Shown here: piece after piece, positions 1 through 64,000 of the stretch
Position numbering within the stretch: position 1 is the first letter of the stretch
Layout of the letters: every line of letters begins with the position of its first letter
Source of the DNA: Candidatus Omnitrophota bacterium
GTDB taxonomy: Bacteria; Omnitrophota; Gorgyraeia; Zapsychrales; Zapsychraceae
Direction: 5' to 3'
Assembly (NCBI GenBank): GCA_050250375.1
Contig: JBFWOS010000002.1
Span: 645,149-709,148 of the forward strand
Length of the DNA: 64,000 nucleotides
The notes under the pieces: model-generated
The model's database searches: none
What the model saw: the letters and a program-made list of their open reading frames with translations, nothing else
Told to the model about the DNA's origin: nothing
Position numbers and translations under genes: made by a program

Positions 1-837
1 CTCCGCGACCGGAGGCATCAGGGGCGGTTATGTGGTAGGCATCCGATGTCCGTCCATAACCGGCCATTTCAGCAATGATTGGAGCCCCGCGTTTTTTCGC
101 GTGTTCCAACGTTTCGAGGATCGCCACACCTGCTCCTTCTGCCATCACAAACCCGTCCCGTTCTTTGTCAAAGGGCCGGGATGCACCTTGCGGGTCATCA
201 TTGCGCTGGCTTAAGGCCTTGAGCGCACAAAACCCACCGACACCAAGAATGGTTGTCGCGCTTTCCGTCCCTCCGGCTAACATGACATCGACATCACCGT
301 ATTGTAAAAAACGATAAGCATCACCGATCGCGTTGGTGGCGGTTGAACATGCGGTCGCGACACATGTGGCCGGGCCAAGAGCCCCCATTTCGATGGAAAC
401 CTGTCCGGCAGCTTCATTGATAATTATTTTTGGAATCAAATGCGGTGATAACCGGCCGGGGCCTTTTTCAATAAATTTCTGGTATTCAGATTCGGCCGTT
501 CCGATACTGCCAATGCCGGAACCGAGTAAAACACCCACCCGGTCACGGTCAACAGAATCCATGTTTAATCTTGCATTTTTGACGGCTTCGCGGCTGGCAA
601 CGGCGGCAAACTGGACGAATCGGGATAAATTTCTGGCTTCTTTCGTCGAAAAATAATTCAACGGATCGTATTCATTGATATGTCCGGAAATCCTGGAATC
701 AAATTGGCTGACATCAAAATGGGTAATGGTCGTTATCCCGCTTTTTCCGGCTTTCAGGGATTCCCAGAAACTTGCAACGTCCATACCAACGGGGGAAATG
801 ACGCCTAACCCAGTGATTACAATGCGTTTTTTTTCCA
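1..837 (-). CDS. fabF: 3-oxoacyl-ACP synthase II, 3' partial; gene runs off the left edge
   Basis: The reverse complement from 837 translates to MEKKRIVITGLGVISPVGMDV..., a typical KAS II N-terminus. The reading frame stays open to position 1. It sits downstream of acpP in the usual fabG-acpP-fabF order. Not in the ORF track because its stop lies outside the window. Confidence 0.8.
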
Positions 838-853
838 TATTATTAAAGATAAG

Positions 854-875
854 GCCTCGGCGTAAAAGCCGAGGC
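854..875 (-). terminator. Stem-loop gcctcggc-N6-gccgaggc between acpP and fabF, a possible attenuator or terminator
   Basis: An 8 bp perfect inverted repeat is read directly from the sequence. An acpP-fabF intergenic hairpin is common in bacteria. Confidence 0.4.
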
Positions 876-913
876 ACCTGTTTTAGATCTTTGGAGCGGA
901 ATCCACAAGCCGA

Positions 914-1156
914 TTACGCGCTTGCGTTTCCCTTTTCATTTATATATTTTATGGCGTCACCAACCGTCGTCATCTTTTCGGCATCTTCATCAGGGATTTC
1001 AACGCTGAACTCTTCTTCTAAGGCCATGATTAATTCAACGGTATCCAGAGAATCAGCTCCGAGGTCATCAATAAAAGATGCCTCAGGGGTAACTTCCTCT
1101 TCTTTGACCCCGAGTTGTTCAGCGATTATTGATTTTATCTTTTCTTCAACTGCCAT
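914..1156 (-). CDS. acpP: Acyl carrier protein
   Basis: 80 aa acidic protein with the phosphopantetheine attachment motif [12 protein letters not shown]. Confidence 0.92.
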
Positions 1157-1189
1157 GTATATTCCTCCTTGGAAAGGTTGCTCTATAAA

Positions 1190-1930
1190 TTAAATCGCCA
1201 TCCCGCCATCGACAACGATTGTTTGTCCTGTTATATAACTGGCTTCATCAGAAGCCAGAAATAGACACGTCCCGGCGACATCGCTCGGTTTTCCGAATTT
1301 TCCTAATGGAATCTTTTTCAGTAGGTATTCCTGTGCAGAATTTTTGAGTTGAGCCGTCATATCTGTTTCAATATATCCTGGCGCTACGCTGTTTACCGTT
1401 ATTCCGCGTGAAGCAAATTCTTTGGCAACGGATTTTGTAAAGCCGATCATTCCCGCTTTACTCGCGGCGTAGTTTGCCTGTCCCGTATTGCCAATCATTC
1501 CAATGATCGAAGAAATATTGATAATTCTGCCTTTTTTTGCTTTCAACATTATTTTGGTAATGACTTTCGTACAGTTGAAAACACCTCGGAGATTGATATT
1601 CATCACATCATCCCAGTCGGATTCACTCATCCGGAGCAATAAATTATCTTTGGTAATGCCTGCGTTGTTAACTAATATATCAATGCCCCTATATTTGTCA
1701 AGAATTTTGTTAACGATTTCATTGACATTTGCAAGGTTTGTCACGTCGCAGGCAAAAGAATCGGCCTGAAGGCCTTCTTTAACAATTTCCGCACAAACCG
1801 TTCGAGCCAATTCGGCATCACGGCCCAAAATGATCACAACTGCGCCTTCAAAGGCAAAACTTCGGGCGATTTCTTTCCCGATCCCGCGGGTCGATCCGGT
1901 CACCATCACCACTTTGTTTTTAAACCGCAT
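1190..1930 (-). CDS. fabG: 3-oxoacyl-ACP reductase
   Basis: SDR with TGSTRGIGKEIA Rossmann motif and the YAASKAG active-site motif. Lies directly upstream of acpP. Confidence 0.9.
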   Translation of the reverse strand: MRFKNKVVMVTGSTRGIGKEIARSFAFEGAVVIILGRDAELARTVCAEIVKEGLQADSFACDVTNLANVNEIVNKILDKYRGIDILVNNAGITKDNLLLRMSESDWDDVMNINLRGVFNCTKVITKIMLKAKKGRIINISSIIGMIGNTGQANYAASKAGMIGFTKSVAKEFASRGITVNSVAPGYIETDMTAQLKNSAQEYLLKKIPLGKFGKPSDVAGTCLFLASDEASYITGQTIVVDGGMAI

Positions 1931-2004
1931 AAGCTCTCATTTGTTCTGCTTTAATTTATCGCTATAATATCAAGCCGTTCTTATATTTCAAGGAAAAAAA
2001 TAAA

Positions 2005-2436
2005 TTAAATATCAATGTCATTATAATTGTCCGGGGGAGTAGTCCGGGAGTGGATATGAACGGCGTTCCCCGTTTTGATCATCTCTTCCATCTTCTTTTG
2101 AACAAGGAGTTTGATTATGGACCGGGTGACCGGAATTAATAAAAAAAGTCCGATCACATCCGAGACAAAACCGGGTGTCAAAAGGACTATACCTCCGGTC
2201 AGGATCATCAGACCGTCCAGTAGTTCAGCGCTGGGTAACTGACCCCGCTCAAGGCTGGCTTTAATTTTATTGAGGACAATAAAGCCCTGCATTCTGGCCA
2301 AAGATGCTCCAACCACACCGGTTACAATAATCAGCAGGATTGTGTTGAGGGCACCGATATGACTGCCTACTTCTATTAATATCAGGAGTTCAATCGCCGG
2401 TAATACGGTAAATAGGATGATCAGATAAGGAAACAT
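2005..2436 (-). CDS. fxsA: FxsA family inner membrane protein
   Basis: 143 aa with two N-terminal transmembrane helices and an FxsA-like LLIPVTRS-type region. Confidence 0.55.
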   Translation of the reverse strand: MFPYLIILFTVLPAIELLILIEVGSHIGALNTILLIIVTGVVGASLARMQGFIVLNKIKASLERGQLPSAELLDGLMILTGGIVLLTPGFVSDVIGLFLLIPVTRSIIKLLVQKKMEEMIKTGNAVHIHSRTTPPDNYNDIDI

Positions 2437-2437
2437 G

Positions 2438-2824
2438 TTAATAATCCAGATTAGGGATTAGTTGCAAGACAGATTTTTTTAAGAAATCACGTTCGTAAAA
2501 GTCCTGGTCCACCACGGTCTTGTTAAAAACGATCACATCAAGATCAATCGTCCGTGGGCCGGATTTGATTTCGGAGCGTTTCCGCTCCAGGGTCTGTTCC
2601 AATAATTTGAGGCGCTGCGTCAATTCCTCCCTGCTGAGGTCGGTTTCAATATGAACCGACCCGTTAATGAAATCATCCTGCTGGGTATAACCAATCGGTT
2701 TGGTCTGTATAAAATCGGATTCACCCAAAACCCGGAAATTCTCCCGGAGCAAAAGACGCGCTTTTTCGATATTGGCCTGCGGGTCAATGTTTGACCCCAG
2801 GCCGATGACAGCCTGGTTCTTCAT
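2438..2824 (-). CDS. folK: 2-amino-4-hydroxy-6-hydroxymethyldihydropteridine pyrophosphokinase
   Basis: Begins AVIGLGSNI and contains RTIDLDVI and YERDF, the classic HPPK signature. Confidence 0.85.
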   Translation of the reverse strand: MKNQAVIGLGSNIDPQANIEKARLLLRENFRVLGESDFIQTKPIGYTQQDDFINGSVHIETDLSREELTQRLKLLEQTLERKRSEIKSGPRTIDLDVIVFNKTVVDQDFYERDFLKKSVLQLIPNLDY

Positions 2825-3174
2825 GTTCGTTTTTGAGTTAATTCAATGGAGACGCTGTCGGCAAACCTTAAGGCAAACGGTTTATCAACTTTAACGGTTG
2901 CTTCCTGAATAAGCGGGTCATCCATAATTATGGTTAACACGGTATCAGCCAGTTTTTCAATCAGGTAGAAATTGGATTGTTCAACCTTCTGTATGACTTT
3001 TTTGGTTATTTTTTTATAATCAACGGTATCTTGCAGTTTATCCGAGTCGATGGATTTCTTGGGGTCAAAATGAAGCCGGATGTTGATCACCACATCCTGT
3101 TTGTGATCACGTTCCCAGTCGTTGGCCCCGATAATGGTTCGAAGTCGGAGATTTTCGATATGAATAATAGCCAT
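2821..3174 (-). CDS. folB: Dihydroneopterin aldolase; the ORF extends to 3249 but the likely start is MAIIHIENL
   Basis: IENLRLRTIIGANDWER matches the FolB N-terminus. Starting at 3174 avoids overlap with the upstream SDR. Confidence 0.75.
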   Translation of the reverse strand: MAIIHIENLRLRTIIGANDWERDHKQDVVINIRLHFDPKKSIDSDKLQDTVDYKKITKKVIQKVEQSNFYLIEKLADTVLTIIMDDPLIQEATVKVDKPFALRFADSVSIELTQKRT

Positions 3175-3187
3175 CAGATTCCTTAGG

Positions 3188-3991
3188 TTAAAGTAAATGT
3201 TCTCCACCGTCAGCATAAATGATCTGTCCGGTGAGATAGTCATTGTCAATTAAGAATTGTATGGTTCGGGTGATATTTTGTAAAGCCCCCTTGCGTTTTA
3301 ATGGGACATTTTTGGCCAGGCGGTTGAGATATCCGGTTTCTTCTTTTTCAGGCGGAAGGATCAGCCCCGGGGCGATTCCGTTGACCCGGATCAGCGGGGC
3401 CAGCGCCGCCGCGGACATTTCCGTTAAATGAAGAAGAGTTTTTTTCGACAATAGGTACGAAAAATGTTTCGTCGAGTGTTTAACAATGTTTGTATCCAGG
3501 ATATTGATAATTTGTCCCTTTTTACATGTGTTCGCGAAGGTTTGCGTCAATAAAAACGGTGTCCGGACATGAAGGTGAAGGTTTTTCTCAAATTGGTTAA
3601 GGGTCGTGTCTTTCAGACCATCCGGTTCAAACACGGACGCATTATTAATCAAAACGGACAACCGGGGGAATGATTTCTTCACTTCACGGATCAGTTTTTT
3701 GGTTTTTTCGGCGTTATTTAAGTCGCAGGGAAAGATGCCCGCATGAGCCCCTTTCTTTTTTAATTCTTTCGAAAGATCAAGGGCCTCCTTTCGGGAACGG
3801 TTATAATGGATGGCGACATCAAAACCCATTTCCGCCAGTTTAATGCAGATGGCTTTTCCGATCCTCCGTGACCCGCCTGTGACCAAAGCACATTGATGAG
3901 AAGATTTCGTGTTCATAAGCATGTGAATCATAACATAGCCCCTGTTTGAAGTCAATCCGCAAACAACAGCAAAGTGTTCCATTAAAGCCAT
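3188..3991 (-). CDS. Short-chain dehydrogenase/reductase, candidate pteridine reductase; true start probably near 3916
   Basis: ALVTGGSRRIGKAI Rossmann motif and an SDR fold. It lies in an operon with folB and folK, which suggests a FolM/PTR1-like role by inference. Confidence 0.6.
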   Translation of the reverse strand: MALMEHFAVVCGLTSNRGYVMIHMLMNTKSSHQCALVTGGSRRIGKAICIKLAEMGFDVAIHYNRSRKEALDLSKELKKKGAHAGIFPCDLNNAEKTKKLIREVKKSFPRLSVLINNASVFEPDGLKDTTLNQFEKNLHLHVRTPFLLTQTFANTCKKGQIINILDTNIVKHSTKHFSYLLSKKTLLHLTEMSAAALAPLIRVNGIAPGLILPPEKEETGYLNRLAKNVPLKRKGALQNITRTIQFLIDNDYLTGQIIYADGGEHLL

Positions 3992-4064
3992 TTAGAGGAG
4001 TAATTCATCCTTGTGCTGGCAAACATGTATGCTATAATACGCCTCTAATATAAGGATTAATATC

Positions 4065-4868
4065 ATGATACCTATTAATGATTATCATATGCACACCCCT
4101 TTATGCGGCCATGCGGTCGGTTTACCGGCTGAATATGCCCGGAATGCCGTTAAAGTTGGCCTGGAGGAAATCGGGTTCTCAGACCACGCCCCGTTTGTCC
4201 ATATGGTTGATCCTGGTGTAACCATGAGCGAAGCCCAATTGCCGGAATACTATAAAATGATTGAAGAAGTCCAGCATCAATATAAAAATGAGCTAAGGAT
4301 CAAAGTGGCCATTGAAGCGGATTTTATCCCCGGCTATGAAGACAAGACGCAGGCCATTCTGAGTGATTATCCGTACGATTATGTGATTGGTTCGGTCCAT
4401 TTTATCAAGGATTGGGGTTTTGATGATCCCTCTCAACGGAATCAATGGGACGAGCAGGATGTGAATGCCGTTTATAGAGACTATTATGAACTGCTTCGTC
4501 AATGCGCAAAATCCGGGATGTACGACATCATGGCCCATTGTGATTTGGTAAAAAAGTTCGGCCATCAACCGACGGTTGACTTAATCGAAGAAATCCGGCG
4601 GACCGCCCAGGTGTTTAAAGAAACCGGGGTGGCCATTGAAATCAATACGTCCGGTTGGCGCAAGCCCTGCAAGGAACAGTATCCGGCGCTCCATTGCCTG
4701 GAGATTTATGCGGACCACCAGATCCCCTTAACCTTCGGTTCCGATGCACATGATCCAAAGGACGTCGGGGCGGATTTTACCCGGGCCCTTGATTTGGTCA
4801 AGGCCGCGGGATTTAAAGAATATGTCCTTTTCAAACAAAGAAAGATCGAACGGAGCATACAATTATGA
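4065..4868 (+). CDS. PHP-family histidinol-phosphatase-like metal-dependent phosphoesterase
   Basis: N-terminal DYHMHTPLCGHA, typical of HisK/PHP phosphatases. Confidence 0.7.
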   Translation: MIPINDYHMHTPLCGHAVGLPAEYARNAVKVGLEEIGFSDHAPFVHMVDPGVTMSEAQLPEYYKMIEEVQHQYKNELRIKVAIEADFIPGYEDKTQAILSDYPYDYVIGSVHFIKDWGFDDPSQRNQWDEQDVNAVYRDYYELLRQCAKSGMYDIMAHCDLVKKFGHQPTVDLIEEIRRTAQVFKETGVAIEINTSGWRKPCKEQYPALHCLEIYADHQIPLTFGSDAHDPKDVGADFTRALDLVKAAGFKEYVLFKQRKIERSIQL

Positions 4869-5326
4869 GTCATATTTTAGGGATTGACCATGTGGCCATC
4901 AACGTCAGGAATATTGACCAGTCGGTCGAATTTTATACTCAAGTCGTCGGGTTGAAAATTACTGATCGGGAACCCTCCAAGCCGGGCATTGAATATTTCC
5001 TGGATGCGGGTCCCTCTCTGATCGGGATTATCCAGGCCGATAACCTGGACGATGAGCATCCGTTTGCGCATACAGGTTTAGGCGCCAACCATTTTTCATT
5101 CCGTGTGCATGCGGATGATTTTGAACCTTTTATTCAACGCCTGGAAAAACATCACGTACGGATCGAATACGCGAAGAAAAGACCGAAATCCTGGTCACTC
5201 TATTTTTATGACATAGATGGTAACAAAGTTGAAGCCACGTCCTGGCCGCTTGAAGATGGTCTGTCCAGTGACCGGATCAAGCTGGAAAAATATGACCCAT
5301 CTGACAAACAGTGGAAAGCTTATTAA
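4865..5326 (+). CDS. VOC/glyoxalase family protein
   Basis: GIDHVAINVRNIDQSVEFY is a glyoxalase-fold motif. Its start overlaps the preceding stop by 4 nt. Confidence 0.6.
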   Translation: MSHILGIDHVAINVRNIDQSVEFYTQVVGLKITDREPSKPGIEYFLDAGPSLIGIIQADNLDDEHPFAHTGLGANHFSFRVHADDFEPFIQRLEKHHVRIEYAKKRPKSWSLYFYDIDGNKVEATSWPLEDGLSSDRIKLEKYDPSDKQWKAY

Positions 5327-5336
5327 CGGAGAATTA

Positions 5337-5810
5337 ATGATGACGCTGCACGAAGGTGATCAGGCCCCGGACTTTTCGTTACCTGCCAGTAATGGTGAAG
5401 AGGTGTCCCTGGGCGATTTTAGAGACAAGAACAGGGTCGTCCTCTATTTTTATCCCAAAGATGATACCCCGGGCTGCACCGTGGAAGCCTGTGGTTTTAA
5501 GGACGAGATCCATTCATTTATCTTACAAAATGCGGTCGTGATCGGTATTAGTCCGGATTCAATTAAACATCATGAGAAATTCATCATGAAATATGATCTT
5601 CCTTTTCTTTTGTTAAGTGACGAAGATAAAAAAACGTGTCAGGATTACGGGGTCTGGATTAAGAAGAGTATGTACGGACGTCAATATATGGGGGTGGACC
5701 GCAAGACCTTCCTGATTGCCAAAGACGGGACGATTGTTAAAATTTTTGATAAAGTAAAACCGAGCGGACACAACCTTGAAGTCCTCGAGGTTTTAAAAAC
5801 GGACCGATAA
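5337..5810 (+). CDS. bcp: Thiol peroxidase, Bcp-type peroxiredoxin
   Basis: YFYPKDDTPGCTVEAC peroxidatic cysteine motif. Start chosen at MMTLHEGDQAPDF rather than the upstream in-frame ATG of the ORF track. Confidence 0.8.
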   Translation: MMTLHEGDQAPDFSLPASNGEEVSLGDFRDKNRVVLYFYPKDDTPGCTVEACGFKDEIHSFILQNAVVIGISPDSIKHHEKFIMKYDLPFLLLSDEDKKTCQDYGVWIKKSMYGRQYMGVDRKTFLIAKDGTIVKIFDKVKPSGHNLEVLEVLKTDR

Positions 5811-5813
5811 CCT

Positions 5814-7505
5814 ATGCGATTTCTCACGGCCAAATCTTCTCATTTTATTTTTGCCGCACTCTGTATCACGATTGTGTCGGGCGTCTGTTATTTTTCGACG
5901 CTTTCGGCTCCCTTTTTATGGGACGACCAATATCTGGTTGTCAATAATCCACAGATAAAAAATCCGGCCAAAAGTGAAGAATTATTTACCAGCACCATCG
6001 GGCAGGATACCATTCAGCATTCTTATTACCGGCCGCTGCAGATGTTGAGTTATATGCTCGACCATTTATTCTGGAAGGATGAACCGCTGGGGTTTCACTT
6101 GACCAATGTTTTCCTTCATGCCCTGGCCGGGATTTGTTTGATGGAATTTTTATGGATCCTGTCTCTGAGCCGGTGGACGGCGTTATACGCCGCGCTCCTT
6201 TTTGTTTCGCATCCGGTCCATACGGAAGCGGTCTCTTACATTTCCGGACGGGCGGATCCGCTGGTCGCGGTCTTCACATTCTTGACGATTGGGACGTATA
6301 TTTACTCTTGCAAGAAAAACTCGCCCATCAAATCATCCCTTCATGTTTTATTCGGATTGGCCTTTTATGTCATGGCCCTTTTATCCAAGGAACAGGCCGT
6401 GATCATTCCGTTTATGTTGATTTTGTATCATATCTCTTATAAATCCAAAATTCGCTGGGCGGCTATTATTCCGTTTTTTTTAATCACGGCCGGTTATGCG
6501 GCGGTTCGGATCCTCGGGCTTTTTTTTACGGCCGTGCAGCTGGATGCCTCTTCCGGAACAAGTTTAAGCGAACGATTACCGGGGGCTTTTGTGGCCCTAT
6601 TTTCTTATATCCGTTTGTTGCTCCTTCCGGTCAATTTACATATGGGGTACGGTCAGCAGACATTTGAGTTCGGAGATTCCCAGGTCTCGGCAGGGTTTTC
6701 CATCTTTTTGTTGATGATGATCCTTTTCTTTAAACAGCGGCGGGATTATCCGTTGATGAGTTTTGCGATCGGCTGGTTTTTACTGGGCCTGATTCCCGTC
6801 TCCAATCTGATTCCGGTCAATGCTTATATGGCGGAACATTGGCTTTATCTGCCGTCGGTCGGTTATTTTATTTTGTTCGGGATGTTTTTCGGATTTTTAT
6901 ACAAACGGATTCCCGGGAAATGGTTTATTGAAGGATTATTTTCGATCTTTTTGGTTTTTCAGATTATTCTAACCGTCCAGCAAAATCAGGTCTGGAAAGA
7001 TCCGGTGGCGCTTTATTCCAGGGTTTTGATGCATAACCCGTCTTTTGTCAAAGCACATTATAATCTGGCCAATACACTTGTCTCCCGCGGAGAATTTGAT
7101 CAGGCGATCCAGCACTATCAGGCAGCCATTCAGTCCAATCCGCGTTACGCCGATGCCCAAAACAATCTGGGGGTTGCCTATCAGAAAAAAGGCGACCTGA
7201 GCCACGCATACCGTTGTTATCTGAATGCCCTGGAAATTAATCCTCATCATGTTGACGCGAATAATAATATCGGGAATATCCTGACCCAACAAGGCCGCTA
7301 CGAAGAAGCGGCCATCTATTTTCAGAAAATTTTGAACGTAAATCCCAATTATGCGGGGGCGTATAACAATTTGGGAATCCTCTATGCCCGCCAGGGCCAA
7401 TATAAGAAAGCGGTTGAATATATCAACCGTGCGCTTGCCATCGATCCGCATTTCCAGGAAGCCCTGGATAATCTAAAAGATGTTAGCCAATATATAGAGA
7501 AGTAG
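5814..7505 (+). CDS. TMTC-like (DUF1736) polytopic membrane protein with C-terminal TPR repeats, a putative glycosyltransferase
   Basis: About 10 transmembrane helices in the N-terminal 400 aa, then at least four TPR units (AHYNLANTL..., AQNNLGVAY..., ANNNIGNIL..., AYNNLGILY...). Confidence 0.65.
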   Translation: MRFLTAKSSHFIFAALCITIVSGVCYFSTLSAPFLWDDQYLVVNNPQIKNPAKSEELFTSTIGQDTIQHSYYRPLQMLSYMLDHLFWKDEPLGFHLTNVFLHALAGICLMEFLWILSLSRWTALYAALLFVSHPVHTEAVSYISGRADPLVAVFTFLTIGTYIYSCKKNSPIKSSLHVLFGLAFYVMALLSKEQAVIIPFMLILYHISYKSKIRWAAIIPFFLITAGYAAVRILGLFFTAVQLDASSGTSLSERLPGAFVALFSYIRLLLLPVNLHMGYGQQTFEFGDSQVSAGFSIFLLMMILFFKQRRDYPLMSFAIGWFLLGLIPVSNLIPVNAYMAEHWLYLPSVGYFILFGMFFGFLYKRIPGKWFIEGLFSIFLVFQIILTVQQNQVWKDPVALYSRVLMHNPSFVKAHYNLANTLVSRGEFDQAIQHYQAAIQSNPRYADAQNNLGVAYQKKGDLSHAYRCYLNALEINPHHVDANNNIGNILTQQGRYEEAAIYFQKILNVNPNYAGAYNNLGILYARQGQYKKAVEYINRALAIDPHFQEALDNLKDVSQYIEK

Positions 7506-7537
7506 AAAGTAACGTTGAGTGTGGAATTTTTTGAATG

Positions 7538-7568
7538 TCGGATGTTCTGAATTATCCGAATTTTTTTT
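7538..7568 (+). terminator. Rho-independent terminator, possibly bidirectional, between the convergent TMTC-like gene and ispG
   Basis: tcggat-N10-atccga followed by T8, read directly. It overlaps the ispG stop codon. Confidence 0.55.
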
Positions 7569-8766
7569 GGATATGCTTTTCGAGGATCACAATAAATTCG
7601 TCTTTGATATGATCCCCTTTTAAGGTAAGGGTCTTTTCACCGTTCTCGTAAACAGGCGCGACGGGTTCTTCCGATGCTCCTGGCAGGCTGATGCCGATAT
7701 CCGCATGCCGGCTCTCTCCCGGTCCGTTGACGACACATCCCATCACCGCGATCTTTAATTTTTCAACGCCGGGGTACTGCAGTTTCCAGGCAGGCATTTT
7801 CCGTTCGATATGATCGTTGATGTCCCGCGCAAGGATTTGAAAGAAATTACTGCTGGTGCGGCCGCATCCCGGGCAGCTGGTCACACTCGGCTTAAAATAA
7901 CGCATCCCCAGCGCCTGCAGGATATGTTTACAGACTTCGACCTCGCGTGAGCGCGGGACATCCGGTTGCGGGGTTAATGAGACCCGGATGGTATCGCCGA
8001 TTCCCTGCTGCAATAAAATCGCCAGGGCCGCGGCACTGGAAGCAATGCCCTGAACATTCGCACCGGCCTCGGTCAATCCGAGATGCAGGGCGTAATCACA
8101 TTGTTGGGCTAATCGAGAGTATACCGTCACCATGTCCTGAAGGATGGACATCTTCACGCTTAACACAATTTTATCCTTTTTCATTCCCAACGATTCAGCG
8201 AGCCGGGCGCTGGCCAAAGCGCTTTGAATCATGGCGTCAAACGTGACTTCTTTAAAATCCTTCGGCTCTTTTTGTCCCGCGTTTTCATCCATCAATTTAG
8301 TTAATAAATCTTGGTCTAGAGAACCCCAATTGACCCCGATACGGACCGGTTTGTCATGTTGAATCGCGATTTTAATGATCTGGGAAAAGTTCCCGTCATG
8401 GCGTTCTCCGCGTCCGACATTCCCCGGATTTATACGATATTTAGCCAGCGTACGGGCGCATTCCGGATGTTTCTGGAGCAAGGTATGTCCGTTAAAATGG
8501 AAGTCTCCGATAATGGGTGTTTTAAACCCTTTCTCACGTAGTTTTTGGATTATTTCTGGGACGCTTCGGGCCGCATCATCATCATTGACGGTCCAGCGGA
8601 CCATTTGGGAACCCGCTTCAATCAGGGAGACGGTCTGTTCAAACGTGGCCTTGATATCCGCCGTTGGGGTATCGGTCATGGACTGGACCACGACCGGAAA
8701 ATCTCCGCCTAAGGGGACATTCCCCACATGCACTGTTTGTGTTTTTCGTCTGGAAAGTTGTTCCAT
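7552..8766 (-). CDS. ispG: 4-hydroxy-3-methylbut-2-enyl diphosphate synthase
   Basis: GcpE family: VGNVPLGGD near the N-terminus and the C-terminal cysteine cluster [10 protein letters not shown]...[10 protein letters not shown]. Confidence 0.9.
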
Positions 8767-8921
8767 TTGATTTATAATGGTTTATATTTATAATTACTAG
8801 CGGGTGGTTTTTGCGGTTAACCCGTTTACGGAGTTTACTAATTTAAAAATCATGCTATAATGACACAATTCTCTGGGAGAAGCAAGCCCATTTCAACCAT
8901 TACAGAATAGAGGTCTATTGA

Positions 8922-9851
8922 ATGGATATTTATCTCGCAAAAACTCAGGGGTTCTGCGCCGGCGTTTCTTTTGCCATCGATATCGTGGATGAAGCGCTCA
9001 AGCGTTACGGCGCCCCGTTGTATGTCTATCATGAAATTGTGCACAACACTTATGTCGTCAACCAGTTCCGGGGAAAAGGCGTTATTTTTGTGGAAGATAT
9101 CAATGATGTCCCTGAGGGTTCCAGGATCATATTTTCCGCTCATGGTGTTCCGCCGACAGTCATTGAACAGGCCCGCAGCCGCAAACTGAAATATGTGGAT
9201 GCCACCTGCCCTTTGGTTACCAAAGTCCATAACGAAGCTGTAAAGTTTTCCAATCATGAATATGAGACGGTTCTTATCGGGCATCGAGGTCATCAGGAAC
9301 TAATCGGCACTTCGGGATACGTTGACCCGAAATATTTGCATATTGTCGAAGATGAAGCGGAAATTGACGGACTGAAAATCGACAAACAGGCCCGGGTGGC
9401 CTATATCACCCAGACGACGTTATCCGTTGATGATACGGAAGCGATGATCGAGAAACTTAAAGACAAGTTCCCGAACCTGAATGCCCCTCCCCGTTCGGAT
9501 TTGTGTTACGCGACTCAGAACCGCCAGGATTCTGTCAAGGAGCTGGCCAAGAAATGTGATGTCATCATAATCTGTGGTTCGCCCAACAGTTCAAACAGCA
9601 ACCGTTTGCGCGAAACAGGTGAAAAAGCCGGCTGTCCCAGTTATATTATCGACACGGCGGTCGAGCTGGATTTATCCGTTCTCGTTGGTAAAAAGAAAGT
9701 CGGGATCAGTTCCGGGGCCTCGGTCCCGCGGGTCATCGTGGATGAACTGGTCCATCGGATCCAGGAAAAATTCCCGAATTCCGAAGTCCATGAGTTTGAT
9801 AATCCTGAAAAGCATATTGTTTTTGCATTGCCGAAAGAATTAAGGGATTAA
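8922..9851 (+). CDS. ispH: 4-hydroxy-3-methylbut-2-enyl diphosphate reductase
   Basis: LytB family: GFCAGV, HEIVHN and SSNSNRL conserved blocks. Confidence 0.9.
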   Translation: MDIYLAKTQGFCAGVSFAIDIVDEALKRYGAPLYVYHEIVHNTYVVNQFRGKGVIFVEDINDVPEGSRIIFSAHGVPPTVIEQARSRKLKYVDATCPLVTKVHNEAVKFSNHEYETVLIGHRGHQELIGTSGYVDPKYLHIVEDEAEIDGLKIDKQARVAYITQTTLSVDDTEAMIEKLKDKFPNLNAPPRSDLCYATQNRQDSVKELAKKCDVIIICGSPNSSNSNRLRETGEKAGCPSYIIDTAVELDLSVLVGKKKVGISSGASVPRVIVDELVHRIQEKFPNSEVHEFDNPEKHIVFALPKELRD

Positions 9852-9853
9852 GC

Positions 9854-10108
9854 ATGGCGAAGTTAATCATTGATAATGTTGAACACGAAATTCCGGACGG
9901 GTCCAAGATTGATGAGATCTGTGAAAATGAAGGAATTCCGTTCAGCTGTAATTCGGGGGTTTGCGGGACCTGCCAGATTGAAGTGCAGGAAGGCCGTGAA
10001 AATTTGAATGACTTAAACGATGAAGAAAATGAACTCGGTATGGACCGCAATAACCGGCTAAGCTGTCAGTGCCGTATAATAAGCGGGACCGTTAAAATAA
10101 CATATTAA
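9854..10108 (+). CDS. 2Fe-2S ferredoxin
   Basis: 84 aa with C-x4-C-x2-C (CNSGVCGTC) and a fourth distal cysteine. Starts 2 nt after the ispH stop. Confidence 0.7.
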   Translation: MAKLIIDNVEHEIPDGSKIDEICENEGIPFSCNSGVCGTCQIEVQEGRENLNDLNDEENELGMDRNNRLSCQCRIISGTVKITY

Positions 10109-10109
10109 T

Positions 10110-10559
10110 ATGAAATTTAATCTCTCGTCAACTCCTCTGGAACATCTTAATTTAAAACAGGATCTGGCCACGGATTCTTCCGGGGCCCTTTGCTGTTTTG
10201 AAGGAATTGTCCGCGACCGCAATGATGGCCGCCGGGTGACGGCGCTCGAATATGAGGCGTATCCTGAGCTTTGTGAAAAAGAAATGCAGAAAGTTTTTCA
10301 GGAAGTTAACCAAAAATTTAAAGTAATCCGGGTCAATTGTTTTCACCGCACCGGCCGGCTTAAGGTCGGCAAGATGGCGGTTTGGGTCGGCGTGACCTCG
10401 GCCCATCGGGATGACGCTTTTAAGGCCTGCCGGTTTGTTATTGACCAATTGAAAGAGCGCCTTCCTATTTGGAAAAAGGAATATTACGTGGAAGGTGATT
10501 CCGGCTGGATCAACACTCAGAAAAATGAATTCCCGCAGGGTTCGGTGCTCAGTTCTTAA
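10110..10559 (+). CDS. moaE: Molybdopterin synthase catalytic subunit
   Basis: MoaE blocks FEGIVRD, LEYEAY and PIWKKE. Confidence 0.8.
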   Translation: MKFNLSSTPLEHLNLKQDLATDSSGALCCFEGIVRDRNDGRRVTALEYEAYPELCEKEMQKVFQEVNQKFKVIRVNCFHRTGRLKVGKMAVWVGVTSAHRDDAFKACRFVIDQLKERLPIWKKEYYVEGDSGWINTQKNEFPQGSVLSS

Positions 10560-10573
10560 AATTAAAAAAAATT

Positions 10574-11530
10574 ATGTCATCCCCACTGCTCGACCATAAT
10601 ATAGATCTTTTATCCGACAACAGGCTCTCTTCTTACACTACCTTCAAACTGGGCGGTCCTGCCAAAGGGATTATTCATTGCCGGACAGCGCAAGAATTGG
10701 TGTATACAGTTCTTTTGTTAAATTTCCAGCGTGAACGGTTTATCCTGATCGGAGGCGGTTCCAACCTGGTGGTCAGTGATCAAGGCCTGGATTGTTATGT
10801 CATCCGTTACGTCAGTGAGGCCCCAATCATTCGTTTGCGCGGACAGGAACTTGTTGTCGGGGCCGGAACAGTCTTGGACCATTTAGCCGCTTATTCAGCG
10901 ACGAAGGGCCTTTCTGGTTTGAATTATACGAGTGGAATTCCAGGAACAGTCGGTGGTGCCATTGTCGGCAATGCCGGGGCGTTCGGCCGGCAGGTTGGTG
11001 ATGTTTTAGTCTCGGCCACGATCATGGATTTAAAAGGACAAAAACGGACAGTTAAGAACGCTGAACTCAAATTTCAATACCGTCATTCGGTCCTAAAAGA
11101 AACACAGGATATAGTTTTGGAAGCGGTGTTTCAGGTGCAGGGTGCGGATCCCCTTCTCTTATTAAAAGAACGGGAAGAAATTTTGACGATCCGGCATGAA
11201 AAACATCCGGATTTAACGAAAAATCCTTGTGCGGGCAGTTTTTTTCGGAATATTGAACCAACGTCCAAAGCGGAACACCGCCAGGCGGCTGGTTGGTTTT
11301 TAGACAAGGCCGGTGGTAAATCGCTCGTCTACGGCGGGGCCGCAATTTATCCCAAACACGCAAATATTATCATCAAAAATCAGGACTGCTGCGCCCAGGA
11401 TGTCTTTGAATTATCCAAAATGATGGCTGGTCTGGCCAAGGTCCATTTTAACCTGGACCTTGAACGGGAAGTGCGTTTTGTCGGTCAATTTGAAGGAAAA
11501 CCGGCCCACATTTCTGACGTCATCTGGTAA
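10574..11530 (+). CDS. murB: UDP-N-acetylenolpyruvoylglucosamine reductase
   Basis: FAD-binding N-terminus (TTFKLGGPA, IGGGSNL) and C-terminal MurB domain. Confidence 0.85.
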   Translation: MSSPLLDHNIDLLSDNRLSSYTTFKLGGPAKGIIHCRTAQELVYTVLLLNFQRERFILIGGGSNLVVSDQGLDCYVIRYVSEAPIIRLRGQELVVGAGTVLDHLAAYSATKGLSGLNYTSGIPGTVGGAIVGNAGAFGRQVGDVLVSATIMDLKGQKRTVKNAELKFQYRHSVLKETQDIVLEAVFQVQGADPLLLLKEREEILTIRHEKHPDLTKNPCAGSFFRNIEPTSKAEHRQAAGWFLDKAGGKSLVYGGAAIYPKHANIIIKNQDCCAQDVFELSKMMAGLAKVHFNLDLEREVRFVGQFEGKPAHISDVIW

Positions 11531-11534
11531 CCGG

Positions 11535-12488
11535 TTATTTTACGTCCTTCATTTTGTTTTCGAGCATTTGTTTCTGCTGTTCGTAAAATTTATCTTGTTC
11601 CTTCTTAAATTCTGCGCGTTCTTTATTCATCATCTCCAGCATTTTCGCATCGAGTTCTTTCTTTTCCGCTTCAAACTGCTTGATGGAATTCTCATGATCC
11701 TTCTTCATCTGGGCTAATTCTTTTTCATGCTGTTTCATGATCGCCATGCGTTCATTTTCAACCCGTTCGTTTTCTTTGGCCAGGTCTTTGAGCGCCATTT
11801 CATTCTCTTTAATCAGCTTCTTTTTTTCGACTTCATATTCTTTATCCCAGGCCTTGCTGTCTTTATCCAGTTTTGCCCGCATTTCTTTTTCTTCTGCGGC
11901 GTATTTTTCTTTGACCAGCTTGTTTTCTTTTTCCATTCTTTGTTGTTCCGTTTCAAACTGTTCCCGGAGGACTTTCATTTCATTTTCAAGCTGGGCTTTC
12001 GCGGCGGTGTTGTCTTCTTTCAGCTTCATTTTTTCCGCTTCGATCATTTTTTTGCTTTGGGCCTTTTCTTCTTCGATCGCCTTGCGGGCCGCTTCGTTTT
12101 CTTTAGCCATTTTTTCTTTCTTGGCGGCAAATTCTTTGGAGATCATTTGCTGTTCTTCCATGAGTTTGTCTTTGGCGGCTTTGTTGATTTCCTGCTGCGC
12201 GCGGATCTTGCTGATCAGGTTTTTTTGTTCATCCTTAAGGAGATTGTAATCTCCCTGCAATTTTTCGTTTTCTACATAAAGCCTTTTGTTTTTTTCCCGG
12301 ATGCTGTTGTTGTCTGAGGCCTGAGATTCATTGTCTTCGGCCATGGTATCTTGCTGCATCGAATATATATTTTTGTACGATTTCAATTGTTGCTGATAAA
12401 GAGAATCGTCACCGGCAAGCGATACAGAGGTAAATGTTAAGCCCAACAGCGTTACACCCAATAAAATGTTCAATGTCTTTAAATTCAT
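11535..12488 (-). CDS. Secreted K/E-rich coiled-coil protein
   Basis: Signal peptide MNLKTLNILLGVTLLGLTFTSVSLA followed by about 280 aa of low-complexity charged heptad-like sequence (EKE, KEN, AEK repeats). Confidence 0.5.
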   Translation of the reverse strand: MNLKTLNILLGVTLLGLTFTSVSLAGDDSLYQQQLKSYKNIYSMQQDTMAEDNESQASDNNSIREKNKRLYVENEKLQGDYNLLKDEQKNLISKIRAQQEINKAAKDKLMEEQQMISKEFAAKKEKMAKENEAARKAIEEEKAQSKKMIEAEKMKLKEDNTAAKAQLENEMKVLREQFETEQQRMEKENKLVKEKYAAEEKEMRAKLDKDSKAWDKEYEVEKKKLIKENEMALKDLAKENERVENERMAIMKQHEKELAQMKKDHENSIKQFEAEKKELDAKMLEMMNKERAEFKKEQDKFYEQQKQMLENKMKDVK

Positions 12489-12624
12489 GATATCTTCCTT
12501 TCCTCCAGAGAAATTAATATATGCACAAATATACCATATAATTCCCCATATACAAAATTTTTTAATACCACTAAGATTATTATTGCCAAATACTTATAAT
12601 ATACATATTTTGATATATATTATA

Positions 12625-13644
12625 CTATCCTCCGATTTGGAACATTTCGATCCTGGTTGTATGTTCCGGTTTGGCCGGTTGGGCGGCTCTGAGATTGGAA
12701 TATTGGTCTTTTCGTGTCCTCCAGACCGTGCGGATAAATTGTGTTAGGGTTTCGGTATCAGCGCCTTTTTGCAAAATCTCTTTGATATTCGGGCCGGTCT
12801 CGGCAAATAAACAGGTCACCAGCCGTCCGTCCGTTGTCAGCCGGATCCGGGTACAGGATTGGCAAAACGGCTGGGTCACCGACGAAATAAACCCGATTTC
12901 TCCCATTCCGTCTTTGAACCGGTACCGGTTGGCCACTTCACCATAATACTGACTTTCAGCCGGTTCAATCGGAAATTTCTGATTGATCCTCTGGACGATT
13001 TCTTTGGAAGGGACTACATATTTTCTTTCCCAATGATTACAGGTGCCCACATCCATATATTCGATAAAACGGACGATATGGCCGGTGCCGCGAAAGTAAT
13101 CAACCATGTCCAGGATTTGATGGTCGTTGACCCCTTTCTGCACGACCACATTGATTTTAATCGATTCAAATCCGGCTTTTTCAGCCGCTTTAAGTCCCAG
13201 AAGGACTTTTTGAATGGGGCTGTCCGTGCCGTTCATGACTTTAAAAACGCGGGAATCCAAAGTATCCAGGCTGACGGTCAGACGGCTTAAGCCGGCTTGT
13301 TTTAAAGGTTCAGCATATTCGCTCAATTTGGACCCGTTGGTGGTCAGAGCCAGGTCTTCGATTCCGGGCAGCCCGGAGAGTTTCTCAACCAGTTCCGTGA
13401 TCTTCGGGCGCAGCAGCGGCTCACCCCCGGTCAGCCGTATTTTCCGGACACCGCACTGGACGAACGCATCCGCGATCCTGTAAATATCGTCAAAACTCAA
13501 CCATTGTTCTTGGGCCAGAAATTGGTACGGGCCGTGGTCTTCTTCTTTCGGCATACAATAAGTGCAGCGGAAATTGCAGCGGTCGATGACCGAAATGCGC
13601 AGGTCATGTAATGGGCGGTTGAGCAGGTCGGTTGGTTTTTCCAT
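12625..13644 (-). CDS. moaA: GTP 3',8-cyclase, radical SAM
   Basis: CNFRCTYCMP radical-SAM cysteine motif plus the C-terminal MoaA cysteine triad (CQSCTRIRLTTDG). Confidence 0.9.
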   Translation of the reverse strand: MEKPTDLLNRPLHDLRISVIDRCNFRCTYCMPKEEDHGPYQFLAQEQWLSFDDIYRIADAFVQCGVRKIRLTGGEPLLRPKITELVEKLSGLPGIEDLALTTNGSKLSEYAEPLKQAGLSRLTVSLDTLDSRVFKVMNGTDSPIQKVLLGLKAAEKAGFESIKINVVVQKGVNDHQILDMVDYFRGTGHIVRFIEYMDVGTCNHWERKYVVPSKEIVQRINQKFPIEPAESQYYGEVANRYRFKDGMGEIGFISSVTQPFCQSCTRIRLTTDGRLVTCLFAETGPNIKEILQKGADTETLTQFIRTVWRTRKDQYSNLRAAQPAKPEHTTRIEMFQIGG

Positions 13645-13647
13645 CTC

Positions 13648-14103
13648 TTATTCCGTTGAAACGGTTGATTGATTGTTTAAAGCGGCCTTGAGTGTGTACC
13701 AGCCGAGGTTGGCGCATTTAATCCGGCCCGGATAATCCCAGATTCCTTTAAAGACGGTGATTTCCCCCAGGCAGTTCTGTTCCCGGTCGGGATCCAGCGT
13801 TTTATTGATCAAGCGTATAAATTCTTCAAAGATATTTTGAAACTCCTGAATACCAGCATTCATCAGCCGTCCGGTCATCAGGGACGCGGAACTTTTGCAG
13901 ACCGCGCAGCAATCACCCGTAAAGGAAAGCCCCCGGAACTGCTCATCCTGGGCATACACATAAACCGTGATTTCATCCCCGCACACGGGGTTATAACCGA
14001 CGGCTGAATGTGTATATTTTTTTAATTTAAGGAAATTCTGCGGACGCTGGCTGTGTTTGACCACGGTTTTCTGATAAAAAGAATTGGATAATTTCTGGTC
14101 CAT
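13648..14103 (-). CDS. sufU: SufU/IscU-like Fe-S assembly sulfur-transfer protein
   Basis: NPVCGDE and CAVCKSSASL cysteine blocks. Lies immediately downstream of sufS. Confidence 0.75.
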   Translation of the reverse strand: MDQKLSNSFYQKTVVKHSQRPQNFLKLKKYTHSAVGYNPVCGDEITVYVYAQDEQFRGLSFTGDCCAVCKSSASLMTGRLMNAGIQEFQNIFEEFIRLINKTLDPDREQNCLGEITVFKGIWDYPGRIKCANLGWYTLKAALNNQSTVSTE

Positions 14104-14108
14104 GGGCG

Positions 14109-15344
14109 TTATTGAAACACCTCAATGGCCTTTTTCACCGCGTTGATGAATTGGTCAATTTCCGTTCGTGTATTATAAATGGAAAAGGACGCCCGGGATG
14201 TGGCGCTGATCCCGAAATGTTTCATCACCGGCTGGGTGCAGTGGTGTCCGGTCCGGATGGCCACCCCTTCCTCATCAACCAGAGTGCCCATGTCATGCGG
14301 GTGGACATCAGGGTGAATAAAAGACAGTACTGAAGTTTTGGATTTGGCCGTTCCGATGACCCGGATCCCGGGTAATTCGGTTATACGTTTGGTCGCGTAC
14401 TCAAGCAGGTCCTTGCGGTGGTTCCGGCTTTTTTCCAGATCAATCGAATTCACATAATCAATCGCCGCGCCCAGTCCGATCACATCCGCGATGTTTGGAG
14501 TTCCGGCCTCAAATTTATACGGCAGTTTGTTATAAATTGTTTTTTCAAACGTAACGGAAGAAATCATATCGCCCCCGCCTTTATACGGCGGCATCTTGTT
14601 TAATAATTTAGATTTTCCGTAAAGGATTCCGACACCGGTCGGACCGAAAAGTTTGTGGGATGAAAAAACCAGAAAATCACAATCCAGCGCCTGCACATCA
14701 ATGGAGGTATAACTCACCGCCTGCGCGGCGTCCAAAAGGACCGGGACATGAAACCGGTGGGCTTCCTGGATAATTTCTTTGACCGGGTTGATGGTGCCTA
14801 ACGAATTCGAAATATAAACCACGGAAACGAGTTTGGTCTTTTCGTTCAGGAGCCGTTTAAAGGCGGCCATATCCAGTTCACCCTTCTCATCAAACGGCAC
14901 AATTTTCAGGATACATTTTTTTTCTTCCGCCAGCATCTGCCAGGGGACAATATTGGAATGGTGTTCCATCTCGGTGATCAGGATTTCGTCCCCGGCCTCG
15001 ATAAAGGCCCGGCCGTACGTCTGGGCGACCAGGTTAATGCCGTCGGTCGTTCCTCCGGTAATGATGATTTCATCCGGACTGCCGGCGTTCAAAAAGTGTT
15101 TGATTTTTTCACGGCTTCCTTCATAGGCCGACGTGGCCTTTTCGCTCAGGGTGTGCACGCCGCGGTGGACATTTGATGTCTCCTGCGTGTAATGGTGCAG
15201 CAGGGTATCGATGACGCAGCGGGGCTTAAAGGTCGTCGCCGCGTTATCCAGATAGACCAGCGGCTTACCGTGCACTTTAACCGACAGATTTGGAAATTCC
15301 TGCCGGATGGCTTCGACATTAAATTCGGTTGGTTGATTTTTCAT
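14109..15344 (-). CDS. sufS: Cysteine desulfurase SufS (PLP)
   Basis: Class V aminotransferase fold: SSHKLFGPTGVGILYG lysine region and C-terminal RTGHHCTQP. Confidence 0.9.
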   Translation of the reverse strand: MKNQPTEFNVEAIRQEFPNLSVKVHGKPLVYLDNAATTFKPRCVIDTLLHHYTQETSNVHRGVHTLSEKATSAYEGSREKIKHFLNAGSPDEIIITGGTTDGINLVAQTYGRAFIEAGDEILITEMEHHSNIVPWQMLAEEKKCILKIVPFDEKGELDMAAFKRLLNEKTKLVSVVYISNSLGTINPVKEIIQEAHRFHVPVLLDAAQAVSYTSIDVQALDCDFLVFSSHKLFGPTGVGILYGKSKLLNKMPPYKGGGDMISSVTFEKTIYNKLPYKFEAGTPNIADVIGLGAAIDYVNSIDLEKSRNHRKDLLEYATKRITELPGIRVIGTAKSKTSVLSFIHPDVHPHDMGTLVDEEGVAIRTGHHCTQPVMKHFGISATSRASFSIYNTRTEIDQFINAVKKAIEVFQ

Positions 15345-16663
15345 TACAGTTGGGCAAACGACGGTTCCAGCAGGGTAAGCAGTTTGCGTTTGATTTCCTG
15401 ATTTTTAACCGTGTTGAGAAGGTCGTCCACAAATCCTTTTACGAGCATCTTCTTGCTTTCCGCCTGTCCGATGCAGCGGGTCTGCAGATAAAACATCTCA
15501 TCCGCATCAAGCTGGCCGATCGTCGCGCCGTGAGTGCAGCGCACATCATCGGCAAAAATCTCGAGTTGCGGTTTGGTATCGACCCGGCATTTGTCACCGA
15601 GCAGCAGGTTTTTGTTTAACTGGTACGAATTGGTCTTCTGGGCAATCGGTTTGACAAAGATCTTGCCGTTAAAGACCGCCCGCGAAGACTGGTTCAAGAC
15701 CCCTTTGTACAGCTGGTTGCTGACGCAATTGGGAAACCGGTGATCCACCGCCGTGTGATTGTCAACATGCTGATGGCCGTAAAGGCAATAAAGTCCGTTT
15801 AACGTTGAGTTGATCCCTTCTCCGTTTAAGACGATATCCAGGTTATTGCGGTTGATCGCGCTTCCGGTCATGACGCAGATGCTGTCGAGATTTGAATTTT
15901 GCTCCTGCCAGACCCGTGTGCTGTTGATGTGATAAGCCTTTAAGCTTTCATGCTGGGCCTTGCTGTAATGCAAGGTCGCATTTTCAGCCAGGTGAATATC
16001 GGTCAACGCGTTCGTAAAATAAATGATCTCCTGGTTGAAGGCAATATGGCTTTCCAGCACCGTCGATTCGGACGATTTTCCTGCCAGGATAATCGTGCGC
16101 GGGAATGACAAGGCCTCGCCGTTGGACGAACTGGTGACATGGACCACATGGACATATTCCGGGACAATGCAATTCGGGGCGATCTCGATGAAAACCCCGT
16201 TGTCGGTCAAGGCGGTATTCAGAGCCACAAACGGAGCGGATTGGTTCGCCGAGTATTTTGATAATAACGTTTTAATTTTTTCGCCATGAGTTTTCAATGC
16301 GGCCGCCAGGGGCAGAACAGTCACCCCTTTGGGCAGACGGTCCAGCTTTGAATGCTGTTCACTGAAATGACCGTTGACATAAGTAATCTGGAGCGGATGG
16401 CCGGCACAGTACTGATCAAAGGCGGTTTGTTCCTTTAACTGGGCGTTGCCGTTGACATTATATTTTTGGTTGATGACCGTCGAAAGGTTGGTGTATTTCC
16501 ATTCCTCATCTTTTACGGTCGGAACACCGGTCTTTTCAAATCGGGTCAGGCTGTTTAACTTTAGTTCTTTTAACCAGCTGACCGGTTCCTGCTCAATCCT
16601 CTCATCCGTCAATTGTTTGAAGTTCTGGATAAAGGATGTCGTTTGTATGGATTTTTCACTCAT
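15344..16663 (-). CDS. sufD: Fe-S cluster assembly protein SufD
   Basis: 439 aa sitting between sufC and sufS with a SufB/D-family beta-helix C-terminal region. Its start overlaps the sufS stop. Confidence 0.8.
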   Translation of the reverse strand: MSEKSIQTTSFIQNFKQLTDERIEQEPVSWLKELKLNSLTRFEKTGVPTVKDEEWKYTNLSTVINQKYNVNGNAQLKEQTAFDQYCAGHPLQITYVNGHFSEQHSKLDRLPKGVTVLPLAAALKTHGEKIKTLLSKYSANQSAPFVALNTALTDNGVFIEIAPNCIVPEYVHVVHVTSSSNGEALSFPRTIILAGKSSESTVLESHIAFNQEIIYFTNALTDIHLAENATLHYSKAQHESLKAYHINSTRVWQEQNSNLDSICVMTGSAINRNNLDIVLNGEGINSTLNGLYCLYGHQHVDNHTAVDHRFPNCVSNQLYKGVLNQSSRAVFNGKIFVKPIAQKTNSYQLNKNLLLGDKCRVDTKPQLEIFADDVRCTHGATIGQLDADEMFYLQTRCIGQAESKKMLVKGFVDDLLNTVKNQEIKRKLLTLLEPSFAQL

Positions 16664-16683
16664 TATGTATTCTTCCTTAAATG

Positions 16684-17442
16684 TTAATTGATTAGCCAGT
16701 CGTATCCCTTTTCTTCAACGGCAAGGGCCAATTCTTTTCCTTCGGATTTAATGATTTTTCCATCGACCAGGATGTGGACAAAATCCGGGACGATATAATT
16801 CAGCAAACGCTGGTAATGGGTGATGATCAGGCTGGCATTGTCTTTACGTTTCAGTTTGTTGACCCCGTTGGCCACGATTTTCATGGAATCGATATCGAGC
16901 CCGGAATCGGTCTCATCCAGGACCGAGAAACGCGGGTTCAGGATGGCCATCTGGAGAATCTCGTTGCGCTTTTTTTCACCGCCGGAAAAATCCACATTCA
17001 GCGGGCGCTGGGTAAACTTGTCATCCATCTCGAGCATCTTAAGTTTTGTCTGCATATAGTCGTTAAACGCGACCGGGTCCATTTCTTCGGCGCCCTGATG
17101 GCGGCAGATTTCATTAAAGGCCGCCCGTAAAAATACGCTGGTGTTGACCCCCGGGATTTCGACCGGATACTGAAACGCGAGGAAAATCCCTTCCCTCGCA
17201 CGTTTTTCAGGATCCAGTTCCAGGATGTTGATTTTTTTGAAGTTGACTTCGTAAATGATTTCACCTTCAGTCACTTCATACTGCGGATGCCCGGCGATGA
17301 TCTTGGCCAGTGTGCTTTTGCCGGAACCGTTCGGTCCCATGATCGCATGGACTTCTCCTGGGTTAATCTTTAAATTAATCCCTTTCAGGATTTCTGTATC
17401 GTTATCTTCAACTTTTACGTGTAAATTTTTAATTTCAATCAT
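16684..17442 (-). CDS. sufC: Fe-S cluster assembly ATPase SufC
   Basis: Walker A GPNGSGKST, ABC signature FSGGEKKR and Walker B SVLDETDSGLD. Confidence 0.9.
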   Translation of the reverse strand: MIEIKNLHVKVEDNDTEILKGINLKINPGEVHAIMGPNGSGKSTLAKIIAGHPQYEVTEGEIIYEVNFKKINILELDPEKRAREGIFLAFQYPVEIPGVNTSVFLRAAFNEICRHQGAEEMDPVAFNDYMQTKLKMLEMDDKFTQRPLNVDFSGGEKKRNEILQMAILNPRFSVLDETDSGLDIDSMKIVANGVNKLKRKDNASLIITHYQRLLNYIVPDFVHILVDGKIIKSEGKELALAVEEKGYDWLIN

Positions 17443-17522
17443 TACGTTTTGTCCTCGCTTATCTGTACAATGTCACAGGTGACTTATGTCGTGTGACGTA
17501 TTTTTGGTTCATTGTTTGGTTC

Positions 17523-19013
17523 TTATCCTACGGATCCTTCCAGTTTCATTTCCAGCAATTTGACGGCTTCAACGGCAAATTCCAGAGGCAGTTCCTTGAA
17601 GACCTCCTTGCAGAATCCGTTAATGATCAGGGAGATCGATGCCTCAAGATCAAGCCCGCGGCTGGTCAGATAAAACAATTGTTCCGCGTTGATTTTCGAT
17701 GTGGAAGCTTCGTGTTCCATCGTCGCGGAATTATTGTTGATTTCAATATATGGAAACGTGTTGGCGGAACATTTATTGCCGACCAGCATGGAATCGCACT
17801 GGGAATAATTCCGGGCATTGTCCGCGGAGGGCTGAACTTTCACCAGCCCCCGGTACGTATTGTTGGATTCATCGGTGGAGATCCCTTTGGAAACAATCGT
17901 GCTCGTTGTGTTTTTTCCGATGTGGATCATTTTTGTCCCTGTGTCGGCCTGCATGCGGTGATTGGTCAGCGCGACTGAATAAAATTCGCCGACCGAATCG
18001 TCCCCCTGCAGGATGACGCTGGGGTATTTCCAGGTGATGGCCGATCCGGCCTCAACCTGGGTCCAGGAGATCTTGGAGCGTTTCCCTGCGCATTTGCCGC
18101 GCTTGGTCACGAAATTGTAGACCCCGCCCTTGCCTTCCTTATCGCCGGAATACCAGTTCTGGACCGTCGAATATTTAATCTCGGCCTTGTCCAGCGCGAT
18201 CAGTTCAACGACGGCCGCGTGCAGTTGGTTTTCATCCCGGGATGGTGCCGTGCAGCCTTCCAGATAACTGACGTAACTGCTGTCCTCGGCGATAATCAGC
18301 GTGCGTTCAAATTGGCCTGTCCCGGCCGAATTGATCCGGAAATAGGTCGAAAGTTCCAGCGGGCAGCGTACGCCTTTCGGGATAAAACAGAATGAACCGT
18401 CGCTGAAAACAGCGGAATTCAGGGCAGCGAAAAAGTTATCGCTGTAAGGAACAACGGAGCCGAGATATTTTTTGACCAGGTCCGGATGGTTCGCGATGGC
18501 CTCGGTGATGGAACAGAAAATGACCCCGACCTTTTCCAGTTCGGACTGATGGGTTGTCCCCACCGAGACGCTGTCAAAGACGGCATCAACTGCAACCCCG
18601 CTCAGCCGTTTCTGTTCACTCAACGGGATACCGAGTTTTTCAAAGGTCTTTAATAATTCCGGATCAACGTCTTTTAAATCTTTCACCCCTTCTTTGACAT
18701 TTTTGGGGGCGGTATAATAACTCAGCGCCTGGTAATCGATCGGCCCATAGGTAAAATTCGGCCAGTGCGGTTCTTTCAAGGTACACCAGTGGCGGTAGGC
18801 CTTCAGCCGCCATTCACGCATCCAGTCGGGTTCTTTTTTCTTGTCAGAAATCAGGTTGATGACGCCTTCGTTCAGGCCGGCCGGGATGCGGTCGGTCTCG
18901 ATGTCGGTAAAAAAACCGTATTTATAATCGCGCGACGACAAGGCGTTTTGTTCGATGGTTTTTTCATTGAGCAATTTTTCTTCAACAGCTTTATTCATGG
19001 GATTGTCCTTCAC
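17523..19013 (-). CDS. sufB: Fe-S cluster assembly scaffold SufB
   Basis: 496 aa SufB family. High-confidence call from overall length and position as the first suf gene. Confidence 0.88.
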
Positions 19014-19014
19014 G

Positions 19015-19482
19015 TTAGGAGTTGGCTCCTTCTAATGACTGTTTTTTGGACCGGATATTTTTTTCTTTGGAATGTTTGGATTCCAGGAGTTCTCCGATCG
19101 AGATGGAACTGAACAGTTTATTGATATTTTCATTTAACGACAGCATCGGGGAAATAATATGGCACGTGTGGTTGATCTCACAGCAGGAATATTCCCCGTG
19201 AAAACAATTGGCTATTTCAATCGGGCCGACGATCATCAGCGACAGGTCGCACAGTGATAATTTCGTCAGGTCGCGGATAATCTGGTAACCGCCTTTCGCG
19301 CCCTGTTCGGCCTGCAGGATTTCCTGCTGGGTCATGATCTGCAGGACCCGGGACGTCGGGTCAAACGGCGTTTTGTAAATATCACAGATCTCTTTGGCCG
19401 AAGTCAATTGACCAGGACTTTTGTGGCTCATGTGTTTGAGCGCGATGAGCGCGTATTCGATTTTGCGATTAATTTTAAACAT
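19015..19482 (-). CDS. Rrf2-family transcriptional regulator (IscR/SufR-like), probably Fe-S sensing
   Basis: N-terminal wHTH ([10 protein letters not shown]...) and a Cys cluster [15 protein letters not shown]. It heads the suf operon. Confidence 0.8.
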
Positions 19483-19486
19483 AATT

Positions 19487-19518
19487 AAGTGAGAAGTGAT
19501 AAGGGATAAGTGATAAGG
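19487..19518. repeat. Left inverted-repeat arm of four-helix-bundle cassette 1
   Basis: aagtgagaagtgataagggataagtgataagg matches the reverse complement of 19929-19960 at 27 of 32 positions. Confidence 0.7.
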
Positions 19519-19528
19519 TTTTGAATGA

Positions 19529-19882
19529 TTATTTGAGTTTCATTCTCAAACCATTGATCATTTTTCCGACTTCTTCCGCATCTTGGATTAATTTTTCAAA
19601 TTCCTGTTTAGTGCAATATTCTAAATCACAACTTAAAATTAGATGGTACTTTGTTTCCTGCAATGAACCTTGGGCAATCATGAGAAACCGTGAAAATTCT
19701 TTGGTCTGTTTCCGATGGCCCTCGGCAATATTGGCGCAAATTGAAACGGATGACCGGCGTATTTGACTGATTAAACCAAACAATTCATCTTTCGGAAATT
19801 TCTTGGTTAATTTGTAAATGTTTAGCGTCAATTTGTGCGCTTTTTGCCAAACAAATAAATCCTGAAAATTTATTATACTCAT
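19529..19882 (-). CDS. Four-helix-bundle protein (23S rRNA intervening-sequence protein / Avd family)
   Basis: 117 aa. The SVSICANIAEG...GSLQETKYHLIL pattern is characteristic of the TIGR02436 family. Confidence 0.8.
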   Translation of the reverse strand: MSIINFQDLFVWQKAHKLTLNIYKLTKKFPKDELFGLISQIRRSSVSICANIAEGHRKQTKEFSRFLMIAQGSLQETKYHLILSCDLEYCTKQEFEKLIQDAEEVGKMINGLRMKLK

Positions 19883-19928
19883 AACATCCCCTTTCGCTAT
19901 TTTTTTCGGGGGATGAAACTATTTTTTT

Positions 19929-19960
19929 ACTTATCCCTTATCCCTTCTCACTTATCCCTT
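19929..19960. repeat. Right inverted-repeat arm of four-helix-bundle cassette 1
   Basis: acttatcccttatcccttctcacttatccctt. See the left arm at 19487-19518. Confidence 0.7.
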
Positions 19961-20337
19961 TTCAGATCTACCTGAAGCGTATTAATTTTCGCCGCCAGGA
20001 TAAAATCGTTTTCTGACAATCCGCCGATTTTATGTGTGCTTAATTCCACCCTCAGGTTGCGGTAGCCGGTCAGATGGACATCCGGATGGTGATTGTCCTT
20101 TTCAGCCAAATCAGCAATGGCCTGGATGAATTGAACCGCCGCGATAAAATTCTTCATGACGAACAGGCGGAAGATCCCGTTTCCCGTATCCGTCATCTGC
20201 CAGCCCGGTATGGCCGTTAATTGGACGGCTGCCTCACTCTTATTCATCGGGGGAAGTCCGCCTTCACAGGGCTTGCACTTTTTTTGGGTTAAAGGAATAT
20301 CCGTCATGATCGGATTAATACATTTCCGCCAGTTCAA
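19948..20337 (-). CDS. Pterin-4a-carbinolamine dehydratase; start may be the internal M at 20307
   Basis: AEKDNHHPDVHLTGYRNLRVELSTH is the PCD signature ([EQ]-x-x-x-H-H-P). Confidence 0.8.
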   Translation of the reverse strand: MNWRKCINPIMTDIPLTQKKCKPCEGGLPPMNKSEAAVQLTAIPGWQMTDTGNGIFRLFVMKNFIAAVQFIQAIADLAEKDNHHPDVHLTGYRNLRVELSTHKIGGLSENDFILAAKINTLQVDLKRDK

Positions 20338-20896
20338 CCGTGATTTCCGGGTTAAACTGATCCTTTAAAATATTTTCAATCGCTTTCATCGTCCCCATGG
20401 AAGAACTTGGGCATGATCCGCAGGCACCTTGATAAAAAACCCGCAATACATTATTTTCATAACTGGTCAGCTGGATGTCCCCGCCGTCCATCTGCAGGGC
20501 CGGGCGCACCGTCTGATCCAGGATCGAATTGATCTGCTCCATTTCCGGAGAACTCTGGGCGGGGGCTTTGGACTCCACCTTGTTTTCTTCCACCTGGAAT
20601 TCCGGATTGTGGTCTTTGGCTTTTTCCATGATCGTCGCCCGGATCTTTTCTTCAAGGTCATCCCAGTCGGCTGATCCGTCCTGGGTCACGGTGATATAAT
20701 TGTCGTAAAAATAGACTTCATTGATCGCGGGGCTTAATTCAAAAATGCCTTTGGCCAACGGGTTATGTTCACATGCCCCGTTTTTTTTATAGGTAAAATT
20801 CCCCTCTTTTTTAACCGGTATATTCAGGACGAATTTCAGGGCATTCGGGTTCGGGGTGCTTTGGATCATTAATCGGATGTCCATATTGATCTCCAT
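20315..20896 (-). CDS. nfuA: Nfu/NifU-like Fe-S cluster carrier (Nfu_N plus NifU C-terminal domain)
   Basis: N-terminal TPNPNALKF (Nfu_N) and C-terminal GACGSCPSS CxxC motif. Confidence 0.8.
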   Translation of the reverse strand: MEINMDIRLMIQSTPNPNALKFVLNIPVKKEGNFTYKKNGACEHNPLAKGIFELSPAINEVYFYDNYITVTQDGSADWDDLEEKIRATIMEKAKDHNPEFQVEENKVESKAPAQSSPEMEQINSILDQTVRPALQMDGGDIQLTSYENNVLRVFYQGACGSCPSSSMGTMKAIENILKDQFNPEITVELAEMY

Positions 20897-21020
20897 TGTT
20901 TTGATTGATTGCCAGAATAGTTCAGGCGGTCATATACTTCAAAAAATAACTTATTTCGGCTACTAATATTACATATAATAATAGATAAATCAAGGTTTTT
21001 TCCCAGGCATCCGGTGTTTT

Positions 21021-21117
21021 GTTTAAAGGTTTAAGGTGAAAGGTTTAAAGGGGATGATTCATATTACCTTTAACTTTAAACTTTAAACGTTAAACTTTAA
21101 ACGTTAAACCGTTAAGG
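21021..21117. repeat. Long imperfect hairpin built from iterated gtttaaag / aggtgaaagg words, with no ORF inside
   Basis: Left arm gtttaaaggtttaaggtgaaaggtttaaagggg, loop of about 13 nt, right arm cctttaactttaaactttaaacgttaaactttaaacgttaaaccgttaagg. Read directly from the sequence. Confidence 0.6.
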
Positions 21118-22306
21118 ATAGATATTGGCCGACAACCAGGTCCGCAAAGGCAAAACTGCAGGTAAACGCCGGTGACACGGCATTGAGGATATGCAGGCTT
21201 TGGCTGTCCCCTTCAATGATGAAATCACTGACCAGTTCACGGGTGGTCTGGTTGAGCAGCTGGGCCCGGATGCCGGGCTGGGTGTATTCGGTAAATCCGT
21301 CCGGGTCGATCGCCTCGACCATATCCGTGGCCAGGCTGATAAAATATTTTTTGTTATATTTGCGCAGTTCCTCAAACGCGAGATTCCGGAAACCGAACGA
21401 ATTATTCAGGAAAAGTTTGGACTCTTCAAAACCGATCCGCGTTAATTCATCCAGCCGGAACCGGCTTAATCCGGAATACTGTTCCTTCCAGAATGCCGGT
21501 ATCGCCGTCGGGCCGATCTTGATGTGTCCGTCCACCGTCTTGGTAAAATGCACACCCAGAAACGGGTTCTTCAGATTGGGAACCGGATAAATATTGACCT
21601 TCACATCCGTATCGTTTTTGGTGTATTTCAGGTACAATCCTTTAAAAGGGATAACGGTGTACTTCAGCCCAAAGCCGAAATCACGGGCGATTTTATCGGC
21701 GTAAAGTCCGGCGCAGTTGATGATCATTCCCGCTTCGAATTCCCCCCGGTCCGTGATCAGGGTGTTTTTGTTTCTAGACAAGTATTTGGTCTGATACGAA
21801 AATTCGACGCCCATCTGTTTGAGCTCTTCCACCAGGGTCCGGCAGACTTCCCTGGGATCAATCGAGGCGGTTTCCGGCGACCAGAGGGCTTTTTTAAATG
21901 TCTTGACGTTTGGGTCGATTTCTTTTGCGGCGCCTTCATCAATGATCCGGATATTCGATCCGTTGGCTTTCCCCCGCTGTTCCAGTTCAAAAAGGGTCTT
22001 GAGTTCCTCTTCATTTCTGGCCACAACCAGTTTCCCGCATTCATTGATCTTCAGGCCTTTTTCCCGGCAGTAGGCCTTCATCGCCTGGCTGCCGCTGACC
22101 GTCAATTTCGCCTTCAGGCTGTTGGCGGTGTAATAAAAGCCGGCATGCAAAACTCCGCTGTTGCGACTGGAAGCATGGAACGCTTCGTGGTATTCTTTAT
22201 CAAGGACCAAAACCCCGGCATCCGGCCGTTTGGATTTTATGGTCCTGGCCAGCGTCAATCCGATGATCCCGCTTCCGATGATGATATAATTGTATTTAGC
22301 TGACAT
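21104..22306 (-). CDS. FAD-dependent oxidoreductase, L-2-hydroxyglutarate oxidase (LhgO)-like
   Basis: N-terminal YIIIGSGIIGLTLA dinucleotide-binding motif. Length (400 aa) and fold match LhgO. Confidence 0.65.
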   Translation of the reverse strand: MSAKYNYIIIGSGIIGLTLARTIKSKRPDAGVLVLDKEYHEAFHASSRNSGVLHAGFYYTANSLKAKLTVSGSQAMKAYCREKGLKINECGKLVVARNEEELKTLFELEQRGKANGSNIRIIDEGAAKEIDPNVKTFKKALWSPETASIDPREVCRTLVEELKQMGVEFSYQTKYLSRNKNTLITDRGEFEAGMIINCAGLYADKIARDFGFGLKYTVIPFKGLYLKYTKNDTDVKVNIYPVPNLKNPFLGVHFTKTVDGHIKIGPTAIPAFWKEQYSGLSRFRLDELTRIGFEESKLFLNNSFGFRNLAFEELRKYNKKYFISLATDMVEAIDPDGFTEYTQPGIRAQLLNQTTRELVSDFIIEGDSQSLHILNAVSPAFTCSFAFADLVVGQYLSLTV

Positions 22307-22342
22307 TTTGTATTAAAATATTGAACAAAACAGGAGGCCTAA

Positions 22343-22582
22343 ATGCCTGAACCAGAAGTCCCCCAAAAGAAACCGTATGTGAAAGAAATGGACGCCGGAA
22401 AATACGCCTGGTGTGCCTGCGGCAAATCGGCGAATCAGCCTTTCTGCGACGGATCACACCGCGGCTCAGGATTTTCTCCGGTGATTGTCGAGATCACCGA
22501 GAAAAAGACGGTCGCCTGGTGCGGCTGTAAACATTCCCATAACAAACCGTTTTGTGACGGTACTCACAAAGAACTGACCTGA
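22343..22582 (+). CDS. CDGSH iron-sulfur domain protein (two CDGSH motifs)
   Basis: CACGKSANQPFCDGSH and CGCKHSHNKPFCDGTH. Confidence 0.85.
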   Translation: MPEPEVPQKKPYVKEMDAGKYAWCACGKSANQPFCDGSHRGSGFSPVIVEITEKKTVAWCGCKHSHNKPFCDGTHKELT

Positions 22583-22830
22583 TGGCCAAGAAAAAATTCA
22601 CCAACGCCCAAAACGCCCCGTTTGTCCTCACCATGAAACCCGGAAAATACGCCTGGTGTTCATGCGGTGAATCAAAAAAACAGCCGTTTTGCGACGGCAC
22701 ACATGAAGAAACCGGTATGTATCCGGTCAGGGTCCACATCACCGAAGAAAAACAGGTGGCCTGGTGCGGGTGTAAATCGACTCAAAATCCGCCGTATTGT
22801 GACGGAACGCATAAAAAATTTATACAGTGA
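22582..22830 (+). CDS. CDGSH iron-sulfur domain protein, tandem paralog
   Basis: CSCGESKKQPFCDGTH and CGCKSTQNPPYCDGTH. Its start overlaps the previous stop (ATGA-type junction). Confidence 0.85.
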   Translation: MAKKKFTNAQNAPFVLTMKPGKYAWCSCGESKKQPFCDGTHEETGMYPVRVHITEEKQVAWCGCKSTQNPPYCDGTHKKFIQ

Positions 22831-22856
22831 TCAGTGGTGTGTGATCAGTGATCAGA
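22826..22856. repeat. Left inverted-repeat arm of four-helix-bundle cassette 2
   Basis: cagtgatcagtggtgtgtgatcagtgatcag matches the reverse complement of 23262-23292 at about 27 of 31 positions. It begins at the CDGSH stop codon. Confidence 0.7.
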
Positions 22857-22859
22857 AAT

Positions 22860-23213
22860 TTAATTCAGTTTAACTCTCAGGCCATTCAACATCCGGCCAA
22901 CTTCGTCCGCAATTTTATACAACGATTCGTAATCATTTGTAGGCAGATATTTCAAATCGTGACTGAGAATGAGGTGATATTTTGTTTCTTCCAAGGAGCC
23001 ATGGGCGATTTGTAAGAATCTTACAAAATCTTTCGTTGGTTTTTTTTGCCCTTCAGCTATATTGGCGCACACAGATACAGCGGACCGTCTGAGTTGACTG
23101 ACCAATCCATAAATCTCAAAAGTTGGATATCTTCGGGTGACTGTATAAATTTTTAATGTCAGTGAATGAGCTTTTTTCCAAACATTTAAATCTTGAAAAC
23201 TTTGAATCGACAT
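22860..23213 (-). CDS. Four-helix-bundle protein (23S rRNA IVS protein / Avd family), paralog of 19529-19882
   Basis: MSIQSFQDLNVWKKAH...SVCANIAEG...GSLEETKYHLILS. The ORF track extends to 23294, but that N-terminal extension is just translation of the flanking repeat. Confidence 0.8.
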   Translation of the reverse strand: MSIQSFQDLNVWKKAHSLTLKIYTVTRRYPTFEIYGLVSQLRRSAVSVCANIAEGQKKPTKDFVRFLQIAHGSLEETKYHLILSHDLKYLPTNDYESLYKIADEVGRMLNGLRVKLN

Positions 23214-23261
23214 AATTCCCCCTTTGTTATTTAAAAAGGGGGCTTTCGAGTTTTTTTCTTT

Positions 23262-23292
23262 CTGATCACTGATCCCTGACCACTGATCACTC
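23262..23292. repeat. Right inverted-repeat arm of four-helix-bundle cassette 2
   Basis: ctgatcactgatccctgaccactgatcactc. Confidence 0.7.
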
Positions 23293-23294
23293 AA

Positions 23295-23888
23295 TCATTT
23301 TTTCTCTAGCAAGTACAATCCCTGCGTCGCGAAAAGGTTGCGCATATACGGGATCCGTTTGACGCCGTTGATCGCGTTTTCCCGGATGATCGTGATGGAA
23401 TGGTCCCGGCAGAAAACACGGAAATCTTTCAGGCTCAAAAACCGCAGGTTCGGGGTGTCGTACCATTCGTACGGCAGGCCTTTGGTCAGCGGGACCCGGC
23501 CTCCGAAAAAGACCTGCAGACGTGACCGGCTGTAGCAGAAATTCGGAATCCCGACGATAACTTTCTTCCCGACCCGCAGCGCTTCAAGGATTACTTTTTT
23601 GGGATACAGGACTTCCTGGAGACTCTCATTCAGGATGACAAAATCAAACCGTTTGCTGGAATAATCTTCGAGGCCGGTGTCGATATCCCCGTGGGAGACG
23701 CTGACGCCCTTGGCCATGGATTCATAGATCGCCTGTTCATTGATTTCAATCCCGGAAACGTGGCAATGTTTTTCGGTTTTCAGCAGGGCCAGCAAGGACC
23801 CGTCGCCGCAGCCCAGGTCAAGGACCTTGGCCCCTTCCGCGATCATTTCAAGGATGATTTGGTGGTCTAAACGCATCTTATTTTTCAA
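23295..23888 (-). CDS. metW: Methionine biosynthesis protein MetW
   Basis: SAM-methyltransferase-like [11 protein letters not shown] motif. Overlaps metX in the conserved metXW arrangement. Confidence 0.85.
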
Positions 23889-24999
23889 ACCTCTGCAAGA
23901 AATGGGAGACCAGCTTTGACTGGTTTTCGACCTCGACCAAAAACGCGTCGTGGCCGTAACTGGATTCGATCAGGATCGCCGAGACGTCCAGGTCATTGGC
24001 CTTGAGCGCCTTGACCATCTCTTTGGACTGGTACGGCGGATACAGCCAGTCGGAACTGAACGAGATGACCAGAAACGGGCATTTGGCCGGTTTAAACGCC
24101 GACGTGACATCCCCCTTCTCTTCTGTTATATCAAAATAATCCAGCGCCTTGGACAGGTAAAGGTACGAGTTCGCGTCAAACCGCTGGACAAAACTTTCCC
24201 CGCGGTAGTTCAGGTAACTTTCCACTTCAAAGTCGGTCGAGAAATCATAACCCAGGCGTTCTTTTTTCATCAGCTTGCGGCCGAATTTTTCGTCCATGGA
24301 TTTTTCGCTCATATAAGTGATGTGGCCGATCATCCGGGCGACGGCCATGCCGCGCGCCGGGATGCTCTTGCCGTAATAGTCGCCGCCGTCCCAGTCCGGA
24401 TCACTCATGATCGCCCGGCGGGCCACCTCATGCAAGGCGATCTGCTGGGCGGTATGCCGGGTGTTGGTGGCGATGGCAATGCAGGAATCAACCGCGTCCG
24501 GATACATGATCGACCATTTCAGGGCGAGTAATCCGCCCATCGATCCTCCGGCGATGCTCATCAATCGTTTGATCCCAAGATGGTCGATCAGTTTTTTCTG
24601 GACCGCGCACATATCTTCCACCGTGACGACCGGAAAACTCAGTCCGTAAGGACGTCCGGTTTTGGGGTTGGTCGAGGCCGGTCCGGTGCTTCCCTTACAT
24701 CCGCCGATCACGTTCGCGCAGATCACATAATATTTATCGGTGTCAAACGCCTTGCCCGGTCCGATCATGGTGTCCCACCAGCCGGGTTTGTCATCCCCGG
24801 GATGAAAACCGGCGGCATGGGCGTCCGATGTCAGCGAATGGAAGACCAGGATCGCGTTGCTTTTACGGTCGTTGAGTGACCCGTACGTCTCGTAGGCCAC
24901 AGTAATCGGTCCGAGTTTTTCCCCGCTTTTGAGCTTGAGCTCATCCGGCGGTTCGCAAAACGTCACAAATTTTGTCTCGATAATTCCCAGGTCAGGCAT
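23878..24999 (-). CDS. metX: Homoserine O-acetyltransferase
   Basis: Alpha/beta hydrolase with GGSMGG nucleophile elbow and the MetX-length N-terminal domain. Confidence 0.9.
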
Positions 25000-25220
25000 A
25001 ATAAAACGCTTTATGTTAACAGGTTAGAAATATTATGAATGTTAGCACAGGCGGGTTGGCGTGTAAAGCCTGGAATTGATTAGCTGATAAGTGCTTTTAG
25101 GGTGATCAGCAAACGAATACAGAAGAAAAAGATACAAGAGACAAAGGGATTTTTTTGTATCTTGTTACTTGTCTCTTGGGATTTTCTGAGAGGGATTTTT
25201 TCAGATCTTGCGCACTCATT

Positions 25221-25249
25221 CCGATCACTGACCACTGATCCCTGATCAC
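25221..25249. repeat. Solo copy of the gatcactg-word repeat, next to the nadA stop
   Basis: ccgatcactgaccactgatccctgatcac uses the same words as the cassette 2 arms. Weak gataagtg and gtgatcag words also occur at 25084-25112. Confidence 0.55.
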
Positions 25250-25251
25250 TT

Positions 25252-26292
25252 TTATGCAGATTTTTTATTGTATTTAAACATCGCCTCAATACACGCGCGG
25301 GCGCGGTCAATGATCTGCGGGTCGATCTTCACCCGGTCACGGTCGGTCGGCTGGGTGAGCACCCGTTTGATATCTTCCAGCGAATTGGATTTCATATATT
25401 TGCACAGGGTGCAGGAGCCTACCAGTTTTTTTTGCGGGAGCTCCACCTGCAGGCGTCCGGCCAGCCCGCATTCGGTCAGCATCAGGAATTCCTTGTCCCG
25501 GGAGGATTTCATGTAATCCAGCAGTTCCGCCGTGCTCCCGACAAAATCAGAATTTTCCACCACCTCCGCGTTGCATTCCGGGTGGCTGATGATCTTCGCC
25601 TTCGGATATTCGGTCTTGACCTTGAAGATCTGTTCGGCCCCGTATTCCTCGTGCACATAACAGGTCCCGTTCCAGTACTGAATATCTTTTTTGACCCCGC
25701 GTTTGGCCAGTTCATTTTTCAGGTTGATCCCCATCAGCTTGTCGGGGAGAAAATAAATCTTGTCGTTGGGGATATTGGTGCAGATCGTATACACATTGGA
25801 CGACGTCACGCAGACATCGCATTCGGCCTTGACCGCGGCCGTTGTGTTGATGTAACAGACAAAGGTATAATCGGGGAATTGTTTACGCAGTTCACGCACC
25901 TGGTCGGCGGTAATCGAATCGGCCAAAGTACAGCCGTCTTCCAGCCCCGGGATCAGGACCTCTTTCTGCGGGCTGAGGATCTTGGCCGTGTCGCCCATAA
26001 ACCGCACCGCGGCGAACACGATCGTGGTCGCGTCGGTCTCCATTGCGTTTTTGCTCAGGATATACGAATCGCCGACATAATCCCCCACCCCGTAAATGAT
26101 CTCCGGCGTCACGTACGAATGCACGAGGATACAGGCGTTGCGCTGCTTTTTAAGGAAATTGATCTCATTGATCAAAGGCACCAGTTCCGCGCATTTCTGC
26201 AGGGAATACTGGCACACCTGTCCGCCCATCTTGACATCTTTCAGCAAATCATACAACTTGTCGGCGGTCATGACCGTGTCATGGGTTAACAT
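25252..26292 (-). CDS. nadA: Quinolinate synthase
   Basis: NadA blocks ILVHSY, VCYINTT and ISHPEC. Confidence 0.88.
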   Translation of the reverse strand: MLTHDTVMTADKLYDLLKDVKMGGQVCQYSLQKCAELVPLINEINFLKKQRNACILVHSYVTPEIIYGVGDYVGDSYILSKNAMETDATTIVFAAVRFMGDTAKILSPQKEVLIPGLEDGCTLADSITADQVRELRKQFPDYTFVCYINTTAAVKAECDVCVTSSNVYTICTNIPNDKIYFLPDKLMGINLKNELAKRGVKKDIQYWNGTCYVHEEYGAEQIFKVKTEYPKAKIISHPECNAEVVENSDFVGSTAELLDYMKSSRDKEFLMLTECGLAGRLQVELPQKKLVGSCTLCKYMKSNSLEDIKRVLTQPTDRDRVKIDPQIIDRARACIEAMFKYNKKSA

Positions 26293-27671
26293 GCGGCAAC
26301 CCTTCCTTTTAATACGTTCGGGCTGGCCCCGGTGATCTCCACCCGGACCAGGTCCCCGGTTTTGTATTGGCCGGTCTTGGCGATGATGACGCTTTTATTG
26401 CTGTCCGCCTTTCCGAAATAGGCGTCTTTGGTGCGGTTGGCCTCTTCCGCCTCGATCATCACCGGTTCGACGCGTCCGATATGGTCCCGGTATTTTTTGT
26501 AAGAAATTTCTTTTTGTAATTCATTTAACCCGACGATGCGTTCGGTCTTGATAAAATCCGGAACGTCGTCTTCAAATTTGCGCGACGCGATGGTCTGTTT
26601 GCGCTGGGAATATTTAAACATGAACGCGGAATCAAATTCAACCTTTTTCATCACATCCAGCGTGTCCCGGTGGTCCGCGTCCGTTTCGGTGCAGAAGCCG
26701 ACAATCACGTCCGTGGAGAACGCGATGCCCGGGATCTTCGCACGGATCTTGTCCACAAGCCTTAAAAATTCATCCTTGGTGTACGTGCGGTTCATCATTT
26801 CGAGGATCCGGTCACTGCCTGACTGCAGGGGCAAATGGATCTGTTTGCAGATTTTGGGGTTGTTCGCCATGATGTCCAGGAACTTGTCCGGGAAATCTTT
26901 CGGATGCGGGGATGTGAAACGGATGCGTTCAATCCCGTTGACCTTAGCCACCGCTTCCATGAGATCGGCAAAATCATGTTCTTCGTGACGGTATGAATTG
27001 ACATTCTGGCCCAGCAGGGTGATCTGTTTGAACCCGTCATCGGCCAGGCGTTTGGCCTCATCCACGACATTCGCCAGCGAACGGCTGCGTTCACGCCCGC
27101 GGGTGTACGGCACGACACAGAACGTGCAGAAATTATTGCACCCGCGCATGACCGCGATCCAGGCGTTGATGCCTTTTTCACGTTGCGGATAAACGTCACT
27201 GTACGTCTCGAATTCGGATAACGTCACATCGAAAGGTTTACCTGTAGGGGCGGGTTTTAAACCCGTCCCTACGGCATCATTATCTTCACCGGCAAACGAT
27301 TCCGCAATTAATTGCGGAAGCCTTTTGTAACTATCCGGCCCGGCGATAAAATCAATATTGATATTGCGGTTTTCCAGCAATTCCGTGCGCAGGTTGGTCG
27401 CCATACAGCCCAGGATCCCGATCTTGAAAGGTTTGTCGCGTTTTTCGGGTTCTTTTATTTCATGGCGTTTGTGTTTGATCTCATGGATACGGCCGTAAAT
27501 CTTGCGGTGCGCGTGTTCCCGGATCGCGCAGGTGTTGAGCATAATCACATCCGCCTCCAGTTCATCCGGCGTGAACGAATAATTCTCCTTCGCAAGAATA
27601 GCCTTCACCAGTTCGGTGTCGTATTCGTTCATTTGGCAGCCATAGGTTTCAACAAAAACCTTCTTCATCAT
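26286..27671 (-). CDS. miaB: MiaB-family tRNA methylthiotransferase; start at MMKKVFVETYGCQMN
   Basis: MTTase N-terminus ETYGCQMNEYD, radical-SAM CNNFCTFCVVP and C-terminal TRAM. A GGAGGA Shine-Dalgarno sequence lies 6 nt upstream of the ATG at 27671. The ORF track's longer frame to 27728 reads through the leader. Confidence 0.85.
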   Translation of the reverse strand: MMKKVFVETYGCQMNEYDTELVKAILAKENYSFTPDELEADVIMLNTCAIREHAHRKIYGRIHEIKHKRHEIKEPEKRDKPFKIGILGCMATNLRTELLENRNINIDFIAGPDSYKRLPQLIAESFAGEDNDAVGTGLKPAPTGKPFDVTLSEFETYSDVYPQREKGINAWIAVMRGCNNFCTFCVVPYTRGRERSRSLANVVDEAKRLADDGFKQITLLGQNVNSYRHEEHDFADLMEAVAKVNGIERIRFTSPHPKDFPDKFLDIMANNPKICKQIHLPLQSGSDRILEMMNRTYTKDEFLRLVDKIRAKIPGIAFSTDVIVGFCTETDADHRDTLDVMKKVEFDSAFMFKYSQRKQTIASRKFEDDVPDFIKTERIVGLNELQKEISYKKYRDHIGRVEPVMIEAEEANRTKDAYFGKADSNKSVIIAKTGQYKTGDLVRVEITGASPNVLKGRVAAC

Positions 27672-27698
27672 TTCCTCCAGGGTTTTTGTTGAAACCGG

Positions 27699-27733
27699 GG
27701 TCGATGCGACGATGCATCTGCGGCGCATCGACC
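27699..27733 (-). promoter_or_regulatory. 5'-leader stem-loop upstream of miaB
   Basis: ggtcgatgcg-N15-cgcatcgacc, a 10 bp stem. The loop contains the palindrome gatgcatc. Confidence 0.4.
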
Positions 27734-27811
27734 GGAAAAATAGCGGTCGTTGAAGTGAATAGTAATCGAATGTGTGTTCATAAAAGTCATAGAAGAATCC
27801 ATTTGATGGAT

Positions 27812-27930
27812 CTTATTAAACCGCAATTATACACCTTATCAGATATTCACGCAAGGCGGGTTTTGGAAGGAACGAGACAACCGTTCTTTTAGTGGAAAAA
27901 GGCTGGAAACCATCGCTTTAGGAGAAACGA
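27812..27930 (+). repeat. Intergenic direct repeat copy 1 (family of four)
   Basis: cttattaaaccgcaattatacaccttatcagatattcacgcaaggcgggttttggaagga...ttttagtggaaa.aggctggaaa...ttaggagaaacg. Aligned by eye to the copies at 31063, 37809 and 44869. Confidence 0.85.
27826..27854 (-). promoter_or_regulatory. Sigma70-like promoter inside repeat copy 1, reading toward miaB
   Basis: The minus strand reads TTGCGT-N17-TATAAT. The plus strand has acgcaa at 27849-27854 and attata at 27826-27831. Confidence 0.5.
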
Positions 27931-28396
27931 CTATTTTTCCAAAGTCTGAATGCAAACTTTTTTATTTGCGGAAGTTATCATATTTCAATTTTCAAAGTTA
28001 TTAAACGTAATTCAGGATATTGAAAACGGCACATCGACAATTAACATTTTTTTCCATTTGGCATAAGCTTTTTTATCAAAAGCATTATTCAAATTAAATT
28101 GAACGAATTGAAGATACTCATCCATGGAAAGCACGTGTTTTTCCTGTTTTGTTCCTTTGATAACCGGTAATTTGAAGTCGTCCACTATAGCGCCTCCAGA
28201 ATTTTATTATAAATTTCCTCTGTTCCGAATTTCAGGCATAATTCTTTAAATTTTTTATCCTTGAAATTAATATTATTGATTCTGATCAAATTAATAACAT
28301 CCGGTAAATCTTTGGTTAACCGTAATTTCGACCGAAGATCCGATAGCCATGAGTTTCTATGAAAACGAGCTTCTTATTTTGTTTTATATCAATCAC

Positions 28397-28825
28397 TTAT
28401 AATTCCGTCCTTTTGGTGTTCATCGGTTCATCTGCAGATGAAGGAGTACGAGTAATACGTAGCCAAATTAGTTTTCCAGAATATTTATCGCTGCCTAGTT
28501 CTTTCCTGAGCGATTTGCGCAACTCTGTTAGTAGAGCATCAAGATCAGCAGACTTTTGTGATACAAGTTCATTTACAAGTTTTTGTACAGAAACTATTTG
28601 TTTTTTATTCCCAAAAAGCTGAATATCTGAAACTGCCTGTTCAACATCATCTGCAACTTCATATATCCTTGGATGATGATTTGCCTTTGCAAGAGAACGG
28701 AAAACATCGACTAAATATTTTATTCTTTGTTCTCGTCGTTTATTTTCCCGATCACGCCATGCGGCAAACTGGTGTGAACACACAAGTGTTATTAAAGCTA
28801 CTACAATTGCCGGAATAGAAGTCAT
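28397..28825 (-). CDS. Hypothetical membrane-anchored protein
   Basis: 142 aa with one N-terminal transmembrane helix. No recognisable domain. Confidence 0.4.
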   Translation of the reverse strand: MTSIPAIVVALITLVCSHQFAAWRDRENKRREQRIKYLVDVFRSLAKANHHPRIYEVADDVEQAVSDIQLFGNKKQIVSVQKLVNELVSQKSADLDALLTELRKSLRKELGSDKYSGKLIWLRITRTPSSADEPMNTKRTEL

Positions 28826-28907
28826 GTTGATGTCTTGTCCAATGTTCTGTTTAATTAACTAATTTTTAAGAAAAGCATAACGGATTTTTAGCTCGACATT
28901 TTCTAAA

Positions 28908-29345
28908 TCAATCTTTCTTAAGAGCTTTTTCAAAATTTAAATTCTCAATATTTTGATTTATTCTTCCTCCCCAAAGATCTTTTCGCATTGCAATGACCGC
29001 CTGTTTATATGACTCAGGGGTTGGATCATTCAAGAAGTTATAACTTTTTAACAAAACATCATCTGAAGCATAAAGAATCATATTGTTCCATTCAGTTTTT
29101 AATTCTAAATATAGTCGCTCTTTTGAATTTAAGTCAGGTCTTTGAATTATAAGGAAATCTGACGAATCTTTATATTCCAGGTATCCATACATCAAAAGTA
29201 TGATGGCTTTATATCTCGTTTCTTTATATTGCTGCTTTTGTAGCGATACCGCTTTATTACGCTCCCAAATATTATTAAAGAAGGCGCCAATAATTCCTCC
29301 GATTCCAAGAAGGCTCAGTATTGGAATTATTTCGCTAATTATCAT
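28908..29345 (-). CDS. Hypothetical membrane-anchored protein
   Basis: 145 aa with N-terminal transmembrane helix IIPILSLLGIGGIIGAFF. No recognisable domain. Confidence 0.4.
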   Translation of the reverse strand: MIISEIIPILSLLGIGGIIGAFFNNIWERNKAVSLQKQQYKETRYKAIILLMYGYLEYKDSSDFLIIQRPDLNSKERLYLELKTEWNNMILYASDDVLLKSYNFLNDPTPESYKQAVIAMRKDLWGGRINQNIENLNFEKALKKD

Positions 29346-29462
29346 TATCGGTATCTCCGTTATCTCTAAATAGAATGTGCCCTATCAATTTCTGAGCAAT
29401 TTTCAGCATGGTCGTCCTTTTTCTTGCCCAATGGTCAGCCGAATGTCCATAGGTATATTTTT

Positions 29463-30302
29463 CTATTTCTTCCTTATCGTTTTTTCCGGCTGAGGCGGCA
29501 AGAAGTTATCCTTTGAAACAACTCTTTGCCCTGTTTTCTTCTCCAGATCTTTTCTTGCTTTTTTAGCAATGCCGCCGCCTTTTTTACCGGCAACTTTATT
29601 TTCCTCCATGCCGGTAGCCTGAACGCTTTCGGCAATTTGCCGTGTGGATAATTCTGCCAAGGCGGAAAAAATGAGTTCAGCCTCGGTCATATGATCGCGC
29701 AAATTTTGAGTCTTAAGACCTTTCATCTTTTTATGATCTTTGACGCTTAAATCAGACCATTCCTGATGGATGATATTGGTTAAAATGGCAAACTCGTCTT
29801 CCTTTTTGATTTCGTGGTCTTTCCAGTAATCTGTTAATTTATTGCGGGTCTCCTGGCCCATCATTCTCTGCTGAATCCACTTTTTGCTTCTGCCTTGTTT
29901 CTGCCAGTATTCACGCGAACGGTTAAGAGCTTTTTCAGGATCGGTTATTTCCTGCATTCTTTCATAGCCTACCTTTGCAAGCCATAATTTAATCGGTTCT
30001 GCTTTGGGGCTGGGGACAGATTGAACTAAACGAAGGATAGTTTCGACATCTGCGGTATCAGTCTTGTAGAATTTCCCATCACTGGACTGCATTTTCAGTT
30101 TGTCACATTTTGTGACAGACTCATTCCCTTCCTTTTTTAAACGGTTTTTAAGGGTAGTCCAATAGCTTTGCGCTTTTTTAAAATCTTTTTGTTCTATCAG
30201 AACCGCAATGATATCAATCACCGAAAAATACCAGGTATCGGTTTTCTCATCATAAATTCGACGAATTTTATAATTTTCGAACACTTCCAATGTGTTTTTC
30301 AT
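29463..30302 (-). CDS. DinD / Bro-N-like protein (DNA-damage-inducible protein D family)
   Basis: N-terminal Bro-N-like FENYKIRRIYDEKTDTWYFSVIDIIAVL. The C-terminal block KMKGLKTQNLRDHMTEAELIFSALAELSTRQI resembles E. coli DinD (KGLKKNQKILDHMGSTELAANLF...), compared from memory. Confidence 0.5.
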   Translation of the reverse strand: MKNTLEVFENYKIRRIYDEKTDTWYFSVIDIIAVLIEQKDFKKAQSYWTTLKNRLKKEGNESVTKCDKLKMQSSDGKFYKTDTADVETILRLVQSVPSPKAEPIKLWLAKVGYERMQEITDPEKALNRSREYWQKQGRSKKWIQQRMMGQETRNKLTDYWKDHEIKKEDEFAILTNIIHQEWSDLSVKDHKKMKGLKTQNLRDHMTEAELIFSALAELSTRQIAESVQATGMEENKVAGKKGGGIAKKARKDLEKKTGQRVVSKDNFLPPQPEKTIRKK

Positions 30303-30427
30303 TGCCTTATTTCCTGTTTAGATCTTACCATTTCGATATCTATAAACATTCTCACTAATTTCCAACACCGCTCATAAGTCTCACAAAGATTTTTTATTTG
30401 TACTTTGATCAATCATGGATCGTTCCG

Positions 30428-31084
30428 TTAATAACCCGAAAGACTTACGCCCTGTTGTTCAATCGTTTCCAATAAACCACGGACCCTGACCCGGCGCGCA
30501 TTGTCTTGACAGGTGGACATTACCGAATTGTAATACGCGGCCATTTCCTTATTATCCTTGGTCTTTTGGAAGATGGCGCGTCTTAAACCTTTGATTTTCG
30601 CAATCAGGTCTTCAGCATTGTAATCGCCGGGCAGGGGTTCGCTGTATTCCCCCAGTTTTTGCACGCAAGGCCGTAATGTCTCCTTGACCTTTTCGTCCCA
30701 CACATCAGACTCATCCTCAGAAAACCCGAGCTGCTTCAAACAATACTGCCTGTAATTTTTTAGGTCGCTGCAGTCTTTCGCCGTCAATGTTGTCACTTTT
30801 TTAACATAGTCGATGCATTGGCTGATGGATTGCCAGAGATTCAAATAATTGCAGGGCTTCAAAGACTTTTCTTCTTCAGCCAATTCCACGTAACACCAGC
30901 TGCGCTCTTCATCATCCTCGATGAGATCACACCGGTTCACCAGGCCGGCCTGCGCCCAGCTCAGGTGAGGCGTAAACAACAAAAATAAAATGGGTAACCC
31001 CGTCCAAAACGGCTGATATTTTACAGATTTTTTGTGTGTATCCATCATAGGGTTAATCCAACAAGGCTTCTTATTAAACGGCAA
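30428..31084 (-). CDS. Secreted cysteine-rich hypothetical protein; start probably the internal MMDTHKK
   Basis: Signal-peptide-like PILFLLFTPHLSWAQA and at least 8 Cys in about 180 aa. Confidence 0.45.
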   Translation of the reverse strand: MPFNKKPCWINPMMDTHKKSVKYQPFWTGLPILFLLFTPHLSWAQAGLVNRCDLIEDDEERSWCYVELAEEEKSLKPCNYLNLWQSISQCIDYVKKVTTLTAKDCSDLKNYRQYCLKQLGFSEDESDVWDEKVKETLRPCVQKLGEYSEPLPGDYNAEDLIAKIKGLRRAIFQKTKDNKEMAAYYNSVMSTCQDNARRVRVRGLLETIEQQGVSLSGY

Positions 31085-31197
31085 TTATACACCTTATCAG
31101 ATATTCACGCAAGGCGGGTTTTGGAAGGAATGAGACAACCGTTATTTTAGTGGAAACAGGCTGGAAAACATTGTTTTAGGAGAAACGGTACTTTTTT
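31063..31197 (+). repeat. Intergenic direct repeat copy 2
   Basis: The first ~70 nt (aaggcttcttattaaacggcaattatacacc...ggaaggaatg) are identical to copy 3. Confidence 0.85.
31084..31112 (-). promoter_or_regulatory. Sigma70-like promoter inside repeat copy 2, reading toward gene 30428-31084
   Basis: TTGCGT-N17-TATAAT on the minus strand (plus strand attata 31084-31089, acgcaa 31107-31112). Confidence 0.45.
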
Positions 31198-31245
31198 CCC
31201 AATATGTTATGACAAACTTTGGAAGTTGGTCAACGGTGGGTAGAA

Positions 31246-32058
31246 TCACCCAACATCATTGAGGAGTGACCAGTAAACGATGTGGTTCAACCATGATCGG
31301 GGAATTATCGGGTGTAGGTGATACAGCACCCGGTTGGAAAGTCCTGGAATGATGAGGGTGCGGCGTTTTTTCATGCCGTTGTAAGCTGTACGAACCAATT
31401 CAGAAGCCAAAGGCATTTGTCGATAACGTGCTTGACTATAGCTTCCATCAAAGGCCCTTTCCTGGAATTCTGATCGAAAACGCCCCGGACAAAAACTGCT
31501 TACGCAGACACCGGAATTTCGCAATTCATAGGCCAGAGATCTTGAAAATGATAACATACAGGCTTTGCTGGCGAAATATTCGGCTTCCAAAGGACCTGGC
31601 AAAAATGCGGCCATCGAAGCGACGTTTAAGATATGTCCGCTTTTTCTTTTTTTCATCTCCGGAATGAATACATGACATAATTCCATTGCGGTAATGACGT
31701 TGACCTGCATCATTTTATGGATTTGAGAAAAATCGCTTACTACAAATTCGCCAAAGGATCCAAATCCGGCATTGTTGACAAGAACGTCGACCGTAACGCC
31801 AGTGCTTTTGAGTTCCTGTGCAATTTCAAAGGATGCCCCGGGTTGGCTCAAATCTTTAACAAGAATTTCGACATTTAACTTGTTTTTAAGCAGAAGCTCC
31901 TGTTTTATCTCTTTCAGGCGCTCTTGACGACGGGCAATAAGAATCAGGTCGTGCCCTTTTTCTGCAAAAATGCGGGCTAAATCCAAACCCAACCCGCTGG
32001 ATGCTCCGGTTATTAGGGCCGTTTTACGCATAGGCCCTGAAATGAACAACTGTTTCAC
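31246..32058 (-). CDS. Short-chain dehydrogenase/reductase
   Basis: ALITGASSGLG Rossmann motif and YFASKA catalytic motif. Last gene of the PKS operon. Confidence 0.75.
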   Translation of the reverse strand: MKQLFISGPMRKTALITGASSGLGLDLARIFAEKGHDLILIARRQERLKEIKQELLLKNKLNVEILVKDLSQPGASFEIAQELKSTGVTVDVLVNNAGFGSFGEFVVSDFSQIHKMMQVNVITAMELCHVFIPEMKKRKSGHILNVASMAAFLPGPLEAEYFASKACMLSFSRSLAYELRNSGVCVSSFCPGRFRSEFQERAFDGSYSQARYRQMPLASELVRTAYNGMKKRRTLIIPGLSNRVLYHLHPIIPRSWLNHIVYWSLLNDVG

Positions 32059-32791
32059 TCATATACGTGAACATCTCGATATTTTTCAGGCCGCAGTTTT
32101 CGAGAATTGTTTTCAATTCCTCCGGCGGCGGAAAACATTTATTTGATTCCGGAAGATATTGAAAAGAATTAAACTCTCCCCGATGAAAAATATGTTTTCC
32201 CAAAAAAGGCAATACATTCTCAAAGTAAGCCCGGTAAAGAAACGTTTTGACCGGGCCCGTTGGCTTGCCTAAATCAATGATGTTTATGACTCCCCCGGGT
32301 TTGACAACCCGTTTCATTTCTTTGATGCCTTGAACAGGGTCCATTAAATTGCGTAGTCCATAACTCATAAAGACCGCATCAAACATCTTATCTTCAAATT
32401 TTAGCGCTTGAGCATCGGAAATTTTAAACTCAATACTGCTGTTTGCTTTGGCCCTCATCTGTGCGATATCGAGCATTTTCTCGGCGACATCAACGCCGAT
32501 GACATGAGAGCGGGGAAATATTTCTGCAATCAAAAAAGCGATATCCCCTGTTCCGGTGCAAATGTCCAGAACAAGATCGCCGTTTTGAATCCCCGAACAT
32601 CGCACCGCATGTGTTTTGTAGCGGTCTTGCAGGCCGAACGTCAGCACTTGATTCAGAGTGTCGTATTTTGGAGCAAGGCCGTTAAAAAATTTACGGTTAT
32701 ATTCGGCCCAGTTTTTTGCTGTAAAATATTTGCGAAAACCCACCTGATCGATCAATTTGTTTTTATCCATTAGATCAAACGACGTATTCAT
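32024..32791 (-). CDS. Class I SAM-dependent methyltransferase, UbiE/MenG-like
   Basis: LDICTGTGDIA motif I and PGGVINIID post-motif. Overlaps its neighbours on both sides. Confidence 0.8.
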   Translation of the reverse strand: MNTSFDLMDKNKLIDQVGFRKYFTAKNWAEYNRKFFNGLAPKYDTLNQVLTFGLQDRYKTHAVRCSGIQNGDLVLDICTGTGDIAFLIAEIFPRSHVIGVDVAEKMLDIAQMRAKANSSIEFKISDAQALKFEDKMFDAVFMSYGLRNLMDPVQGIKEMKRVVKPGGVINIIDLGKPTGPVKTFLYRAYFENVLPFLGKHIFHRGEFNSFQYLPESNKCFPPPEELKTILENCGLKNIEMFTYMSETVVHFRAYA

Positions 32792-33878
32792 ACTGTTTCT
32801 CTCCTTTCACCTGATTTTTTACTTTTGCGTCCTGCCATTCGGCCAAGCAACCGAACGCTGTCAACCCGGCACCAAATGCAAAGATACCGACCTGATCGCT
32901 GTCTTGGCATGTATTTTGTGCCAGGATATCTTTGAGGACATACAACACACTCGGGGACGACATGTTTCCGTAACGGGCGAGTACCGAACGTGAATAATCA
33001 AACGTATCCGGTTCAAACGGGTGGATTGATTCAATCGCATCAAGAATCGCACGTCCTCCCGGATGAACGGCAAGATAATCAAGATCCAATGTAAAATCTC
33101 GCGTTAATTTTTTATAAACCTGATAAAAAGCGGAAGCGGCTAATCCCGGGACCTCTTTTTTTAAGACATTCATTAAGCGGCCATTTTTTGTCACGTAGCG
33201 CAGGTCATCACGGTATTGCGGCCAAAGGATGGACTGGAATTCTTTGATCAGCAAACCGGTTGAGCGTTCTTTGTTTGTCATTAGGCAGGCCGCCGCTCCG
33301 TCACCAAAAATGGAATTGGAAATGATCAAGTCAAGATTTTCGCTCCAATATGATGTTGCTGTACAAATCTCCACCGCTAAGACAATGACATTGGCATGCG
33401 GGTGAGTGTTGAGATACTGCCAGGCCGATTTCATTCCCGGTACGGCCGCCCCGCAACCTGTTCCAACTATATCAAGCGCGTAAATATTTTCTTTTAATCC
33501 GGCGGCCTGGGAAATATAAGAAGTCAATCCCGGGCAAAGGTAACCTGTGCAAGTCGTAATGACAATACCGTCAATGTCATCTGGAATCAGTCCTGTTTGA
33601 TCAAGTAAACGTCTGACGGCCTCTGTTCCAAGTTTAGTCGCCTGAACCTGAAAACGATGGATGGCCTCGTCCTGAGTTTCCTCAAATAATTTTTCCGGCT
33701 CATCATCAATAGCCACATAGCGGGTATGTATGGACGGCTCGGCAAGAAATTTGCTGTAAAGCCGTTTTTCCTTCTTAGAACGCAACGGTGAGTTAAGGAT
33801 TCGCTCAAGAATAGCTTTTTGAGTTAACTTCAGAGGCGGGTTAGCGGTGGCAATATCGACCAATTTAACGGAAACCAT
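32775..33878 (-). CDS. Type III polyketide synthase (chalcone/stilbene synthase superfamily)
   Basis: Active-site region ITTCTGYLCPGLTSY resembles bacterial RppA-type TSCTGFMMPSLTA. C-terminal FAFGAGLTAFG approximates the GFGPGLT motif. 367 aa. Confidence 0.78.
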   Translation of the reverse strand: MVSVKLVDIATANPPLKLTQKAILERILNSPLRSKKEKRLYSKFLAEPSIHTRYVAIDDEPEKLFEETQDEAIHRFQVQATKLGTEAVRRLLDQTGLIPDDIDGIVITTCTGYLCPGLTSYISQAAGLKENIYALDIVGTGCGAAVPGMKSAWQYLNTHPHANVIVLAVEICTATSYWSENLDLIISNSIFGDGAAACLMTNKERSTGLLIKEFQSILWPQYRDDLRYVTKNGRLMNVLKKEVPGLAASAFYQVYKKLTRDFTLDLDYLAVHPGGRAILDAIESIHPFEPDTFDYSRSVLARYGNMSSPSVLYVLKDILAQNTCQDSDQVGIFAFGAGLTAFGCLAEWQDAKVKNQVKGEKQYEYVV

Positions 33879-35037
33879 AAGGACTCCTTTGCGACGTAAA
33901 AGCAGATGATTGATGAAATGTGTTAAATAAACTGTTTATATTTTTCTCGCGCCACTTAAGCACGCGGATAATCATGTTAGATGCATTCTTGTCGTGGCCG
34001 ATTGACCCGATCATTTTTGATAAACGGATCGGCCAGGCAAAACGACGTTTGAATGTTTTTTCATAAACACGGGCTACGGATGACCGGTCAACCTCCCCCG
34101 GACGGGTAGAACCGAGCAGGCCTCCTAAAAGGATGCCGCTATTTAAAGCCAAAGAAATGCCGCCTCCTGCAACAGGATGAATCAAAGCCGCAGCGTCACC
34201 GACATAAAAGGCGTTTCCATCGAAAAACCGGCTGCGGCGATTCATATCAACGAAAATCCCCTTCCATGGGCTGAGCAGACGGGACGAACCCATCTGCCGG
34301 CTTAAACACGGATTGGAGGAAAGTAAGTGAGACCAAATATTTTCGTACTTCCCCTTCAGCTGTTTAAAAAGAGAACCTTTAATGACATAACAGACGTTTA
34401 CGGCATTATTTTCAAAACGGTTAATGCCGACATGTCCCCGATCGATAAAGTGCATAATCACATCACTGCCCATATTTTGGCACGAATCAAACAGGCCAAA
34501 GACGCCAAACAACCGTGATGGGGAATTCTGTAATCCGGTTTCAGGAATGCCGCCATTGGCATAAATAAGATGCCGGACTTTGATGTCGTTTTGTATTGCA
34601 GCCTTTGATTTGGTAAGTGTCAATTGACACATCTGTGGCGTATGAACGATGTTTTTCGCCACGCACGCATCTTCAAAGATAACTCCCAAGCTTTTGGCTT
34701 TTTGAACCATGATGTCATCTAAAGATTTGCGGCTGAACCCTAAACCTGAATGGGAATTACTGTCGGTAAGTAATGGCACCCGGATGAATTGTCCATTGGA
34801 CGCACTTAAATGGACGTGTGTCACTTCCAGGGCCCCTTTCTCCATGATTTCGTCAAGGATACCGTAACGCACAAAGATAGACCTATTCTCAGGGCCAATA
34901 AAACCTCCGCACACTTTGTCTCTCGGAAAAGATGATTTTTCGATTAAAACGACTTTCCATCCTTTCGATGCCAACTCCATCGATGTCGCGAGCCCTGCCG
35001 GGCCGGCACCAATAATAGCCGCGTCGTAATAGTTCAT
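33865..35037 (-). CDS. FAD-dependent oxidoreductase/monooxygenase (geranylgeranyl-reductase-like)
   Basis: AAIIGAGPAGLATSMEL dinucleotide-binding motif and a GG-reductase-like core. Confidence 0.75.
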   Translation of the reverse strand: MNYYDAAIIGAGPAGLATSMELASKGWKVVLIEKSSFPRDKVCGGFIGPENRSIFVRYGILDEIMEKGALEVTHVHLSASNGQFIRVPLLTDSNSHSGLGFSRKSLDDIMVQKAKSLGVIFEDACVAKNIVHTPQMCQLTLTKSKAAIQNDIKVRHLIYANGGIPETGLQNSPSRLFGVFGLFDSCQNMGSDVIMHFIDRGHVGINRFENNAVNVCYVIKGSLFKQLKGKYENIWSHLLSSNPCLSRQMGSSRLLSPWKGIFVDMNRRSRFFDGNAFYVGDAAALIHPVAGGGISLALNSGILLGGLLGSTRPGEVDRSSVARVYEKTFKRRFAWPIRLSKMIGSIGHDKNASNMIIRVLKWREKNINSLFNTFHQSSAFTSQRSPYGFR

Positions 35038-35624
35038 GATGAAATCTCTTTAAGAAGCGACTGAAAGTGTATATGGACGGTGTCAAACACCCGGATTAAC
35101 ATCAAAACAGACGGCGGTTTGAGATTTAACGCCTTCAGGCTTAAATCGACGTCTCCGCTCAGCACAATTCCCTCTTCTGTTTCCGCAATCACAACAGGTA
35201 TTTCAATATTCTGTGATTGATCTTTAATGGTCAGCTGTCCTTTTAAAACATAGCTTCGTGGGCGGCTGTCCTTTGATGCCTGGGGCATCACCGTAGAGAA
35301 AGAATAACGGATGTCAGGAAAATGTTTGCTATCGAACATCAAGAACATTTGTTCGTCGCGCTTTTCATTCTGTGTATCCAGGGAAGATGTTTCAACATGA
35401 ACATCCCCTGATTCAAGAAAATGGTCTGATTCAGAATCTGTCTGAAATGTCCCTTTAAATCGGTGCGCCTTTCCTTCAACCTCGTGCAGTGTGGAGCGGA
35501 AGGAAAACTTAATGAGGCTTTGGCTCGTATCAATGGCATAAGTCGTCTGGTCAGCCATAACCGGCTTCAAAAACATGATTCCTGAAAGAGTGATAATGCC
35601 GAATACGATAAAGATGTTTTTCAT
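35034..35624 (-). CDS. YceI-like periplasmic lipid/polyisoprenoid-binding protein
   Basis: Start at MKNIFIVFG (signal peptide) with AAGGAGG 7 nt upstream. YceI-like beta-barrel region LIKFSFRSTLHEVEGKA. The ORF track extends to 35720 through the Shine-Dalgarno sequence. Confidence 0.65.
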   Translation of the reverse strand: MKNIFIVFGIITLSGIMFLKPVMADQTTYAIDTSQSLIKFSFRSTLHEVEGKAHRFKGTFQTDSESDHFLESGDVHVETSSLDTQNEKRDEQMFLMFDSKHFPDIRYSFSTVMPQASKDSRPRSYVLKGQLTIKDQSQNIEIPVVIAETEEGIVLSGDVDLSLKALNLKPPSVLMLIRVFDTVHIHFQSLLKEISS

Positions 35625-35776
35625 GGTGGTCCTCCTTAAAGGGATAGTATGCCTGAGTAAATCCAACAAATCACCCGGAGAATAGCGATCGGCCTGAAAA
35701 AACAATGAAAAAAATGTCACTGGAAGGAAGAATCCCGCAAATTTTTGCAGGGTGACGTTCAGGAGAGAATTTTTGT

Positions 35777-36331
35777 TTAGGAAATTCCGTACTTTTTCAG
35801 TTTATACCATAAGGTCCGTTCGGAAATTTTCAACAGTTTCGCGGCTTGAGCCTTGACATGGCCGGATTGTTCGAGGGCTTTGATGATCAATTCTTTTTCC
35901 CGCTGAGAAACACCTTCATCAAGCGATAGTAAAGGCTGTGTTGCGGTACCGGGTTGGGGATATTTTTGCAGGATTTCACGGATTAACTTTTCTAAATCAT
36001 CAACCGTAAAAGGCTTCTGAATATAATCATCCGCCCCGTGCTTAAGCGATTTTACAGCCGTATCAACATCCGAATGCGCGGTCATCACGATAATGGGCAG
36101 GTCAATGTTCAGGCGTTCCAATTCGTAGATCAGTTCAACGCCGGACATCCCAGGCAACCGTATATCGGTCAGCAGAATATCGACCGCTTTATTGAAGATA
36201 ATATCCAAGGCTTCTTCTGCTGTCGTCGCTGTCAGAACGTTAAACCCCAGAGGCTTAAATCCGAGGCGCAAGACGCGTAAAAGCCGCTCTTCGTCATCAA
36301 CAATCAATAAATTAACTACCGGCTGAGACAT
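35777..36331 (-). CDS. Response regulator, REC plus Fis-type HTH, no sigma54 AAA domain
   Basis: LLIVDDEE...DILLTDIRLPGMSG receiver domain and C-terminal HTH (GHVKAQAAKLLKISERTLWYKLKKYGI). Likely start at MSQPVVNL. Confidence 0.75.
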   Translation of the reverse strand: MSQPVVNLLIVDDEERLLRVLRLGFKPLGFNVLTATTAEEALDIIFNKAVDILLTDIRLPGMSGVELIYELERLNIDLPIIVMTAHSDVDTAVKSLKHGADDYIQKPFTVDDLEKLIREILQKYPQPGTATQPLLSLDEGVSQREKELIIKALEQSGHVKAQAAKLLKISERTLWYKLKKYGIS

Positions 36332-37634
36332 TGGAATTTTCCTTGGCTTTTTTAAATAATAAGGTGACCGTTGTTCCTTTTTCCGGGATCGACGTAAGCG
36401 CAATATGCCCCTTATTATTTTCGACAATTTTCTTGGCGACGAAGAGTCCAAGACCAGAACCATTTTCTTTTGTTGTTACAAATGGGTCAAAGACTTTATT
36501 GATGATCTTAGGATCGATGCCGCGGCCTGAATCACTGATAATTATTTCATAGATTCCTTTATTTGCAGAAGTTGTGATGGTGACCTCTTTGTCCGGACGG
36601 GAAGCTTGGATGGCGTTAAGGATGATGTTGATCAAGACTTGTTTCAATTGATCTCGGTCGCATAATATCCGCTGGCCGGCCGCTTTATTGGAGAACAGAA
36701 GGCGCACGCTGTGTTTTTTGCCAACCCCAACTAAGAGCTGAATAACCTGTTGAATGGTTTCGGCAGGATCTTCATCCGGTATGATTTTTTTCGCAGTTAT
36801 ATTTAATTGAAGGAGTTGGTCAATCAGACCATTAATTCGATCCGCCTCTTCGATCAGATATCCTGAAATCTCATACTCCTCGGAATCAGCAGGAAGTTTT
36901 TTCTTAATAACAGAGGCCGATGATTTAATGATACTCAGCGGATTACGAATTTCATGGGAAAGACTTTGGGCTATGAGGCCAATAGTCTGATTCTTTTCAT
37001 TGTTAATTAGGGACAGGGTATTTTTGTTGATCACGTGAATAAACCAGGTCGCCACTCCGGTCAGAAAAAGGAGAAAAACGACGGTCATGATTGTCATCGG
37101 GAGCAGGATTTGCTGTTTTGTTTCTTCCGCAGAGTTCGCGGCCTCGCCTATTTCCTGGATATAAAAACCTTGTAAGTTCATCGAAGCCAGGCGCATGGAC
37201 TGTAATTGTTGAATGACATGTTGTTTGAACGCAATTGAAGCAGAGGGTGCCTTAAGAGTTTCCAAGAGGATCTGGAAGTTATCAGCAATTTTCAGGTAAT
37301 CTTTATTTTCCGCGATGCTGTGGCTTGCTTCTTCATACTCTTCCAAACGGACGGAAGACTGCCGTATTTCATCCAATTCTTGTGATAATTGTTCCAAGGT
37401 GGCTAAATCGATCTTTTCCAGGGGCGCATTATTTTCAAGTTGCGATATGTCAGCGATAATTTCTTCTGTTTCATTGATAAAAGCGGTTACAACCTTAAGC
37501 TCCCTCCATTCTTCATCCAGACGTTGATGGGCGGTGTTCATCGCGAAGATTCTATTAAAAATAACACCCGCGCCGATTACGACAAATAAAAGAATGATGA
37601 AAATATATAATCTGACCTGGTGAGTTAGCTTCAT
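36312..37634 (-). CDS. Sensor histidine kinase
   Basis: Two transmembrane helices, HisKA H-box LSHEIRNPL and HATPase_c (DSGRGI...GSGLGL). Confidence 0.8.
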   Translation of the reverse strand: MKLTHQVRLYIFIILLFVVIGAGVIFNRIFAMNTAHQRLDEEWRELKVVTAFINETEEIIADISQLENNAPLEKIDLATLEQLSQELDEIRQSSVRLEEYEEASHSIAENKDYLKIADNFQILLETLKAPSASIAFKQHVIQQLQSMRLASMNLQGFYIQEIGEAANSAEETKQQILLPMTIMTVVFLLFLTGVATWFIHVINKNTLSLINNEKNQTIGLIAQSLSHEIRNPLSIIKSSASVIKKKLPADSEEYEISGYLIEEADRINGLIDQLLQLNITAKKIIPDEDPAETIQQVIQLLVGVGKKHSVRLLFSNKAAGQRILCDRDQLKQVLINIILNAIQASRPDKEVTITTSANKGIYEIIISDSGRGIDPKIINKVFDPFVTTKENGSGLGLFVAKKIVENNKGHIALTSIPEKGTTVTLLFKKAKENSNVSAGS

Positions 37635-37808
37635 AAAGAATTAGAATCATTTTTGTATTAGAGGGATACAATTGGCCTTAATTAATTCCCTGCTCGATTG
37701 GCGCTTCAGTGATATTTTCTTTTACTATTCTTTTTTGCAACCATCGGGCGCACATCTTCACAATAAAAATTGCTTTTTCGGGTGTGTCGTTCATAGGGGC
37801 AATTCACG

Positions 37809-37933
37809 AAGGCTTCTTATTAAACGGCAATTATACACCTTATCAGATATTCACGCAAGGCGGGTTTTGGAAGGAATGTTAAGACCGTTATTTTAGTGGA
37901 AACAGACTGGAAAGTATTTATTTAAGAGAAACG
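37809..37933 (+). repeat. Intergenic direct repeat copy 3
   Basis: See copy 2. Lies in the divergent region between the HK gene and the EPS operon. Confidence 0.85.
37830..37858 (-). promoter_or_regulatory. Sigma70-like promoter inside repeat copy 3, reading toward the HK/RR/PKS genes
   Basis: TTGCGT-N17-TATAAT on the minus strand (plus strand attata 37830-37835, acgcaa 37853-37858). Confidence 0.45.
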
Positions 37934-38069
37934 ACTTTCCTGTCCCGCGTAAAGCCTGACAAGACTGCCAATCCACATTAACCCGAGTTAATGTTTCTTT
38001 AATCTTAATTTAATACACAATCTGTTAATATCTCGCAAGGGTTGAGCATTACTCGGAAGGTGTAGGCCT

Positions 38070-38762
38070 ATGAGACAAAAAATTCGGATGTGGCCTTGGA
38101 TGATTGTCGGGATACTGATTGTGGTTGATACCTATCTGGTCTTTGAAACGACGCATACATTCTATAAACACTATCATATAGGCCGGCGTCTTTATGATGA
38201 AGGGAAATATTCCCAGGCCCTGCCTCATCTTTTAGGAGCTTATCGTATGAGCCCGGAGAACAAAAATGTTGGCTGGAAACTGATTTCGGCTTTCCAGCAG
38301 CTTGGACGGGAAGCCGAAGCGCGCCGTGTTCTCGAAAGACTGAGTGCCCGGACTTCGGTAAACCTTGAAGCCATCGAGCAATTGGGCGACATGTCGTATT
38401 CGACGAAGGCATATTCCCTGGCACGCCACCAATATTATCGAATACTACTGCGTAAACCATCTGATGAAATCCGAAAAAAGTATGCCTTGGCGCTTTTCGC
38501 GGAAGAAAACTATGTTGCGGCCCTTCAGCAAATGGACATTCTTTTGGCAAAAAAATCAGATGATTTTGATCTCCGTTTTCAACACGCACAAATCATTGCA
38601 GCTTTGGGAGATCATGATCGGGCGAGTCGCGAACTCAATTCATTAAGGGATGATGGGTACACAAAAAAAGAGGCGCTCATTTTGCTGGCGGACCAGCTCC
38701 GCCATCTCGGACGGGAAGAAGAAGCAATAAAAATATATCGGGAGGTATTCAATGAAAGCTAA
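38070..38762 (+). CDS. TPR-repeat protein with N-terminal transmembrane anchor
   Basis: One transmembrane helix (WMIVGILIVV) then TPR-like helical repeats. Its C-terminal about 130 aa is paralogous to the C-terminus of the next gene. Confidence 0.6.
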   Translation: MRQKIRMWPWMIVGILIVVDTYLVFETTHTFYKHYHIGRRLYDEGKYSQALPHLLGAYRMSPENKNVGWKLISAFQQLGREAEARRVLERLSARTSVNLEAIEQLGDMSYSTKAYSLARHQYYRILLRKPSDEIRKKYALALFAEENYVAALQQMDILLAKKSDDFDLRFQHAQIIAALGDHDRASRELNSLRDDGYTKKEALILLADQLRHLGREEEAIKIYREVFNES

Positions 38763-39651
38763 CAGGGCATGGATTGCCGCTGTATCTTCGATCTTTCTAA
38801 TTTTGACCGATTCCGTATCGTTCGGTGAAACAGATCTTACAGTCGAAGACCGGGCAAAGATGGGAGAAATTTATAGTCTGGAACGGCTTCAAAGATACGA
38901 TGAGGTAAAACCGCTTATCGCGGCGCTGCGCAGTCGATATCCTGAGAACAGCGAGATCAAATGGACGCAGGCGCGCATCCTGGGGTTCAGCGGGAGTTGG
39001 GAAGAAGCATCGGGCATTTTTGATGAGTTATGTGCCGATGAGTGTGAAAAAGAAATTGTCGTAACCTACGGGCACATCCTTGAATCGCAGGGCTCCAATC
39101 CCGGAACTTTGTCGCACATCAAGAAATTGGTGGACAGATATCCCGATTATGAAAAACTTCAGTCGATCTATATACAAATTTTATCCTGGAACGGCCAAAA
39201 CCCGGAAGGACGTGCTGCTCTCGAGAAACTCCATGAACAATTCCCGGAAGACCTTAAAATTATCGCTGCCTTGGGAGACGCTGCGTACGCCGCTGAAAAA
39301 TATACGCTTGCAGAGAAATATTATAGACATTTCCTGAGCCAGGAAATGTCTCCGGACGTTCACAATAAGTTCATCAATACACTGATTAGTCAGAAAAAGC
39401 ATGTGGAAGCGATTGAGGAAATGGATCGTTTGCTTCTCGAGGATCCGCAAAATCCGGATTTGCGCCATCAGTATGCCAGGGTCCTCTCCACCGCGGGAAA
39501 GCATGAAGAGGCCGTCAGTGAGTTAAAGACGTTGTTGCAGGAAGGCTATCAGAAAAAAGAGGCGCTGGTCCTGCTTGGCGATGAGCTTCGTTTATTGGGA
39601 CGCAATGATGAAGCTCTAAAGGTCTATCGCGAGGTTACAAATGCGGATTAA
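38752..39651 (+). CDS. Secreted TPR-repeat protein
   Basis: Signal peptide. The N-terminal domain (LTVEDRAKMGEIYSLERLQRYDE...) is paralogous to the N-terminus of 39641-41566. The C-terminus is paralogous to 38070-38762. Confidence 0.6.
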   Translation: MKANRAWIAAVSSIFLILTDSVSFGETDLTVEDRAKMGEIYSLERLQRYDEVKPLIAALRSRYPENSEIKWTQARILGFSGSWEEASGIFDELCADECEKEIVVTYGHILESQGSNPGTLSHIKKLVDRYPDYEKLQSIYIQILSWNGQNPEGRAALEKLHEQFPEDLKIIAALGDAAYAAEKYTLAEKYYRHFLSQEMSPDVHNKFINTLISQKKHVEAIEEMDRLLLEDPQNPDLRHQYARVLSTAGKHEEAVSELKTLLQEGYQKKEALVLLGDELRLLGRNDEALKVYREVTNAD

Positions 39652-41566
39652 ATGGCCGTTCGTGTTACCTTTATTGCTGATCGCCGGGGTTGCATCAAAG
39701 GCCTACGGGGCCAGCCCTCCCCTCACGCTTGAGGATCGCGCCAAAATCGGAGAAATTTACACTCTGGAGGATCTGAAACAGTACGATGACGCCTTACCGC
39801 TGATCGAGGATCTCATGGATCGGTATCCCGATGACAGGGAGGTTCAGCGGACCTATGTGCGGATCGTTGGATTTGGAGGAGACTGGGAACGGGCCGCGGA
39901 AGTTATGGAGACCCTGTGTGTGGAGCACTGCGATGACCAAATTGTCGAAACATACGGACATATCCTTGAGGCACAAGGCCCAAATCCGGATACACTGGTC
40001 GAGATGGAAAGACTCCTTGAGCGGTACCCTCAGAATCCTGAGCTTAAATCCATTTATGCGGACATGTCTACCTGGAATCAATCATCGAACGCACAGTCGG
40101 CGACTGTTAATACCCCTCAGGATGGTCAGGTCGATTTGAATGATGTTCAAATTCTTGTCGAGCAGAATAGGCATGAGGAAGCTCTGGACTTGATTGAGCG
40201 TTACCTGGACACCTCCCCAGAAGATGAATCGGCGCTCCTGTGGAAAGCTCGCGTCCTGAGCTGGTACGGGAAACGAATTCCTGCTATTCGGGTGTATCAG
40301 GAACTAATACAGGCCGATCCAGACAACATCACGTATTATCGAGAATGCGCACGTGTTATGGGATGGGCCGGAAATTATTATAATTCGAGCAAGATTTATC
40401 AGAAGGCGATCGAACGTTTTCCTGATCACGCAGGCCTTAAGGCCGAGGCCGCCGCAAAAAACGCCTATTATCACGGTAAATTCCTTCAGGCTGAAGAAAA
40501 CTACCGTAATTGGTTGGAGATAGAGTCGGGTAACCCCGAGGCTCTTTTTGATTTGGGGCAGATCCACGCGCGCAGCCGGCGCTTCTCGGCTACCCAGATG
40601 GACTATGCGGAACTGTTCGAGAGATATCCGAGCATCGATGAAGCCCGTTCTGCCCGTGATAAGGCCGATTTGTACGCACATGGTTGGATGACGGAATCCG
40701 GATTTACGCGCTATGAGGCGGACAGCGAATCCCGGCAGGCGGACGTACGGTTGAATCAGATTTTTACACAATTCGAAAAGATGATTCTCGGGAACATGTG
40801 GGTCGGGATACGGACCGAGGATCTGGATTATTTCTTCAACGATACGGATGCTGAGATCAGCCGTCAACGCTATTCGGCCTGGCTGGGACAAGGTTTCTCT
40901 CCTACGACATATTGGCAGGCGGGATTCGGAATCAGTAAATCTTCCGATGGGCTCAAGGACCTTTATTATCCCCATGCGCAAGTTCAGCTGCCTTTCATAT
41001 CTGAGAAATTTTTATGGAATCTTTCCTATAAACAAGACGATATCATCCAAAATTCAGACACGATCATCAGCACCCTGCAAGCCGATGAATATCGCGTGCG
41101 TGGGACATACAAGCCGTTTAAATTTATCGAAATCGGTGGTGATGAAAGTATTGCCCTATACTCCGATGACAATGAGCGGGAGATGTTCGGCGGCGACGCA
41201 GCATGGATTATGCTGCATGAACCCATGCGTTTGGTGGCGAAATATCGTTGGCAAAATACCCAATATGATCAGATCAATCCGGATTATTTCTCACCGGATG
41301 ACTTCGTATCCAAACGGGCTTCGCTGGAATGGCAGCATTACCTCAATAAGCGCAATTTATATTGGGGAGCAAATCAAACTTGGTACCGGCTGAAATATGA
41401 ATACGTTATGAATCCAAGTGATATTAATCATGTGATTACGGCCGGACTCAACCTGGAGTTGAGTAAAAGGTTGATATTAAAAGTTGAAGCCCAACGCACT
41501 TTGCACGAAGACCAGGATATATATAAAGAAAACATAGGAACGGCTTCGGTATTCTTCATTTTTTAG
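39641..41566 (+). CDS. Outer-membrane exopolysaccharide export protein, BcsC/PgaA-like: TPR N-terminus plus C-terminal beta-barrel
   Basis: Signal peptide, TPR region, then an about 300 aa C-terminal region with alternating aromatic/hydrophobic pattern ending in F (…ASVFFIF), as expected for an outer-membrane beta-barrel. Confidence 0.6.
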   Translation: MRIKWPFVLPLLLIAGVASKAYGASPPLTLEDRAKIGEIYTLEDLKQYDDALPLIEDLMDRYPDDREVQRTYVRIVGFGGDWERAAEVMETLCVEHCDDQIVETYGHILEAQGPNPDTLVEMERLLERYPQNPELKSIYADMSTWNQSSNAQSATVNTPQDGQVDLNDVQILVEQNRHEEALDLIERYLDTSPEDESALLWKARVLSWYGKRIPAIRVYQELIQADPDNITYYRECARVMGWAGNYYNSSKIYQKAIERFPDHAGLKAEAAAKNAYYHGKFLQAEENYRNWLEIESGNPEALFDLGQIHARSRRFSATQMDYAELFERYPSIDEARSARDKADLYAHGWMTESGFTRYEADSESRQADVRLNQIFTQFEKMILGNMWVGIRTEDLDYFFNDTDAEISRQRYSAWLGQGFSPTTYWQAGFGISKSSDGLKDLYYPHAQVQLPFISEKFLWNLSYKQDDIIQNSDTIISTLQADEYRVRGTYKPFKFIEIGGDESIALYSDDNEREMFGGDAAWIMLHEPMRLVAKYRWQNTQYDQINPDYFSPDDFVSKRASLEWQHYLNKRNLYWGANQTWYRLKYEYVMNPSDINHVITAGLNLELSKRLILKVEAQRTLHEDQDIYKENIGTASVFFIF

Positions 41567-41585
41567 GGTACATGGGAGAGATGCC

Positions 41586-43121
41586 ATGAAATATAATAAG
41601 AAAATAATTCTTCAGACCAGACCCTCAAAGGCCTTAGTCGTAATTTTGCTGGTATCCCTCGTTATTTATGTCATTATTCGCACACTATATCTTTGGTTTG
41701 CCATGGGCACGAAGTTGGAAATGGTTTTAGCCTGGATTTTTCTGGGTGCGGAATTATTCATCATGATTCACGCCATCGGATATTATTTGAATGTATTGAG
41801 GGCAAACTCCCCTTCGCATTATCCAAAGATAGCCGATGAGGAACCATCTATTGCTGTCCTGATCCCCGCCCGGCACGAACCCAGTGATGTAATCGAACAG
41901 ACACTTCTGGCTTGCTATAATCTGGACTACGAGAATAAATCCATTTATTTGCTGGATGACTCCTCCATCGTATCCTACAAACAAGAGGCAAATAGGATCG
42001 CCGAGCAGTTTGGTTCAGTCGTGTTTTCCAGGGATGAACATCGCGGAGCCAAGGCCGGTATCATCAATGATTGTTGCCGCACTTTAAGTGAAAAATATGT
42101 TGCCATACTGGATGCCGATCAGAACCCCATGCCGCATTTTTTAAAGGCCCTGGTGCCGTACCTGCAGCAGGATGAAAATCTGGCCTTCGTACAAAGTCCG
42201 CAATTCTATACCAATTGCTCCGTCAACAGTGTTGCGATGACGTCAAATTACCAACAAGGTATATTTTACGAATATATTTGCGAAGGAAAAAGCCGTAACG
42301 GAGCGATGATGTGCTGCGGAACAAATGTTCTGATGCGAAGAGCGGCTCTTGAGGACATCGGGGGCTTTGACGAAAAAACTGTGACCGAGGACTTTGCCAC
42401 CTCCCTTCGCTTGCATCTTAAGGGATGGAATACACTGTACATTAATAACCCCCTGGTTTTCGGTATGGCGCCACAAGATCTGATCGCGTATTTCAAACAG
42501 CAGTCACGCTGGTCAATGGGAAACACTCAGGTTTTTAAAAGCGTGATCAGGGCTTTCTTTACCCAGCCGTTCAGGCTGACAACCCGACAATGGTTTGAAT
42601 ATTTTATTACGGGTACTTATTATTTTATTGCCTGGGCCTATTTATTTTTGTTTGCCTTTCAGTTGATTTTCACTTTCTTAAATGTGCCGTCATTTTTTAT
42701 GGATCCCTATGTATACACGACCACGTTCATCCCGTATTTCCTGTTGGCCCTTGCTGTATTTTATTCCAGCATGGGATTGCGCCACTATGCGTTTTCAAAT
42801 ATCCTTAAAACTCACCTTTTGACGATTTTATCCATACCAGTTTACCTGAGAACAACACTGCTTGGGTTAATAAACATTCACAGCAAGTTTCAGGTTACGC
42901 CCAAGACGGGATCCACACGAGTGCCGTATAGGTTGTTATGGGGGCAGATATTTTTCTGGGTCTTGAATCTTATTGCGATGACATGGGGTATTTTAAGATG
43001 GATTTATGAAAGGAATATGGGAATCCTTTTTAACGTGTTCTGGCTCTTTGTTCACGCAATTGTTTTTTCATCGATATTCTATTTTAACGAAAATGAATGG
43101 GTGCAGGAGCAGGAGATATGA
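41586..43121 (+). CDS. Processive family-2 glycosyltransferase, cellulose-synthase/PgaC-like, no PilZ domain
   Basis: DxD motifs (YLLDDSS, ILDADQNP), TED motif (TEDFATS) and QQSRW (QxxRW). Flanked by N- and C-terminal transmembrane helices. Confidence 0.8.
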   Translation: MKYNKKIILQTRPSKALVVILLVSLVIYVIIRTLYLWFAMGTKLEMVLAWIFLGAELFIMIHAIGYYLNVLRANSPSHYPKIADEEPSIAVLIPARHEPSDVIEQTLLACYNLDYENKSIYLLDDSSIVSYKQEANRIAEQFGSVVFSRDEHRGAKAGIINDCCRTLSEKYVAILDADQNPMPHFLKALVPYLQQDENLAFVQSPQFYTNCSVNSVAMTSNYQQGIFYEYICEGKSRNGAMMCCGTNVLMRRAALEDIGGFDEKTVTEDFATSLRLHLKGWNTLYINNPLVFGMAPQDLIAYFKQQSRWSMGNTQVFKSVIRAFFTQPFRLTTRQWFEYFITGTYYFIAWAYLFLFAFQLIFTFLNVPSFFMDPYVYTTTFIPYFLLALAVFYSSMGLRHYAFSNILKTHLLTILSIPVYLRTTLLGLINIHSKFQVTPKTGSTRVPYRLLWGQIFFWVLNLIAMTWGILRWIYERNMGILFNVFWLFVHAIVFSSIFYFNENEWVQEQEI

Positions 43122-44248
43122 AGCCGATTATTTATTTATTGCTTGTCGTATTCGGGGTCTTTTTTCTGGTGGCCTGGATGCTTTCCGCGCTGACAAAAGA
43201 TGAGGCCTTTGTGCGACTGGAAGAAGGCTGGCGTGGATACAAGAATATTTTTGTTCAACCGGACGGAAAGGTATATCGAATCGAGGAAGAGGATGTTACT
43301 TCTGAAGGCCAGGCGAACGCCATGCTTCGCGCTGTCATCATGGATGATCAGGAGACCTTTGGGCGGATCTTAACTTGGACACAGAATAACCTGTCACGCA
43401 AAGACCGCGAGGGAGATTACTTGTTGTCGTGGTACTATAAAAATGGTGCCGTTCAGGATTCCATGCCGGCCGCTGATGCAGATATCGAATATGCCCTTGC
43501 GCTACTGCTGGCGTCACGAAAATGGGATGACGGTACCTATGCGGAGACGGCGTTGTTGGTACTCAAGGATATCCTGGACCGGCTGACAGTCGTGTTTCGA
43601 GGACGCCGCTATCTATTGCCGTGGATCATCCAGGACCCCGCTGATCAGGAGAGAATTCCTCAGAATCTCTCCTACTATTCCCCGTCTTTTTTTAAATTTT
43701 TCTACGAGTATGACCGGGATCCACGTTGGCTGGAACTTGTGGATACCACTTATGATCTTTTACTGCAAGCCCAAAAGGAATTTGACGGAATGCAGGGTTG
43801 CGGAGTAGTGCCGGATTGGAGTAAAGTCGACCATCAAGGTAAGCTTCATGCCTATGAGGGAAAATCCAGCAATTTTTCCTGGGAAGCGGTGAGAGTACCC
43901 ATGCGTGTCGGCATCGATGCTTTTTTATTTCGTGACCCCCGGGCCATTGAAGTGTTGTCCGGATTCGTCAAGTTTGCCGAAACGCAGTTAAACGAAACTG
44001 GAAAACTTGTCAGCAAGTACAGTTATGATTGTAAGCCCCTTTCAACACCGGAAAGCCCGCTCATGTTTTCGTCTATCTACATCGCCATGGAATTGACCAA
44101 TAGTCCGCAGGCTTCGTCTGTATGGGAAAGGCTGTCGCAATGGTTTCACCGGAGCCGGAAAGGCGGATATTACGAGGACCCGCGTAAGTATTATACGAAC
44201 AGTCTCGTATGGGTTGCAGACTTCTTATATATGGAGAAAGCGCAATGA
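43097..44248 (+). CDS. Glycoside hydrolase family 8 (BcsZ-like endoglucanase)
   Basis: GH8 signature AADADIEYALALLLASRKW. N-terminal transmembrane anchor or signal peptide. Confidence 0.78.
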   Translation: MGAGAGDMKPIIYLLLVVFGVFFLVAWMLSALTKDEAFVRLEEGWRGYKNIFVQPDGKVYRIEEEDVTSEGQANAMLRAVIMDDQETFGRILTWTQNNLSRKDREGDYLLSWYYKNGAVQDSMPAADADIEYALALLLASRKWDDGTYAETALLVLKDILDRLTVVFRGRRYLLPWIIQDPADQERIPQNLSYYSPSFFKFFYEYDRDPRWLELVDTTYDLLLQAQKEFDGMQGCGVVPDWSKVDHQGKLHAYEGKSSNFSWEAVRVPMRVGIDAFLFRDPRAIEVLSGFVKFAETQLNETGKLVSKYSYDCKPLSTPESPLMFSSIYIAMELTNSPQASSVWERLSQWFHRSRKGGYYEDPRKYYTNSLVWVADFLYMEKAQ

Positions 44249-44478
44249 GTAGTGATGAAATGATGTCAACGCTGGAGGAAATCCGCAAAATCGAAGGGGC
44301 TATCTCACTTTACTTAGGGCATATAAGGAATACACTGAATTTCTCTGGCTTTGATAAGGCGCTGCTAAATGATGTTGAAAAACGTCTTGCCTCTATACAT
44401 AGGGAAAGCCAAGAACAGAATATTTCTCTTAAGTATTTAATTGAAGAAATTAAGAAAGGAAACCGGAATGTTTACTAA
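44245..44478 (+). CDS. Small hypothetical protein, translationally coupled to the GH8 gene
   Basis: ATGA overlap with the GH8 stop. 77 aa with no known motif. Confidence 0.35.
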   Translation: MSSDEMMSTLEEIRKIEGAISLYLGHIRNTLNFSGFDKALLNDVEKRLASIHRESQEQNISLKYLIEEIKKGNRNVY

Positions 44479-44803
44479 TGAGATCTACAGCGAATATTTT
44501 CACGAGATATATCTTAAAAAGAAGAAAAAACTTAAATTGCTCTGCTTTTTGTCGGAACAAATTCTGGACGATGCTGTTGGAAAAGTCCTGGCCCGATTCT
44601 TGGAACAGGACATACGGCATGTGTTATTGCTGGAAGAATTGCTGGCATCGGTAGCCCCCCAAGAACGGTCTGAGGCTTATAGCGCTGAAGATACGACCGA
44701 AGAAAGCAGTTTACTTCTATTGGAGGATATTAAACGTATCCTGCAGAATAAAAAAGCTCAAGAGCCACGGTTTTCTCCATGGTATATGCGGGAAGAGCGG
44801 TAG
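44468..44803 (+). CDS. Small acidic hypothetical protein
   Basis: Start at MFTNEIY, overlapping the previous stop. No known motif. Confidence 0.35.
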   Translation: MFTNEIYSEYFHEIYLKKKKKLKLLCFLSEQILDDAVGKVLARFLEQDIRHVLLLEELLASVAPQERSEAYSAEDTTEESSLLLLEDIKRILQNKKAQEPRFSPWYMREER

Positions 44804-44868
44804 TGATATAGCCTTGCTTGAGTAAGCGGTCATCCATAGGTTTTAAAGACTTTTTTTGCAGGAGACTT

Positions 44869-44968
44869 TTACAAATTATCGGATATTCACGTAAGGCGGG
44901 TTTTGGAAGGAATGATTGGATCGTTATTTTAGTGGAAACAGGCTGGAAAATATCGCCTAGGAGAAACG
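44869..44968 (+). repeat. Intergenic direct repeat copy 4, the most diverged
   Basis: acaaattatcggatattcacgtaaggcgggttttggaaggaatg...ttttagtggaaacaggctggaaaa...taggagaaacg. The -10 element is degenerate (TAAAAG). Confidence 0.8.
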
Positions 44969-44971
44969 ATG

Positions 44972-45367
44972 TTATTTTTTACTTTGCGTCCTTAATATTT
45001 TATTCATTTCTTTTCCCATGGCCAATTCATCGATTAATTTATCCAGATAACGGATGTTTCTCATCAGTTTATCTTCAATGTCTTCGATGCGATACCCGCA
45101 GATTGTCCCTTTGATCAAGGCCACATTCGCATTCATTTGAGGCGCCTGTTCAAAAAATGTCTCAAAATCATTCTTTTTATCCAGTTGTTCCTGCAGACCT
45201 TTTTTGTCATATCCGGTTAACCAGAATATGATTTCATCGACCTCTGCCTTTGTGCGTCCCTTTTTCTCTGCTTTTTGAATATATAAAGGGTAAACGCCGG
45301 CAAAAGCGATCGTATAAATTTTAGGTTTTTCGCCCTTCGGTTTAATAATCTTTTTTTTGCCGGTCAT
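44972..45367 (-). CDS. DUF2200-like hypothetical protein
   Basis: 131 aa. [24 protein letters not shown] resembles DUF2200 proteins, from memory. Confidence 0.45.
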
Positions 45368-45418
45368 GATTTCATCTTCCTCTCTTTTTTTATCTAACGG
45401 TCATCAAAAAAGGATACA

Positions 45419-46678
45419 TTATTTCAATAAAGGCAACCCGCGTCCGATAATATATCTAAACCAGTACCCGGCCAGCAGAGATGTAACGATGGCAATCAGC
45501 ACCAGGACAACAAAAAATGTTTCATTAATAATCCCCATGTCAAACGCAACCGTGGCTAAAACGATTCCCGGTCCTCCTCTGGTGTTCATGGCAACTCCCA
45601 AATTAAAACTGGAAAGCCAATCTTTGCCTGCTAATCGTGAGGCTGCCATTGTTCCGATCGTTTCAAACAAGGCGCTAAACACCAAAAATCCCAGAAAGAG
45701 TATGGGGTCAAAGTGATGAACTAAATCCAGTTTCAGCCCGACCACGGCAAAATAAATGGGGATAAAGAAACCCAGGGATATTTCCTTAATGTGCACCTTC
45801 ACCGTATTGAATTTTTCATCAGGAATCATCCCGATTACGATGCCGGCCAGAAAGGCCCCGAATACAATATTGACATCCAAAACACTGGCTATAGCCGAAA
45901 ACAAAAAACATATGAATAAAACATACCCGGATACCGATGATTTAATAAGCAAGTTGCCTCTTGATTTGTTGCTTTTATTAATGATCTTTGGCATAACAAA
46001 AAGAGAAATTAAAAAGAACATCAAAGTGATAAACACGGTTGTGACGACACTCATCGGCGTGACCGTCTCGTTGCTGACAAGACCTGTCGCGATAGCCAGC
46101 GCGATCCAGAGAATGACATCTTGAATAGTCGCTGTTGCCAGGACGACTTTGGCAAAACGGGTTTCCATGATATCGAGATCAATGAATATTCTTGATATGA
46201 CCGGTATGGACGTTACGGCAACGGCAATCGCAATAACAATCGTTAGGGCAAGCATGTTGCCCTTTGTTCCTAAATAAGGGGAAAAATCAAAAAACCGGGG
46301 AGCGATCCAGCCTGCAAAAAATGGAATGACTGTCGCTCCGAGCAAAAGAAAGACGCACAATTTTCCGTCTTCCTTTGTCAGGGATTTCTGGATTTCAAAA
46401 CCGGACAGAAACATTAATAAGACAAGCCCCATCCAATAAATCAAGGAGATGAGTTTGCCTTCTCCCTCGAAAGCGTTGAAGATCCAGTCATAAATGCCCG
46501 GGGAAAAATAACCCAAAAACGAAGGTCCAAGGAGTAATCCGCCGGTAATTTCTCCGATCACCCGGGGCATCTTGAATCTGTGAAAGAGATACCCAAATAC
46601 ATGCGCCGATATTAAAAGGGCGGCAATGGCGAAGAAAAATCGTGTTAATTCAAAGTTTGTTAATGTTATTAAACTCAT
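45419..46678 (-). CDS. Cation:proton antiporter (CPA/Kef-type Na+/H+ exchanger family)
   Basis: 419 aa with about 12 transmembrane helices and sodium/hydrogen-exchanger-like helices. Confidence 0.7.
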   Translation of the reverse strand: MSLITLTNFELTRFFFAIAALLISAHVFGYLFHRFKMPRVIGEITGGLLLGPSFLGYFSPGIYDWIFNAFEGEGKLISLIYWMGLVLLMFLSGFEIQKSLTKEDGKLCVFLLLGATVIPFFAGWIAPRFFDFSPYLGTKGNMLALTIVIAIAVAVTSIPVISRIFIDLDIMETRFAKVVLATATIQDVILWIALAIATGLVSNETVTPMSVVTTVFITLMFFLISLFVMPKIINKSNKSRGNLLIKSSVSGYVLFICFLFSAIASVLDVNIVFGAFLAGIVIGMIPDEKFNTVKVHIKEISLGFFIPIYFAVVGLKLDLVHHFDPILFLGFLVFSALFETIGTMAASRLAGKDWLSSFNLGVAMNTRGGPGIVLATVAFDMGIINETFFVVLVLIAIVTSLLAGYWFRYIIGRGLPLLK

Positions 46679-46715
46679 TCAATAATGCAGGTCCGTGGAT
46701 ATTTATTGTCAGATT

Positions 46716-48809
46716 CTAACGGGTTTGCTGGAGCATCATGATTGTATGCTGGAATTTTTGTGAATACTTCTGCTGTATCCGCCGGAATTCCTCCTGTAAC
46801 GACTGACGTTCCTGATCGGAACGTGTTTTAATGATTTTGGGTTCATAATCCGCTTTAATGTCCGCCATGAGTTCTTTGTACGCTTCGTTCATTTCCTGGA
46901 TAAGTGTTGTCTTTGGATTGACGGATGTTTCCCGCTGGGCAGTGCCGCGGGTCTCTCCCCGGCGGCGGGCGTAAGGATCCTGTGTCGTTGACTCTTGCTG
47001 CCGGTCCCCCGGCGCAGACACCGGCGCGTTTTTGGAAACCGGCTTGTCCTTCATCTTGAGGATGGCATCGAACCTTTCCTGGTAAGGGTCCTCCTTCAAG
47101 CGGGTGCTAAACGTATTCGGCGCGTTTCCGGTCAGTTTTGATTCGATGTACTGCGCGCGTTTGGTCTGGGCGTTCATCAACCGCTCCCAGGCCGCCGTGT
47201 CCATGGGCGGGGCGGCTGTTTTCACCTTGGGTTCCCGAGGGATGTCCCTGGATATGATCTTCTCCGGTTTCGGCGGCGGCAGATACTTGGCCGGCACAGG
47301 TCCCGGCGGATCGCTTTCCTGAGCAGCGCCGGCCAGAACTAATCCCTCCTCCTGAAGCGACGGCAGGCCGTTGGCCGCGCGGACCAGATTCTCCCCGAGC
47401 TGTGTGATCGTGGCGCAGTCACAAGGATGGTCCTTAAAAAATTTTCCCAATTGATAGGCCTCATTGTTCTCCATCGTCGCGTTGATCTTGTCCTTAAAAT
47501 CTTTAACACCCATGTCGGTGTATTTTTTTTCGTTATGCATCATATCGTTCATGGACTTGGCGAAAAAATATTTGAACACCGCCGGCCGGTAATCATTCCA
47601 TTGGGGCGTAAACCGTTTATCGATATAAACCTCTTCATAGGTATCGCGGTACTGGCTTTCCTGGTGGCCGTCCATGTAATAGGTCGTGCTGATCTTTTCG
47701 GAAGACGGGATCAGGTATTTTTTGAATTCTTTCACGTAATCCTTGCAGCGGGTGGAAAAGATCTCCGCATAGGAATTGAAATACATCTTGAACTTCTCGT
47801 TATCCGCATACAGTTTGAAATCGCCGTCAAAAATACGCCGCGGCAGTTCGAAATCCTTATATTTAGCCCAAAACTCGTCATATTTATACACGACCCCAGG
47901 CTGCCGGGTCTGAAGGCTGTAATGGTCCCGGCGGTGGGCCGCGTTGACATATAAAACGTCATTTTTGTGTTCGATGAATCCGGCCAGGGTCAGGTCCTTG
48001 TTCTGCTTCGGATCATAATTGAAAAAAACGCTGTTGTCCGCGGACCGGCGCGGAGGGATCACTTCCAGCGTTCCGGAACGCAGTTGATATGAGTAAATAA
48101 TGATGCCTCGTTCGGGCCGCCAATGGCGTTCCGTGTCCAGTTCGTATTCATCTTTATAAAAATGGTGGACCAGCACGCCTTCGAGATTGCCGCAGCGGTT
48201 GAGAAAGGGTTTTAACGTCTCATTAAGCCCGGCGATAAAGTCCGCGTCCGGCACGCCGTTGGTCAGGGGGATGATCGTCGCCTGCGGATCGGAAACGTCG
48301 TGTTCGATATAAAGGTTAAAGACCGGGTTCGACTCCGAGACATACTGCTCGGACTCGATCTCGACGCGTTTGTATTCCTTGTCCAGCCATTCCTTACTGT
48401 CCTTCTGCTCTTGCATAAGATCATCGAGGACTGTTTGATATTCTTCGCGCGTAATCGTCTTATGCTGATAAAGCATTTTGGGAAGCTGGCGCATGTGTTC
48501 CTGGTTTTCATCCATGAACTTTTGCCACTGCTCATAGAGCGGTTTGGTGTGTTCTTTCTGATAAGCCCATTTGCGTTCCTGTGTGGAATCCCGCTCCTGG
48601 CTGGTCATGACAGGAAGCCGGGTGAACCGGGCCGGACAGGCGGCGGCCTCCCCGTTCCATTCGGCATCGGGCGAATAGACTTTATACCCCTGACCTTCGG
48701 CCAGCAGACGGCCGAACTTACTGGTTCGTTCCTCCCGTGCCCATTGTTCATCGGCAAAAGCCTGATTAACGTAAAGGAGTAAAAAACACAAATAAAGAAT
48801 CTTTTTCAA
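46716..48809 (-). CDS. Large secreted hypothetical protein
   Basis: Signal peptide MKKILYLCFLLLYVNQAFA. 697 aa rich in K/E/Y/W, with a Pro-rich segment. No known domain. Confidence 0.5.
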   Translation of the reverse strand: MKKILYLCFLLLYVNQAFADEQWAREERTSKFGRLLAEGQGYKVYSPDAEWNGEAAACPARFTRLPVMTSQERDSTQERKWAYQKEHTKPLYEQWQKFMDENQEHMRQLPKMLYQHKTITREEYQTVLDDLMQEQKDSKEWLDKEYKRVEIESEQYVSESNPVFNLYIEHDVSDPQATIIPLTNGVPDADFIAGLNETLKPFLNRCGNLEGVLVHHFYKDEYELDTERHWRPERGIIIYSYQLRSGTLEVIPPRRSADNSVFFNYDPKQNKDLTLAGFIEHKNDVLYVNAAHRRDHYSLQTRQPGVVYKYDEFWAKYKDFELPRRIFDGDFKLYADNEKFKMYFNSYAEIFSTRCKDYVKEFKKYLIPSSEKISTTYYMDGHQESQYRDTYEEVYIDKRFTPQWNDYRPAVFKYFFAKSMNDMMHNEKKYTDMGVKDFKDKINATMENNEAYQLGKFFKDHPCDCATITQLGENLVRAANGLPSLQEEGLVLAGAAQESDPPGPVPAKYLPPPKPEKIISRDIPREPKVKTAAPPMDTAAWERLMNAQTKRAQYIESKLTGNAPNTFSTRLKEDPYQERFDAILKMKDKPVSKNAPVSAPGDRQQESTTQDPYARRRGETRGTAQRETSVNPKTTLIQEMNEAYKELMADIKADYEPKIIKTRSDQERQSLQEEFRRIQQKYSQKFQHTIMMLQQTR

Positions 48810-48828
48810 TGAAACTTCCCCTTTACTT

Positions 48829-49275
48829 TTATCCCTGTATATCCGGCTCCACCAGGTTGGCCAAGAGCAGGAGTGATTCCTGCCAGCCCAGGTAACACAT
48901 TTCCGCCGGGATCATTGACGGGACTCCTTCCTGCGTGATGGACAGTTCCGTCCCGCAGGAGACTTCGCGCAATTCGATCGTGGCGGTCATTTCTCCCGGC
49001 AGGTTCGGGTCATCAAACTTGTCTGTGTAACGGATGCGTTTGCCCGGGACCAGCTCTACATAGGTGCCGCCGAAGGAATGGCTTTGTTTGGTCGTGAAAT
49101 TGGTGAACGACATTTTGTACGTTCCGCCGACTTTGACGTCCATGTGATGGACGGTACAGGTAAATCCGTACGGGGAAATCCATTTGGCGATGGCGTCCGG
49201 TTCAAGAAACGCCCGATAAAGTTTTTCCGGGGTGGTGCGCAAAACGCGGTGAAGACGAATGGTATTGGTTGACAT
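48829..49275 (-). CDS. SRPBCC / Aha1-domain protein
   Basis: 148 aa Aha1-like fold pattern (LHRVLRTTPEKLYRAFLEPDAIAKW). Confidence 0.6.
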   Translation of the reverse strand: MSTNTIRLHRVLRTTPEKLYRAFLEPDAIAKWISPYGFTCTVHHMDVKVGGTYKMSFTNFTTKQSHSFGGTYVELVPGKRIRYTDKFDDPNLPGEMTATIELREVSCGTELSITQEGVPSMIPAEMCYLGWQESLLLLANLVEPDIQG

Positions 49276-49337
49276 GATGGTCCTTTCCGTAATGGTTAAA
49301 TGGTTAACGGTTTATAGCGGTCAATCGGTTTTAAGTT

Positions 49338-50198
49338 TCATTGGGGCGCCTGCAGGCCCTTCAGATTTTCTTCATATTCTTTGGAAAACGTATATTTTCC
49401 GGTGCCGGGGAGTTTTCCCAGAAGACAGAGCCCGTACCAGATCGCGCAATTGATGCTGCCGACGATGATTCCGTATTGTTTGGTGAAGGCCTCCCGTTGG
49501 GACGCTTCTTTCATGAACTGCATCAGGACCAGGCCGTCCGCCAGGGTCAGGATCACCATCACCGGAACAAACCAGCAGAAGCCGAAGACCAGGCGTTTCA
49601 TCAGGGGGCGTTTGGGCCGTTCTCCTTTTTTAAGCTGTTCCTGCATTTTTTTGATTTCCTTCAGGGCCGGGAAGTAGATCAGGTCCATCCGCTGGAAAGT
49701 GATAAAGATAATCACCGCGGCAAAAAAGCAGACACCGAGCGCGCCGGCCTCGTCCGCGGTGAACGCGCCGTCACGCATTACCAGGACCACAGGGACCACG
49801 AACGCGAGACAGACGCGCTGGGCATCGCGATACCAGCGGTATAGTTTGATCTGGGAAACCTTGTTCTCAAGGATCATGCCCCAGAAGAACGACATGGCGA
49901 ACGGGATCAGTCCGATGAAGATCCCCCACTCCTTGGGAACGTGCAGCGCGCGAAAGAGCAGCACTGTCCCGCCGACGGCGGCGTAGATCATGAGCCCCAT
50001 GACGGGATAGACCATCCAGATAAACGGCGAAACCAAAATCAGGGTGTAAGCGACGCCGGGGACTTCGACTTTCTTACCAGCGCCTCCGAGGGTGTCTTCC
50101 AACGCCTTCTGTGACTTGCCCCTGTTATACTCCCCGCTGTCCATGCCGTGGTGATACTGGCCGCCGCGGTACCCCGCATTATAGTCGTCATTGCTCAT
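49338..50198 (-). CDS. Hypothetical polytopic membrane protein
   Basis: Gly/Tyr-rich cytoplasmic N-terminus then about 6 transmembrane helices. No known domain. Confidence 0.4.
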   Translation of the reverse strand: MSNDDYNAGYRGGQYHHGMDSGEYNRGKSQKALEDTLGGAGKKVEVPGVAYTLILVSPFIWMVYPVMGLMIYAAVGGTVLLFRALHVPKEWGIFIGLIPFAMSFFWGMILENKVSQIKLYRWYRDAQRVCLAFVVPVVLVMRDGAFTADEAGALGVCFFAAVIIFITFQRMDLIYFPALKEIKKMQEQLKKGERPKRPLMKRLVFGFCWFVPVMVILTLADGLVLMQFMKEASQREAFTKQYGIIVGSINCAIWYGLCLLGKLPGTGKYTFSKEYEENLKGLQAPQ

Positions 50199-50303
50199 CG
50201 TTTTTCCTCAATCAAGCTTTGTTAGTTCCTTCCCGTGGTCGCCCACGGTGTATTTCGGGATATTTTACCCGAAGCCGTCCACAAACACAAGATGATAACT
50301 TTT

Positions 50304-50612
50304 TTACGGCTTCCATTGAAACCGTGCCAAATCCACACGGCCTTCCTTTGAAAACACAATCCCTTCTTTCTTCAGAAGATCCTTCTGCAGGTCAGCAAAC
50401 GGGCGTTCGCTGATTTCCCCTTGGGCGTTGATCACCCGCTGCCACGGCACGTCCGAATGTTCATCCAGGGCGCTCAGCGCGTAACCCACCCGCCGGGCTT
50501 GCCGCGGGATCCCGGCAATCGCGGCAATCTGTCCATACGTCGCCACTTGTCCGCGGCGGATTTTCCGGACAGCCGCATAAATTTTTTCGTAGGTCGTCGT
50601 CTGTTTCGTCAT
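50304..50612 (-). CDS. MGMT-family protein, the DNA-binding domain of methylated-DNA-protein-cysteine methyltransferase only
   Basis: VATYGQIAAIAG...PWQRVINAQGEIS. Confidence 0.7.
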   Translation of the reverse strand: MTKQTTTYEKIYAAVRKIRRGQVATYGQIAAIAGIPRQARRVGYALSALDEHSDVPWQRVINAQGEISERPFADLQKDLLKKEGIVFSKEGRVDLARFQWKP

Positions 50613-50623
50613 AGGTTCACGTG

Positions 50624-50677
50624 AAAAAGGTGACGGACACCGTTTTTCAATATAAAAACGGTGTCCGTCACCTTTTT
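50624..50677. terminator. Perfect palindromic terminator, identical to 63004-63057
   Basis: aaaaaggtgacggacaccgtttttcaatataaaaacggtgtccgtcaccttttt. Confidence 0.7.
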
Positions 50678-51315
50678 AGACACTTCTTGAGCAGCCAGAC
50701 ATTTTCTCTGGCCGGGCATTTTCCCTTTAATCCGCCCGGGATATTTGTGCTTTCCATGAACGTTAAATGATAACTGCCGTTGTAGTGTTCATGGATTTCA
50801 TCGTTGCTCACGGAAAACGGCGGGCCGTCCATCAGGGTCTGATCATACTCGAAACTTAAAAGCAGTTGCGGCGTCTTATCCGTGATTGTTTTTAAGTGTT
50901 TTGTATAACGGCCCCTCATTTCTTCGGGCAGGGCGACCAGAGCGGCCCGGTCGTAAACGGCGTCAACAGGGCCGAGCATTGTTCCGGATAATTGAAAGAT
51001 ATCCCCGACAAAGATGTCGATGTTTTCCGCGCGGTAAAGAGTCATGCCGCCAACAACGGAAATGTCCGGTTCCAATCCAAGGCCCGTAAACAGTTGTTCA
51101 ACGGCCATCCGGCTCAATTCAGCGCCGGCCACACGATAACCGTTCCTTAACAACCAGGTTATATCCAGCGTCTTGCCGCATAAGGGTAGAAAAACACGAT
51201 TGCCTTTTGATAAAGACAGGTTTTTGAAATGTTTGAGCAGCGCGGGGTTGACTTCATTGGCGTGGAAAGCGATATCATTTGTTTCCCATTTCTCATGCCA
51301 GAATTTTGAGTCCAT
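50668..51315 (-). CDS. tpm: Thiopurine S-methyltransferase family protein
   Basis: FWHEKWETNDIAFHANEVNPALLKHF is the TPMT N-terminal signature. Confidence 0.72.
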   Translation of the reverse strand: MDSKFWHEKWETNDIAFHANEVNPALLKHFKNLSLSKGNRVFLPLCGKTLDITWLLRNGYRVAGAELSRMAVEQLFTGLGLEPDISVVGGMTLYRAENIDIFVGDIFQLSGTMLGPVDAVYDRAALVALPEEMRGRYTKHLKTITDKTPQLLLSFEYDQTLMDGPPFSVSNDEIHEHYNGSYHLTFMESTNIPGGLKGKCPARENVWLLKKCLKR

Positions 51316-51375
51316 AAAATGTGTCCAGGGTAACGGGTTATTTAGAAAACACCTGATTACAAATGGGAAGATATC

Positions 51376-51570
51376 TTAATGTTCATCATCTTCATCGGCC
51401 ATTTTTTTAAGGACGATGGCGATGGTTTCGGCATCGATTCCGGCTTCCCGCATCAGCGACCGGGCGGATTTAAGATTGTCCGCGTCAACCGCCTCAAAAA
51501 ATTCTTCCAGTTTGTCAATGCGGGCGAGCTTCTCCAACACGAGGGTGCCTTCAAAATCGTCTTCGTCCAT
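51376..51570 (-). CDS. Small acidic hypothetical protein
   Basis: 64 aa, D/E-rich. Weak call. Confidence 0.3.
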   Translation of the reverse strand: MDEDDFEGTLVLEKLARIDKLEEFFEAVDADNLKSARSLMREAGIDAETIAIVLKKMADEDDEH

Positions 51571-51583
51571 AGTGTACCCGCGG

Positions 51584-52012
51584 TTATTTTTTAGATTCCA
51601 GAATGTTCTTTAACGTGCTGATATCGTTTTGAATCATGGACGCGTCGGCCTGAAACGCCGCCTCATCCATGTCCGGCTGGCGGAACAGGGTAAAAATAAC
51701 CTCGCTGCCCGGGCCGTTGGCCACCACCCGCATCGGATTATAAAACAGCACACCCGACTCCAGCTCGACTTCGTGGTCCAAGACCCCGTATTCATTCGGA
51801 GGATCGAAGCGTATTTTTATTTTGCCCATGGGGGAATCGGCAATCCATTCGCCGTTTTTCTCGGTGATCGACCCGCTTAGACCCGAGGCCCAGGCCGGCA
51901 GGTTGGCCGGGTCAGAAGCGTAGGCATAGACATCCGCGGGTCTGCGGTTGATTGAAACACTGATATGACGCGCTTCCAGTAACGTTGGTGCCATAACGGT
52001 CCCTCCCTTCAC
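51584..52012 (-). CDS. SRPBCC-like / polyketide-cyclase-fold protein
   Basis: 142 aa. Fold inferred from its pattern only. Confidence 0.4.
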   Translation of the reverse strand: MKGGTVMAPTLLEARHISVSINRRPADVYAYASDPANLPAWASGLSGSITEKNGEWIADSPMGKIKIRFDPPNEYGVLDHEVELESGVLFYNPMRVVANGPGSEVIFTLFRQPDMDEAAFQADASMIQNDISTLKNILESKK

Positions 52013-52020
52013 ACGTCTTG

Positions 52021-52422
52021 TTATTTCGAAAACAACGGTTTGTATTTTTTCCAGTATCCGCTCATGGCGATGATCTGCAGGAGTCCCATCACGGCCGGCA
52101 GGACCATCTCGTTGACGCCGGGTGTTAAAAACGCGTGGTACAGAAAAATATGCAGGGTCACCGGGGCGAGGATGACCAGCGACAACGGCGCGGCCAGTCC
52201 GGTCAACAGCAGTAATCCGCCGATGACCTCGGTGATTTTAAGGAGCGGGAAAAAATACCCGGTGCCCATCATGCCCTCCATGAACGCCATGGCCGCCGGA
52301 GGCATTGCCGGCTGTTCAGGCATGGTCATCAGGCCCAATGCCATGGCCAGCCCCATCCCTCCGAAGACTAAATAAATCAAACCCAGAAGTATCCTTGCGC
52401 CTAACTGAATTTTTCGTGCCAT
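52021..52422 (-). CDS. DoxX-family membrane protein
   Basis: 133 aa with 4 transmembrane helices and DoxX-like topology. Confidence 0.6.
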   Translation of the reverse strand: MARKIQLGARILLGLIYLVFGGMGLAMALGLMTMPEQPAMPPAAMAFMEGMMGTGYFFPLLKITEVIGGLLLLTGLAAPLSLVILAPVTLHIFLYHAFLTPGVNEMVLPAVMGLLQIIAMSGYWKKYKPLFSK

Positions 52423-52486
52423 TTCATTTTCCTTTATAGATGATTTCCCCGCGGTTTGTTCGTTTAAAGAAACGGCGGGACCAATT

Positions 52487-54193
52487 TTATTTAAAGACAG
52501 AATCGAACTGGTTGACCACGGCGCTGGCCTTCTGCGTCGGGTGGCCGGGCATCTTGCTGGACATCACCAGCGGTTTGCCGAATTTGTCGACCACCAGAAG
52601 TCCGGGCGTCTGGAACATGCCCAGCCCGTTCATCAGGAAATACATCCGTCCCTTCTGGTAAGCCGGCACCGTCGGCCAGGGCATGGATTCCTTTTTCATG
52701 TAGGCCAGCATCGGGGGAAGGGTGTCTTCCCACGGCCAGACCACAAAGGCAACGTCATCACGCCCGGCGAAATATTGATTGTAATGTTTCACGAACTCCG
52801 GCGTGAACGCGTGGCAGAACCCGCAGGTGGATGCCGCCATATAGAATACGTAATACTTGGCATCCTTGACGGACACGGGTTTTCCGTTTGCGTCCACGGT
52901 GTTCAGGCCTTTGAGGATTTCCGCCACCACTCCCGGTCGTTCATCCACGGGAATCGCGGCCAGTTTGCTCGCGCGGTTAAAGACATCCGTATATTTGGCG
53001 TCCATCAATAAAAGTTCGGATGAGCGCGGATCATAGACACCGACTTTGTTGTTCGCGCGCACCTCCACCAGGTCCACTTCACTGCCCTCTTTAAAGGCCA
53101 GTCTTCCAAAACTGACCGCTTCAAGGATATTTACTTTGGACGGCCACAGGGAACGGTCCTGCGCGATAATCGCAAAGGTCAGCGCGCGTTGTTCCGGCGT
53201 TAAGGTCGCCCAATTAGTGTTGGCATCCGCGAGCAGGGTGGTTTCATTGGCCGCGAATGTGAGGGTGTACCCCTTAGGCGCGAGCAGGACAACCTCAGCG
53301 GCGGTCACATCATAGACCTTCATTTTCAGCCCCGCGTTGAGCGGTTCGCCGTCCACGGTGATGCTGACCAATAATGTAGTCTGTTCCGGCCAGCGTTCCG
53401 GACGGCCGATGAGATCCCGCCAGGTCAATTTGGGGACCGGCGCGTTGTTCGCTGGAGCGGCTGTCTGATTTGTTGTTGATGCCGCAGCGGCTGGTTTTGT
53501 CTTGTCCGCGGCCGCGGTCTGGGTGTTTCCTTTGGATGTGACCGATGCCAGAATGGTCGTGAAATAATCCTTTTTATATCCGCCGTCGGCGTAAAGCTGG
53601 CCGTTTTCTTCCCAGATAAAGGTCGGCGACACCAGGCTTTGGCTGCGCCAGCCGTTTTTCTGCAGGGTCGGAATAATGCTTCCGGTCACGGCGGACTGGA
53701 CCGCGTTATAGGCATCAATGGATTCATCAGTACTGTCACCGGCCGGGGCGGTTTTTTGTTTTTTCATGAAGGCGTGGTAATCCTTGATGTTGCGCGAAAG
53801 CGCGAGCGCCGCGGTTTCATTGACCGAGCGCTGGTTCACGGGATAAAAAATGTAACGCGCCTCTACACCCGGGATCGTGCCGTTATAGTCTTTGTATAAC
53901 TGCTGGCAGTACGGACAGTCGGAAAATTCAAACACGTACAGGACCGGACCGCTGCCTTCTTTCGCGTAAGGCAGCTGTTCGAGCGTTTTTTTGAGTTTGT
54001 CCCCGCCGTTTTTGATCGGGATGCTGGCGGCCGGCGCCGCCGAAGCCAGCCGTCCCGTGATCATGACACCCGCCATGACCAGTCCGATAAGACTGATGAT
54101 TTTCTTCATAACTCCTCCGTTCGTTTTAAGAAATCCGGAATATTCAAGTTCCGGTTTTATTTGATTCTGCTTCGCATACCACGGTGCTTGCAT
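52487..54193 (-). CDS. Secreted tandem thioredoxin-fold protein (DsbA/thiol-disulfide oxidoreductase-like)
   Basis: Signal peptide and two CxxC motifs (DCPYCQQ, CGFCHAF) separated by an Ala/Thr-rich linker. Confidence 0.6.
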   Translation of the reverse strand: MQAPWYAKQNQIKPELEYSGFLKTNGGVMKKIISLIGLVMAGVMITGRLASAAPAASIPIKNGGDKLKKTLEQLPYAKEGSGPVLYVFEFSDCPYCQQLYKDYNGTIPGVEARYIFYPVNQRSVNETAALALSRNIKDYHAFMKKQKTAPAGDSTDESIDAYNAVQSAVTGSIIPTLQKNGWRSQSLVSPTFIWEENGQLYADGGYKKDYFTTILASVTSKGNTQTAAADKTKPAAAASTTNQTAAPANNAPVPKLTWRDLIGRPERWPEQTTLLVSITVDGEPLNAGLKMKVYDVTAAEVVLLAPKGYTLTFAANETTLLADANTNWATLTPEQRALTFAIIAQDRSLWPSKVNILEAVSFGRLAFKEGSEVDLVEVRANNKVGVYDPRSSELLLMDAKYTDVFNRASKLAAIPVDERPGVVAEILKGLNTVDANGKPVSVKDAKYYVFYMAASTCGFCHAFTPEFVKHYNQYFAGRDDVAFVVWPWEDTLPPMLAYMKKESMPWPTVPAYQKGRMYFLMNGLGMFQTPGLLVVDKFGKPLVMSSKMPGHPTQKASAVVNQFDSVFK

Positions 54194-54411
54194 CGGGGTT
54201 GGACGTCGGGCAGAATCATCTCTGCGAAGCTCGAACGTGAAAACATTCGAGCGTAGCAGGATGGGTATGCTTCGCAGAATGAACCGATTGTCCTCGAGGG
54301 CGAGGTTATTGTTTTATATGAGCGAGCTAAAGCCGTTGTCAGATACCCCGCATCTTGATGCGGGGAGCTGGGTTCATTTTTCAACCGCCATTAAGTACGG
54401 GGCCCCCTGAA

Positions 54412-54924
54412 TTAGTCCACACGTTCGCCTTCGTAATAATCCACCGACGGCTGTTCCTTGATAATGAATTTCACTTTCGCGCCCATGACCCCGGTCTTGG
54501 GATCAGCGCAGCCGACCGCGGCCAATTTTTTGGAATCCGGGTAGCCGACCACTTCGGTCGAAAGAAGTGTGGACAGGCACAGATACCGCAGCGGCCCGGT
54601 TCCGGTATTTTTGATACTGTGCGCATGCTCCGGCCCGGGCGGGTACGCGATGTAATCACCGGCGCCCACGGTGACGGTATCGGCGCCGATCCGCGTTTCG
54701 CCCGTCCCTTCGAGGATGTAAACCCCTTCTTCATTCGCGCAGTGATAATGATAAGGAAAGGCGGTCTTGCCCGGCGGCACTTCATACCAGGAACAACCGA
54801 TCATGCTCCCGCCGCTCACCGGTCCGCCGACCCGTTTTCCGGTAAACGCAAACTTCGAGCCCTTGGCTTGGACCCGCGGTTCAACTTCACTGATATTGGT
54901 GATGTTAGGATGCTTCTTGCCCAT
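54412..54924 (-). CDS. Cupin-domain protein
   Basis: HYHCANEEGVYILEGTGE cupin motif 1 (H-x-H...E...G). Confidence 0.7.
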   Translation of the reverse strand: MGKKHPNITNISEVEPRVQAKGSKFAFTGKRVGGPVSGGSMIGCSWYEVPPGKTAFPYHYHCANEEGVYILEGTGETRIGADTVTVGAGDYIAYPPGPEHAHSIKNTGTGPLRYLCLSTLLSTEVVGYPDSKKLAAVGCADPKTGVMGAKVKFIIKEQPSVDYYEGERVD

Positions 54925-54964
54925 CTCGTCTCTCCTAGTGATTTTAGATTAATTTTACTTATAG

Positions 54965-55708
54965 TTAATTGTCATCAAAAGCAATCCAAGGCTCTTGATA
55001 AATTTTTTTTGATTGTAAAAATTTAATTTTTGGAAATAGATTAACCATTTGGTTCAAAATTGCTGGATTAATGTTACACCCACAATAGACAGTTTTAATA
55101 TTGTCGGGCAAAAGATAGTATTCTTTGTCTTGAATGATTCGAAATTCACCTTCATACTCCCACTTCGACAATTTTGTAATTAGGGCTCTGTACGCCTGGG
55201 ATTCTCGTATTTGCGAACCTTTACCATCTAATATATCAGGAAATTCTCTTGCGTATTCCACCTCGTAAATTGACGTATTAAATTTATATTGAGTTTTATA
55301 TTTATCATCTTCATCTTTTGGTTGATTATGTGCAAAAGTAATTTCGTCATTAGGAATATCAATTTCAATTGCAATCCCAGAATGACCATTTGCATAATGG
55401 GCCCATAATAAAATGTCATTCTTATTCTTGGATAAAGCGCATACTTTTTTTGAGTATAGAATTTCCTGGAATTCTGCTGCGTACGGGTCCGAATGAGTAA
55501 TATCCTTCCAGTTTCCAAAAACAGTTCTTGTAATAACCCCATTTTCCATTTTCACAGTCCTTTCTGTGTTAGTTGAATATCGAATCAAACAATATCCTTC
55601 GAAGGGGTCATTAAATTTTCTCACATCCGAACAATGCAGACGGTTATTTATTAGAATGTCGTATACATACTGTAAGTTATCAAGTAAACGAAATTTATAA
55701 AGCTTCAT
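54965..55708 (-). CDS. DUF2971-domain protein
   Basis: MKLYKFRLL...FNDPFEGY N-terminal signature. Confidence 0.65.
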   Translation of the reverse strand: MKLYKFRLLDNLQYVYDILINNRLHCSDVRKFNDPFEGYCLIRYSTNTERTVKMENGVITRTVFGNWKDITHSDPYAAEFQEILYSKKVCALSKNKNDILLWAHYANGHSGIAIEIDIPNDEITFAHNQPKDEDDKYKTQYKFNTSIYEVEYAREFPDILDGKGSQIRESQAYRALITKLSKWEYEGEFRIIQDKEYYLLPDNIKTVYCGCNINPAILNQMVNLFPKIKFLQSKKIYQEPWIAFDDN

Positions 55709-55859
55709 AGTGTCCAGCCATAGTTTCCATGCGCTTCTCGGTACACGTCCCGTAATTCCGGAGACACATCCTTAAAAAATACCGGGGACAGCATACTTAA
55801 TTACCCATAATTATATATTGTGTCCCCAGAGTTCTTAAAAGTTTGCGGATTACTAATAT

Positions 55860-56474
55860 TTAATCAGCATTAACCTCTTCTTCTGTAGGAAAATTTGAAA
55901 ATCTCTTGTTATATTTACGGACATCTTTTTGTGTCCAGAAAATATCTTTAACATTACGTATTCTTTTAAATTCATTTATCAAAGCAGCTGATAATCGGGT
56001 ATTATATTTTTTCGCCATTTTTAAAAATACGAGATCTTTTAACAAATAAACTTCGGTTCTGCCTCCCTTATATTTTGTCAATATCTCTAATATCTTATCA
56101 ATTGGAAGTTTCCCCTTTGGTTCAAGGTACAATACCATTTTATTCGAAGCAAATTTCTTTGTATCTTTATTAATCTTGTTGCACGTTTCAAAGACGACCT
56201 GAACAGCTTTTTTCAGCGGTATGTTGAAGAATTCTCTTTTTTTATTTATTCGGTTTAAATCTAATCTTTTGTGAATTAAGTTTTCAGCTAAAATCGAATC
56301 AAAAACATCTTCCTCATAAAGAACTTCAAATTCGGAAGGTATGCCAGTACCTGAAGAAATTTCTTTTGCTCGTGTCTCCGAAATCCTACTCGTTCTCCCA
56401 ATTTTAATGATGGCATCCTTGTGATAAGGATTACGCAATATATAAATTTTACCTGCCTTCTTATTATTCATCAA
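55860..56474 (-). CDS. T5orf172 / MUG113 (GIY-YIG-like) domain protein
   Basis: GKIYILRNPYHKDAIIKIGRT matches the T5orf172 core (G.VY.L.N....KIG.T). Confidence 0.7.
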   Translation of the reverse strand: MMNNKKAGKIYILRNPYHKDAIIKIGRTSRISETRAKEISSGTGIPSEFEVLYEEDVFDSILAENLIHKRLDLNRINKKREFFNIPLKKAVQVVFETCNKINKDTKKFASNKMVLYLEPKGKLPIDKILEILTKYKGGRTEVYLLKDLVFLKMAKKYNTRLSAALINEFKRIRNVKDIFWTQKDVRKYNKRFSNFPTEEEVNAD

Positions 56475-56495
56475 ACTCTTGGATTCCCAGAATTT

Positions 56496-57218
56496 TTAAT
56501 CCGCCATCAGAATTTTCAACATTTTTGGATAATTGTTAATGAATTCTTTAGTCACCTGATAATGCTCTGTTTTGGTGTAATCAATATTTTTGATCCCGGA
56601 TTCTTCCAGAACAAAGATGCATGAATCGGGATAGGCCATAAGTATCGGCGAATGAGTTGCAATAATAAATTGGGAATTCTGGCTGACAAGATCATGGATT
56701 CTTGAAATCAAGGCCAGTTGTCGTGACGGGGATAAGGCCGCTTCAGGTTCATCAAGTATATAAAGACCGTTTCCACTAAAACGGTTTAAAACCAGCGACA
56801 TAAACGATTCTCCATGGGATTGATCATGGAGGGCCTTGTCCCCATAACTATCCCCTACGCCCAATTTTTTAACTTCCGAGGCCACATTATAAAAACTTTC
56901 GGCCCGAAGAAAATATCCGTCTTTAGCGTGACTTGTTCCTTTCGACAATCTCAGGCACTTATACAGATCAGAATGTGTCGATTGTGTCGAAAAATTAAAA
57001 TTTTTCGATCCGCCTTCAGCGTTAAATCCCCATGAAATCGCGATGGCCTCAAGAAGAGTTGATTTGCCTGAACCATTTTCACCCACAATAAATGTAACAT
57101 GTGGGTGGAATTCCAGATTGTCCAGATAACGTACCGCTGGAAGATGAAAAGGAAATTCCTTGAAGGAACTTACTTTGTCTTTTAAAAGTTCTGCTTTTAA
57201 TAAATATTGTGTGCGCAT
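56496..57218 (-). CDS. Small ABC-type (AAA_21-like) ATPase
   Basis: Walker A GENGSGKST, Q-loop, Walker B/D-loop ILDEPEAALSP and H-loop IIATHSP. Only 240 aa. Confidence 0.75.
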   Translation of the reverse strand: MRTQYLLKAELLKDKVSSFKEFPFHLPAVRYLDNLEFHPHVTFIVGENGSGKSTLLEAIAISWGFNAEGGSKNFNFSTQSTHSDLYKCLRLSKGTSHAKDGYFLRAESFYNVASEVKKLGVGDSYGDKALHDQSHGESFMSLVLNRFSGNGLYILDEPEAALSPSRQLALISRIHDLVSQNSQFIIATHSPILMAYPDSCIFVLEESGIKNIDYTKTEHYQVTKEFINNYPKMLKILMAD

Positions 57219-57300
57219 ATTCGATCTTGGGACACATACCGTAACCCGAACGGATTAGGGTTCAGGTGTGTGTTCCCGGAATTACCACAGAATTAAAGTA

Positions 57301-58206
57301 TTATTTTTTTTCGATTCCATAGTGCATCATTTGAACATCAATCGGTTCTGGTTTGGTTGAGTTTGTCATTAAAGAGACTATAGCCATCAAAGATGTTGTG
57401 TCAGGTACAACAAATGAACTTTCCAAAGTCAAAGCTCCTTTATTCTCGTGAATGACCATACTCTTAAATGAAACTATCATGTCCGATAAGTTTGAATTTT
57501 GTTCCCCTTTTTGAACTGTCAACATTAGTTTGGCAGGAACTATTTCAACCTCATAGTTTATCTGGAATGTCATCTTTATTGTATCCCCAACATATAAGAT
57601 TTTCTGAGATTCTGGAGAATAAGACAATATTCGCAGAGATCCGTTCGTGTTTGAATAGTTTTGAATTGATATTTGTCGGGGTTCCTGTATGGAATTAGTA
57701 TCAATATCATTTCCGTTTTCATCTACAACCTTATATGCCCGCATGTCATTAACTGAAGTTTTGTTATTACCAGCCATTAATAATGGAATAATAACCATGA
57801 CGGCTCCAGTTTTGGGTACTCTAAACTCTTGTTGGATTTTTGTAACTCCAGAATGGTTGGTAAGTACAACCGTTTTACTAGCAATTAAAACATTAGAAAA
57901 ATTTTCAGTTAATTCACCTTTTTGAATATTTAAGGAAATTACAGCATTTGGATTTTGAACTTTATATTCAAGTTCCACTTCGAATTGAACAGTTTGTCCC
58001 ATGATAAGTGGCGAAGAAGGGTCAGGCGAAATTGAAATTATCCTCAGTGCGTTTCCGTTTTCATCGTTAAGTGAACCTTCCCCGCAGCCGTAAAGAGCAT
58101 ATGCGAAGTTTATGCAAAAGCCAGAAATTAAGATATGTAAAAGAAATGTTAGGATTGACCTATTTACCATTGGAATCATTCGTCCAGAGTCGCGGGTTTT
58201 ATTCAT
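57301..58206 (-). CDS. Secreted/lipoprotein-like protein with two internal tandem domains of about 130 aa
   Basis: The domains SISPDPSSPLIMGQTVQFEVELEYKV... and SYSPESQKILYVGDTIKMTFQINYEV... are clearly paralogous. Confidence 0.45.
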   Translation of the reverse strand: MNKTRDSGRMIPMVNRSILTFLLHILISGFCINFAYALYGCGEGSLNDENGNALRIISISPDPSSPLIMGQTVQFEVELEYKVQNPNAVISLNIQKGELTENFSNVLIASKTVVLTNHSGVTKIQQEFRVPKTGAVMVIIPLLMAGNNKTSVNDMRAYKVVDENGNDIDTNSIQEPRQISIQNYSNTNGSLRILSYSPESQKILYVGDTIKMTFQINYEVEIVPAKLMLTVQKGEQNSNLSDMIVSFKSMVIHENKGALTLESSFVVPDTTSLMAIVSLMTNSTKPEPIDVQMMHYGIEKK

Positions 58207-58337
58207 TTCGTAACCGCCTACAAAAAGGTGACGGCCTTTTTACATTGGTGATATTAGGATGCTTCTTGCCCATCACTTCTCCCCTCCGTTTGGATAAGAT
58301 TCTTGTGTCCCCGGAAATTCTAAGTTATTTTTCGATG

Positions 58338-58781
58338 TTAATTTTTTGAAATATTTTCAATCTCAATTTTTAAAGTCGTCAGGGTCAGCCGTATATCGAG
58401 CATGAAAAGCGACAGCGAGATGATCAGAGAAATAAGGCTCACCGCGAAAATAATCTCAATGGTCACATTTAAATTGACCCCGAAAACGATGGATAAAAAC
58501 AGCAAAAGCACATCGAGCGCCACACAGGCAATGCTGAAGACCAGCAGGGCGATCGCGCTGCGCAGATACCGGCAGCGGTTGTAAATGATGGTGATCTGTT
58601 CTTTTAAAAATCGTTTATCAGCGTCTTTGGCTGCGGCGGTTTCTCTGATCAGGAAGCGCACCCGATCGCTGGCGCGGCCCAGGCGGTTGGTCATGGTCAA
58701 TAAAAGAAAACCAAAGCCTGAGATCAGCAAACACGGCGCCACAGACGCCTGCAGGGTTTTAATGATACTATCGGTGTACAT
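58338..58781 (-). CDS. DUF2721-like membrane protein
   Basis: 147 aa, 3 transmembrane helices, LLLTMTNRL motif. Confidence 0.45.
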   Translation of the reverse strand: MYTDSIIKTLQASVAPCLLISGFGFLLLTMTNRLGRASDRVRFLIRETAAAKDADKRFLKEQITIIYNRCRYLRSAIALLVFSIACVALDVLLLFLSIVFGVNLNVTIEIIFAVSLISLIISLSLFMLDIRLTLTTLKIEIENISKN

Positions 58782-58859
58782 ATTTGCTTCCTTTTAAACA
58801 ATGCGGTAATTTTAAACAGTTAAACGCCAAACATTTTTTTAATTAATAAGGCTGCCTAT

Positions 58860-59708
58860 TTATTTTATAATATCCTTATTTCTTTCCCACCATTTAACAA
58901 TATTGTCTAGAACGAATGGGTTCCAGTCAATATTTGCTTCTTCCGCAAAAATTTTGCCAGCATAATATGTGGTGTTGAGACTATTGCTATTACTAAGAAT
59001 GCCAAATAAGAAATTCAGTTTCTTATATCTTGAAAAATCACTTCGTGTTTTCAAATATTCAATCAGAGCGGGCTGGTTAGCTAAAGTAATTTCACTGTAT
59101 AGTTTTTGAAAATCTTCAAATGTTAAATTATTTGGATCATAATTTAATTTTCTCCAATCAATTACGATATAACCAGGAGGAGAACGAAATTTAAGTCGTA
59201 TTTCATGAACAGTCTGATATGCTTCAATAGCAAAAGGGTGATTTGGATTTGAAGTTAACTTGATTAGTTCGTTAAACGAAATTCTATTATCATTTTGAGC
59301 AGATAATACTAAACGTGAAAAGTCTGAGATTTGTTCAATTTCCTGAATTTTTGAAAAAGCATCAGACGTTAATCCCGATACCTTGGCGAGATCTATTTCA
59401 AGTGTTTTAGTTTTTTCAGAAATTGTTGATTTGGCTTCTTCTATTGCAGGATCAAGTTTTTTCTCGATAAGGTTAGTGGCTTCTTGAATTGCAACTTTCT
59501 CAAGAGTGCTTTGAACGTTTGGCTCAGTAAATTTTTCTTTGACCGTTAAATTGATGCCTACCTGAGATAATAAGACTAAAATTAGTGATATAACGCCTAT
59601 CCATATGTTTAACCAAGCGATTAACTCAGATTTGATTTTATCGGTTTGCTTTTTAATTAAGGCTTCATCATTATTATCCGGCTTATTATTTATTATTGGT
59701 ATGCTCAT
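58860..59708 (-). CDS. Hypothetical membrane-anchored protein
   Basis: 282 aa with one transmembrane helix near the N-terminus. No known domain. Confidence 0.35.
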   Translation of the reverse strand: MSIPIINNKPDNNDEALIKKQTDKIKSELIAWLNIWIGVISLILVLLSQVGINLTVKEKFTEPNVQSTLEKVAIQEATNLIEKKLDPAIEEAKSTISEKTKTLEIDLAKVSGLTSDAFSKIQEIEQISDFSRLVLSAQNDNRISFNELIKLTSNPNHPFAIEAYQTVHEIRLKFRSPPGYIVIDWRKLNYDPNNLTFEDFQKLYSEITLANQPALIEYLKTRSDFSRYKKLNFLFGILSNSNSLNTTYYAGKIFAEEANIDWNPFVLDNIVKWWERNKDIIK

Positions 59709-59840
59709 AAGTTATATTTCTTAGAAATTTTTAATTTAAAGTAATTGTCTGTTAAAATCGGGATAGTTCACAATACTTAATTTCACCTAAGGATAAGAAC
59801 AATTTAATATAGTATCCTCGGAGTTATGTTCCCTGTTGAA

Positions 59841-60164
59841 TCATATCTGCTTCCATATCGTAAAATGCCCTTGATCAATGGTGCCGGAATCTTTCCATTG
59901 CGTATATTTTTGTTCGGCCCCGGGGAAGAGCGGCCACATTGCGTTTAACAGATTTTGATACCCGGCCATCTCTTCCGTTATGCGCAGCGGATGGGTGTCT
60001 TCCGCGCAGATCACCATGCAGATCAGGTCGTGGGTCAGATAATCGTGTTTGTAACAGTAAATCCGGTTGATGCCGGACCAGGGAACCAGATTTTCTTCGT
60101 GCTCACCCCGGATGAAAAAGCCGTTCTTCAGGATGGCAATAATGCCTTTATTCAGATCTTCCAC
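59841..60164 (-). CDS. Hypothetical protein
   Basis: 107 aa. No known domain. Confidence 0.3.
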   Translation of the reverse strand: MEDLNKGIIAILKNGFFIRGEHEENLVPWSGINRIYCYKHDYLTHDLICMVICAEDTHPLRITEEMAGYQNLLNAMWPLFPGAEQKYTQWKDSGTIDQGHFTIWKQI

Positions 60165-60237
60165 GGTGCCTTTCTTCTCTTAAAATATATAAGCCCCTAT
60201 TATATAAGCGGCCATTAAATCTGGCAAGATGATCGTA

Positions 60238-60534
60238 TCAGCCGCCGGCCACGGAGCCGACAATCATAAACGGTTCTTGGCCTTTGGCCACCGCTTCCGG
60301 TAAAAGTTTATCGGGCGGATCATGGGTCAGGTCTTCTTCGCAGGCGAAAAAACGCAGGAACGCCCGGCGTTTGAATGTGCCGTGGTCGCGGACCGTTCCG
60401 CGGAGCATCGGATAACGTTTTTCCAGCGCGTCCAGGACCGCGCGCTGGGTCACCGGTCCCTCAACCTCCAGATTGACTTCTCCCTCGACCCGGGCCAGGG
60501 TCTTTAAATGGGCCGGGATGATCACGCGAATCAT
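60238..60534 (-). CDS. MoaD/ThiS-family ubiquitin-like sulfur-carrier protein with C-terminal Gly-Gly
   Basis: 98 aa ending ...MIVGSVAGG. Its start overlaps the stop of the upstream BNR gene by 4 nt. Confidence 0.6.
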
Positions 60535-61709
60535 GGGATGCTCTGCACCTCGACAGAATAGACCGACGGAAGGTCATGCACGATCGCCTCCCAGCGGTCA
60601 CCGCCATCCACCGAGGCGTAAACCTGCCCTCCGGTCGTGCCGAAATAAATGCCGCAGTCATCGAGGGTGTCAACCGCCATGGCGTCGCGCAGGATGTTCA
60701 CGTAACAGTCTTTCTGCGGAAGGCCGTTGGTGAGCGCCTCCCATTCGTTGCCTCCGGTGCGGCTGCGGTACACGCGCAGTTTTCCTTCCAGCGGAAAATG
60801 TTCGGAATCACTTTTGATGGGCACGACATAAATGGTCTCGGGTTCATGCGCGTGCACGCCGATGGGGAAACCGAAATCGGTCGGCAGGTTGCCGCTGACT
60901 TCTTTCCATAAATCGCCGGCATTATCGCTGCGCATCACGTCCCAGTGTTTCTGCATAAAAAGGACGTCCGGCCTCGACGGGTGAAGGGCCATATTGTGGA
61001 CGCAGTGGCCGACCTCGGCGTCCTGGTCCGGGATATATTGGGATTTCAACCCTTTGTTGATCGGTTTCCAGGTAATGCCGCCGTCATCGGTGCGAAACGC
61101 GCCGGCCGCTGAGATGGCGATATAAATCCGTTTGGGGTTTTTCGGGTCCAGCAGGATCGTGTGCAGGCCCATGCCTCCGGCGCCGGGTGTCCATTGGGAG
61201 CCGGTGCCGTGCCCGCGCAGACCGGATAATTCCTTCCAGCTTTTTCCGCCGTCTTTGGTGACAAAGAGCGCGGCGTCCTCGACTCCGGCGTAGACATGAT
61301 CAGGGTCGGTCAGGGACGGTTCCAAATGCCAGACACGTTTGAATTCCCAGGGGTGCTGGGTGCCGTCGTACCATTGATGGGTCGTTAACGGATGGGCCTG
61401 GGTGTCGTACATAAATTTGTTGCTTTCCCCCATGGGAAAACCTTCCGGTGAGGTGGTCATTTCACCGGGCGGGGTTCCGGGCTGGTACCAGGTTTTGCCG
61501 CCGTCATCGGAACGCTGGATGATCTGGCCGAACCAGCCGCTGGTCTGTGAGGTATAGATACGGTCAGGATCGACCGGTGAACCTTTCATGTGATAAATCT
61601 CCCAGCCGGCGAAATGCGGACCGCTGACGTCCCACTTTTTGCGCTGGCTGTCCGAGGTGAGGATAAAGGCGCCTTTGCGTGTGCCGGCTAAAACCCTGAC
61701 TTTCTTCAT
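60531..61709 (-). CDS. BNR/Asp-box repeat protein (Ycf48-like / sialidase-fold beta-propeller)
   Basis: Four S-x-D-G-G-x-(T/S)-W Asp-boxes ([32 protein letters not shown]). No signal peptide. Confidence 0.7.
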
Positions 61710-61865
61710 GGTTATCTCCTTTTTTTACTGGGAACAGTTGGCTCAAGAATTATACAATCATCTTTTGGGTAAATCCATCAAGAATTTTTGCAATTGTGCC
61801 GAAAGGAAACGGCATTAATTTTTGGCTGTTCATTTTCTTTTTTTTGATTAAAATAGAACCTGCTT

Positions 61866-63002
61866 ATGGAAAACTTTTCCCAGGAAGAAAAAATCCGGTA
61901 TTCACGGCAGACCATCCTGCCCATGATCGGCGCGCAGGGACAACAGCGGCTGAAAGACGCGCGTGTCCTTCTGGTCGGCGCGGGGGGCCTGGGTTCGTCC
62001 CCGGCCATTTATCTGGCCGCGGCCGGCGTGGGGACCATCGGCCTCATCGATGCCGACACGGTGTCCCTTTCCAATCTCCACCGGCAGGTGCTTCACTATA
62101 CTTCGGATATCGACTGTCTTAAGGTCGACTCGGCCGCGGACAAACTCAAACAGATCAATCCGCATGTGCAGGTGATTAAACACCCGGTGCGGCTGACAGC
62201 GGTCAACGCGCGTGAGATCATTTCCGGTTACGACCTGATCATAGACGGCACGGATAATTTGCCGTCACGGTATCTCATCAATGACGCGTGTTTTTTTCTG
62301 AACAAACATTTTATTTTCGGCGGTGTGCACCAGTTTGAAGGCCAGGTCAGTATTTTCGGTCCGGGCGGCCCCTGCTACCGCTGTCTTTTTCGTGAACCGC
62401 CTCCCCCTGAGGAAATGCCGTCGTGCGCTGAAGCCGGTGTGATCGGTGTTGTCCCGGGCATCATCGGGCTGATGCAGGCCAATGAAGCGGTCAAATGGAT
62501 CTGCCGGATCGGCGAATCTCTGTTGGGACGGCTGCTGATCTTTGACGCGCTTTCCGTGCGCTGGCACGCGGTCACGATCAAAAAGGATCCGGACTGTCCT
62601 TTATGCGGGACATCTCCGACCATCCATTCCGTTGAAAATGATCAATGGCATTGTGCCGTTCCGGAGAAACCGCAGGAAGCCGTTATCGCAGAAATCACGG
62701 TCAAAGAATTAAAACAGCGGCGCGATCAGGATCCGGACCTTTATTTGCTGGATGTGCGGGAACAGGCGGAATGGGACATCGCGCGTATCGACGGCGCGTG
62801 TTTAAAACCGTTAAGTAATCTGGATGAGAATTTTGAAGATATCCCCAAGGACAGGACAGTGTATTGTTATTGCAAAGCCGGCGGGCGCAGCGCCCGGGCG
62901 ATTGAATTTCTGCAGTCCAAAGGTTATACCGATTTGGTCAAGATCAAAGGCGGCATTGAGGCCTGGTCAAAGGAAATTGATCCGACCATTGCGCAGTATT
63001 AG
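61866..63002 (+). CDS. moeZ: MoeZ/MoeB-type E1-like adenylyltransferase with C-terminal rhodanese domain
   Basis: ThiF Rossmann VGAGGLGS and CxxC zinc motifs (CYRC...CPLC). The C-terminal rhodanese has its active Cys in CYCKAGGRS. Confidence 0.85.
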   Translation: MENFSQEEKIRYSRQTILPMIGAQGQQRLKDARVLLVGAGGLGSSPAIYLAAAGVGTIGLIDADTVSLSNLHRQVLHYTSDIDCLKVDSAADKLKQINPHVQVIKHPVRLTAVNAREIISGYDLIIDGTDNLPSRYLINDACFFLNKHFIFGGVHQFEGQVSIFGPGGPCYRCLFREPPPPEEMPSCAEAGVIGVVPGIIGLMQANEAVKWICRIGESLLGRLLIFDALSVRWHAVTIKKDPDCPLCGTSPTIHSVENDQWHCAVPEKPQEAVIAEITVKELKQRRDQDPDLYLLDVREQAEWDIARIDGACLKPLSNLDENFEDIPKDRTVYCYCKAGGRSARAIEFLQSKGYTDLVKIKGGIEAWSKEIDPTIAQY

Positions 63003-63003
63003 T

Positions 63004-63057
63004 AAAAAGGTGACGGACACCGTTTTTCAATATAAAAACGGTGTCCGTCACCTTTTT
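63004..63057. terminator. Bidirectional palindromic terminator, second identical copy
   Basis: aaaaaggtgacggacaccgtttttcaatataaaaacggtgtccgtcacctttttt between convergent moeZ and the Na/Pi gene. Confidence 0.75.
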
Positions 63058-63059
63058 TA

Positions 63060-64000
63060 TTAATATTCCAAGACAGGTTCTTTATTTTCGAGCAGTACGG
63101 CGGTTCCGAGATTCGATAAGCGGTCCCCGATCCGTTCCATATTATTGACCAGTTCCAGGAAGATAAAACCGGAATCCATCTTGCATTTCCGTTTTTTCAG
63201 GCGGGTGACATGATTCTGTTTTAACTCCTGCTCAAGACCGTTGAGAGTTCTTTCATGGAGCATTAAACGCCGGGCGGAGATGGGATCGGAATGGTCAAAG
63301 GCCTGTTCGGCATCGTCAAACATGCGGTAGAGTTCATCGCGCATCCGCTGGATTTCCGTAATGGCTTCCTTTGAGAAGACATTTTTGTTGCTCAGCCGCC
63401 GTTTGGTTAATTCGGAGATGTTTTGCGAATGGTCCCCGATCCGTTCCATATCATTCACCAGATGGATTAAGACCGGGAGTTTTTCCGATTCTTCGGGGAG
63501 CAGTTTTTTCTGGGACAGCCGGACGATATAATCCGTAATCCTTCCCTGCAGGTTATCGGTGACCGATTCAAGCTCGCTGGCCCGGTTGGCCTTGGCCTGG
63601 TCTTCTTCAATAAAACTTTCAATCCCGGCGGTGACGGCCTTGAGGGACACTTTCAGCATGTAAAGAACTTCTTTGTGCACCTGTTCCAGCGCCAGGGTGG
63701 GCGAGTCCAGTAAATGTTCTTCCAGGTATTGGGTGCCGTAGTCGATGGAGTCCTTGCGTTTGGGCACGAGCATAATGCTCACTTTCTCAAGGAATCCGAT
63801 AAACGGTAAAAAGACCAGCGTATTAATTACGTTAAATACACTGTGCGCCACGGCGATATGCACCATAATATTTTCCGGGGAGAGTTCACCCGGGACCAGC
63901 CCTTTGATCAGCTCCGTATACCATCCCAGGTACACGAAGACTAAAATATAACAAGTCCCCAGGACATTAAATATTGTGTGTGACATCGCCGCGCGGCGCG
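63060..64000 (-). CDS. Na/Pi-cotransporter family protein, C-terminal part with two PhoU-like domains; 5' end is outside the window
   Basis: Transmembrane tail then two PhoU-like repeats (NMERIGDH / NMERIGDR). The frame is open to the window edge. Confidence 0.6.
   Translation of the reverse strand, partial: RRAAMSHTIFNVLGTCYILVFVYLGWYTELIKGLVPGELSPENIMVHIAVAHSVFNVINTLVFLPFIGFLEKVSIMLVPKRKDSIDYGTQYLEEHLLDSPTLALEQVHKEVLYMLKVSLKAVTAGIESFIEEDQAKANRASELESVTDNLQGRITDYIVRLSQKKLLPEESEKLPVLIHLVNDMERIGDHSQNISELTKRRLSNKNVFSKEAITEIQRMRDELYRMFDDAEQAFDHSDPISARRLMLHERTLNGLEQELKQNHVTRLKKRKCKMDSGFIFLELVNNMERIGDRLSNLGTAVLLENKEPVLEY

Follow-up and report, generated by a model that had tools for sequence, protein, structure and literature searches.

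Two intervening-sequence protein genes and their heptamer arms

The DNA analyzed here, a 64-kb stretch of an Omnitrophota MAG (hereafter the window), contains two genes, IVP1 and IVP2, whose products are members of the PF05635/TIGR02436 family of four-helix-bundle proteins, named for the intervening sequences (IVSs) of 23S rRNA (Table 1). IVP1 and IVP2 score 143.6 and 133.4 bits against PF05635 (curated cut-off 33.8) and 134.8 and 123.6 bits against TIGR02436 (curated cut-off 24), and the two proteins are 63% identical, which bears out their description as paralogous IVS-protein genes in a first-pass annotation made from the sequence alone; no further copy was found across the 64 kb. The two PDB matches are 2GSC and 2RLD, each with five chains in the entry, and by sequence homology to them the proteins may assemble into a pentameric four-helix-bundle ring. 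IVP1 and both of its flanking genes (PCD and Rrf2-suf) are encoded on the minus strand, as are IVP2 and the upstream metX-metW, and the CDGSH genes beyond IVP2 lie on the plus strand, convergent with it. The gene calls confirm that both loci are situated between protein-coding genes, the presumed host transcripts being PCD|Rrf2-suf for the first and metXW|CDGSH for the second. There is no Rfam match in the interval 18500-26500, and no transposase was seen among the genes between 16.6 and 27.7 kb.

Table 1. Features of the two cassettes and of the related ORF-less elements (positions in the window; arms named on the sense strand)
Feature	Position	Strand	Description
Cassette 1, 3' arm	19486-19518	-	(ATCACTT/ATCCCTT)n, 4-5 heptamers; ends 5 nt before the Rrf2 ATG
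IVP1	19529-19882	-	117 aa; PF05635 E 3e-42, TIGR02436 E 1e-39, PDB 2GSC E 2e-16
Cassette 1, leader hairpin	19885-19915	-	CAUCCCC:GGGGAUG, Shine-Dalgarno-like run 2 nt before AUG; -10.6 kcal/mol, z = -3.8
Cassette 1, 5' arm	19924-19964	-	(AAGGGAT/AAGTGAG)n; includes the last four codons and stop of upstream PCD
ORF-less heptamer hairpin (DAO|NFU)	21012-21111	-	(GTTTAAA/GTTTAAC)n, 15-nt loop, C-rich complement
Cassette 2, 3' arm	22814-22858, core 22826-22856	-	(ATCACTG)n; includes Q-stop (CAG TGA) of convergent CDGSH
IVP2	22860-23213	-	117 aa; paralogue of IVP1; PF05635 E 4e-39, TIGR02436 E 4e-36
Cassette 2, leader hairpin	23218-23242	-	sense CCCCCUUU (23235-23242) pairs with AAAGGGGG (23218-23225), Shine-Dalgarno-like run 4 nt before AUG
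Cassette 2, 5' arm	23259-23303, core 23262-23292	-	(CAGTGAT/CAGGGAT/CAGTGGT)n; core 2 nt past the MetW stop
Degenerate ORF-less element (nadA|metX)	25080-25250	-	5' array 25221-25249, eroded partner 25084-25112

Each gene lies between inverted repeats made of iterated words, as had been noticed before, and these words resolve into tandem heptamers, 4-5 per arm, with the sense-strand (minus-strand) consensus NNG[T/G]GAT: AAGTGAT/AAGGGAT for cassette 1, CAGTGAT/CAGGGAT/CAGTGGT for cassette 2. The inverted repeat of cassette 1 (19486-19516/19924-19954) spans 31 nt with 90% complementarity and has alternative registers shifted by 7 nt, and that of cassette 2 (22814-22858/23259-23303) spans 45 nt with 84% complementarity. 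In a scan of the window for inverted repeats these are the longest spaced pairs, and near the cassettes the scan found nothing else long; no direct repeat above 27 nt occurs within or beside the cassettes or in the nadA|metX spacer, the longest being the palindromic arm of cassette 2. In predicted folds of the minus-strand RNA the arms form the closing stem of both the minimum free energy and the centroid structure of each cassette, with z-scores of -4.2 (cassette 1) and -3.9 (cassette 2) and none of 100 shuffled sequences folding equally well. Arms that fail to pair, which the first-pass annotation had named as grounds against its reading, are not what these folds predict.

Between the 5' arm and the start codon, a C-run pairs with a Shine-Dalgarno-like G-run 3-7 nt before the ATG; this leader hairpin, predicted at -12.1 kcal/mol (z = -4.3) in cassette 2, is present in 9 of 9 clade members examined and would hide the ribosome-binding site of the cassette gene. 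The first-pass annotation had described the leader as a T-run plus a small hairpin, of which the hairpin holds up and the T-run, which reads as a run of A on the sense strand, lacks conservation.

The window also contains two ORF-less elements, both of them intergenic, inverted pairs of tandem 7-nt repeats that resemble the cyanobacterial heptamer repeats known as STRRs. The hairpin in the DAO|NFU spacer, the fourth element of the window and absent from the first-pass annotation, begins at the DAO stop codon, with the DAO reading frame extending into its arm, and its predicted fold falls short of significance (z = -1.2). It is present in the closest relative (L121) and absent in L123, L004 and 19 other metagenomic relatives with a readable DAO|NFU spacer; CTGA stands on both sides of it in L121, as against one copy at the empty site of L123, and may represent a target-site duplication. 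The other element, in the nadA|metX spacer, had been read from its solo arm as an emptied or degenerate third cassette. The arm is real, consisting of a good array (AGTGATC AGGGATC AGTGGTC AGTGATC) that pairs weakly with its partner (z = -2.5). The two closest relatives, L121 and L123, have a degenerate homologue of this element, which L125 and L127 lack; no remnant of an ORF is detectable at this site. Heptamer units vary from element to element within the window, and cassette 2 and the nadA|metX element, within the same 64 kb, share theirs. Further ORF-less heptamer hairpins occur in the PCD|Rrf2 spacer of five relatives (L091, L092, L098, L099, L109), and we regard such hairpins as a probable related or decayed form of the cassette.

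A layout common to the family

A survey of 76 homologous loci from more than 12 phyla, with 438 shifted windows as controls, revealed a bracketing inverted repeat at 70% of the loci compared to 4% of the controls (Mann-Whitney p = 2e-26), and period-7 arrays were found in 31 of 80 upstream flanks versus 5 of 411 control windows. About 80% of the arrays have a period of 7 and most others a period of 8, with a median of 4.5 units per arm; the units themselves differ widely between lineages, the two arrays of one locus are often unequal in length, and some loci have a single array. The arrays fit closely between the neighboring genes, with the upstream stop codon within 15 nt on either side of the 5' array start at 23 of 33 loci and the downstream start codon no more than 15 nt past the 3' array at 14 of 21, and the neighbors are mostly co-oriented with the cassette gene (59/75 upstream, 60/71 downstream). 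The 23S sarcin-ricin motif is absent from all of the first 83 loci (L001-L083). As judged from these sequences, the arrangement of an ORF within inverted heptamer arms is family-wide.

Across eight cassettes at three kinds of site, the unit core G[T/G]GAT carries 1.2-2.0 bits, compared to 0.5 bits at the two spacer positions, and the 5' arms show a strong strand asymmetry, with G exceeding C in 28 of 36. The asymmetry and the conserved core go beyond what a simple stem requirement explains, and the core is suggestive of a sequence-specific reader, perhaps the putatively pentameric IVP protein itself. Among the arm mismatches there is no G:U bias on the sense strand (48 vs 42, p = 0.6), and the two arms do not repeat their unit variants in mirrored order (p < 0.05 at 2 of 22 loci; Fisher combined 0.92). 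Either test could have brought out selection for pairing in the sense RNA, and both came out negative, which counts against an RNA-level reading. Since the order is unmirrored, the complementarity of the arms appears to come from a common unit family and not from position-by-position selection for pairing.

Insertion and exchange between genomes

At the site of cassette 1, all 37 Rrf2-syntenic metagenomic relatives lack the cassette gene and have PCD directly beside Rrf2, in some cases with the PCD stop abutting the Rrf2 ATG; several of these gene-less relatives carry ORF-less heptamer hairpins in the same spacer. Cassette 2 is missing from three loci that represent two distinct relatives (L125-L127), and the presence of cassettes is patchy even between near-identical relatives. 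Where sister genomes have the gene at the conserved position, the flanking repeats are always present, so that repeat-free positional orthologues, which would have spoken against the hairpin reading, were not encountered. The empty sites indicate that the cassettes are insertions, and the comparison yielded no recognizable target-site duplication at cassette 1.

Along the contig of a close relative (L121+L128), nucleotide identity falls from about 0.9 to 0.52-0.77 over both cassettes. The flanking genes have dS values of 0.37-0.75, compared to a dS of 1.83 (dN/dS 0.15) for IVP1 and a pS of 0.94 with dN 0.28 (dN/dS about 0.15) for IVP2 against their positional counterparts, and synonymous saturation is confined to the two cassette ORFs. 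A locally raised mutation rate, instead of replacement, may lie behind these values. The positional counterparts of the cassette proteins are just 63-65% identical, and the closest homologue of IVP1 (71% identity) resides at another locus, after guaA, where AAGTGAT arms and the same leader hairpin accompany it. Across phyla, protein identity correlates with arm-unit similarity (rho 0.23, permutation p = 0.002). One copy on a Nostoc punctiforme plasmid, with CAGGAGT/CAGAATT arms, is 69-72% identical to the copies at seven loci labeled as belonging to six other phyla; its arm units recur in at least five of these loci (L026, L030, L053, L059, L064).

On the basis of the saturation restricted to the cassettes, the IVP1 homologue elsewhere with the same arms and the correlation between protein and unit similarity, the ORF and its arms appear to be exchanged as one unit. 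The package recurs in many bacterial phyla and seems to behave like an exchangeable, horizontally moving cassette, which links two old puzzles, the intervening sequences of rRNA and the heptamer repeats of cyanobacteria, to one kind of element. The earlier proposal of an autonomous, possibly mobile element family is partly supported: empty sites, cassette-only saturation, the homologue elsewhere and the cross-phylum lineages lend mobility strong indirect support, and autonomy finds no backing, as the cassettes contain no recombinase and show no clear target-site duplication.

Proposed mechanism

A close known parallel is provided by the IVSs of 23S rRNA that encode S23p/PF05635 proteins, the same protein family, in Leptospira, Coxiella burnetii and Brucella. 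In Coxiella, the S23p ORF of the IVS follows tandem GACAGAT heptamers, in three to four copies depending on the strain, and lies within a 28-bp inverted-repeat stem inside which RNase III cleavage has been mapped (PMC4990558), an anatomy that agrees with the ORF-in-a-hairpin comparison drawn by the first-pass annotation. Shared features are the sense orientation of the ORF within a long terminal inverted-repeat stem, the tandem heptamers that build the 5' side and a weak or hidden ribosome-binding site. Unlike the rRNA IVSs, which interrupt helix 25 or 45 of 23S rRNA, the cassettes would have operon mRNA as their host RNA, and their cleavage would separate cistrons rather than fragment ribosomal RNA.

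Our preferred account, which we hold with moderate confidence, is that each locus harbors an IVS-type foldback cassette, mobile as a unit of ORF and arms, whose RNA is excised by RNase III. Such a cassette, of about 470 bp, comprises a 5' arm of four to five NNG[T/G]GAT heptamers, the leader hairpin, the 117-aa PF05635 gene and a reverse-complement 3' arm, and occupies the entire spacer between two operon genes, its arms touching or overlapping the stop and start codons of the neighbors; by comparison of the genomes it is an insertion, replaced at fixed sites among close relatives and spread across phyla. Presumably co-transcribed with these neighbors, it would bring its arms together in a stem of 28-45 bp joining the upstream stop codon to the downstream start codon, and this stem could serve as an RNase III substrate from which the cassette RNA is cut out of the host transcript, by analogy to the rRNA IVSs. 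Among possible mechanisms, RNase III excision from operon transcripts has the best support, given that this enzyme cuts the Coxiella 23S IVS, which has the same anatomy. Operons or rRNA would in that case be able to tolerate the insertion.

Alternative explanations

The arms might instead act at the level of DNA, as terminal inverted repeats composed of iterated sites for a transposase or recombinase supplied in trans, or for the IVP itself, in a foldback or MITE-like element whose RNA pairing is incidental. We consider this unlikely. A 5-nt core kept at a fixed 7-nt spacing between variable bases, the missing G:U bias and mirrored unit order, the joint travel of ORF and arms across phyla, ORF-less derivatives at the same sites, as MITEs accompany their parent elements, and the possible CTGA duplication around the DAO|NFU hairpin all speak in its favor, and the terminal inverted repeats of eukaryotic Foldback elements likewise consist of short tandem repeats. 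However, neither the cassettes nor their neighbors encode a transposase, cassette 1 is without a consistent target-site duplication, and units that vary so widely by lineage would each need their own recognition; in addition, the homologous rRNA IVS is demonstrably processed as RNA, and the wall-to-wall fit within co-oriented operons is easier to understand through a constraint on RNA.

If the arms were host regulatory hairpins that punctuate operons, acting on mRNA stability, translational coupling or termination, with the IVP an ordinary, vertically inherited gene in the loop, then the stop and start codons at the foot of the stem and the positions kept in sister genomes would be accounted for, and a precedent would exist in the STRR hairpins, built of 7-bp repeats, between cyanobacterial operon genes, for which effects on transcript stability or translational coupling have been proposed (PMC2670836). 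Such a role is hard to reconcile with dS saturation inside the cassettes only, with patchy presence even in near-identical relatives, with a closest IVP1 homologue at a different locus, with ORF-plus-arm lineages that span phyla, and with the 37 relatives that function without a cassette at site 1, and we judge it highly improbable. Derivation from a diversity-generating retroelement (DGR), of which the Avd gene would remain without reverse transcriptase (RT), template repeat or variable repeat, is scarcely credible. The matches to bAvd (PF22296, 36-37 bits) and DivGenRetAVD (NF033474, 40.2 and 40.9 bits) that might recommend it fall below the curated cut-offs of 40 and 80 bits, the Pfam calls of genes within about 5-6 kb of each cassette include no RT domain, in agreement with the first-pass annotation, the arms are the sole long repeats in the inverted-repeat scan, and no DGR parts were noticed in passing beside the architecture in 80 loci. 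Low-complexity repeats lying by chance beside two paralogous genes, a notion that the short and imperfect arms might invite, have a practically nil probability and are already ruled out by the control windows of the survey, for bracketing repeats and period-7 arrays alike; the arms, moreover, top the inverted-repeat list of the window.

Comparison with other repeat elements

The Avd proteins of DGRs (bAvd) have a four-helix-bundle fold homologous to that of the IVPs, and differ from the present case in that the IVPs score below the Avd models and have neither RT nor a template/variable repeat pair close by; we know of no description of Avd genes flanked by heptamer arms. Eukaryotic Foldback (FB) transposons have long inverted termini of short tandem repeats, with arms of variable length and a loop with or without genes; they are far larger than the cassettes, and the resemblance is a structural analogy alone, with no homology implied. 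A further precedent for RNase III comes from Neisseria, where the enzyme binds or cuts the RNA hairpins of Correia elements (CREE, nemis), which are co-transcribed with their neighbors (PMC2649163). Like Correia elements and other bacterial MITEs or REPINs, the elements described here are small, intergenic, apparently non-autonomous inverted repeats with presence/absence polymorphism. A Correia element is bounded by fixed terminal inverted repeats and a TA target-site duplication and exists in many near-identical copies per genome, whereas the cassette arms are tandem heptamers of variable unit, in divergent copies that mostly enclose a conserved ORF.

STRRs consist of 7 nt repeated in tandem and form hairpins in transcribed intergenic spacers, hupS-hupL among them (PMC2670836), and heptamers of this kind have also been reported inside the gene for RNase P RNA (Vioque 1997, as cited in PMC2858038). 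The two ORF-less hairpins of the window look similar. STRRs have been described in filamentous cyanobacteria, with a few units fixed genome-wide, unlike the element-specific units of this Omnitrophota MAG, where the arrays form inverted pairs that often enclose a gene. We found no link in the literature between STRRs and PF05635 genes. On a speculative and rather improbable reading, the PF05635 cassettes and the ORF-less heptamer hairpins, with cyanobacterial STRRs and rRNA IVSs among them, would form a single pan-bacterial class of mobile foldback elements, whose mobility or maintenance would be the task of the Avd-like pentamer that they encode. This protein would then recognize a 5-nt core every 7 nt and either guide the processing of the cassette RNA or recruit an RT, as Avd does in DGRs; with about four to five units per arm, there would therefore be roughly one unit per subunit of the pentamer. 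If an RT were recruited, the cassette RNA excised by RNase III would be reverse-transcribed into DNA, leaving the tandem heptamers as a footprint of reiterative copying. Cyanobacterial IVP genes (L038, L072) are themselves flanked by heptamer arrays.

Anatomy of the two cassettes

The first-pass annotation had described two paralogous four-helix-bundle genes, here IVP1 and IVP2, each lying inside inverted repeats built of iterated short words. That description is borne out. Profile searches place both proteins, which share 63% identity, in PF05635 and TIGR02436, and the words resolve into tandem heptamers. The inverted repeats of cassette 1 (31 nt, 90%) and cassette 2 (45 nt, 84%) are the longest spaced inverted repeats across the 64 kb window. 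In sense (minus-strand) orientation the 5' arm reads (AAGGGAT/AAGTGAG)n in cassette 1 and (CAGTGAT/CAGGGAT/CAGTGGT)n in cassette 2, the 3' arm being the complement in each case. Folding of the minus-strand RNAs, a check that the annotation had proposed, places the arms in the closing stem of both the MFE and the centroid structures (z = -4.2 for cassette 1 and -3.9 for cassette 2). A tblastn search of the window with both proteins returned no third copy, and Rfam gave no family match at E <= 1 within 18500-26500.

Coordinates of features in the window
Feature	Position	Strand	Remarks
IVP1, gene of cassette 1	19529-19882	-	PF05635, E 3e-42; TIGR02436 member
PCD gene adjoining cassette 1	19948-20337
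Motif ATAAGTTATTTTTTGAAGTAT	20934-20954	-	upstream of NfU
ORF-less hairpin at the DAO stop	21012-21111		units GTTTAAA
End of the DAO gene	21104-21112		TCC TTA; stop TCC TGA in relatives
IVP2, gene of cassette 2	22860-23213	-	PF05635, E 4e-39; TIGR02436 member
Degenerate ORF-less element between nadA and metX	25080-25250		heptamer type
Single terminator-like site, inside the nadA-metX element	25172-25193	+
24-nt palindrome, first copy	50624-50677
24-nt palindrome, second copy	63004-63057

Within this Candidatus Omnitrophota MAG, cassette 1 is part of a co-directional operon, NfU-PCD-[IVP1]-Rrf2-SufBCD..., and is fitted tightly between its neighbours: the final four PCD codons and the stop codon are encoded within its 5' arm, and the Rrf2 ATG begins 5 nt past the end of its 3' arm. 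Cassette 2 follows metX-metW, and its far arm holds the last codon (Q) and stop of the convergent CDGSH gene. A promoter and terminator scan of 19300-25400 gave counts at the level of shuffled sequence, with no promoter- or terminator-like site within either cassette. The small hairpin noticed earlier beside each start codon is present, with a C-run paired to a Shine-Dalgarno-like G-run 3-7 nt 5' of the AUG. Its support consists of recurrence and single-sequence folds; RNAalifold found almost no covariation, because the C-run/G-run core is invariant. Since the predicted hairpin would hide the ribosome-binding site, IVP may normally be translated at a low level or under control, as has been argued for the Coxiella IVS (rRNA intervening sequence). 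We also considered the heptamers as a three-frame stop-codon barrier, but by eye about 60% of units carry a stop triplet against a rough expectation of 40%, with none in the CAG-type units, and the idea was dropped. Repeat-number variation between strains was not seen in the sole other sample containing these proteins, which is 100% identical over 7.2 kb.

The same 6 kb that contain the two cassettes also hold two heptamer elements lacking an ORF. What had been read as a solo arm beside nadA is real, but it is one part of a degenerate two-armed element. The other, between DAO and NfU, is shared by the window and its closest relative (contig L121+L128) alone, being absent from L123, L004 and 19 other metagenomic relatives with a readable DAO-NfU spacer. 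At the end of DAO, the TTA in place of TGA means that the frame continues into the opening heptamers of the arm of the hairpin, where a TAA ends it. In L123 a second short heptamer-like array (AACCTTA AGCCTTA AACTTTA AACTTCA, ~1850-1877), similar to the 3' arm units of the DAO-NfU hairpin, lies just 5' of the metX ATG.

Insertion and turnover at the two sites

The spacer between PCD and Rrf2 (site 1) was compared by scanning metagenomes with the Rrf2 protein, which gave 37 relatives, three without PCD and some on short contigs. Most retain the NfU-PCD-Rrf2-SufB synteny and none of the 37 has a PF05635 gene; in several the PCD stop codon and the Rrf2 ATG are immediately adjacent, which makes these loci empty sites of the kind that the annotation had proposed to compare. 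Cassette 1 is carried only by the window genome, its closest relative and L004. In six of the relatives the spacer is occupied instead by ORF-less inverted-heptamer hairpins whose units are unrelated or only partly related: GGTACGT in L091 (like GATACGT of L004), AAGCAAG in L092, GTCACA-type units in L098, L099 and L093, and units of flipped polarity in L109; in L093, where PCD is missing, NfU and Rrf2 are the genes on either side of the hairpin. The state of the site varies even between near-identical Rrf2 sequences.

At the spacer between metW and CDGSH (site 2), a cassette is present in L123 (MetW 87% identical) and L130, and also in L121 (MetW 93%), where an A-run brings in a +1 frameshift. 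In L125-L127 (MetW 79%) the spacer holds a tautomerase gene and no arms. Taken together, and judged from sequence comparison, the cassettes are insertions and their sites turn over.

Some further features of site 2 deserve mention. The frameshift in the IVP gene of L121 (3666-4030; also in L122) is due to one extra A in TGGAAAAAAAGCC, which reduces the gene call to 30 aa; with one A removed, a full-length conserved protein is obtained, so that the gene may have become a pseudogene recently, the extra base may be an assembly error, or the run may be a slippage site. The tautomerase gene (59 aa, PF01361) follows metW in L125-L127 and L130-L132 and has no counterpart in the window, L121 or L123; L130 has both this gene and a cassette between metW and CDGSH.

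Exchange of cassette contents

Against the closest relative, nucleotide identity is 0.85-0.95 in the flanks and falls to 0.52-0.77 in cassette 1 and 0.56-0.64 in cassette 2. By the Nei-Gojobori method, ten flanking genes have dS of 0.37-0.75 and dN of 0.01-0.05, compared with dS 1.83 and dN 0.27 for IVP1 and a saturated pS of 0.94 with dN 0.28 for IVP2; the resulting dN/dS of about 0.15 indicates, at the level of sequence, that an intact protein is under purifying selection. A locally higher mutation rate could formally account for the high cassette dS, but would leave unexplained that the closest database homologue of IVP1 (P0003, 71% identity) is encoded after guaB-guaA in another organism, whereas the positional counterparts at the same site are only 63-65% identical. 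The P0003 locus has (AAGTGAT)4 arms and a leader hairpin as in cassette 1. More generally, in the 39 loci whose arrays have period 7, unit similarity can be predicted from protein identity (rho 0.23, permutation p = 0.002): of the pairs at >= 70% protein identity, 47% agree at 6 or more of the 7 unit positions, compared with 3-4% of those below 60%. Seven loci that carry the labels of six other phyla encode copies 69-72% identical to the Nostoc punctiforme protein, and CAGAATT/CAGGAGT-type arms are present at five or more of these loci (L026, L030, L053, L059, L064). On the strength of the drop in identity and rise in dS at the cassettes, the guaA-linked homologue, the correlation between protein and unit, and the cross-phylum copies, ORF and arms behave as a single horizontally moving, replaceable unit. 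PCD, which adjoins cassette 1, is itself divergent from the close relative (64% aa identity, dS 1.10, dN 0.24), all other flanking genes being 92-99% identical in amino acids, and a replaced tract may reach into it.

A family-wide architecture

Scanning genomes with an alignment of homologues gave 80 loci, which belong to Omnitrophota, Planctomycetota, Bacteroidota, Chloroflexota, Acidobacteriota, Cyanobacteriota, Patescibacteria (CPR), Pseudomonadota, Nitrospirota and further groups. When the 150 nt upstream of each gene were aligned to the reverse complement of the 150 nt downstream, 70% of 76 loci gave a significant bracketing match, compared with 4% of 438 equal-size shifted intervals from the same loci (p = 2e-26). 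These flanking stretches consist of tandem repeats, of period 7 in about 80% and of period 8 in most of the remainder, with a median of 4.5 units per arm and lineage-specific units (AGTGGTAA, TAGATAAG, AGTTGAC, CAGCTAT, CAGGAGT, TTAGCAT, TCAGGCG and others). Read in the sense direction, 5' arms are consistently poor in C and rich in purines (G > C in 28/36 loci), and 3' arms are poor in G (C > G in 25/29). The arrays are closely fitted to the neighbouring genes, both of which are co-oriented at 46 of 66 loci: the upstream stop codon lies within 15 nt either side of the first array base at 23 of 33 loci (inside the array at 13), and the downstream start codon at most 15 nt past the array at 14 of 21. 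An isolate, N. punctiforme, has on its plasmid pNPUN01 such a gene between (CAGGAGT/CAGAATT)x7 and the complement.

PF05635 comprises 22,656 clusters at 50% identity (E <= 1e-3), and a search of 50,697 phage records gave no match. We conclude that a PF05635 ORF enclosed by inverted heptamer arrays, the anatomy of an IVS, is what this very large family normally shows, and that the family resides mostly in operon spacers of many phyla, so that the rRNA-embedded copies would be a special case.

Arrays are one-sided or very unequal at some loci. L025 has (TAAGGAG)x7 at ~2930-2990, in effect a row of seven perfect Shine-Dalgarno motifs, and lacks a partner on the 3' side, and L081 has at least 15 TCAGGCG units upstream against about four downstream. 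On plasmid gamma of Nostoc sp. PCC 7120 (L133), ISL3 and ISAzo13-like transposase genes (1-1126 and 2300-2748) flank a four-helix-bundle gene, and of its arrays only a C/T-rich one on the 3' side (CTTCTGC/CCTCTGC) is left.

Constraint on the arms and possible mechanisms

Eight Omnitrophota-clade cassettes from three kinds of site, with proteins 55-75% identical and 3-6 (mostly 4-5) units per arm, have in common a heptamer core G[T/G]GAT, at 1.2-2.0 bits per position compared with 0.5 bits for the other two. Because the synonymous sites of the ORF are saturated, the core is, on this comparison, under constraint. Two tests for selection on pairing in RNA were negative: arm mismatches show no sense-strand excess of G:U wobbles (48 vs 42, not significant), and unit variants are not mirrored between arms, complementarity being no better than with permuted units. 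What is maintained is therefore not a helix matched position by position but one unit family in opposite orientations, a zipper free of register.

Beyond what these comparisons document, namely the anatomy, insertion with turnover, and joint transfer of ORF and arms, we propose that the cassette is co-transcribed with its neighbours, as there is no room for signals between them and the arms, that the arms pair into a 28-45-bp stem, and that this stem would be cut by RNase III, by analogy with the homologous Coxiella 23S IVS. The latter has 3-4 GACAGAT heptamers, in strain-variable number, 5' of the S23p ORF and a 28-bp terminal stem within which RNase III cleavage was mapped (PMC4990558); the Correia elements of Neisseria, whose mRNA hairpins are bound or cut by RNase III, offer a second precedent (PMC2649163). 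A compatible RNA-level role is that the stem could bring the upstream stop and downstream start together and so preserve translational coupling, as already proposed for the hairpins of cyanobacterial short tandemly repeated repetitive (STRR) heptamers (PMC2670836). The main rival to RNA excision is a DNA-level foldback or MITE-like element with the heptamers as iterated protein-binding sites; the conserved core, the strand asymmetry of the arms and the two negative RNA-pairing tests speak for it, the lack of any transposase or clear target-site duplication against it. If RNA excision is true, a gene cassette could enter essential operons at little cost. The defined empty, filled and replaced sites, the conserved repeat core and the discrete predicted RNAs are now open to testing.

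Relation to known elements

S23p-encoding rRNA IVSs have been a puzzle since the early 1990s, in origin and mobility as well as in protein function; STRR heptamers are, to our knowledge, a repeat class that has gone unexplained for as long. The cassettes would work like an IVS, as regards RNase III by analogy, but they lack its defining location, 23S rRNA. The 23S sarcin-ricin motif is absent from the first 83 loci (L001-L083), and the comparison with rRNA IVSs therefore rests on the Coxiella paper (PMC4990558). The reading of the annotation, an IVS-like, mobile cassette family, is largely right: insertion, turnover and co-transfer of ORF and arms bear it out, and an autonomous nature and processing by RNase III stand as proposals. 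An assignment to diversity-generating retroelements was rejected, since IVP1 and IVP2 score below the cut-offs of models for the accessory protein Avd and no RT-domain gene is called within ~5-6 kb of either cassette. The ORF-less hairpins resemble STRRs, but they occur in an Omnitrophota MAG, each element having units of its own. Our partial coverage of the literature disclosed neither PF05635 genes outside rRNA between inverted heptamer arrays, leaving novelty unproven, nor a described link between IVSs and STRRs. For annotators, the practical lesson is that position-conserved 'orthologous' four-helix-bundle genes are not orthologues.

Other features of the window

A perfect 24-nt palindrome with a 6-nt loop (AAAAAGGTGACGGACACCGTTTTT ... 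AAAAACGGTGTCCGTCACCTTTTT) occurs in two identical copies 12.4 kb apart and has the look of a bidirectional terminator that is repeated. The motif ATAAGTTATTTTTTGAAGTAT is found again, in slightly varying form, in the DAO-NfU spacer of most relatives examined; the region is probably the operator and promoter of the NfU-PCD-Rrf2-suf operon, and the motif perhaps the Rrf2 regulator's own site.

Follow-up and report, generated by a model that had tools for sequence, protein, structure and literature searches.

A repeated, promoter-like intergenic module borders three unrelated gene cassettes 5' of miaB in an Omnitrophota genome

The window, that is, the whole 64-kb stretch of Omnitrophota DNA analysed here, contains a 160-170 nt module in four copies of the same orientation, which a direct-repeat search grouped into a single family. 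The copies, all found on the plus strand as repeats and listed below on the minus strand, on which their promoter hexamers read, border three unrelated gene blocks of different G+C content, giving n+1 repeats for n blocks. The features of the locus are as follows.

26286-27671, minus strand: miaB, with Radical_SAM, UPF0004 and TRAM domains (start at 27668 in the NCBI annotation)
27700-27734, minus strand: conserved hairpin within the 5' UTR of miaB, flanked by module copy 1 and the ribosome-binding site of the gene
27770-27932, minus strand: module copy 1, 5' of miaB; predicted promoter core 27826-27866 (-10 TATAAT 27826-27831, -35 TTGCGT 27849-27854, CCAAAACCCGCC 27855-27866)
27933-31027, minus strand: cassette 1, 37.9% G+C
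31028-31197, minus strand: module copy 2, bordered by the SDR stop (31246) and the gene for the 206-aa secreted protein; predicted -10 31084-31089, -35 31107-31112
31198-37773, minus strand: cassette 2, 43.9% G+C
37774-37938, minus strand: module copy 3, between the HK operon (minus strand) and the TPR/EPS operon (plus strand); predicted -10 37830-37835, -35 37853-37858
37939-44809, plus strand: cassette 3, 46.2% G+C; three TPR proteins, GT2 (cellulose-synthase-like), GH8 and two small ORFs
44810-44980, minus strand: module copy 4, adjoining the DUF2200 stop codon (44972-44974); decayed hexamers TTACGT 44889-44894 and TAAAAG 44866-44871, left arm strongly diverged
44972-45367, minus strand: DUF2200 gene, its last codons overlapping module copy 4
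52487-54193, minus strand: Thioredoxin_2-like 540-aa gene, with a 64% identical ortholog in genome L030, 9 kb upstream of miaB

Cassette 1 encodes proteins of 57, 142 and 145 aa, a BRO-N/phrog_15286 protein (29463-30302) and a 206-aa Cys-rich secreted protein (30428-31048). Cassette 2 comprises HK (36312-37634), RR (35777-36331), YceI, FAD monooxygenase, type III PKS (32775-33878), UbiE methyltransferase and SDR (31246-32058) genes, and cassette 3 is transcribed away from copy 3. This gene content agrees with that in a preliminary description of the locus, which gave a DinD-like gene with small transmembrane proteins, the type III PKS operon with its two-component system, and the cellulose-synthase-like EPS operon. 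The miaB gene is a conserved anchor, since synteny with relatives holds on its left and ends at its 5' end, and the Thioredoxin_2-like gene is probably the far anchor of the variable locus.

The repeat search, k-mer counts and nhmmer all agree on four direct copies in one orientation, as first described. The repeat search placed the copies at 27770-27929, 31028-31187, 37774-37933 and 44810-44969, and identity to copy 2 in it was 81% for copy 1, 100% for copy 2 itself, 88% for copy 3 and 63% for copy 4. The 26-mer TTCACGCAAGGCGGGTTTTGGAAGGA (0-1 mismatch) and the 23-mer TTTTAGTGGAAACAGGCTGGAAA each occur four times, all on the plus strand and never outside the four copies, with 0 occurrences expected in shuffles. 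An nhmmer profile of the four copies matched only those four in the window (E 1e-43 to 1e-52), and no further copies were found in its remaining 47 kb or in the 9 kb beyond it (73 kb read in all). The module edges are sharp homology borders. Coordinates given earlier covered the core; the homology reaches about 25-40 nt further left, as far as about 27786, 31044, 37790 and 44826, and a conserved CTATG start-codon region falls within it. Over 70 nt, as estimated earlier, copies 2 and 3 do not differ.

Two variable blocks per module had also been recognized before, and the clustering of variable columns bears them out (permutation p ~2.5e-4). The module consists of conserved blocks alternating with near-random blocks of 9-10 nt, a pattern that speaks for constraint and against recent copying. 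Read on the miaB strand, copies 1-3 give CCAAAACCCGCC-TTGCGT-N17-TATAAT, so both hexamers of a sigma70-type promoter, with a spacer in the 16-18 nt range, are present upstream of a gene start. As already noted for this locus, the hexamers lie on the minus strand and copy 4 is degraded (TTACGT-N17-TAAAAG). The hexamers of copy 1 precede miaB by about 150 nt. In copies 1-3 the -10 is followed by a short conserved leader that contains an ATG; copies 2 and 3 have this conserved ATG 29 nt downstream of the predicted start, and the ATG (31048) of the 206-aa secreted-protein gene falls within copy 2. It should be noted that calling this promoter near-perfect was an overstatement, as the -35 TTGCGT matches TTGACA at 3/6 positions, only TTG, and a consensus promoter scan did not call it. 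Matches to 9/12 promoter positions occur in the region at about the frequency expected by chance. Judged from their sequence, the copies may nevertheless act as promoters. Copy 4 has lost the hexamers and has no gene to drive, yet blocks B and C are kept perfectly, which is unexpected under a purely promoter-related constraint.

A structured RNA on one strand (an sRNA, riboswitch or leader) might also be conserved and intergenic, as the module is, and the short leader with its ATG 3' of the -10 in copies 1-3 fits such an RNA. However, no Rfam family matched the window at gathering thresholds (copy 2 reached only E = 9.9), fold z-scores ranged from -0.96 to +1.57 over both strands, and RNAalifold energies were weak with 0-1 compensatory pairs. 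An inverted-repeat search of all four copies found no terminal or internal inverted repeat conserved across them, and the conserved sequence is for the most part upstream of the predicted transcription start. The check for conserved RNA structure suggested in the preliminary description thus came out negative, and we give this reading an almost negligible probability.

The promoter core is shared beyond this genome. The sequence CCCGCCTTG-N20-TATAAT(T) also occurs in two other Omnitrophota genomes (L030 and L017), 5' of miaB and of unrelated small genes, and a near match lies in a third.

L030:9728: exact CCCGCCTTG-N20-TATAAT, upstream of miaB
L030:9307: exact CCCGCCTTG-N20-TATAAT, upstream of a 78-aa gene
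L017:3166: exact CCCGCCTTG-N20-TATAAT, upstream of a 78-aa gene
L017:1097: exact CCCGCCTTG-N20-TATAAT, upstream of a 174-aa secreted protein
L015:7099: 14/15 match, with CCCAAACCCCCACCTTG

All of these sites lie at most 10 kb upstream of miaB and point in the same direction as miaB. No further sites were found in 242 kb scanned; the clade sequence covered, about 250 kb, came almost entirely from around miaB or the PKS operon. About 5e-4 exact matches would be expected by chance, and because the cross-lineage pattern was set after L030:9728 had been seen, only the other three exact matches are independent. Between lineages the spacer differs (CGTGAATATCTGATAAGGTG versus TTTAAATCCGGTGAAACCGC), whereas the TTG of the -35, TATAAT(T) at the -10, the spacing of 17 nt and the neighbouring CCAAAnCCCGCC motif are kept. 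Hexamers, spacing and flanking motif held in place while the spacer drifts are what one would expect of a promoter under selection. The relatives have a version of the element of their own, ~135 nt long and repeated within the locus, and in them it heads the 78-aa gene in two different neighbourhoods. It lies upstream of miaB only, with no copies in conserved regions. In the closest relatives (L012, L013 and L025) no module was found within the short upstream stretches present. Of the two readings put forward at the outset, a portable promoter module and serial insertions beside miaB, the first gains support from this conservation upstream of miaB and of unrelated genes; taken together, the two are supported in part.

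The upstream blocks may bind a factor, judging from their sub-repeats. TGGAAA sites had been described as one helical turn apart, and a pair 11 nt apart is indeed present, in a block conserved at 25-28/28 nt; three TGGAAA / TTTTAGnGGAAAC sub-repeats are spaced at 26 and 29 nt. The module could then be the operator of a local regulon, its sub-repeats bound by the RR (REC and Fis-type HTH) or by the BRO-N protein, with miaB, the secreted protein and the PKS operon co-regulated. Conserved blocks between randomised spacers are consistent with such an operator, as is the RR gene within cassette 2. However, the orthologous HK-RR-PKS operons of L020 and L022 have no such motif upstream, and L017 and L030 have the promoter core but no RR or BRO-N gene in the locus. 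In addition, the upstream blocks vary between lineages and do not match any known motif for this RR family. A response-regulator operator, as proposed earlier, finds no support, the orthologous PKS operons of distant relatives being without the module, and we consider it distinctly unlikely.

The module is also short, intergenic, multi-copy and block-structured, as a genome-wide dispersed repeat of the REP/BIME, Correia or MITE kind sampled four times here would be, and contigs are broken inside it by the assembler (L006 and L027). By a rough estimate, four copies within a 17-kb span of the 64-kb window are only weakly non-random (p ~0.07). Against this, every copy has one orientation, none lies in the rest of the DNA read, and in relatives copies are confined to the DNA upstream of miaB. 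Terminal inverted repeats, target duplications and palindromic structure are all absent from the module. Searches of GTDB representative genomes, JGI metagenomes, IMG/VR, plasmids and phages (the source genome not among them) returned chance 19-mers only. On the DNA covered, 73 kb of it from the source genome, a dispersed repeat is highly improbable. The module corresponds to no known RNA and no known mobile element. Promoter-bearing dispersed repeats such as the Neisseria Correia elements are ~100-160 bp long and can give a neighbouring gene an outward promoter, as the module is proposed to do. Correia elements, however, end in inverted repeats, duplicate a TA target and number in the hundreds; the module has no terminal inverted repeats or TA duplications and, in the 73 kb read, does not occur in hundreds of copies.

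The 5' side of miaB is a hypervariable insertion hotspot in relatives. Gene content there is different in every relative examined, large serine recombinases abut miaB on this side in L012 and L013, and L017 retains a displaced miaB 5' remnant. The four copies could accordingly be attachment-site scars (attL, hybrid and attR) of three islands serially integrated at the miaB promoter region, with the integrase lost or encoded elsewhere and the promoter-likeness being the target restored by each island. The n+1 same-orientation copies for n cassettes, their sharp borders, arm similarity staggered about an identical core, and the low G+C content (37.9%) and phage-type BRO-N protein of cassette 1 are consistent with this reading. 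So is the hotspot, and dusA-type islands likewise enter a tRNA-modification gene at its 5' end, restoring promoter and 5' end to it (PMC4482086). A DusA-specific tyrosine integrase and 21-bp semiconserved flanking repeats characterize those islands, and the MiaB-like rimO is also given as an island target (Farrugia et al. 2015, PMC4482086). Mobile DNA at miaB in L012, L013, L025 and L017 resembles them in entering the 5' end of a tRNA-modification gene, displacing the original 5' end to the far side and resupplying promoter and 5' end. However, the relatives have large serine recombinases, and the window has 160-nt repeats upstream of an intact miaB and no integrase. No integrase, recombinase or excisionase was found by Pfam and PHROGs searches of the cassette ORFs and of 54.9-64 kb, or in the annotation of the 9 kb beyond the window. 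Moreover, the recombinase junction in relatives lies within miaB codons 7-12, outside the module, and serine recombinases do not produce long direct repeats. Cross-lineage conservation tracks hexamers and spacing rather than a contiguous core site, and in relatives the element stands at the head of genes, for instance the 78-aa gene in its two neighbourhoods. Among relatives, each of which has different DNA at the locus, no site was seen that is empty but for one module, and no circular junction was observed. The earlier idea of serial insertions beside miaB therefore stands in general terms only, through the hotspot, the serine recombinases, the miaB remnant and the suggestively mosaic copies described below, and not as to the target, a nearby integrase or a single-copy empty site. 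We regard attachment-site scars as possible but not likely.

Tandem att-bounded islands, at tRNA/tmRNA genes, as composite SCC at rlmH or as Prochlorococcus tycheposons, usually have repeats made up of 15-60 bp from the target gene, with an integrase retained by one island or more. The present locus is similar in its n+1 direct repeats for n islands by a conserved gene, in islands of differing composition and in seemingly hybrid junction repeats. It differs in that the repeat is a predicted promoter region and no integrase is present.

The module copies share an identical core of 50-57 nt. On the left side of the identical run copy 1 is the one that differs (11 sites versus 1), and on the right side copy 3 (8 sites versus 4; left/right contrast, Fisher p = 0.009). 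This three-sequence test tells only which copy diverges on each side, and differing local constraints could give the same result; the copies are suggestively mosaic around the core, compatible with recombination through the module. The common core makes the module copies likely joints for cassette addition or exchange, and such a recombination route may have operated here.

Taken together, the evidence gives about an even chance to a clade-specific promoter module that is reused at the heads of accessory transcription units in a hotspot and is probably also a joint for cassette recombination. The module would be a promoter region of the sigma70 type, belonging to one family with the native miaB promoter, laid out as ~75 nt of upstream blocks, CCAAAACCCGCC-TTGCGT-N17-TATAAT and a short leader with a start codon, and reused in the hypervariable locus between miaB and the thioredoxin-like gene. 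The genes driven would be miaB for copy 1, the cassette of the 206-aa secreted protein for copy 2 and the HK/RR/type III PKS operon for copy 3, and copy 4 would be a decaying copy left behind at the distal border. Each cassette may have arrived with its own module copy, the crossovers being due to homologous recombination or to a recombinase whose gene lies elsewhere. Cassettes joined through modules would leave n+1 copies for n cassettes and staggered arm similarity.

Omnitrophota are uncultured, and to our knowledge almost nothing has been established about their promoters or their acquisition of accessory genes. The locus provides a candidate promoter architecture for the clade, CCAAAnCCCGCC-TTGnnn-N17-TATAATT, and marks the 5' side of miaB as a recurrent insertion hotspot. 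One reused control module appears to head a housekeeping tRNA-modification gene (miaB), a secreted protein and a type III PKS operon, and borders a fourth block, the exopolysaccharide operon. If the module is also a recombination joint, it would offer a small genome a simple way to plug in and express foreign operons; if not, the locus is an ordinary though clean case of promoter reuse in a genomic island. JUMPstart/ops elements, which lie in the transcribed leader of accessory polysaccharide, haemolysin and pilus operons and act via RfaH, are likewise short conserved non-coding elements that head unrelated, horizontally acquired operons under a shared control input. However, it is the predicted promoter and its upstream region that are conserved here, and no cofactor is known.

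More speculatively, the miaB-proximal locus may be an integron-like platform for operon capture without a linked integrase, a proposal that we think unlikely. Units would travel with the ~160-bp promoter module, the invariant 50-nt core would serve as the recombination site (for a recombinase elsewhere or RecA), and each insertion would supply expression signals and leave n+1 modules. Integron attC sites and the ~120-bp direct repeats of Vibrio cholerae (VCR) resemble the locus in their same-orientation repeats of ~120-160 bp, conserved ends, variable inner blocks and successive cassettes by a fixed platform. However, the present cassettes are operons of 3-7 kb, each with an orientation of its own, and the predicted promoter lies within the repeat itself. 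No intI or tyrosine recombinase gene was found in the 73 kb. Attention to attC-type dyad symmetry gave no significant fold on either strand (RNA parameters) and no long internal inverted repeat, and no GTTRRRY core was seen on reading the module sequence.

In distant relatives the PKS operon lies at unrelated loci without the module, so it was relocated to the present locus. A 38-aa remnant ORF in cassette 2 (37678-37794) resembles the N-terminus of the AAA_23 gene that precedes HK in relatives.

Four direct copies of one repeat family, the module, were recovered by a repeat search of the 64-kb window.

27770-27929, + strand, module copy 1
31028-31187, + strand, module copy 2
37774-37933, + strand, module copy 3
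44810-44969, + strand, module copy 4

Two long core words each occur exactly four times, all on the + strand, and none would be expected in shuffles; the four-copy direct repeat of the preliminary description is thus real. The limits first drawn for the copies covered the core but were too short on the left, where homology continues to a conserved CTATG that on the - strand provides a start codon, after which the first codons are alike (MMDTH, MNDTP, MNTH, and MDD). The identity of copies 2 and 3 over 70 nt was also borne out. Logan contigs from the same sample as the window are broken inside copies 1 and 3, so the assembler sees the repeat too, and the assemblies of that sample yielded no alternative junctions.

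The module did not fall into any of the familiar classes that we considered. A profile built from the four copies detected no further copy in the window or in the 9 kb past its right end. In GTDB representative genomes, JGI metagenomes, and IMG/VR, from which the source genome is absent, the core 19-mer gave only chance-level matches of 19-21 nt in unrelated phyla, and a BLAST search with copy 2 against plasmid and phage collections gave no match. A MITE or attC identity was rejected because the copies lack consistent inverted repeats. On the 73 kb of the source genome covered, it is very improbable that these four copies belong to a dispersed REP/MITE-like repeat. On neither strand was the fold of the module more stable than that of shuffled sequences (z from -0.96 to +1.57), and consensus folding of the copies on both strands gave weak energies with 0-1 compensatory pairs. 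There was no Rfam match at gathering thresholds over the whole window, nor in an E-value scan of copy 2. The conserved RNA structure considered at first found no support, as neither structure nor covariation appeared when single copies or their alignment were folded, and we regard a structured RNA as extremely unlikely. No tRNA or tmRNA target lies within the window, and readings as sigma54, sigma32, dif/Xer, IHF, or DGR (A-to-N) elements did not fit when compared by eye with consensus sequences.

Within the module, conserved blocks alternate with two short, almost randomised blocks.

Blocks of the module, their lengths, and differences between copies
Block A, 57 nt, 0-1 differences (copies 1-3)
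Variable block 1, 9 nt, 4-6 differences in most pairs
Block B, 28 nt, 0-3 differences
Variable block 2, 10 nt, 3-6 differences
Block C, 10 nt, 0-1 differences

The variable columns are significantly clustered (p about 2.5e-4), a sequence pattern which indicates that the copies are old and the blocks constrained, and which contradicts a fresh duplication. Within blocks B and C, a direct repeat of 21 nt (AACCGTTATTTTAGTGGAAAC / AAACATTGTTTTAGGAGAAAC) recurs with a period of 29-30 nt, and block A holds a third, weaker copy of it. A 13-mer of block B (TTTTAGTGGAAAC) is also present at 56769-56781 (- strand), within an AAA ATPase ORF (56496-57218), where it encodes RFSGNG before the Walker B motif; with an nhmmer E of 0.64, this match was judged probably due to chance and was rejected as a further module site.

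On the - strand, block A of copies 1-3 reads CCAAAACCCGCC-TTGCGT-N17-TATAAT, and the corresponding hexamers of copy 4 are TTACGT-N17-TAAAAG. The claim of a near-perfect sigma70 promoter was too strong, because the -35 hexamer agrees with the consensus in TTG only and a generic promoter scan made no call. Copy 4 may be a decaying distal copy. Its perfectly kept blocks B and C are unexplained by promoter function alone, which leaves room for a role as a DNA site in recombination or factor binding.

Related loci, reached via MiaB homologues, provided a comparison across lineages. In L030 (GCA_020632495.1; MiaB 71% identical), the region upstream of miaB is alignable to block A: TCCAAATCCCGCCTTG and TATAATTG are kept, and the hexamers are 17 nt apart as in the window, with a different spacer sequence. 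The pattern CCCGCCTTG-N20-TATAAT was searched over all the loci compared (242 kb); since it was defined after the site at L030:9728 had been seen, only the three other exact matches are independent.

L030:9307, exact match, upstream of a 78-aa gene
L017:3166, exact match in a second related locus, upstream of the orthologue of that 78-aa gene, which here has other neighbours
L017:1097, exact match, upstream of a 174-aa secreted protein
L015:7099, match in a third related locus when two mismatches are allowed, with CCCAAACCCCCACCTTG also kept

All matches are in miaB orientation and lie <=10 kb upstream of miaB, and the pattern is absent from the rest of the 242 kb scanned and from IMG/VR. By our own calculation, ~5e-4 exact matches would be expected by chance. 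Kept hexamers, spacing, and adjoining motif with a drifting spacer are the expected product of purifying selection on a putative promoter. The relatives also own a long version of the module, ~135 nt in length (identity is 77% between L030b and L017b, and 64% between L017a and either of these), in which TCGT ~69 nt upstream of CCCGCC, with CAGCCT.TTCC between them, weakly suggests a roughly similar layout.

The copies delimit three cassettes, whose gene contents are as first described.

Cassettes between the module copies
27933-31027, - strand, cassette 1: BRO-N/phrog_15286 protein, small proteins, 206-aa Cys-rich secreted protein; G+C 37.9%
31198-37773, - strand, cassette 2: HK, RR (REC + HTH_8), YceI, FAD monooxygenase, type III PKS, UbiE methyltransferase, SDR; G+C 43.9%
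37939-44809, + strand (opposite to the other cassettes), cassette 3: three TPR proteins, GT2, GH8; G+C 46.2%

The conserved left flank has a G+C of 47.1%. The HK-RR-YceI-FAD-PKS-methyltransferase operon of cassette 2 is also found in distant Omnitrophota at unrelated loci (HK 46-49% identity), where a 180-aa AAA_23 gene precedes HK. At 37678-37794 (- strand), a 38-aa ORF (MNDTPEKAIFIVKMCARWLQKR...) directly abuts copy 3 and is similar to the N-terminal residues (MIHTLKLCARH...) of the 180-aa AAA_23 protein encoded before HK in L020 and L022, two of the compared sequences; it is probably a truncated AAA_23 remnant at the cassette 2 border. The module is absent upstream of the orthologous HK operons in distant relatives, and this, together with their placement at unrelated loci and the putative remnant at copy 3, argues that cassette 2 moved into the miaB locus. 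Upstream of the AAA_23-HK-PKS operon, L020:1-270 and L022:9170-9300 contain inverted runs of GGTGATG/CATCACC heptamer-like repeats, which are unrelated to the module. The cassettes themselves encode a response regulator and a BRO-N protein for which the module could be an operator, and a response-regulator site had been proposed in the preliminary description; the relatives, with their module-free HK operons, give no support to an operator, which we consider distinctly improbable.

The locus on the 5' side of miaB behaves as an insertion hotspot. Left of miaB, the window shows excellent synteny with relatives (nadA, hydrolase, MetW-like, and Suf genes), which ends at the miaB 5' end. The related loci L012 (MiaB 90% identical) and L013 (MiaB 85% identical) each have, adjoining miaB, a gene for a large serine recombinase (Resolvase + Recombinase + Zn_ribbon_recom).

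L012:3054-4718, recombinase gene, running up to or into the miaB start; neighbour, TraG/VirD4-like gene
L013:1183-2862, recombinase gene, running up to or into the miaB start; neighbour, HTH_17 gene

DNA homology between the closest relatives and the window stops 19 nt inside miaB (27652-27671), starting only at ...TTGAAACCTAYGGYTGYCAAATG (MiaB codons ~7-12, ETYGCQMN motif), and another relative (L025:1-330; MiaB 89%) also diverges upstream of codon ~8. These junctions suggest that the 5' end of miaB contains an attB for integrative elements. The behaviour of the locus resembles that of dusA islands, which insert at the 5' end of a tRNA-modification gene and resupply the 5' end and promoter (PMC4482086). 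The module copies, as direct repeats bordering cassettes, could likewise be pure att scars of site-specific integration. We think this unlikely, as the relatives' recombinase junction lies in miaB codons 7-12, the conservation pattern of the module is promoter-like, and, in line with the first inspection, no integrase or transposase was found in the cassettes, the right part of the window, or the 9 kb beyond.

L017:6314-6414 holds a displaced miaB 5' remnant (UTR hairpin and 11 codons, ending ...GAAACCTATGGCTG) that is 81% identical to window 27637-27734 and lies 3.6 kb upstream of the functional miaB, with Fic and AHSA1 genes between them, and is suggestive of a far junction left by an old insertion. 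L015, L017, and L030 each have different genes upstream of miaB. The only gene right of miaB common to the window and a relative is a thioredoxin_2-like 540-aa gene (52487-54193), which lies 25 kb from miaB in the window and 9 kb from it in L030 (L030:1-985; 64% identity), in the same orientation. It is probably the far anchor or edge of a variable, replaceable region of 9-25 kb. Just upstream of the miaB ribosome-binding site, a 13-bp hairpin (27700-27734, - strand) is common to the window, the L017 remnant, and L015, with five compensatory base-pair changes among them, and it may be a cis-regulatory or insulating structure. A 40-aa ORF (27668-27790, - strand) starts in module copy 1 and ends with a TGA that overlaps the ATG of miaB. 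Its last residues, PRFQQKPWRK, are similar to the region annotated as the MiaB N-terminus in L030 (L030:9940-10000; VRFQQKRTVFVETYGC), which suggests that the miaB N-terminus varies by indels or in frame from lineage to lineage.

We give a roughly even chance to the reading that the module is a clade-specific promoter region of the native miaB promoter family, which has been reused in front of accessory transcription units within the hypervariable miaB-thioredoxin locus, with the identical core as the likely joint at which cassettes are added or swapped. Copies 1-3 share a 50-nt identical run, and the arms around it are related in a staggered fashion. Left of the run, copy 1 stands apart from the matching copies 2 and 3 at 11 sites, against 1 site of the opposite kind; right of it, copy 3 stands apart from the matching copies 1 and 2 at 8 sites, against 4 of the opposite kind (Fisher p = 0.009), a three-sequence test that shows only which copy diverges on each side and whose pattern could be mimicked by differing local constraints. 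Staggered arms would be expected if every cassette had come with a module of its own and been inserted through a crossover within the core. Copy 2 would then consist of the left arm of cassette 1's module and the right arm of cassette 2's module, and likewise along the array. An integron-like capture of operons by a promoter module is rather improbable. Promoter reuse and repeat-bounded islands are already known; what is unusual is the combination, in which a 160-nt block-structured module, a predicted promoter conserved across candidate-phylum lineages, marks the borders of operon-sized cassettes at a non-tRNA hotspot without a linked recombinase.

Several other features of the window were recorded. 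The DUF2200 protein (44972-45367), whose last 5 residues extend into module copy 4, is about 80% identical to Chryseobacterium, Enterococcus, and Peregrinibacteria proteins, which reflects either recent horizontal spread or an unusually high level of cross-phylum conservation and makes the protein unsuitable for tracing relatives. A 54-nt perfect palindrome (AAAAAGGTGACGGACACCGTTTTTCAATATAAAAACGGTGTCCGTCACCTTTTT) that looks like a bidirectional terminator occurs in two identical copies, 12.4 kb apart, at 50624-50677 and 63004-63057, and is also present at L028:11139 in another compared sequence. Between the two copies in the window lies a segment that includes a block of low G+C (38.7%, 54.2-60.2 kb) carrying T5orf172, AAA_15/AAA_21, and DUF2971 genes. 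A 32-nt repeat is present at three places in the left part of the window (17419-17450, 19812-19843, and 23143-23174), and the same part holds two paralogous bAvd/23S_rRNA_IVP-type four-helix-bundle genes (19529-19882 and 22860-23213), a gene type that recurs in the relatives' syntenic regions.

Follow-up and report, generated by a model that had tools for sequence, protein, structure and literature searches.

A type III polyketide synthase operon of Omnitrophota with a secreted YceI-like protein and an adjacent two-component system, predicted to make a modified phenolic lipid

The minus strand of a 64,000-nucleotide stretch of Candidatus Omnitrophota DNA (referred to as the window) carries a compact unit, likely an operon that directs the synthesis of a modified long-chain phenolic lipid under two-component control. 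The product is most likely a hydroxylated and methylated alkylresorcinol or alkylquinone lipid that would be passed to a periplasmic YceI carrier; herein, all reactions are predicted at the level of sequence. The operon is ordered YceI, FAD oxidoreductase (FADox), type III polyketide synthase (PKS), methyltransferase (MT), and SDR, and a histidine kinase (HK) and a response regulator (RR) adjoin it directly upstream (Table 1). All seven ORFs were found where a preliminary description of the window had placed them, and they agree with the NCBI gene calls on JBFXCX010000001.1 (GCA_050181705.1, a Candidatus Omnitrophota MAG). Their Pfam assignments lie above the gathering cut-offs, which bears out the gene families that were named for the five operon members. 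Consecutive genes of the operon overlap by 4 nt (YceI/FADox), 14 nt (FADox/PKS), 17 nt (PKS/MT), and 8 nt (MT/SDR, from ATG 32031; 35 nt from GTG 32058). With an RR start at 36331, the HK and RR genes share 20 nt. The locus is thereby confirmed as a real, tightly packed operon, and its earlier reading, in which a type III PKS operon with translational coupling serves a phenolic-lipid pathway, survives the tests run, with the product chemistry remaining a prediction. The operon contains neither an acyl-activating enzyme nor an ACP gene, and an MMPL exporter gene is present neither in the operon nor in the window.

Table 1. Features of the operon and its surroundings, in positions of the window
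Feature	Size	Position	Strand	Basis
Classical SDR	261 aa from ATG 32031	31246..32031	-	PF00106, motifs
UbiE/MenG/COQ5-subfamily SAM-dependent methyltransferase	255 aa	32024..32791	-	PF01209, TIGR01934
Type III PKS	367 aa	32775..33878	-	Pfam, PDB match, catalytic triad
FAD-dependent oxidoreductase	390 aa	33865..35037	-	PF01494, motifs, AF2/Foldseek
Secreted YceI-like lipid/polyisoprenoid-binding protein	196 aa	35034..35624	-	PF04264, hydrophobic N terminus
RR-yceI intergenic region	152 nt	35625..35776	-	Hairpin scan, direct sequence reading
Response regulator	184 aa (NCBI form)	35777..36331	-	Response_reg + HTH_8
Sensor histidine kinase	440 aa	36312..37634	-	Pfam HisKA + HATPase_c, motifs
Repeat copy 2, just 3' of the SDR stop, other edge of the unit		31028..31187		Repeat family D1
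Repeat copy 3, upstream of the HK gene		37774..37933		Repeat family D1

The PKS matches the Pfam domains FAE1_CUT1_RppA, Chal_sti_synt_C, and Chal_sti_synt_N with 74, 58, and 42 bits, respectively. Its catalytic triad consists of Cys142 (GTGCGAA), His272 (HPGG), and Asn305 (GNMSS), and Phe191 lies within FGDGAA. The triad is invariant across 24 homologues and is aligned in the best PDB match, the THN synthase 1u0m (E 1.2e-35, 126 bits). With a profile of the PKS family, the top 60 structure matches are exclusively type III PKS/KCS, and the NCBI annotation of the protein is type III polyketide synthase. Weak Pfam matches to ACP_syn_III (28 bits) and ACP_syn_III_C (41 bits) and the NCBI name 3-oxoacyl-ACP synthase for some relatives would suggest a condensing enzyme of the FabH/KAS III type that belongs to fatty-acid metabolism, but this reading is effectively refuted. 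The type III PKS domains outscore these matches, and E. coli FabH shares 23% identity at 46 bits (as opposed to the 126 bits of THN synthase) and carries HQAN and GNTSAAS at the positions of HPGG and GNMSS. The preliminary description had staked its type III assignment on the triad and on separation from FabH; since the triad is kept and the PKS stands apart from FabH, the assignment holds.

The PKS would load a fatty-acyl thioester, extend it with malonyl-CoA units, and cyclise the chain, most likely to a 5-alkylresorcinol. Priming by malonyl-CoA or acetyl-CoA would instead lead to a small aromatic (THN, phloroglucinol, or DpgA-like) and no lipid. THN synthase being the best single-sequence PDB match fits such a product, as does DpgA being the best NCBIfam match (140 bits); however, this score is far under the cut-off of 425, DpgB/C/D-type partners are absent, and the neighbours in the operon point to lipids (YceI here; MMPL and neighbouring Mla genes in relatives). 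Moreover, the PKS clade nests with alkylresorcinol-type operons, and a small aromatic is highly improbable. For the long-chain substrate, lactonisation without aldol cyclisation (as in Pks18/Pks11 and ArsC) would yield alkylpyrones that are then methylated and reduced. The alkylpyrone synthases Pks18 and Pks11 rank among the best PDB matches of the PKS, and the JGI name of one relative is “alkylresorcinol/alkylpyrone synthase.” Nevertheless, a ring hydroxylase and a quinol-type C-methyltransferase better suit a resorcinol-to-quinone route, and alkylpyrones are an unlikely outcome.

The set of YceI, FADox, PKS, and UbiE-type MT is conserved at related loci, with PKS identities of 74% (L083), 68% (L085), 52% (L087), and 48–50% (L088–L090). 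As an identical gene set and order recurs in independent metagenome assemblies, the arrangement is not due to chance. In a neighbour-joining tree of 170 PKS sequences, the YceI-type loci form one clade (bootstrap 52/100), which nests at 100/100 with operons of the order MT-FADox-PKS from Omnitrophota and Planctomycetales (L091, L003, and L004). The PKS identity to these loci is ~45–48%. The link of the PKS to the characterised alkylresorcinol synthases (SrsA, ArsB/C, HidC, PkqA) runs via uncharacterised intermediates. In L088–L090, an MMPL gene is inserted between the yceI and oxidoreductase genes, and L173 carries an MFS exporter gene.

These exporters, MMPL as well as MFS, would also fit a phenolic lipid that is released and acts as a bioactive or signalling compound (hierridin-like, or resembling antibiotic alkylresorcinols), where YceI and the exporter serve secretion as opposed to envelope insertion. 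This is a doubtful reading. Hid-like operons do nest with the YceI clade, and bioactivities have been reported for cyanobacterial alkylresorcinols; however, long-chain alkylresorcinols are poorly soluble and mostly membrane-bound, and the window gives no pointer to a target or self-resistance gene. In addition, the planctomycetal compounds behaved unlike those of other alkylresorcinol producers in phenotypic assays (Milke et al. 2024, PMC10896814).

FADox matches FAD_binding_3 (PF01494) over its full length (61.6 bits) and contains the motifs GAGPAG (10–15), PRDKVCGG (38–45), and GDAA (280–283). The pattern PRxKVCG[EG] occurs in 99 of 101 FAD oxidoreductases encoded beside type III PKS genes, covering all architectures and many phyla and including one from an actinobacterial srs/pkq-like locus. 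For its AF2 model (pLDDT 90), Foldseek ranks flavin halogenases and aromatic hydroxylases of class A highest, and none of 33 family members has the halogenase motif WxWxIP. FADox is most likely a ring monooxygenase (hydroxylase), which would convert the ring to an alkyl-benzenetriol/hydroquinone that is oxidisable to an alkylquinone. A reductase role is also conceivable by sequence because the annotation of distant relatives is geranylgeranyl or menaquinone reductase. In L172 and at least nine other PKS loci, the FADox slot is occupied by a U32-family protein; these proteins are divergent (Pfam 20–43 bits) and not orthologues of UbiU/UbiV. The U32 family includes the O2-independent hydroxylases UbiU/UbiV, and the alternation of flavoenzyme and U32 protein mirrors the aerobic and anaerobic routes of ubiquinone synthesis.

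The MT, labelled previously as a plain SAM methyltransferase, can be refined to the UbiE/COQ5 type. It matches Ubie_methyltran (PF01209) with 178 bits and passes TIGR01934 (198 bits, cut-off 158). It scores under the cut-off in all equivalog models and hence is a paralogue as opposed to the housekeeping enzyme. SAM motif I is LDICTGTG (75–82). Among solved structures, yeast Coq5 (4obw, E 1.1e-20) comes closest, and the ring C-methyltransferases CouO and NovO rank next. Within the clade, the MT gene adjoins the PKS gene in eight of ten contexts. The MT is probably a ring C-methyltransferase, judging from these matches, and would methylate the ring, probably at carbon.

FADox and MT together resemble the late steps of ubiquinone and menaquinone synthesis (UbiE/MenG/Coq5; UbiH/I/F versus UbiU/V), where a methyltransferase of the same subfamily acts; the ring, however, would come from a polyketide here and from chorismate there, and the operon has no prenyltransferase. 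This likeness, including the alternation of an O2-dependent flavoenzyme with a U32-family protein, makes it possible, if tentatively so, that the product is a polyketide quinone (PkQ-like, as from pkqABC) serving as a redox carrier in the membrane or periplasm with YceI as quinone chaperone, and not a structural or protective envelope lipid. PkQs made by the same enzyme trio are alternative electron carriers (PMC9927152), and YceI-family proteins are described as lipid/polyisoprenoid-binding. However, the secreted YceI and the MMPL exporter of the relatives point to export from the cytoplasmic membrane as opposed to retention therein, and the accessory two-component control suits a conditional function.

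The YceI protein matches PF04264 with 72.8 bits (cut-off 23.7), and its sole PDB match is weak. Its N terminus is hydrophobic, signal-peptide-like, and ends in VMA/DQ, with cleavage probably occurring after VMA24. A Shine-Dalgarno sequence, AAGGAGG (35637–35631), lies 6 nt ahead of the ATG, and both the signal peptide and the strong Shine-Dalgarno sequence had been recognised correctly in the preliminary description. The gene is encoded first and has the strongest ribosome-binding site of the operon. A YceI gene also leads the operon in L083, L085, L087, L088, L089, L090, and L172. Following the preferred reading of an envelope-directed lipid, this secreted β-barrel protein would bind the hydrophobic product in the periplasm and act as a carrier or chaperone toward the envelope.

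The SDR matches adh_short (PF00106) with 149 bits and contains TGASSGLG (8–15), NNAG (86–89), and YFASK (152–156); in NCBIfam and PDB, only generic SDR matches were obtained. The start at 32058 that was assumed at first is less probable than ATG 32031, which is favoured by the NCBI call and by the position of TGxxxGxG at residues 8–15. An orthologue occupies the same position in L085 (43% identity), and the gene is absent from L083 (despite 74% PKS identity), L087–L090, and L172. The SDR is an accessory last gene and no conserved member of the operon; being of the NAD(P)H type, it might add an extra reduction at an unspecified target.

The trio of PKS, MT, and FADox corresponds to the published make-up of srsABC, pkqABC, hidABC, and the planctomycetal operons, and the srsABC-like composition that had been recognised is thus correct. 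This type of cluster is well known, and the operon is not a new kind of gene cluster. Closest are the planctomycetal operons and cyanobacterial hidABC (hierridin B; PMC10896814, PMC8086630), which likewise combine PKS, SAM methyltransferase, and an oxidoreductase of the same PRxKVCG[EG] family in one operon and whose characterised members make C15–C17 alkylresorcinols. Planctomycetal PKSs from MT-FADox-PKS operons gave C15/C17 alkylresorcinols upon heterologous expression (PMC10896814), and co-expression of the G. maris MT and oxidoreductase led to C-methylated alkylresorcinols. The present operon differs in its order (FADox-PKS-MT as opposed to MT-FADox-PKS), in its UbiE/COQ5-type MT (a different class-I methyltransferase with a separate HMM in hid-like loci), and in the addition of a secreted YceI, an SDR, and a two-component system of its own. 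The pentacistronic operon of “Saltatorellus ferox” Poly30 (Milke et al. 2024) encodes a “lipid/isoprenoid-binding protein,” the InterPro name for YceI-like domains, upstream of methyltransferases and a PKS that makes alkyl- and methyl-alkylresorcinols; the likeness to YceI is by description only. No other characterised type III PKS operon with such a protein was found in the literature searched. Poly30 has two methyltransferases and a lipoprotein, lacks FADox, and is not reported to have a two-component system. The srsABC operon (Streptomyces griseus) and pkqABC (Mycobacterium smegmatis/Streptomyces sp. MNU77) produce alkylquinones, or “polyketide quinones,” with the logic predicted here: an alkylresorcinol is methylated and hydroxylated to an alkylbenzoquinone. 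The actinobacterial locus L066, with srs/pkq gene order, has an oxidoreductase homologous to FADox. Nonetheless, srsABC and pkqABC are ordered PKS-MT-oxidoreductase, their MT belongs to another family, and their PKSs are distant in the tree. They also lack the YceI, SDR, and adjacent two-component system that had been noted as extras and are all present here, and their hosts are Gram-positive and have no periplasm.

In the HK, two predicted transmembrane helices (about residues 8–30 and 176–200) flank a periplasmic sensor of ~145 aa; the H-box is HEIRNPL (227–233), and the N, G1, and G2 boxes are present. The RR consists of a receiver domain and a Fis-type HTH (Response_reg 103 bits, HTH_8 58 bits) without a sigma-54 AAA+ domain, with the acidic pocket DDE at 12–14 and the phospho-acceptor Asp in TDIRLP at 55–60. 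A longer ORF spans 35777–36463; NCBI calls the 184-aa form. Full-length HK orthologues occupy the same position in L083 and L085 (46% and 40% identity), as do RR orthologues (72% and 59%), and the claim that the operon has its own two-component system is strengthened by this synteny in the two closest relatives. In L087 and L172, this place is taken by another pair, of the OmpR type, that is common to both. From synteny, the HK-RR pair probably controls the operon. The gap between the RR and yceI genes contains a terminator-like hairpin with a T-run (35751–35734, by scan) and a conserved −10-like element, GGCATACTAT (TACTAT at 35649–35644); the hairpin and the element GGCAyAmTrT are conserved in an alignment with L083 and L085. 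This gap is probably the operon's own RR-controlled promoter, through which the HK with its periplasmic sensor and the REC-Fis-HTH RR would activate transcription.

The operon and HK/RR lie exactly between copies 2 and 3 of a ~160-nt repeat with four copies (family D1), as had been described. On the minus strand, copy 2 precedes an unrelated secreted-protein ORF (30428–31048) that has no homologue at the corresponding position in related loci. Copy 3 has no Rfam match and does not fold significantly as RNA (z between −0.6 and +0.3), and neither of the HK orthologues in L083 and L085 is preceded by the repeat; the flanking repeat is genome-specific and outside the conserved system. Within this genome, copy 3 may be a promoter module of the HK-RR pair, given the minus-strand element TTGCGT-17 nt-TATAAT (37858–37830). 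A 38-codon sORF starts at 37794, ~35 nt beyond this promoter-like element.

Seven consecutive genes lie on the minus strand (31246-37634 in the ORF listing), and all of them score above the Pfam gathering cut-offs. The PKS locus is identical to that on contig JBFXCX010000001.1 of MAG GCA_050181705.1, labelled Candidatus Omnitrophota bacterium by NCBI, and the central gene is already annotated there as type III polyketide synthase. The preliminary description had proposed an overlapping five-gene operon, and its genes, strand, and overlaps are borne out by the ORF listing and Pfam, with overlaps of 4, 14, and 17 nt at the first three biosynthetic junctions. What changes is the SDR start: the methyltransferase and SDR genes overlap by 35 nt from the GTG proposed there and by 8 nt from the ATG used by NCBI, which is preferred here and places the TGxxxGxG motif at residues 8-15. 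The strong Shine-Dalgarno sequence and signal peptide described for YceI are likewise found, as AAGGAGG precedes its start and its N terminus is hydrophobic and signal-like; AAGGAG precedes the PKS and AGGAG the methyltransferase. The ORF that follows the SDR gene was considered as a sixth member and rejected, since relatives have no homologue at that position.

Features of the window, with positions, strands, and assignments
Feature	Position (nt)	Strand	Assignment
Histidine kinase	36312-37634	minus	Pfam HisKA/HATPase_c
Response regulator	35777-36331 (NCBI 184-aa form; longest ORF to 36463)	minus	Pfam; receiver and Fis-type HTH
Hairpin with T-run	35751-35734		after response regulator stop
YceI	35034-35624	minus	Pfam
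Oxidoreductase	33865-35037	minus	Pfam FAD_binding_3
Type III PKS	32775-33878	minus	Pfam
Methyltransferase	32024-32791	minus	Pfam Ubie_methyltran
SDR	31246-32058 (GTG start; NCBI ATG at 32031)	minus	Pfam adh_short
ORF after SDR	30428-31048		
Repeat, ~160 nt, copies 1 to 4	27770-27929, 31028-31187, 37774-37933, 44810-44969		near-identical core of ~125 nt
sORF, 38 codons	from 37794		
Low-GC stretch	28000-30400		
Bro-N-domain protein	29463-30302		
Small proteins	28397-28825, 28908-29345		N-terminal hydrophobic segments
Divergent operon	38070-44248	plus	
Direct repeat D2, 186 nt	22388-22573, 22633-22818		70% identity
bAvd/23S-rRNA-IVP-family gene	22860-23294		
Palindrome, 54 nt	50624-50677, 63004-63057		two identical copies

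In agreement with the preliminary description, the product of the PKS gene is a type III PKS by sequence; it is neither FabH nor DpgA. Neither ground for refutation named in that description, a grouping with FabH/KAS III or a missing Cys-His-Asn triad, is observed. This assignment is based on the catalytic triad, the comparison with FabH, the family-profile ranking of PDB structures, and the DpgA score. With 74.1, 58.5, and 41.9 bits, the Chal_sti_synt/FAE1_CUT1_RppA domains of Pfam exceed the cut-off of 27 bits. As a single sequence, the PKS has THN synthase (1u0m) as its best PDB match (E 1.2e-35, 126 bits), followed by Pks18, Pks11, chalcone synthases, and 3-ketoacyl-CoA synthases, and with the family profile the best 60 PDB matches are all type III PKS/KCS structures. 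Cys142, His272, and Asn305 align with the catalytic triad of 1u0m and are invariant across an alignment of 24 homologues (41-100% identity). FabH of Escherichia coli (from NC_000913.3) is a far weaker match, with 23% identity and 46 bits, and its HQAN and GNTSAAS positions are occupied by HPGG and GNMSS in the PKS. The best NCBIfam model is that of the 3,5-dihydroxyphenylacetyl-CoA synthase DpgA (NF042429), which was rejected, since 140 bits are reached against a cut-off of 425. The PKS was placed by PDB rankings, by E. coli FabH as outgroup, and by a neighbor-joining (NJ) tree of environmental sequences labelled by operon architecture.

Gene contexts of the close PKS relatives were taken from exact-protein look-ups. 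The matches listed from scans of genome and metagenome contigs with the PKS alignment are all at most 48% identical to the window PKS, and none of them shows the YceI/UbiE architecture. Neighboring methyltransferases and oxidoreductases were called with clade HMMs; BLASTP at 1e-6 missed most of them.

Gene contexts of relatives of the window PKS (L-numbers denote loci; HK, histidine kinase; RR, response regulator; FADox, FAD oxidoreductase; MT, methyltransferase)
Locus	PKS identity	Gene context
L083	74%	HK-RR-YceI-FADox-PKS-UbiE MT
L085	68%	HK-RR-YceI-FADox-PKS-UbiE MT + SDR
L087	52%	OmpR-type RR + HAMP kinase, then YceI-FADox-PKS-UbiE MT
L088, L089, L090	48-50%	YceI-MMPL-FADox-PKS-UbiE MT; MlaE/F/D after operon in L088, L089
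L172	49%	OmpR-type TCS-YceI-PKS-U32-UbiE MT
L173	47%	PKS-UbiE MT-MFS
L174	48%	B12 radical SAM-PKS
L091	45%	class-I MT-FADox-PKS

The partner proteins in these relatives are 28-62% identical to their window counterparts. Among the matches listed, the 160 more distant loci of genomes and metagenomes contain no PKS-adjacent YceI or MMPL gene by clade HMMs and mostly consist of FADox-PKS, MT-PKS, or, in this order, PKS, a gene of ~700 bp, and FADox. In the distance-based NJ tree of 170 PKS sequences, rooted with FabH, the YceI/UbiE loci form one clade with a bootstrap value of 52/100, whereas this clade joined by L091, L003, L004, and L173 reaches 100/100 (both from a 36-taxon subset). Herein, L091, L003, and L004 are uncharacterised MT-FADox-PKS loci from Omnitrophota and Planctomycetales, and the named members of the clusters close to the window PKS are all Omnitrophota. 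Any link from the window PKS to the characterised alkylresorcinol synthases SrsA, HidC, PkqA, and ArsB would run indirectly, by way of such uncharacterised loci. From gene contexts, HMM calls on distant loci, and the tree, the conserved core hence consists of YceI, FAD oxidoreductase, PKS, and UbiE-type methyltransferase.

The combination of a type III PKS, a methyltransferase, and an FAD oxidoreductase is that of srsABC from Streptomyces griseus (PMC9927152, PMC8086630). The same trio makes polyketide quinones as pkqABC in Mycobacterium smegmatis and Streptomyces (PMC9927152) and hierridin B as hidABC (PMC8086630). Trio operons occur in 58 planctomycetal genomes, where the PKSs make C15/C17 alkylresorcinols (Milke et al. 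2024, PMC10896814). By analogy, the window operon is expected to work like these systems. The srs-like trio had been pointed out in the preliminary description, together with YceI, SDR, and two-component system as departures from srs; the trio lies here as three adjacent overlapping genes on one strand, in keeping with co-transcription as in srs/pkq/hid-type operons, and all three additions are present. Compared with the srs, pkq, hid, and planctomycetal systems, the window operon differs in gene order and methyltransferase family; in addition, it has an SDR, a two-component system that is conserved, and YceI, which is joined by MMPL in relatives. As judged on the loci of hid-like and srs-like relatives, a methyltransferase of the same family as in srs/pkq/hid-type operons was rejected: hid-like relatives carry a different class-I methyltransferase (recognised by a separate HMM), whereas that of the window is of the UbiE/COQ5 type (PF01209, TIGR01934), and most srs-like loci among the matches listed have the ~700-bp gene, which is matched by neither methyltransferase HMM.

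The window oxidoreductase, spanned over its full length by PF01494, belongs to the oxidoreductase family typical of type III PKS loci, since it shares PRxKVCG[EG], located after GxGxxG, with 99 of the 101 PKS-adjacent oxidoreductases among the matches listed. These carriers cover every architecture and include the actinobacterial PKS-MT-FADox locus L066; with 77-345 bits, the clade HMM also recognises the oxidoreductases beside the PKS of srs-like, hid-like, and flavobacterial loci. Homologues at ≤29% identity are named geranylgeranyl or menaquinone reductase, and close ones FAD-dependent monooxygenase or NAD(P)/FAD-dependent oxidoreductase. A geranylgeranyl reductase was rejected, since model TIGR02032 gives 93.2 bits, below its cut-off of 158.8, and the best 50 PDB structures retrieved by Foldseek with the AlphaFold model (pLDDT 90) include no such enzyme. 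The top fold matches are the flavin-dependent phenol/pyrrole halogenases Bmp2, PltA, Mpy16, and CndH, followed by a second group of class A aromatic hydroxylases (3-hydroxybenzoate 6-hydroxylase, PqsL, and PHBH). Despite this similar fold, a halogenase was likewise rejected, since WxWxIP is absent from the window oxidoreductase and occurs in 0 of 33 aligned family members. The enzyme is thus best read as a putative ring monooxygenase, which agrees with the hydroxylase function that has been reported for its srs/pkq and hid counterparts.

The methyltransferase scores 178 bits with PF01209 and 198.2 bits with the UbiE/MenG subfamily model TIGR01934 (cut-off 158.35). It is not considered a housekeeping UbiE or MenG orthologue, since every equivalog model stays below its cut-off (NF001244 with 194.5 bits against 216, all others far below). 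Its nearest solved structure is yeast Coq5 (4obw), with CouO and NovO, both aromatic C-methyltransferases, coming next, and we infer that it acts in ring C-methylation. Co-expression of the methyltransferase and oxidoreductase of G. maris gave C-methylated alkylresorcinols (Milke et al., PMC10896814). The SDR belongs to the classical type, has its motifs intact, and is otherwise generic; its gene is accessory, because it is limited to the window and L085 among the compared loci. [quoted passage not shown]

YceI (PF04264, 72.8 bits against a cut-off of 23.7) is predicted to be a secreted YceI-like member of the lipid/polyisoprenoid-binding family, and a signal-like N terminus is shared by five of seven homologues. 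Its gene comes first wherever an operon carries it. In three relatives, the gap between the yceI and oxidoreductase genes is filled by an MMPL/RND gene with a sterol-sensing-type region (L088:3586-5808, L089:3494-5725, and L090:3475-5742), and in L088 and L089, a DeoC-like gene and the Mla lipid-transport genes follow just downstream. This MMPL gene within the operon and the Mla genes behind it suggest that a hydrophobic product is handled across the envelope; the window has no MMPL gene anywhere. A full-text literature search gave no paper that pairs 'type III polyketide synthase' with YceI and none relevant with UbiE. The sole published hint of a link to YceI found in the literature searched is the 'Saltatorellus ferox' operon, where a PKS and two methyltransferases are encoded together with a lipid/isoprenoid-binding protein (PMC10896814).

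Upstream of yceI, the kinase contains two predicted transmembrane helices that flank a periplasmic segment of ~145 aa. Full-length orthologues occur in L083 (46% identity) and L085 (40%), and the regulator is 72 and 59% identical, respectively. At this position, L087 and L172 carry another pair, which is of the OmpR type and orthologous between these two loci (74 and 56% identity), and L088 has a LuxR-type pair on the opposite strand. Recruitment of different sensor systems beside the operon has thus occurred repeatedly, which supports signal-dependent expression. A redox pair of the RegA/RegB type was rejected: the REC and HTH_8 domains fit, but the RegB model (cut-off 350) gives the kinase 76 bits, and two transmembrane helices are predicted for it. 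The hairpin behind the response regulator gene is conserved with L083 and L085, as is a GGCAyAmTrT element ~20 nt before the Shine-Dalgarno sequence; the biosynthetic genes probably possess their own promoter. From synteny alone, we infer that the regulator controls the operon.

In further PKS loci, the slot held elsewhere by the FAD oxidoreductase contains a divergent Peptidase_U32-family protein. Among the matches listed, a complete U32-family gene lies directly upstream of MT-PKS in six loci (L005, L006, L007, L012, L099, and L100), and three more (L008, L016, and L148) have one at this upstream position that is cut by the contig end. In L096, the protein is fused to a methyltransferase domain, and in L172 (7512-8786), the gene lies inside a YceI-type operon. 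A profile match to PDB 5d88 (E 2e-15) assigns the protein to the U32 family, as do its invariant cysteines, among them those of a C-terminal CX4CX2CX2C. Taxon-named U32 loci among the matches listed come from Chloroflexia, Victivallales, Desulfobacterales, a deltaproteobacterium, and Desulfomicrobium MAGs, the majority of these groups being anaerobes. The U32 family contains UbiU/UbiV, which hydroxylate without oxygen, and by analogy, the U32 protein of PKS operons may be an oxygen-independent ring hydroxylase. The exchange of FAD oxidoreductase and U32 protein, together with UbiU/UbiV being in this family, supports the view that the flavoenzyme slot encodes a hydroxylase; it also suggests that hydroxylated phenolic lipids or polyketide quinones may be made by an anaerobic route. 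Full-text searches gave no relevant paper that links U32 proteins with type III PKS operons.

A far-reaching but improbable reading is that Omnitrophota and neighboring lineages make a quinone whose ring is polyketide-derived, not chorismate-derived, and move it out as a redox shuttle. In this scheme, an alkylresorcinol made by the type III PKS would be hydroxylated at its ring by the O2-dependent flavoenzyme in the window or by the O2-independent U32-family Fe-S protein in anaerobic relatives. After C-methylation of the ring by the UbiE-type enzyme, the product would resemble ubiquinone or plastoquinone as their alkyl analogue. A YceI protein would be its dedicated carrier in the periplasm, joined in some genomes by an MMPL pump, and would take this quinone from the cytoplasmic membrane to sites in the envelope or outside the cell, where the quinone would act as a redox shuttle. 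Omnitrophota are an uncultured phylum of very small, possibly host-dependent cells, and to our knowledge, none of their natural products or specialised lipids has been characterised. The window operon represents a compact, clearly bounded five-gene candidate that could be expressed heterologously, and the pairing with YceI (and MMPL in relatives) would define a physiological ligand for the YceI family, the function of which is poorly understood. If the product were just another methylated alkylresorcinol, the gain would be one phylum and a gene-order variant of a known cluster class.

The operon lies between copies 2 and 3 of the ~160-nt repeat, as had been described. On the minus strand, copies 1-3 contain TTGCGT-17 nt-TATAAT followed ~35 nt later by an ATG, which in copy 2 starts the ORF after the SDR gene and in copy 3 the 38-codon sORF that precedes the kinase gene. 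The repeat was rejected as a structured RNA and as a conserved regulator site, since it has no Rfam match and no significant RNA fold and is missing where related MAGs have the orthologous loci. It resembles a genome-specific promoter/leader module that has been duplicated and lies outside the conserved PKS system. Between copies 1 and 2 lies the low-GC stretch (36% versus ~46% for the window) with genes for a Bro-N-domain protein and two small proteins; it may be foreign or mobile DNA. The upstream region with copy 3 is shared with the divergent operon next to the kinase gene, which encodes three TPR proteins, a 511-aa GT2 glycosyltransferase, and a GH8 glycoside hydrolase and is predicted to be a cellulose-synthase-like exopolysaccharide gene set. 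The direct repeat D2 adjoins the bAvd/23S-rRNA-IVP-family gene; a TR/VR pair of a diversity-generating retroelement was rejected, since D2 consists of tandem genes for CDGSH-type iron-sulfur/zinc-finger proteins and its mismatches are not adenine-specific. The perfect 54-nt palindrome (AAAAAGGTGACGGACACCGTTTTT...AAAAACGGTGTCCGTCACCTTTTT) occurs in two copies 12.4 kb apart that look like bidirectional terminators, and the GC content between them is unusually variable (36-55%).
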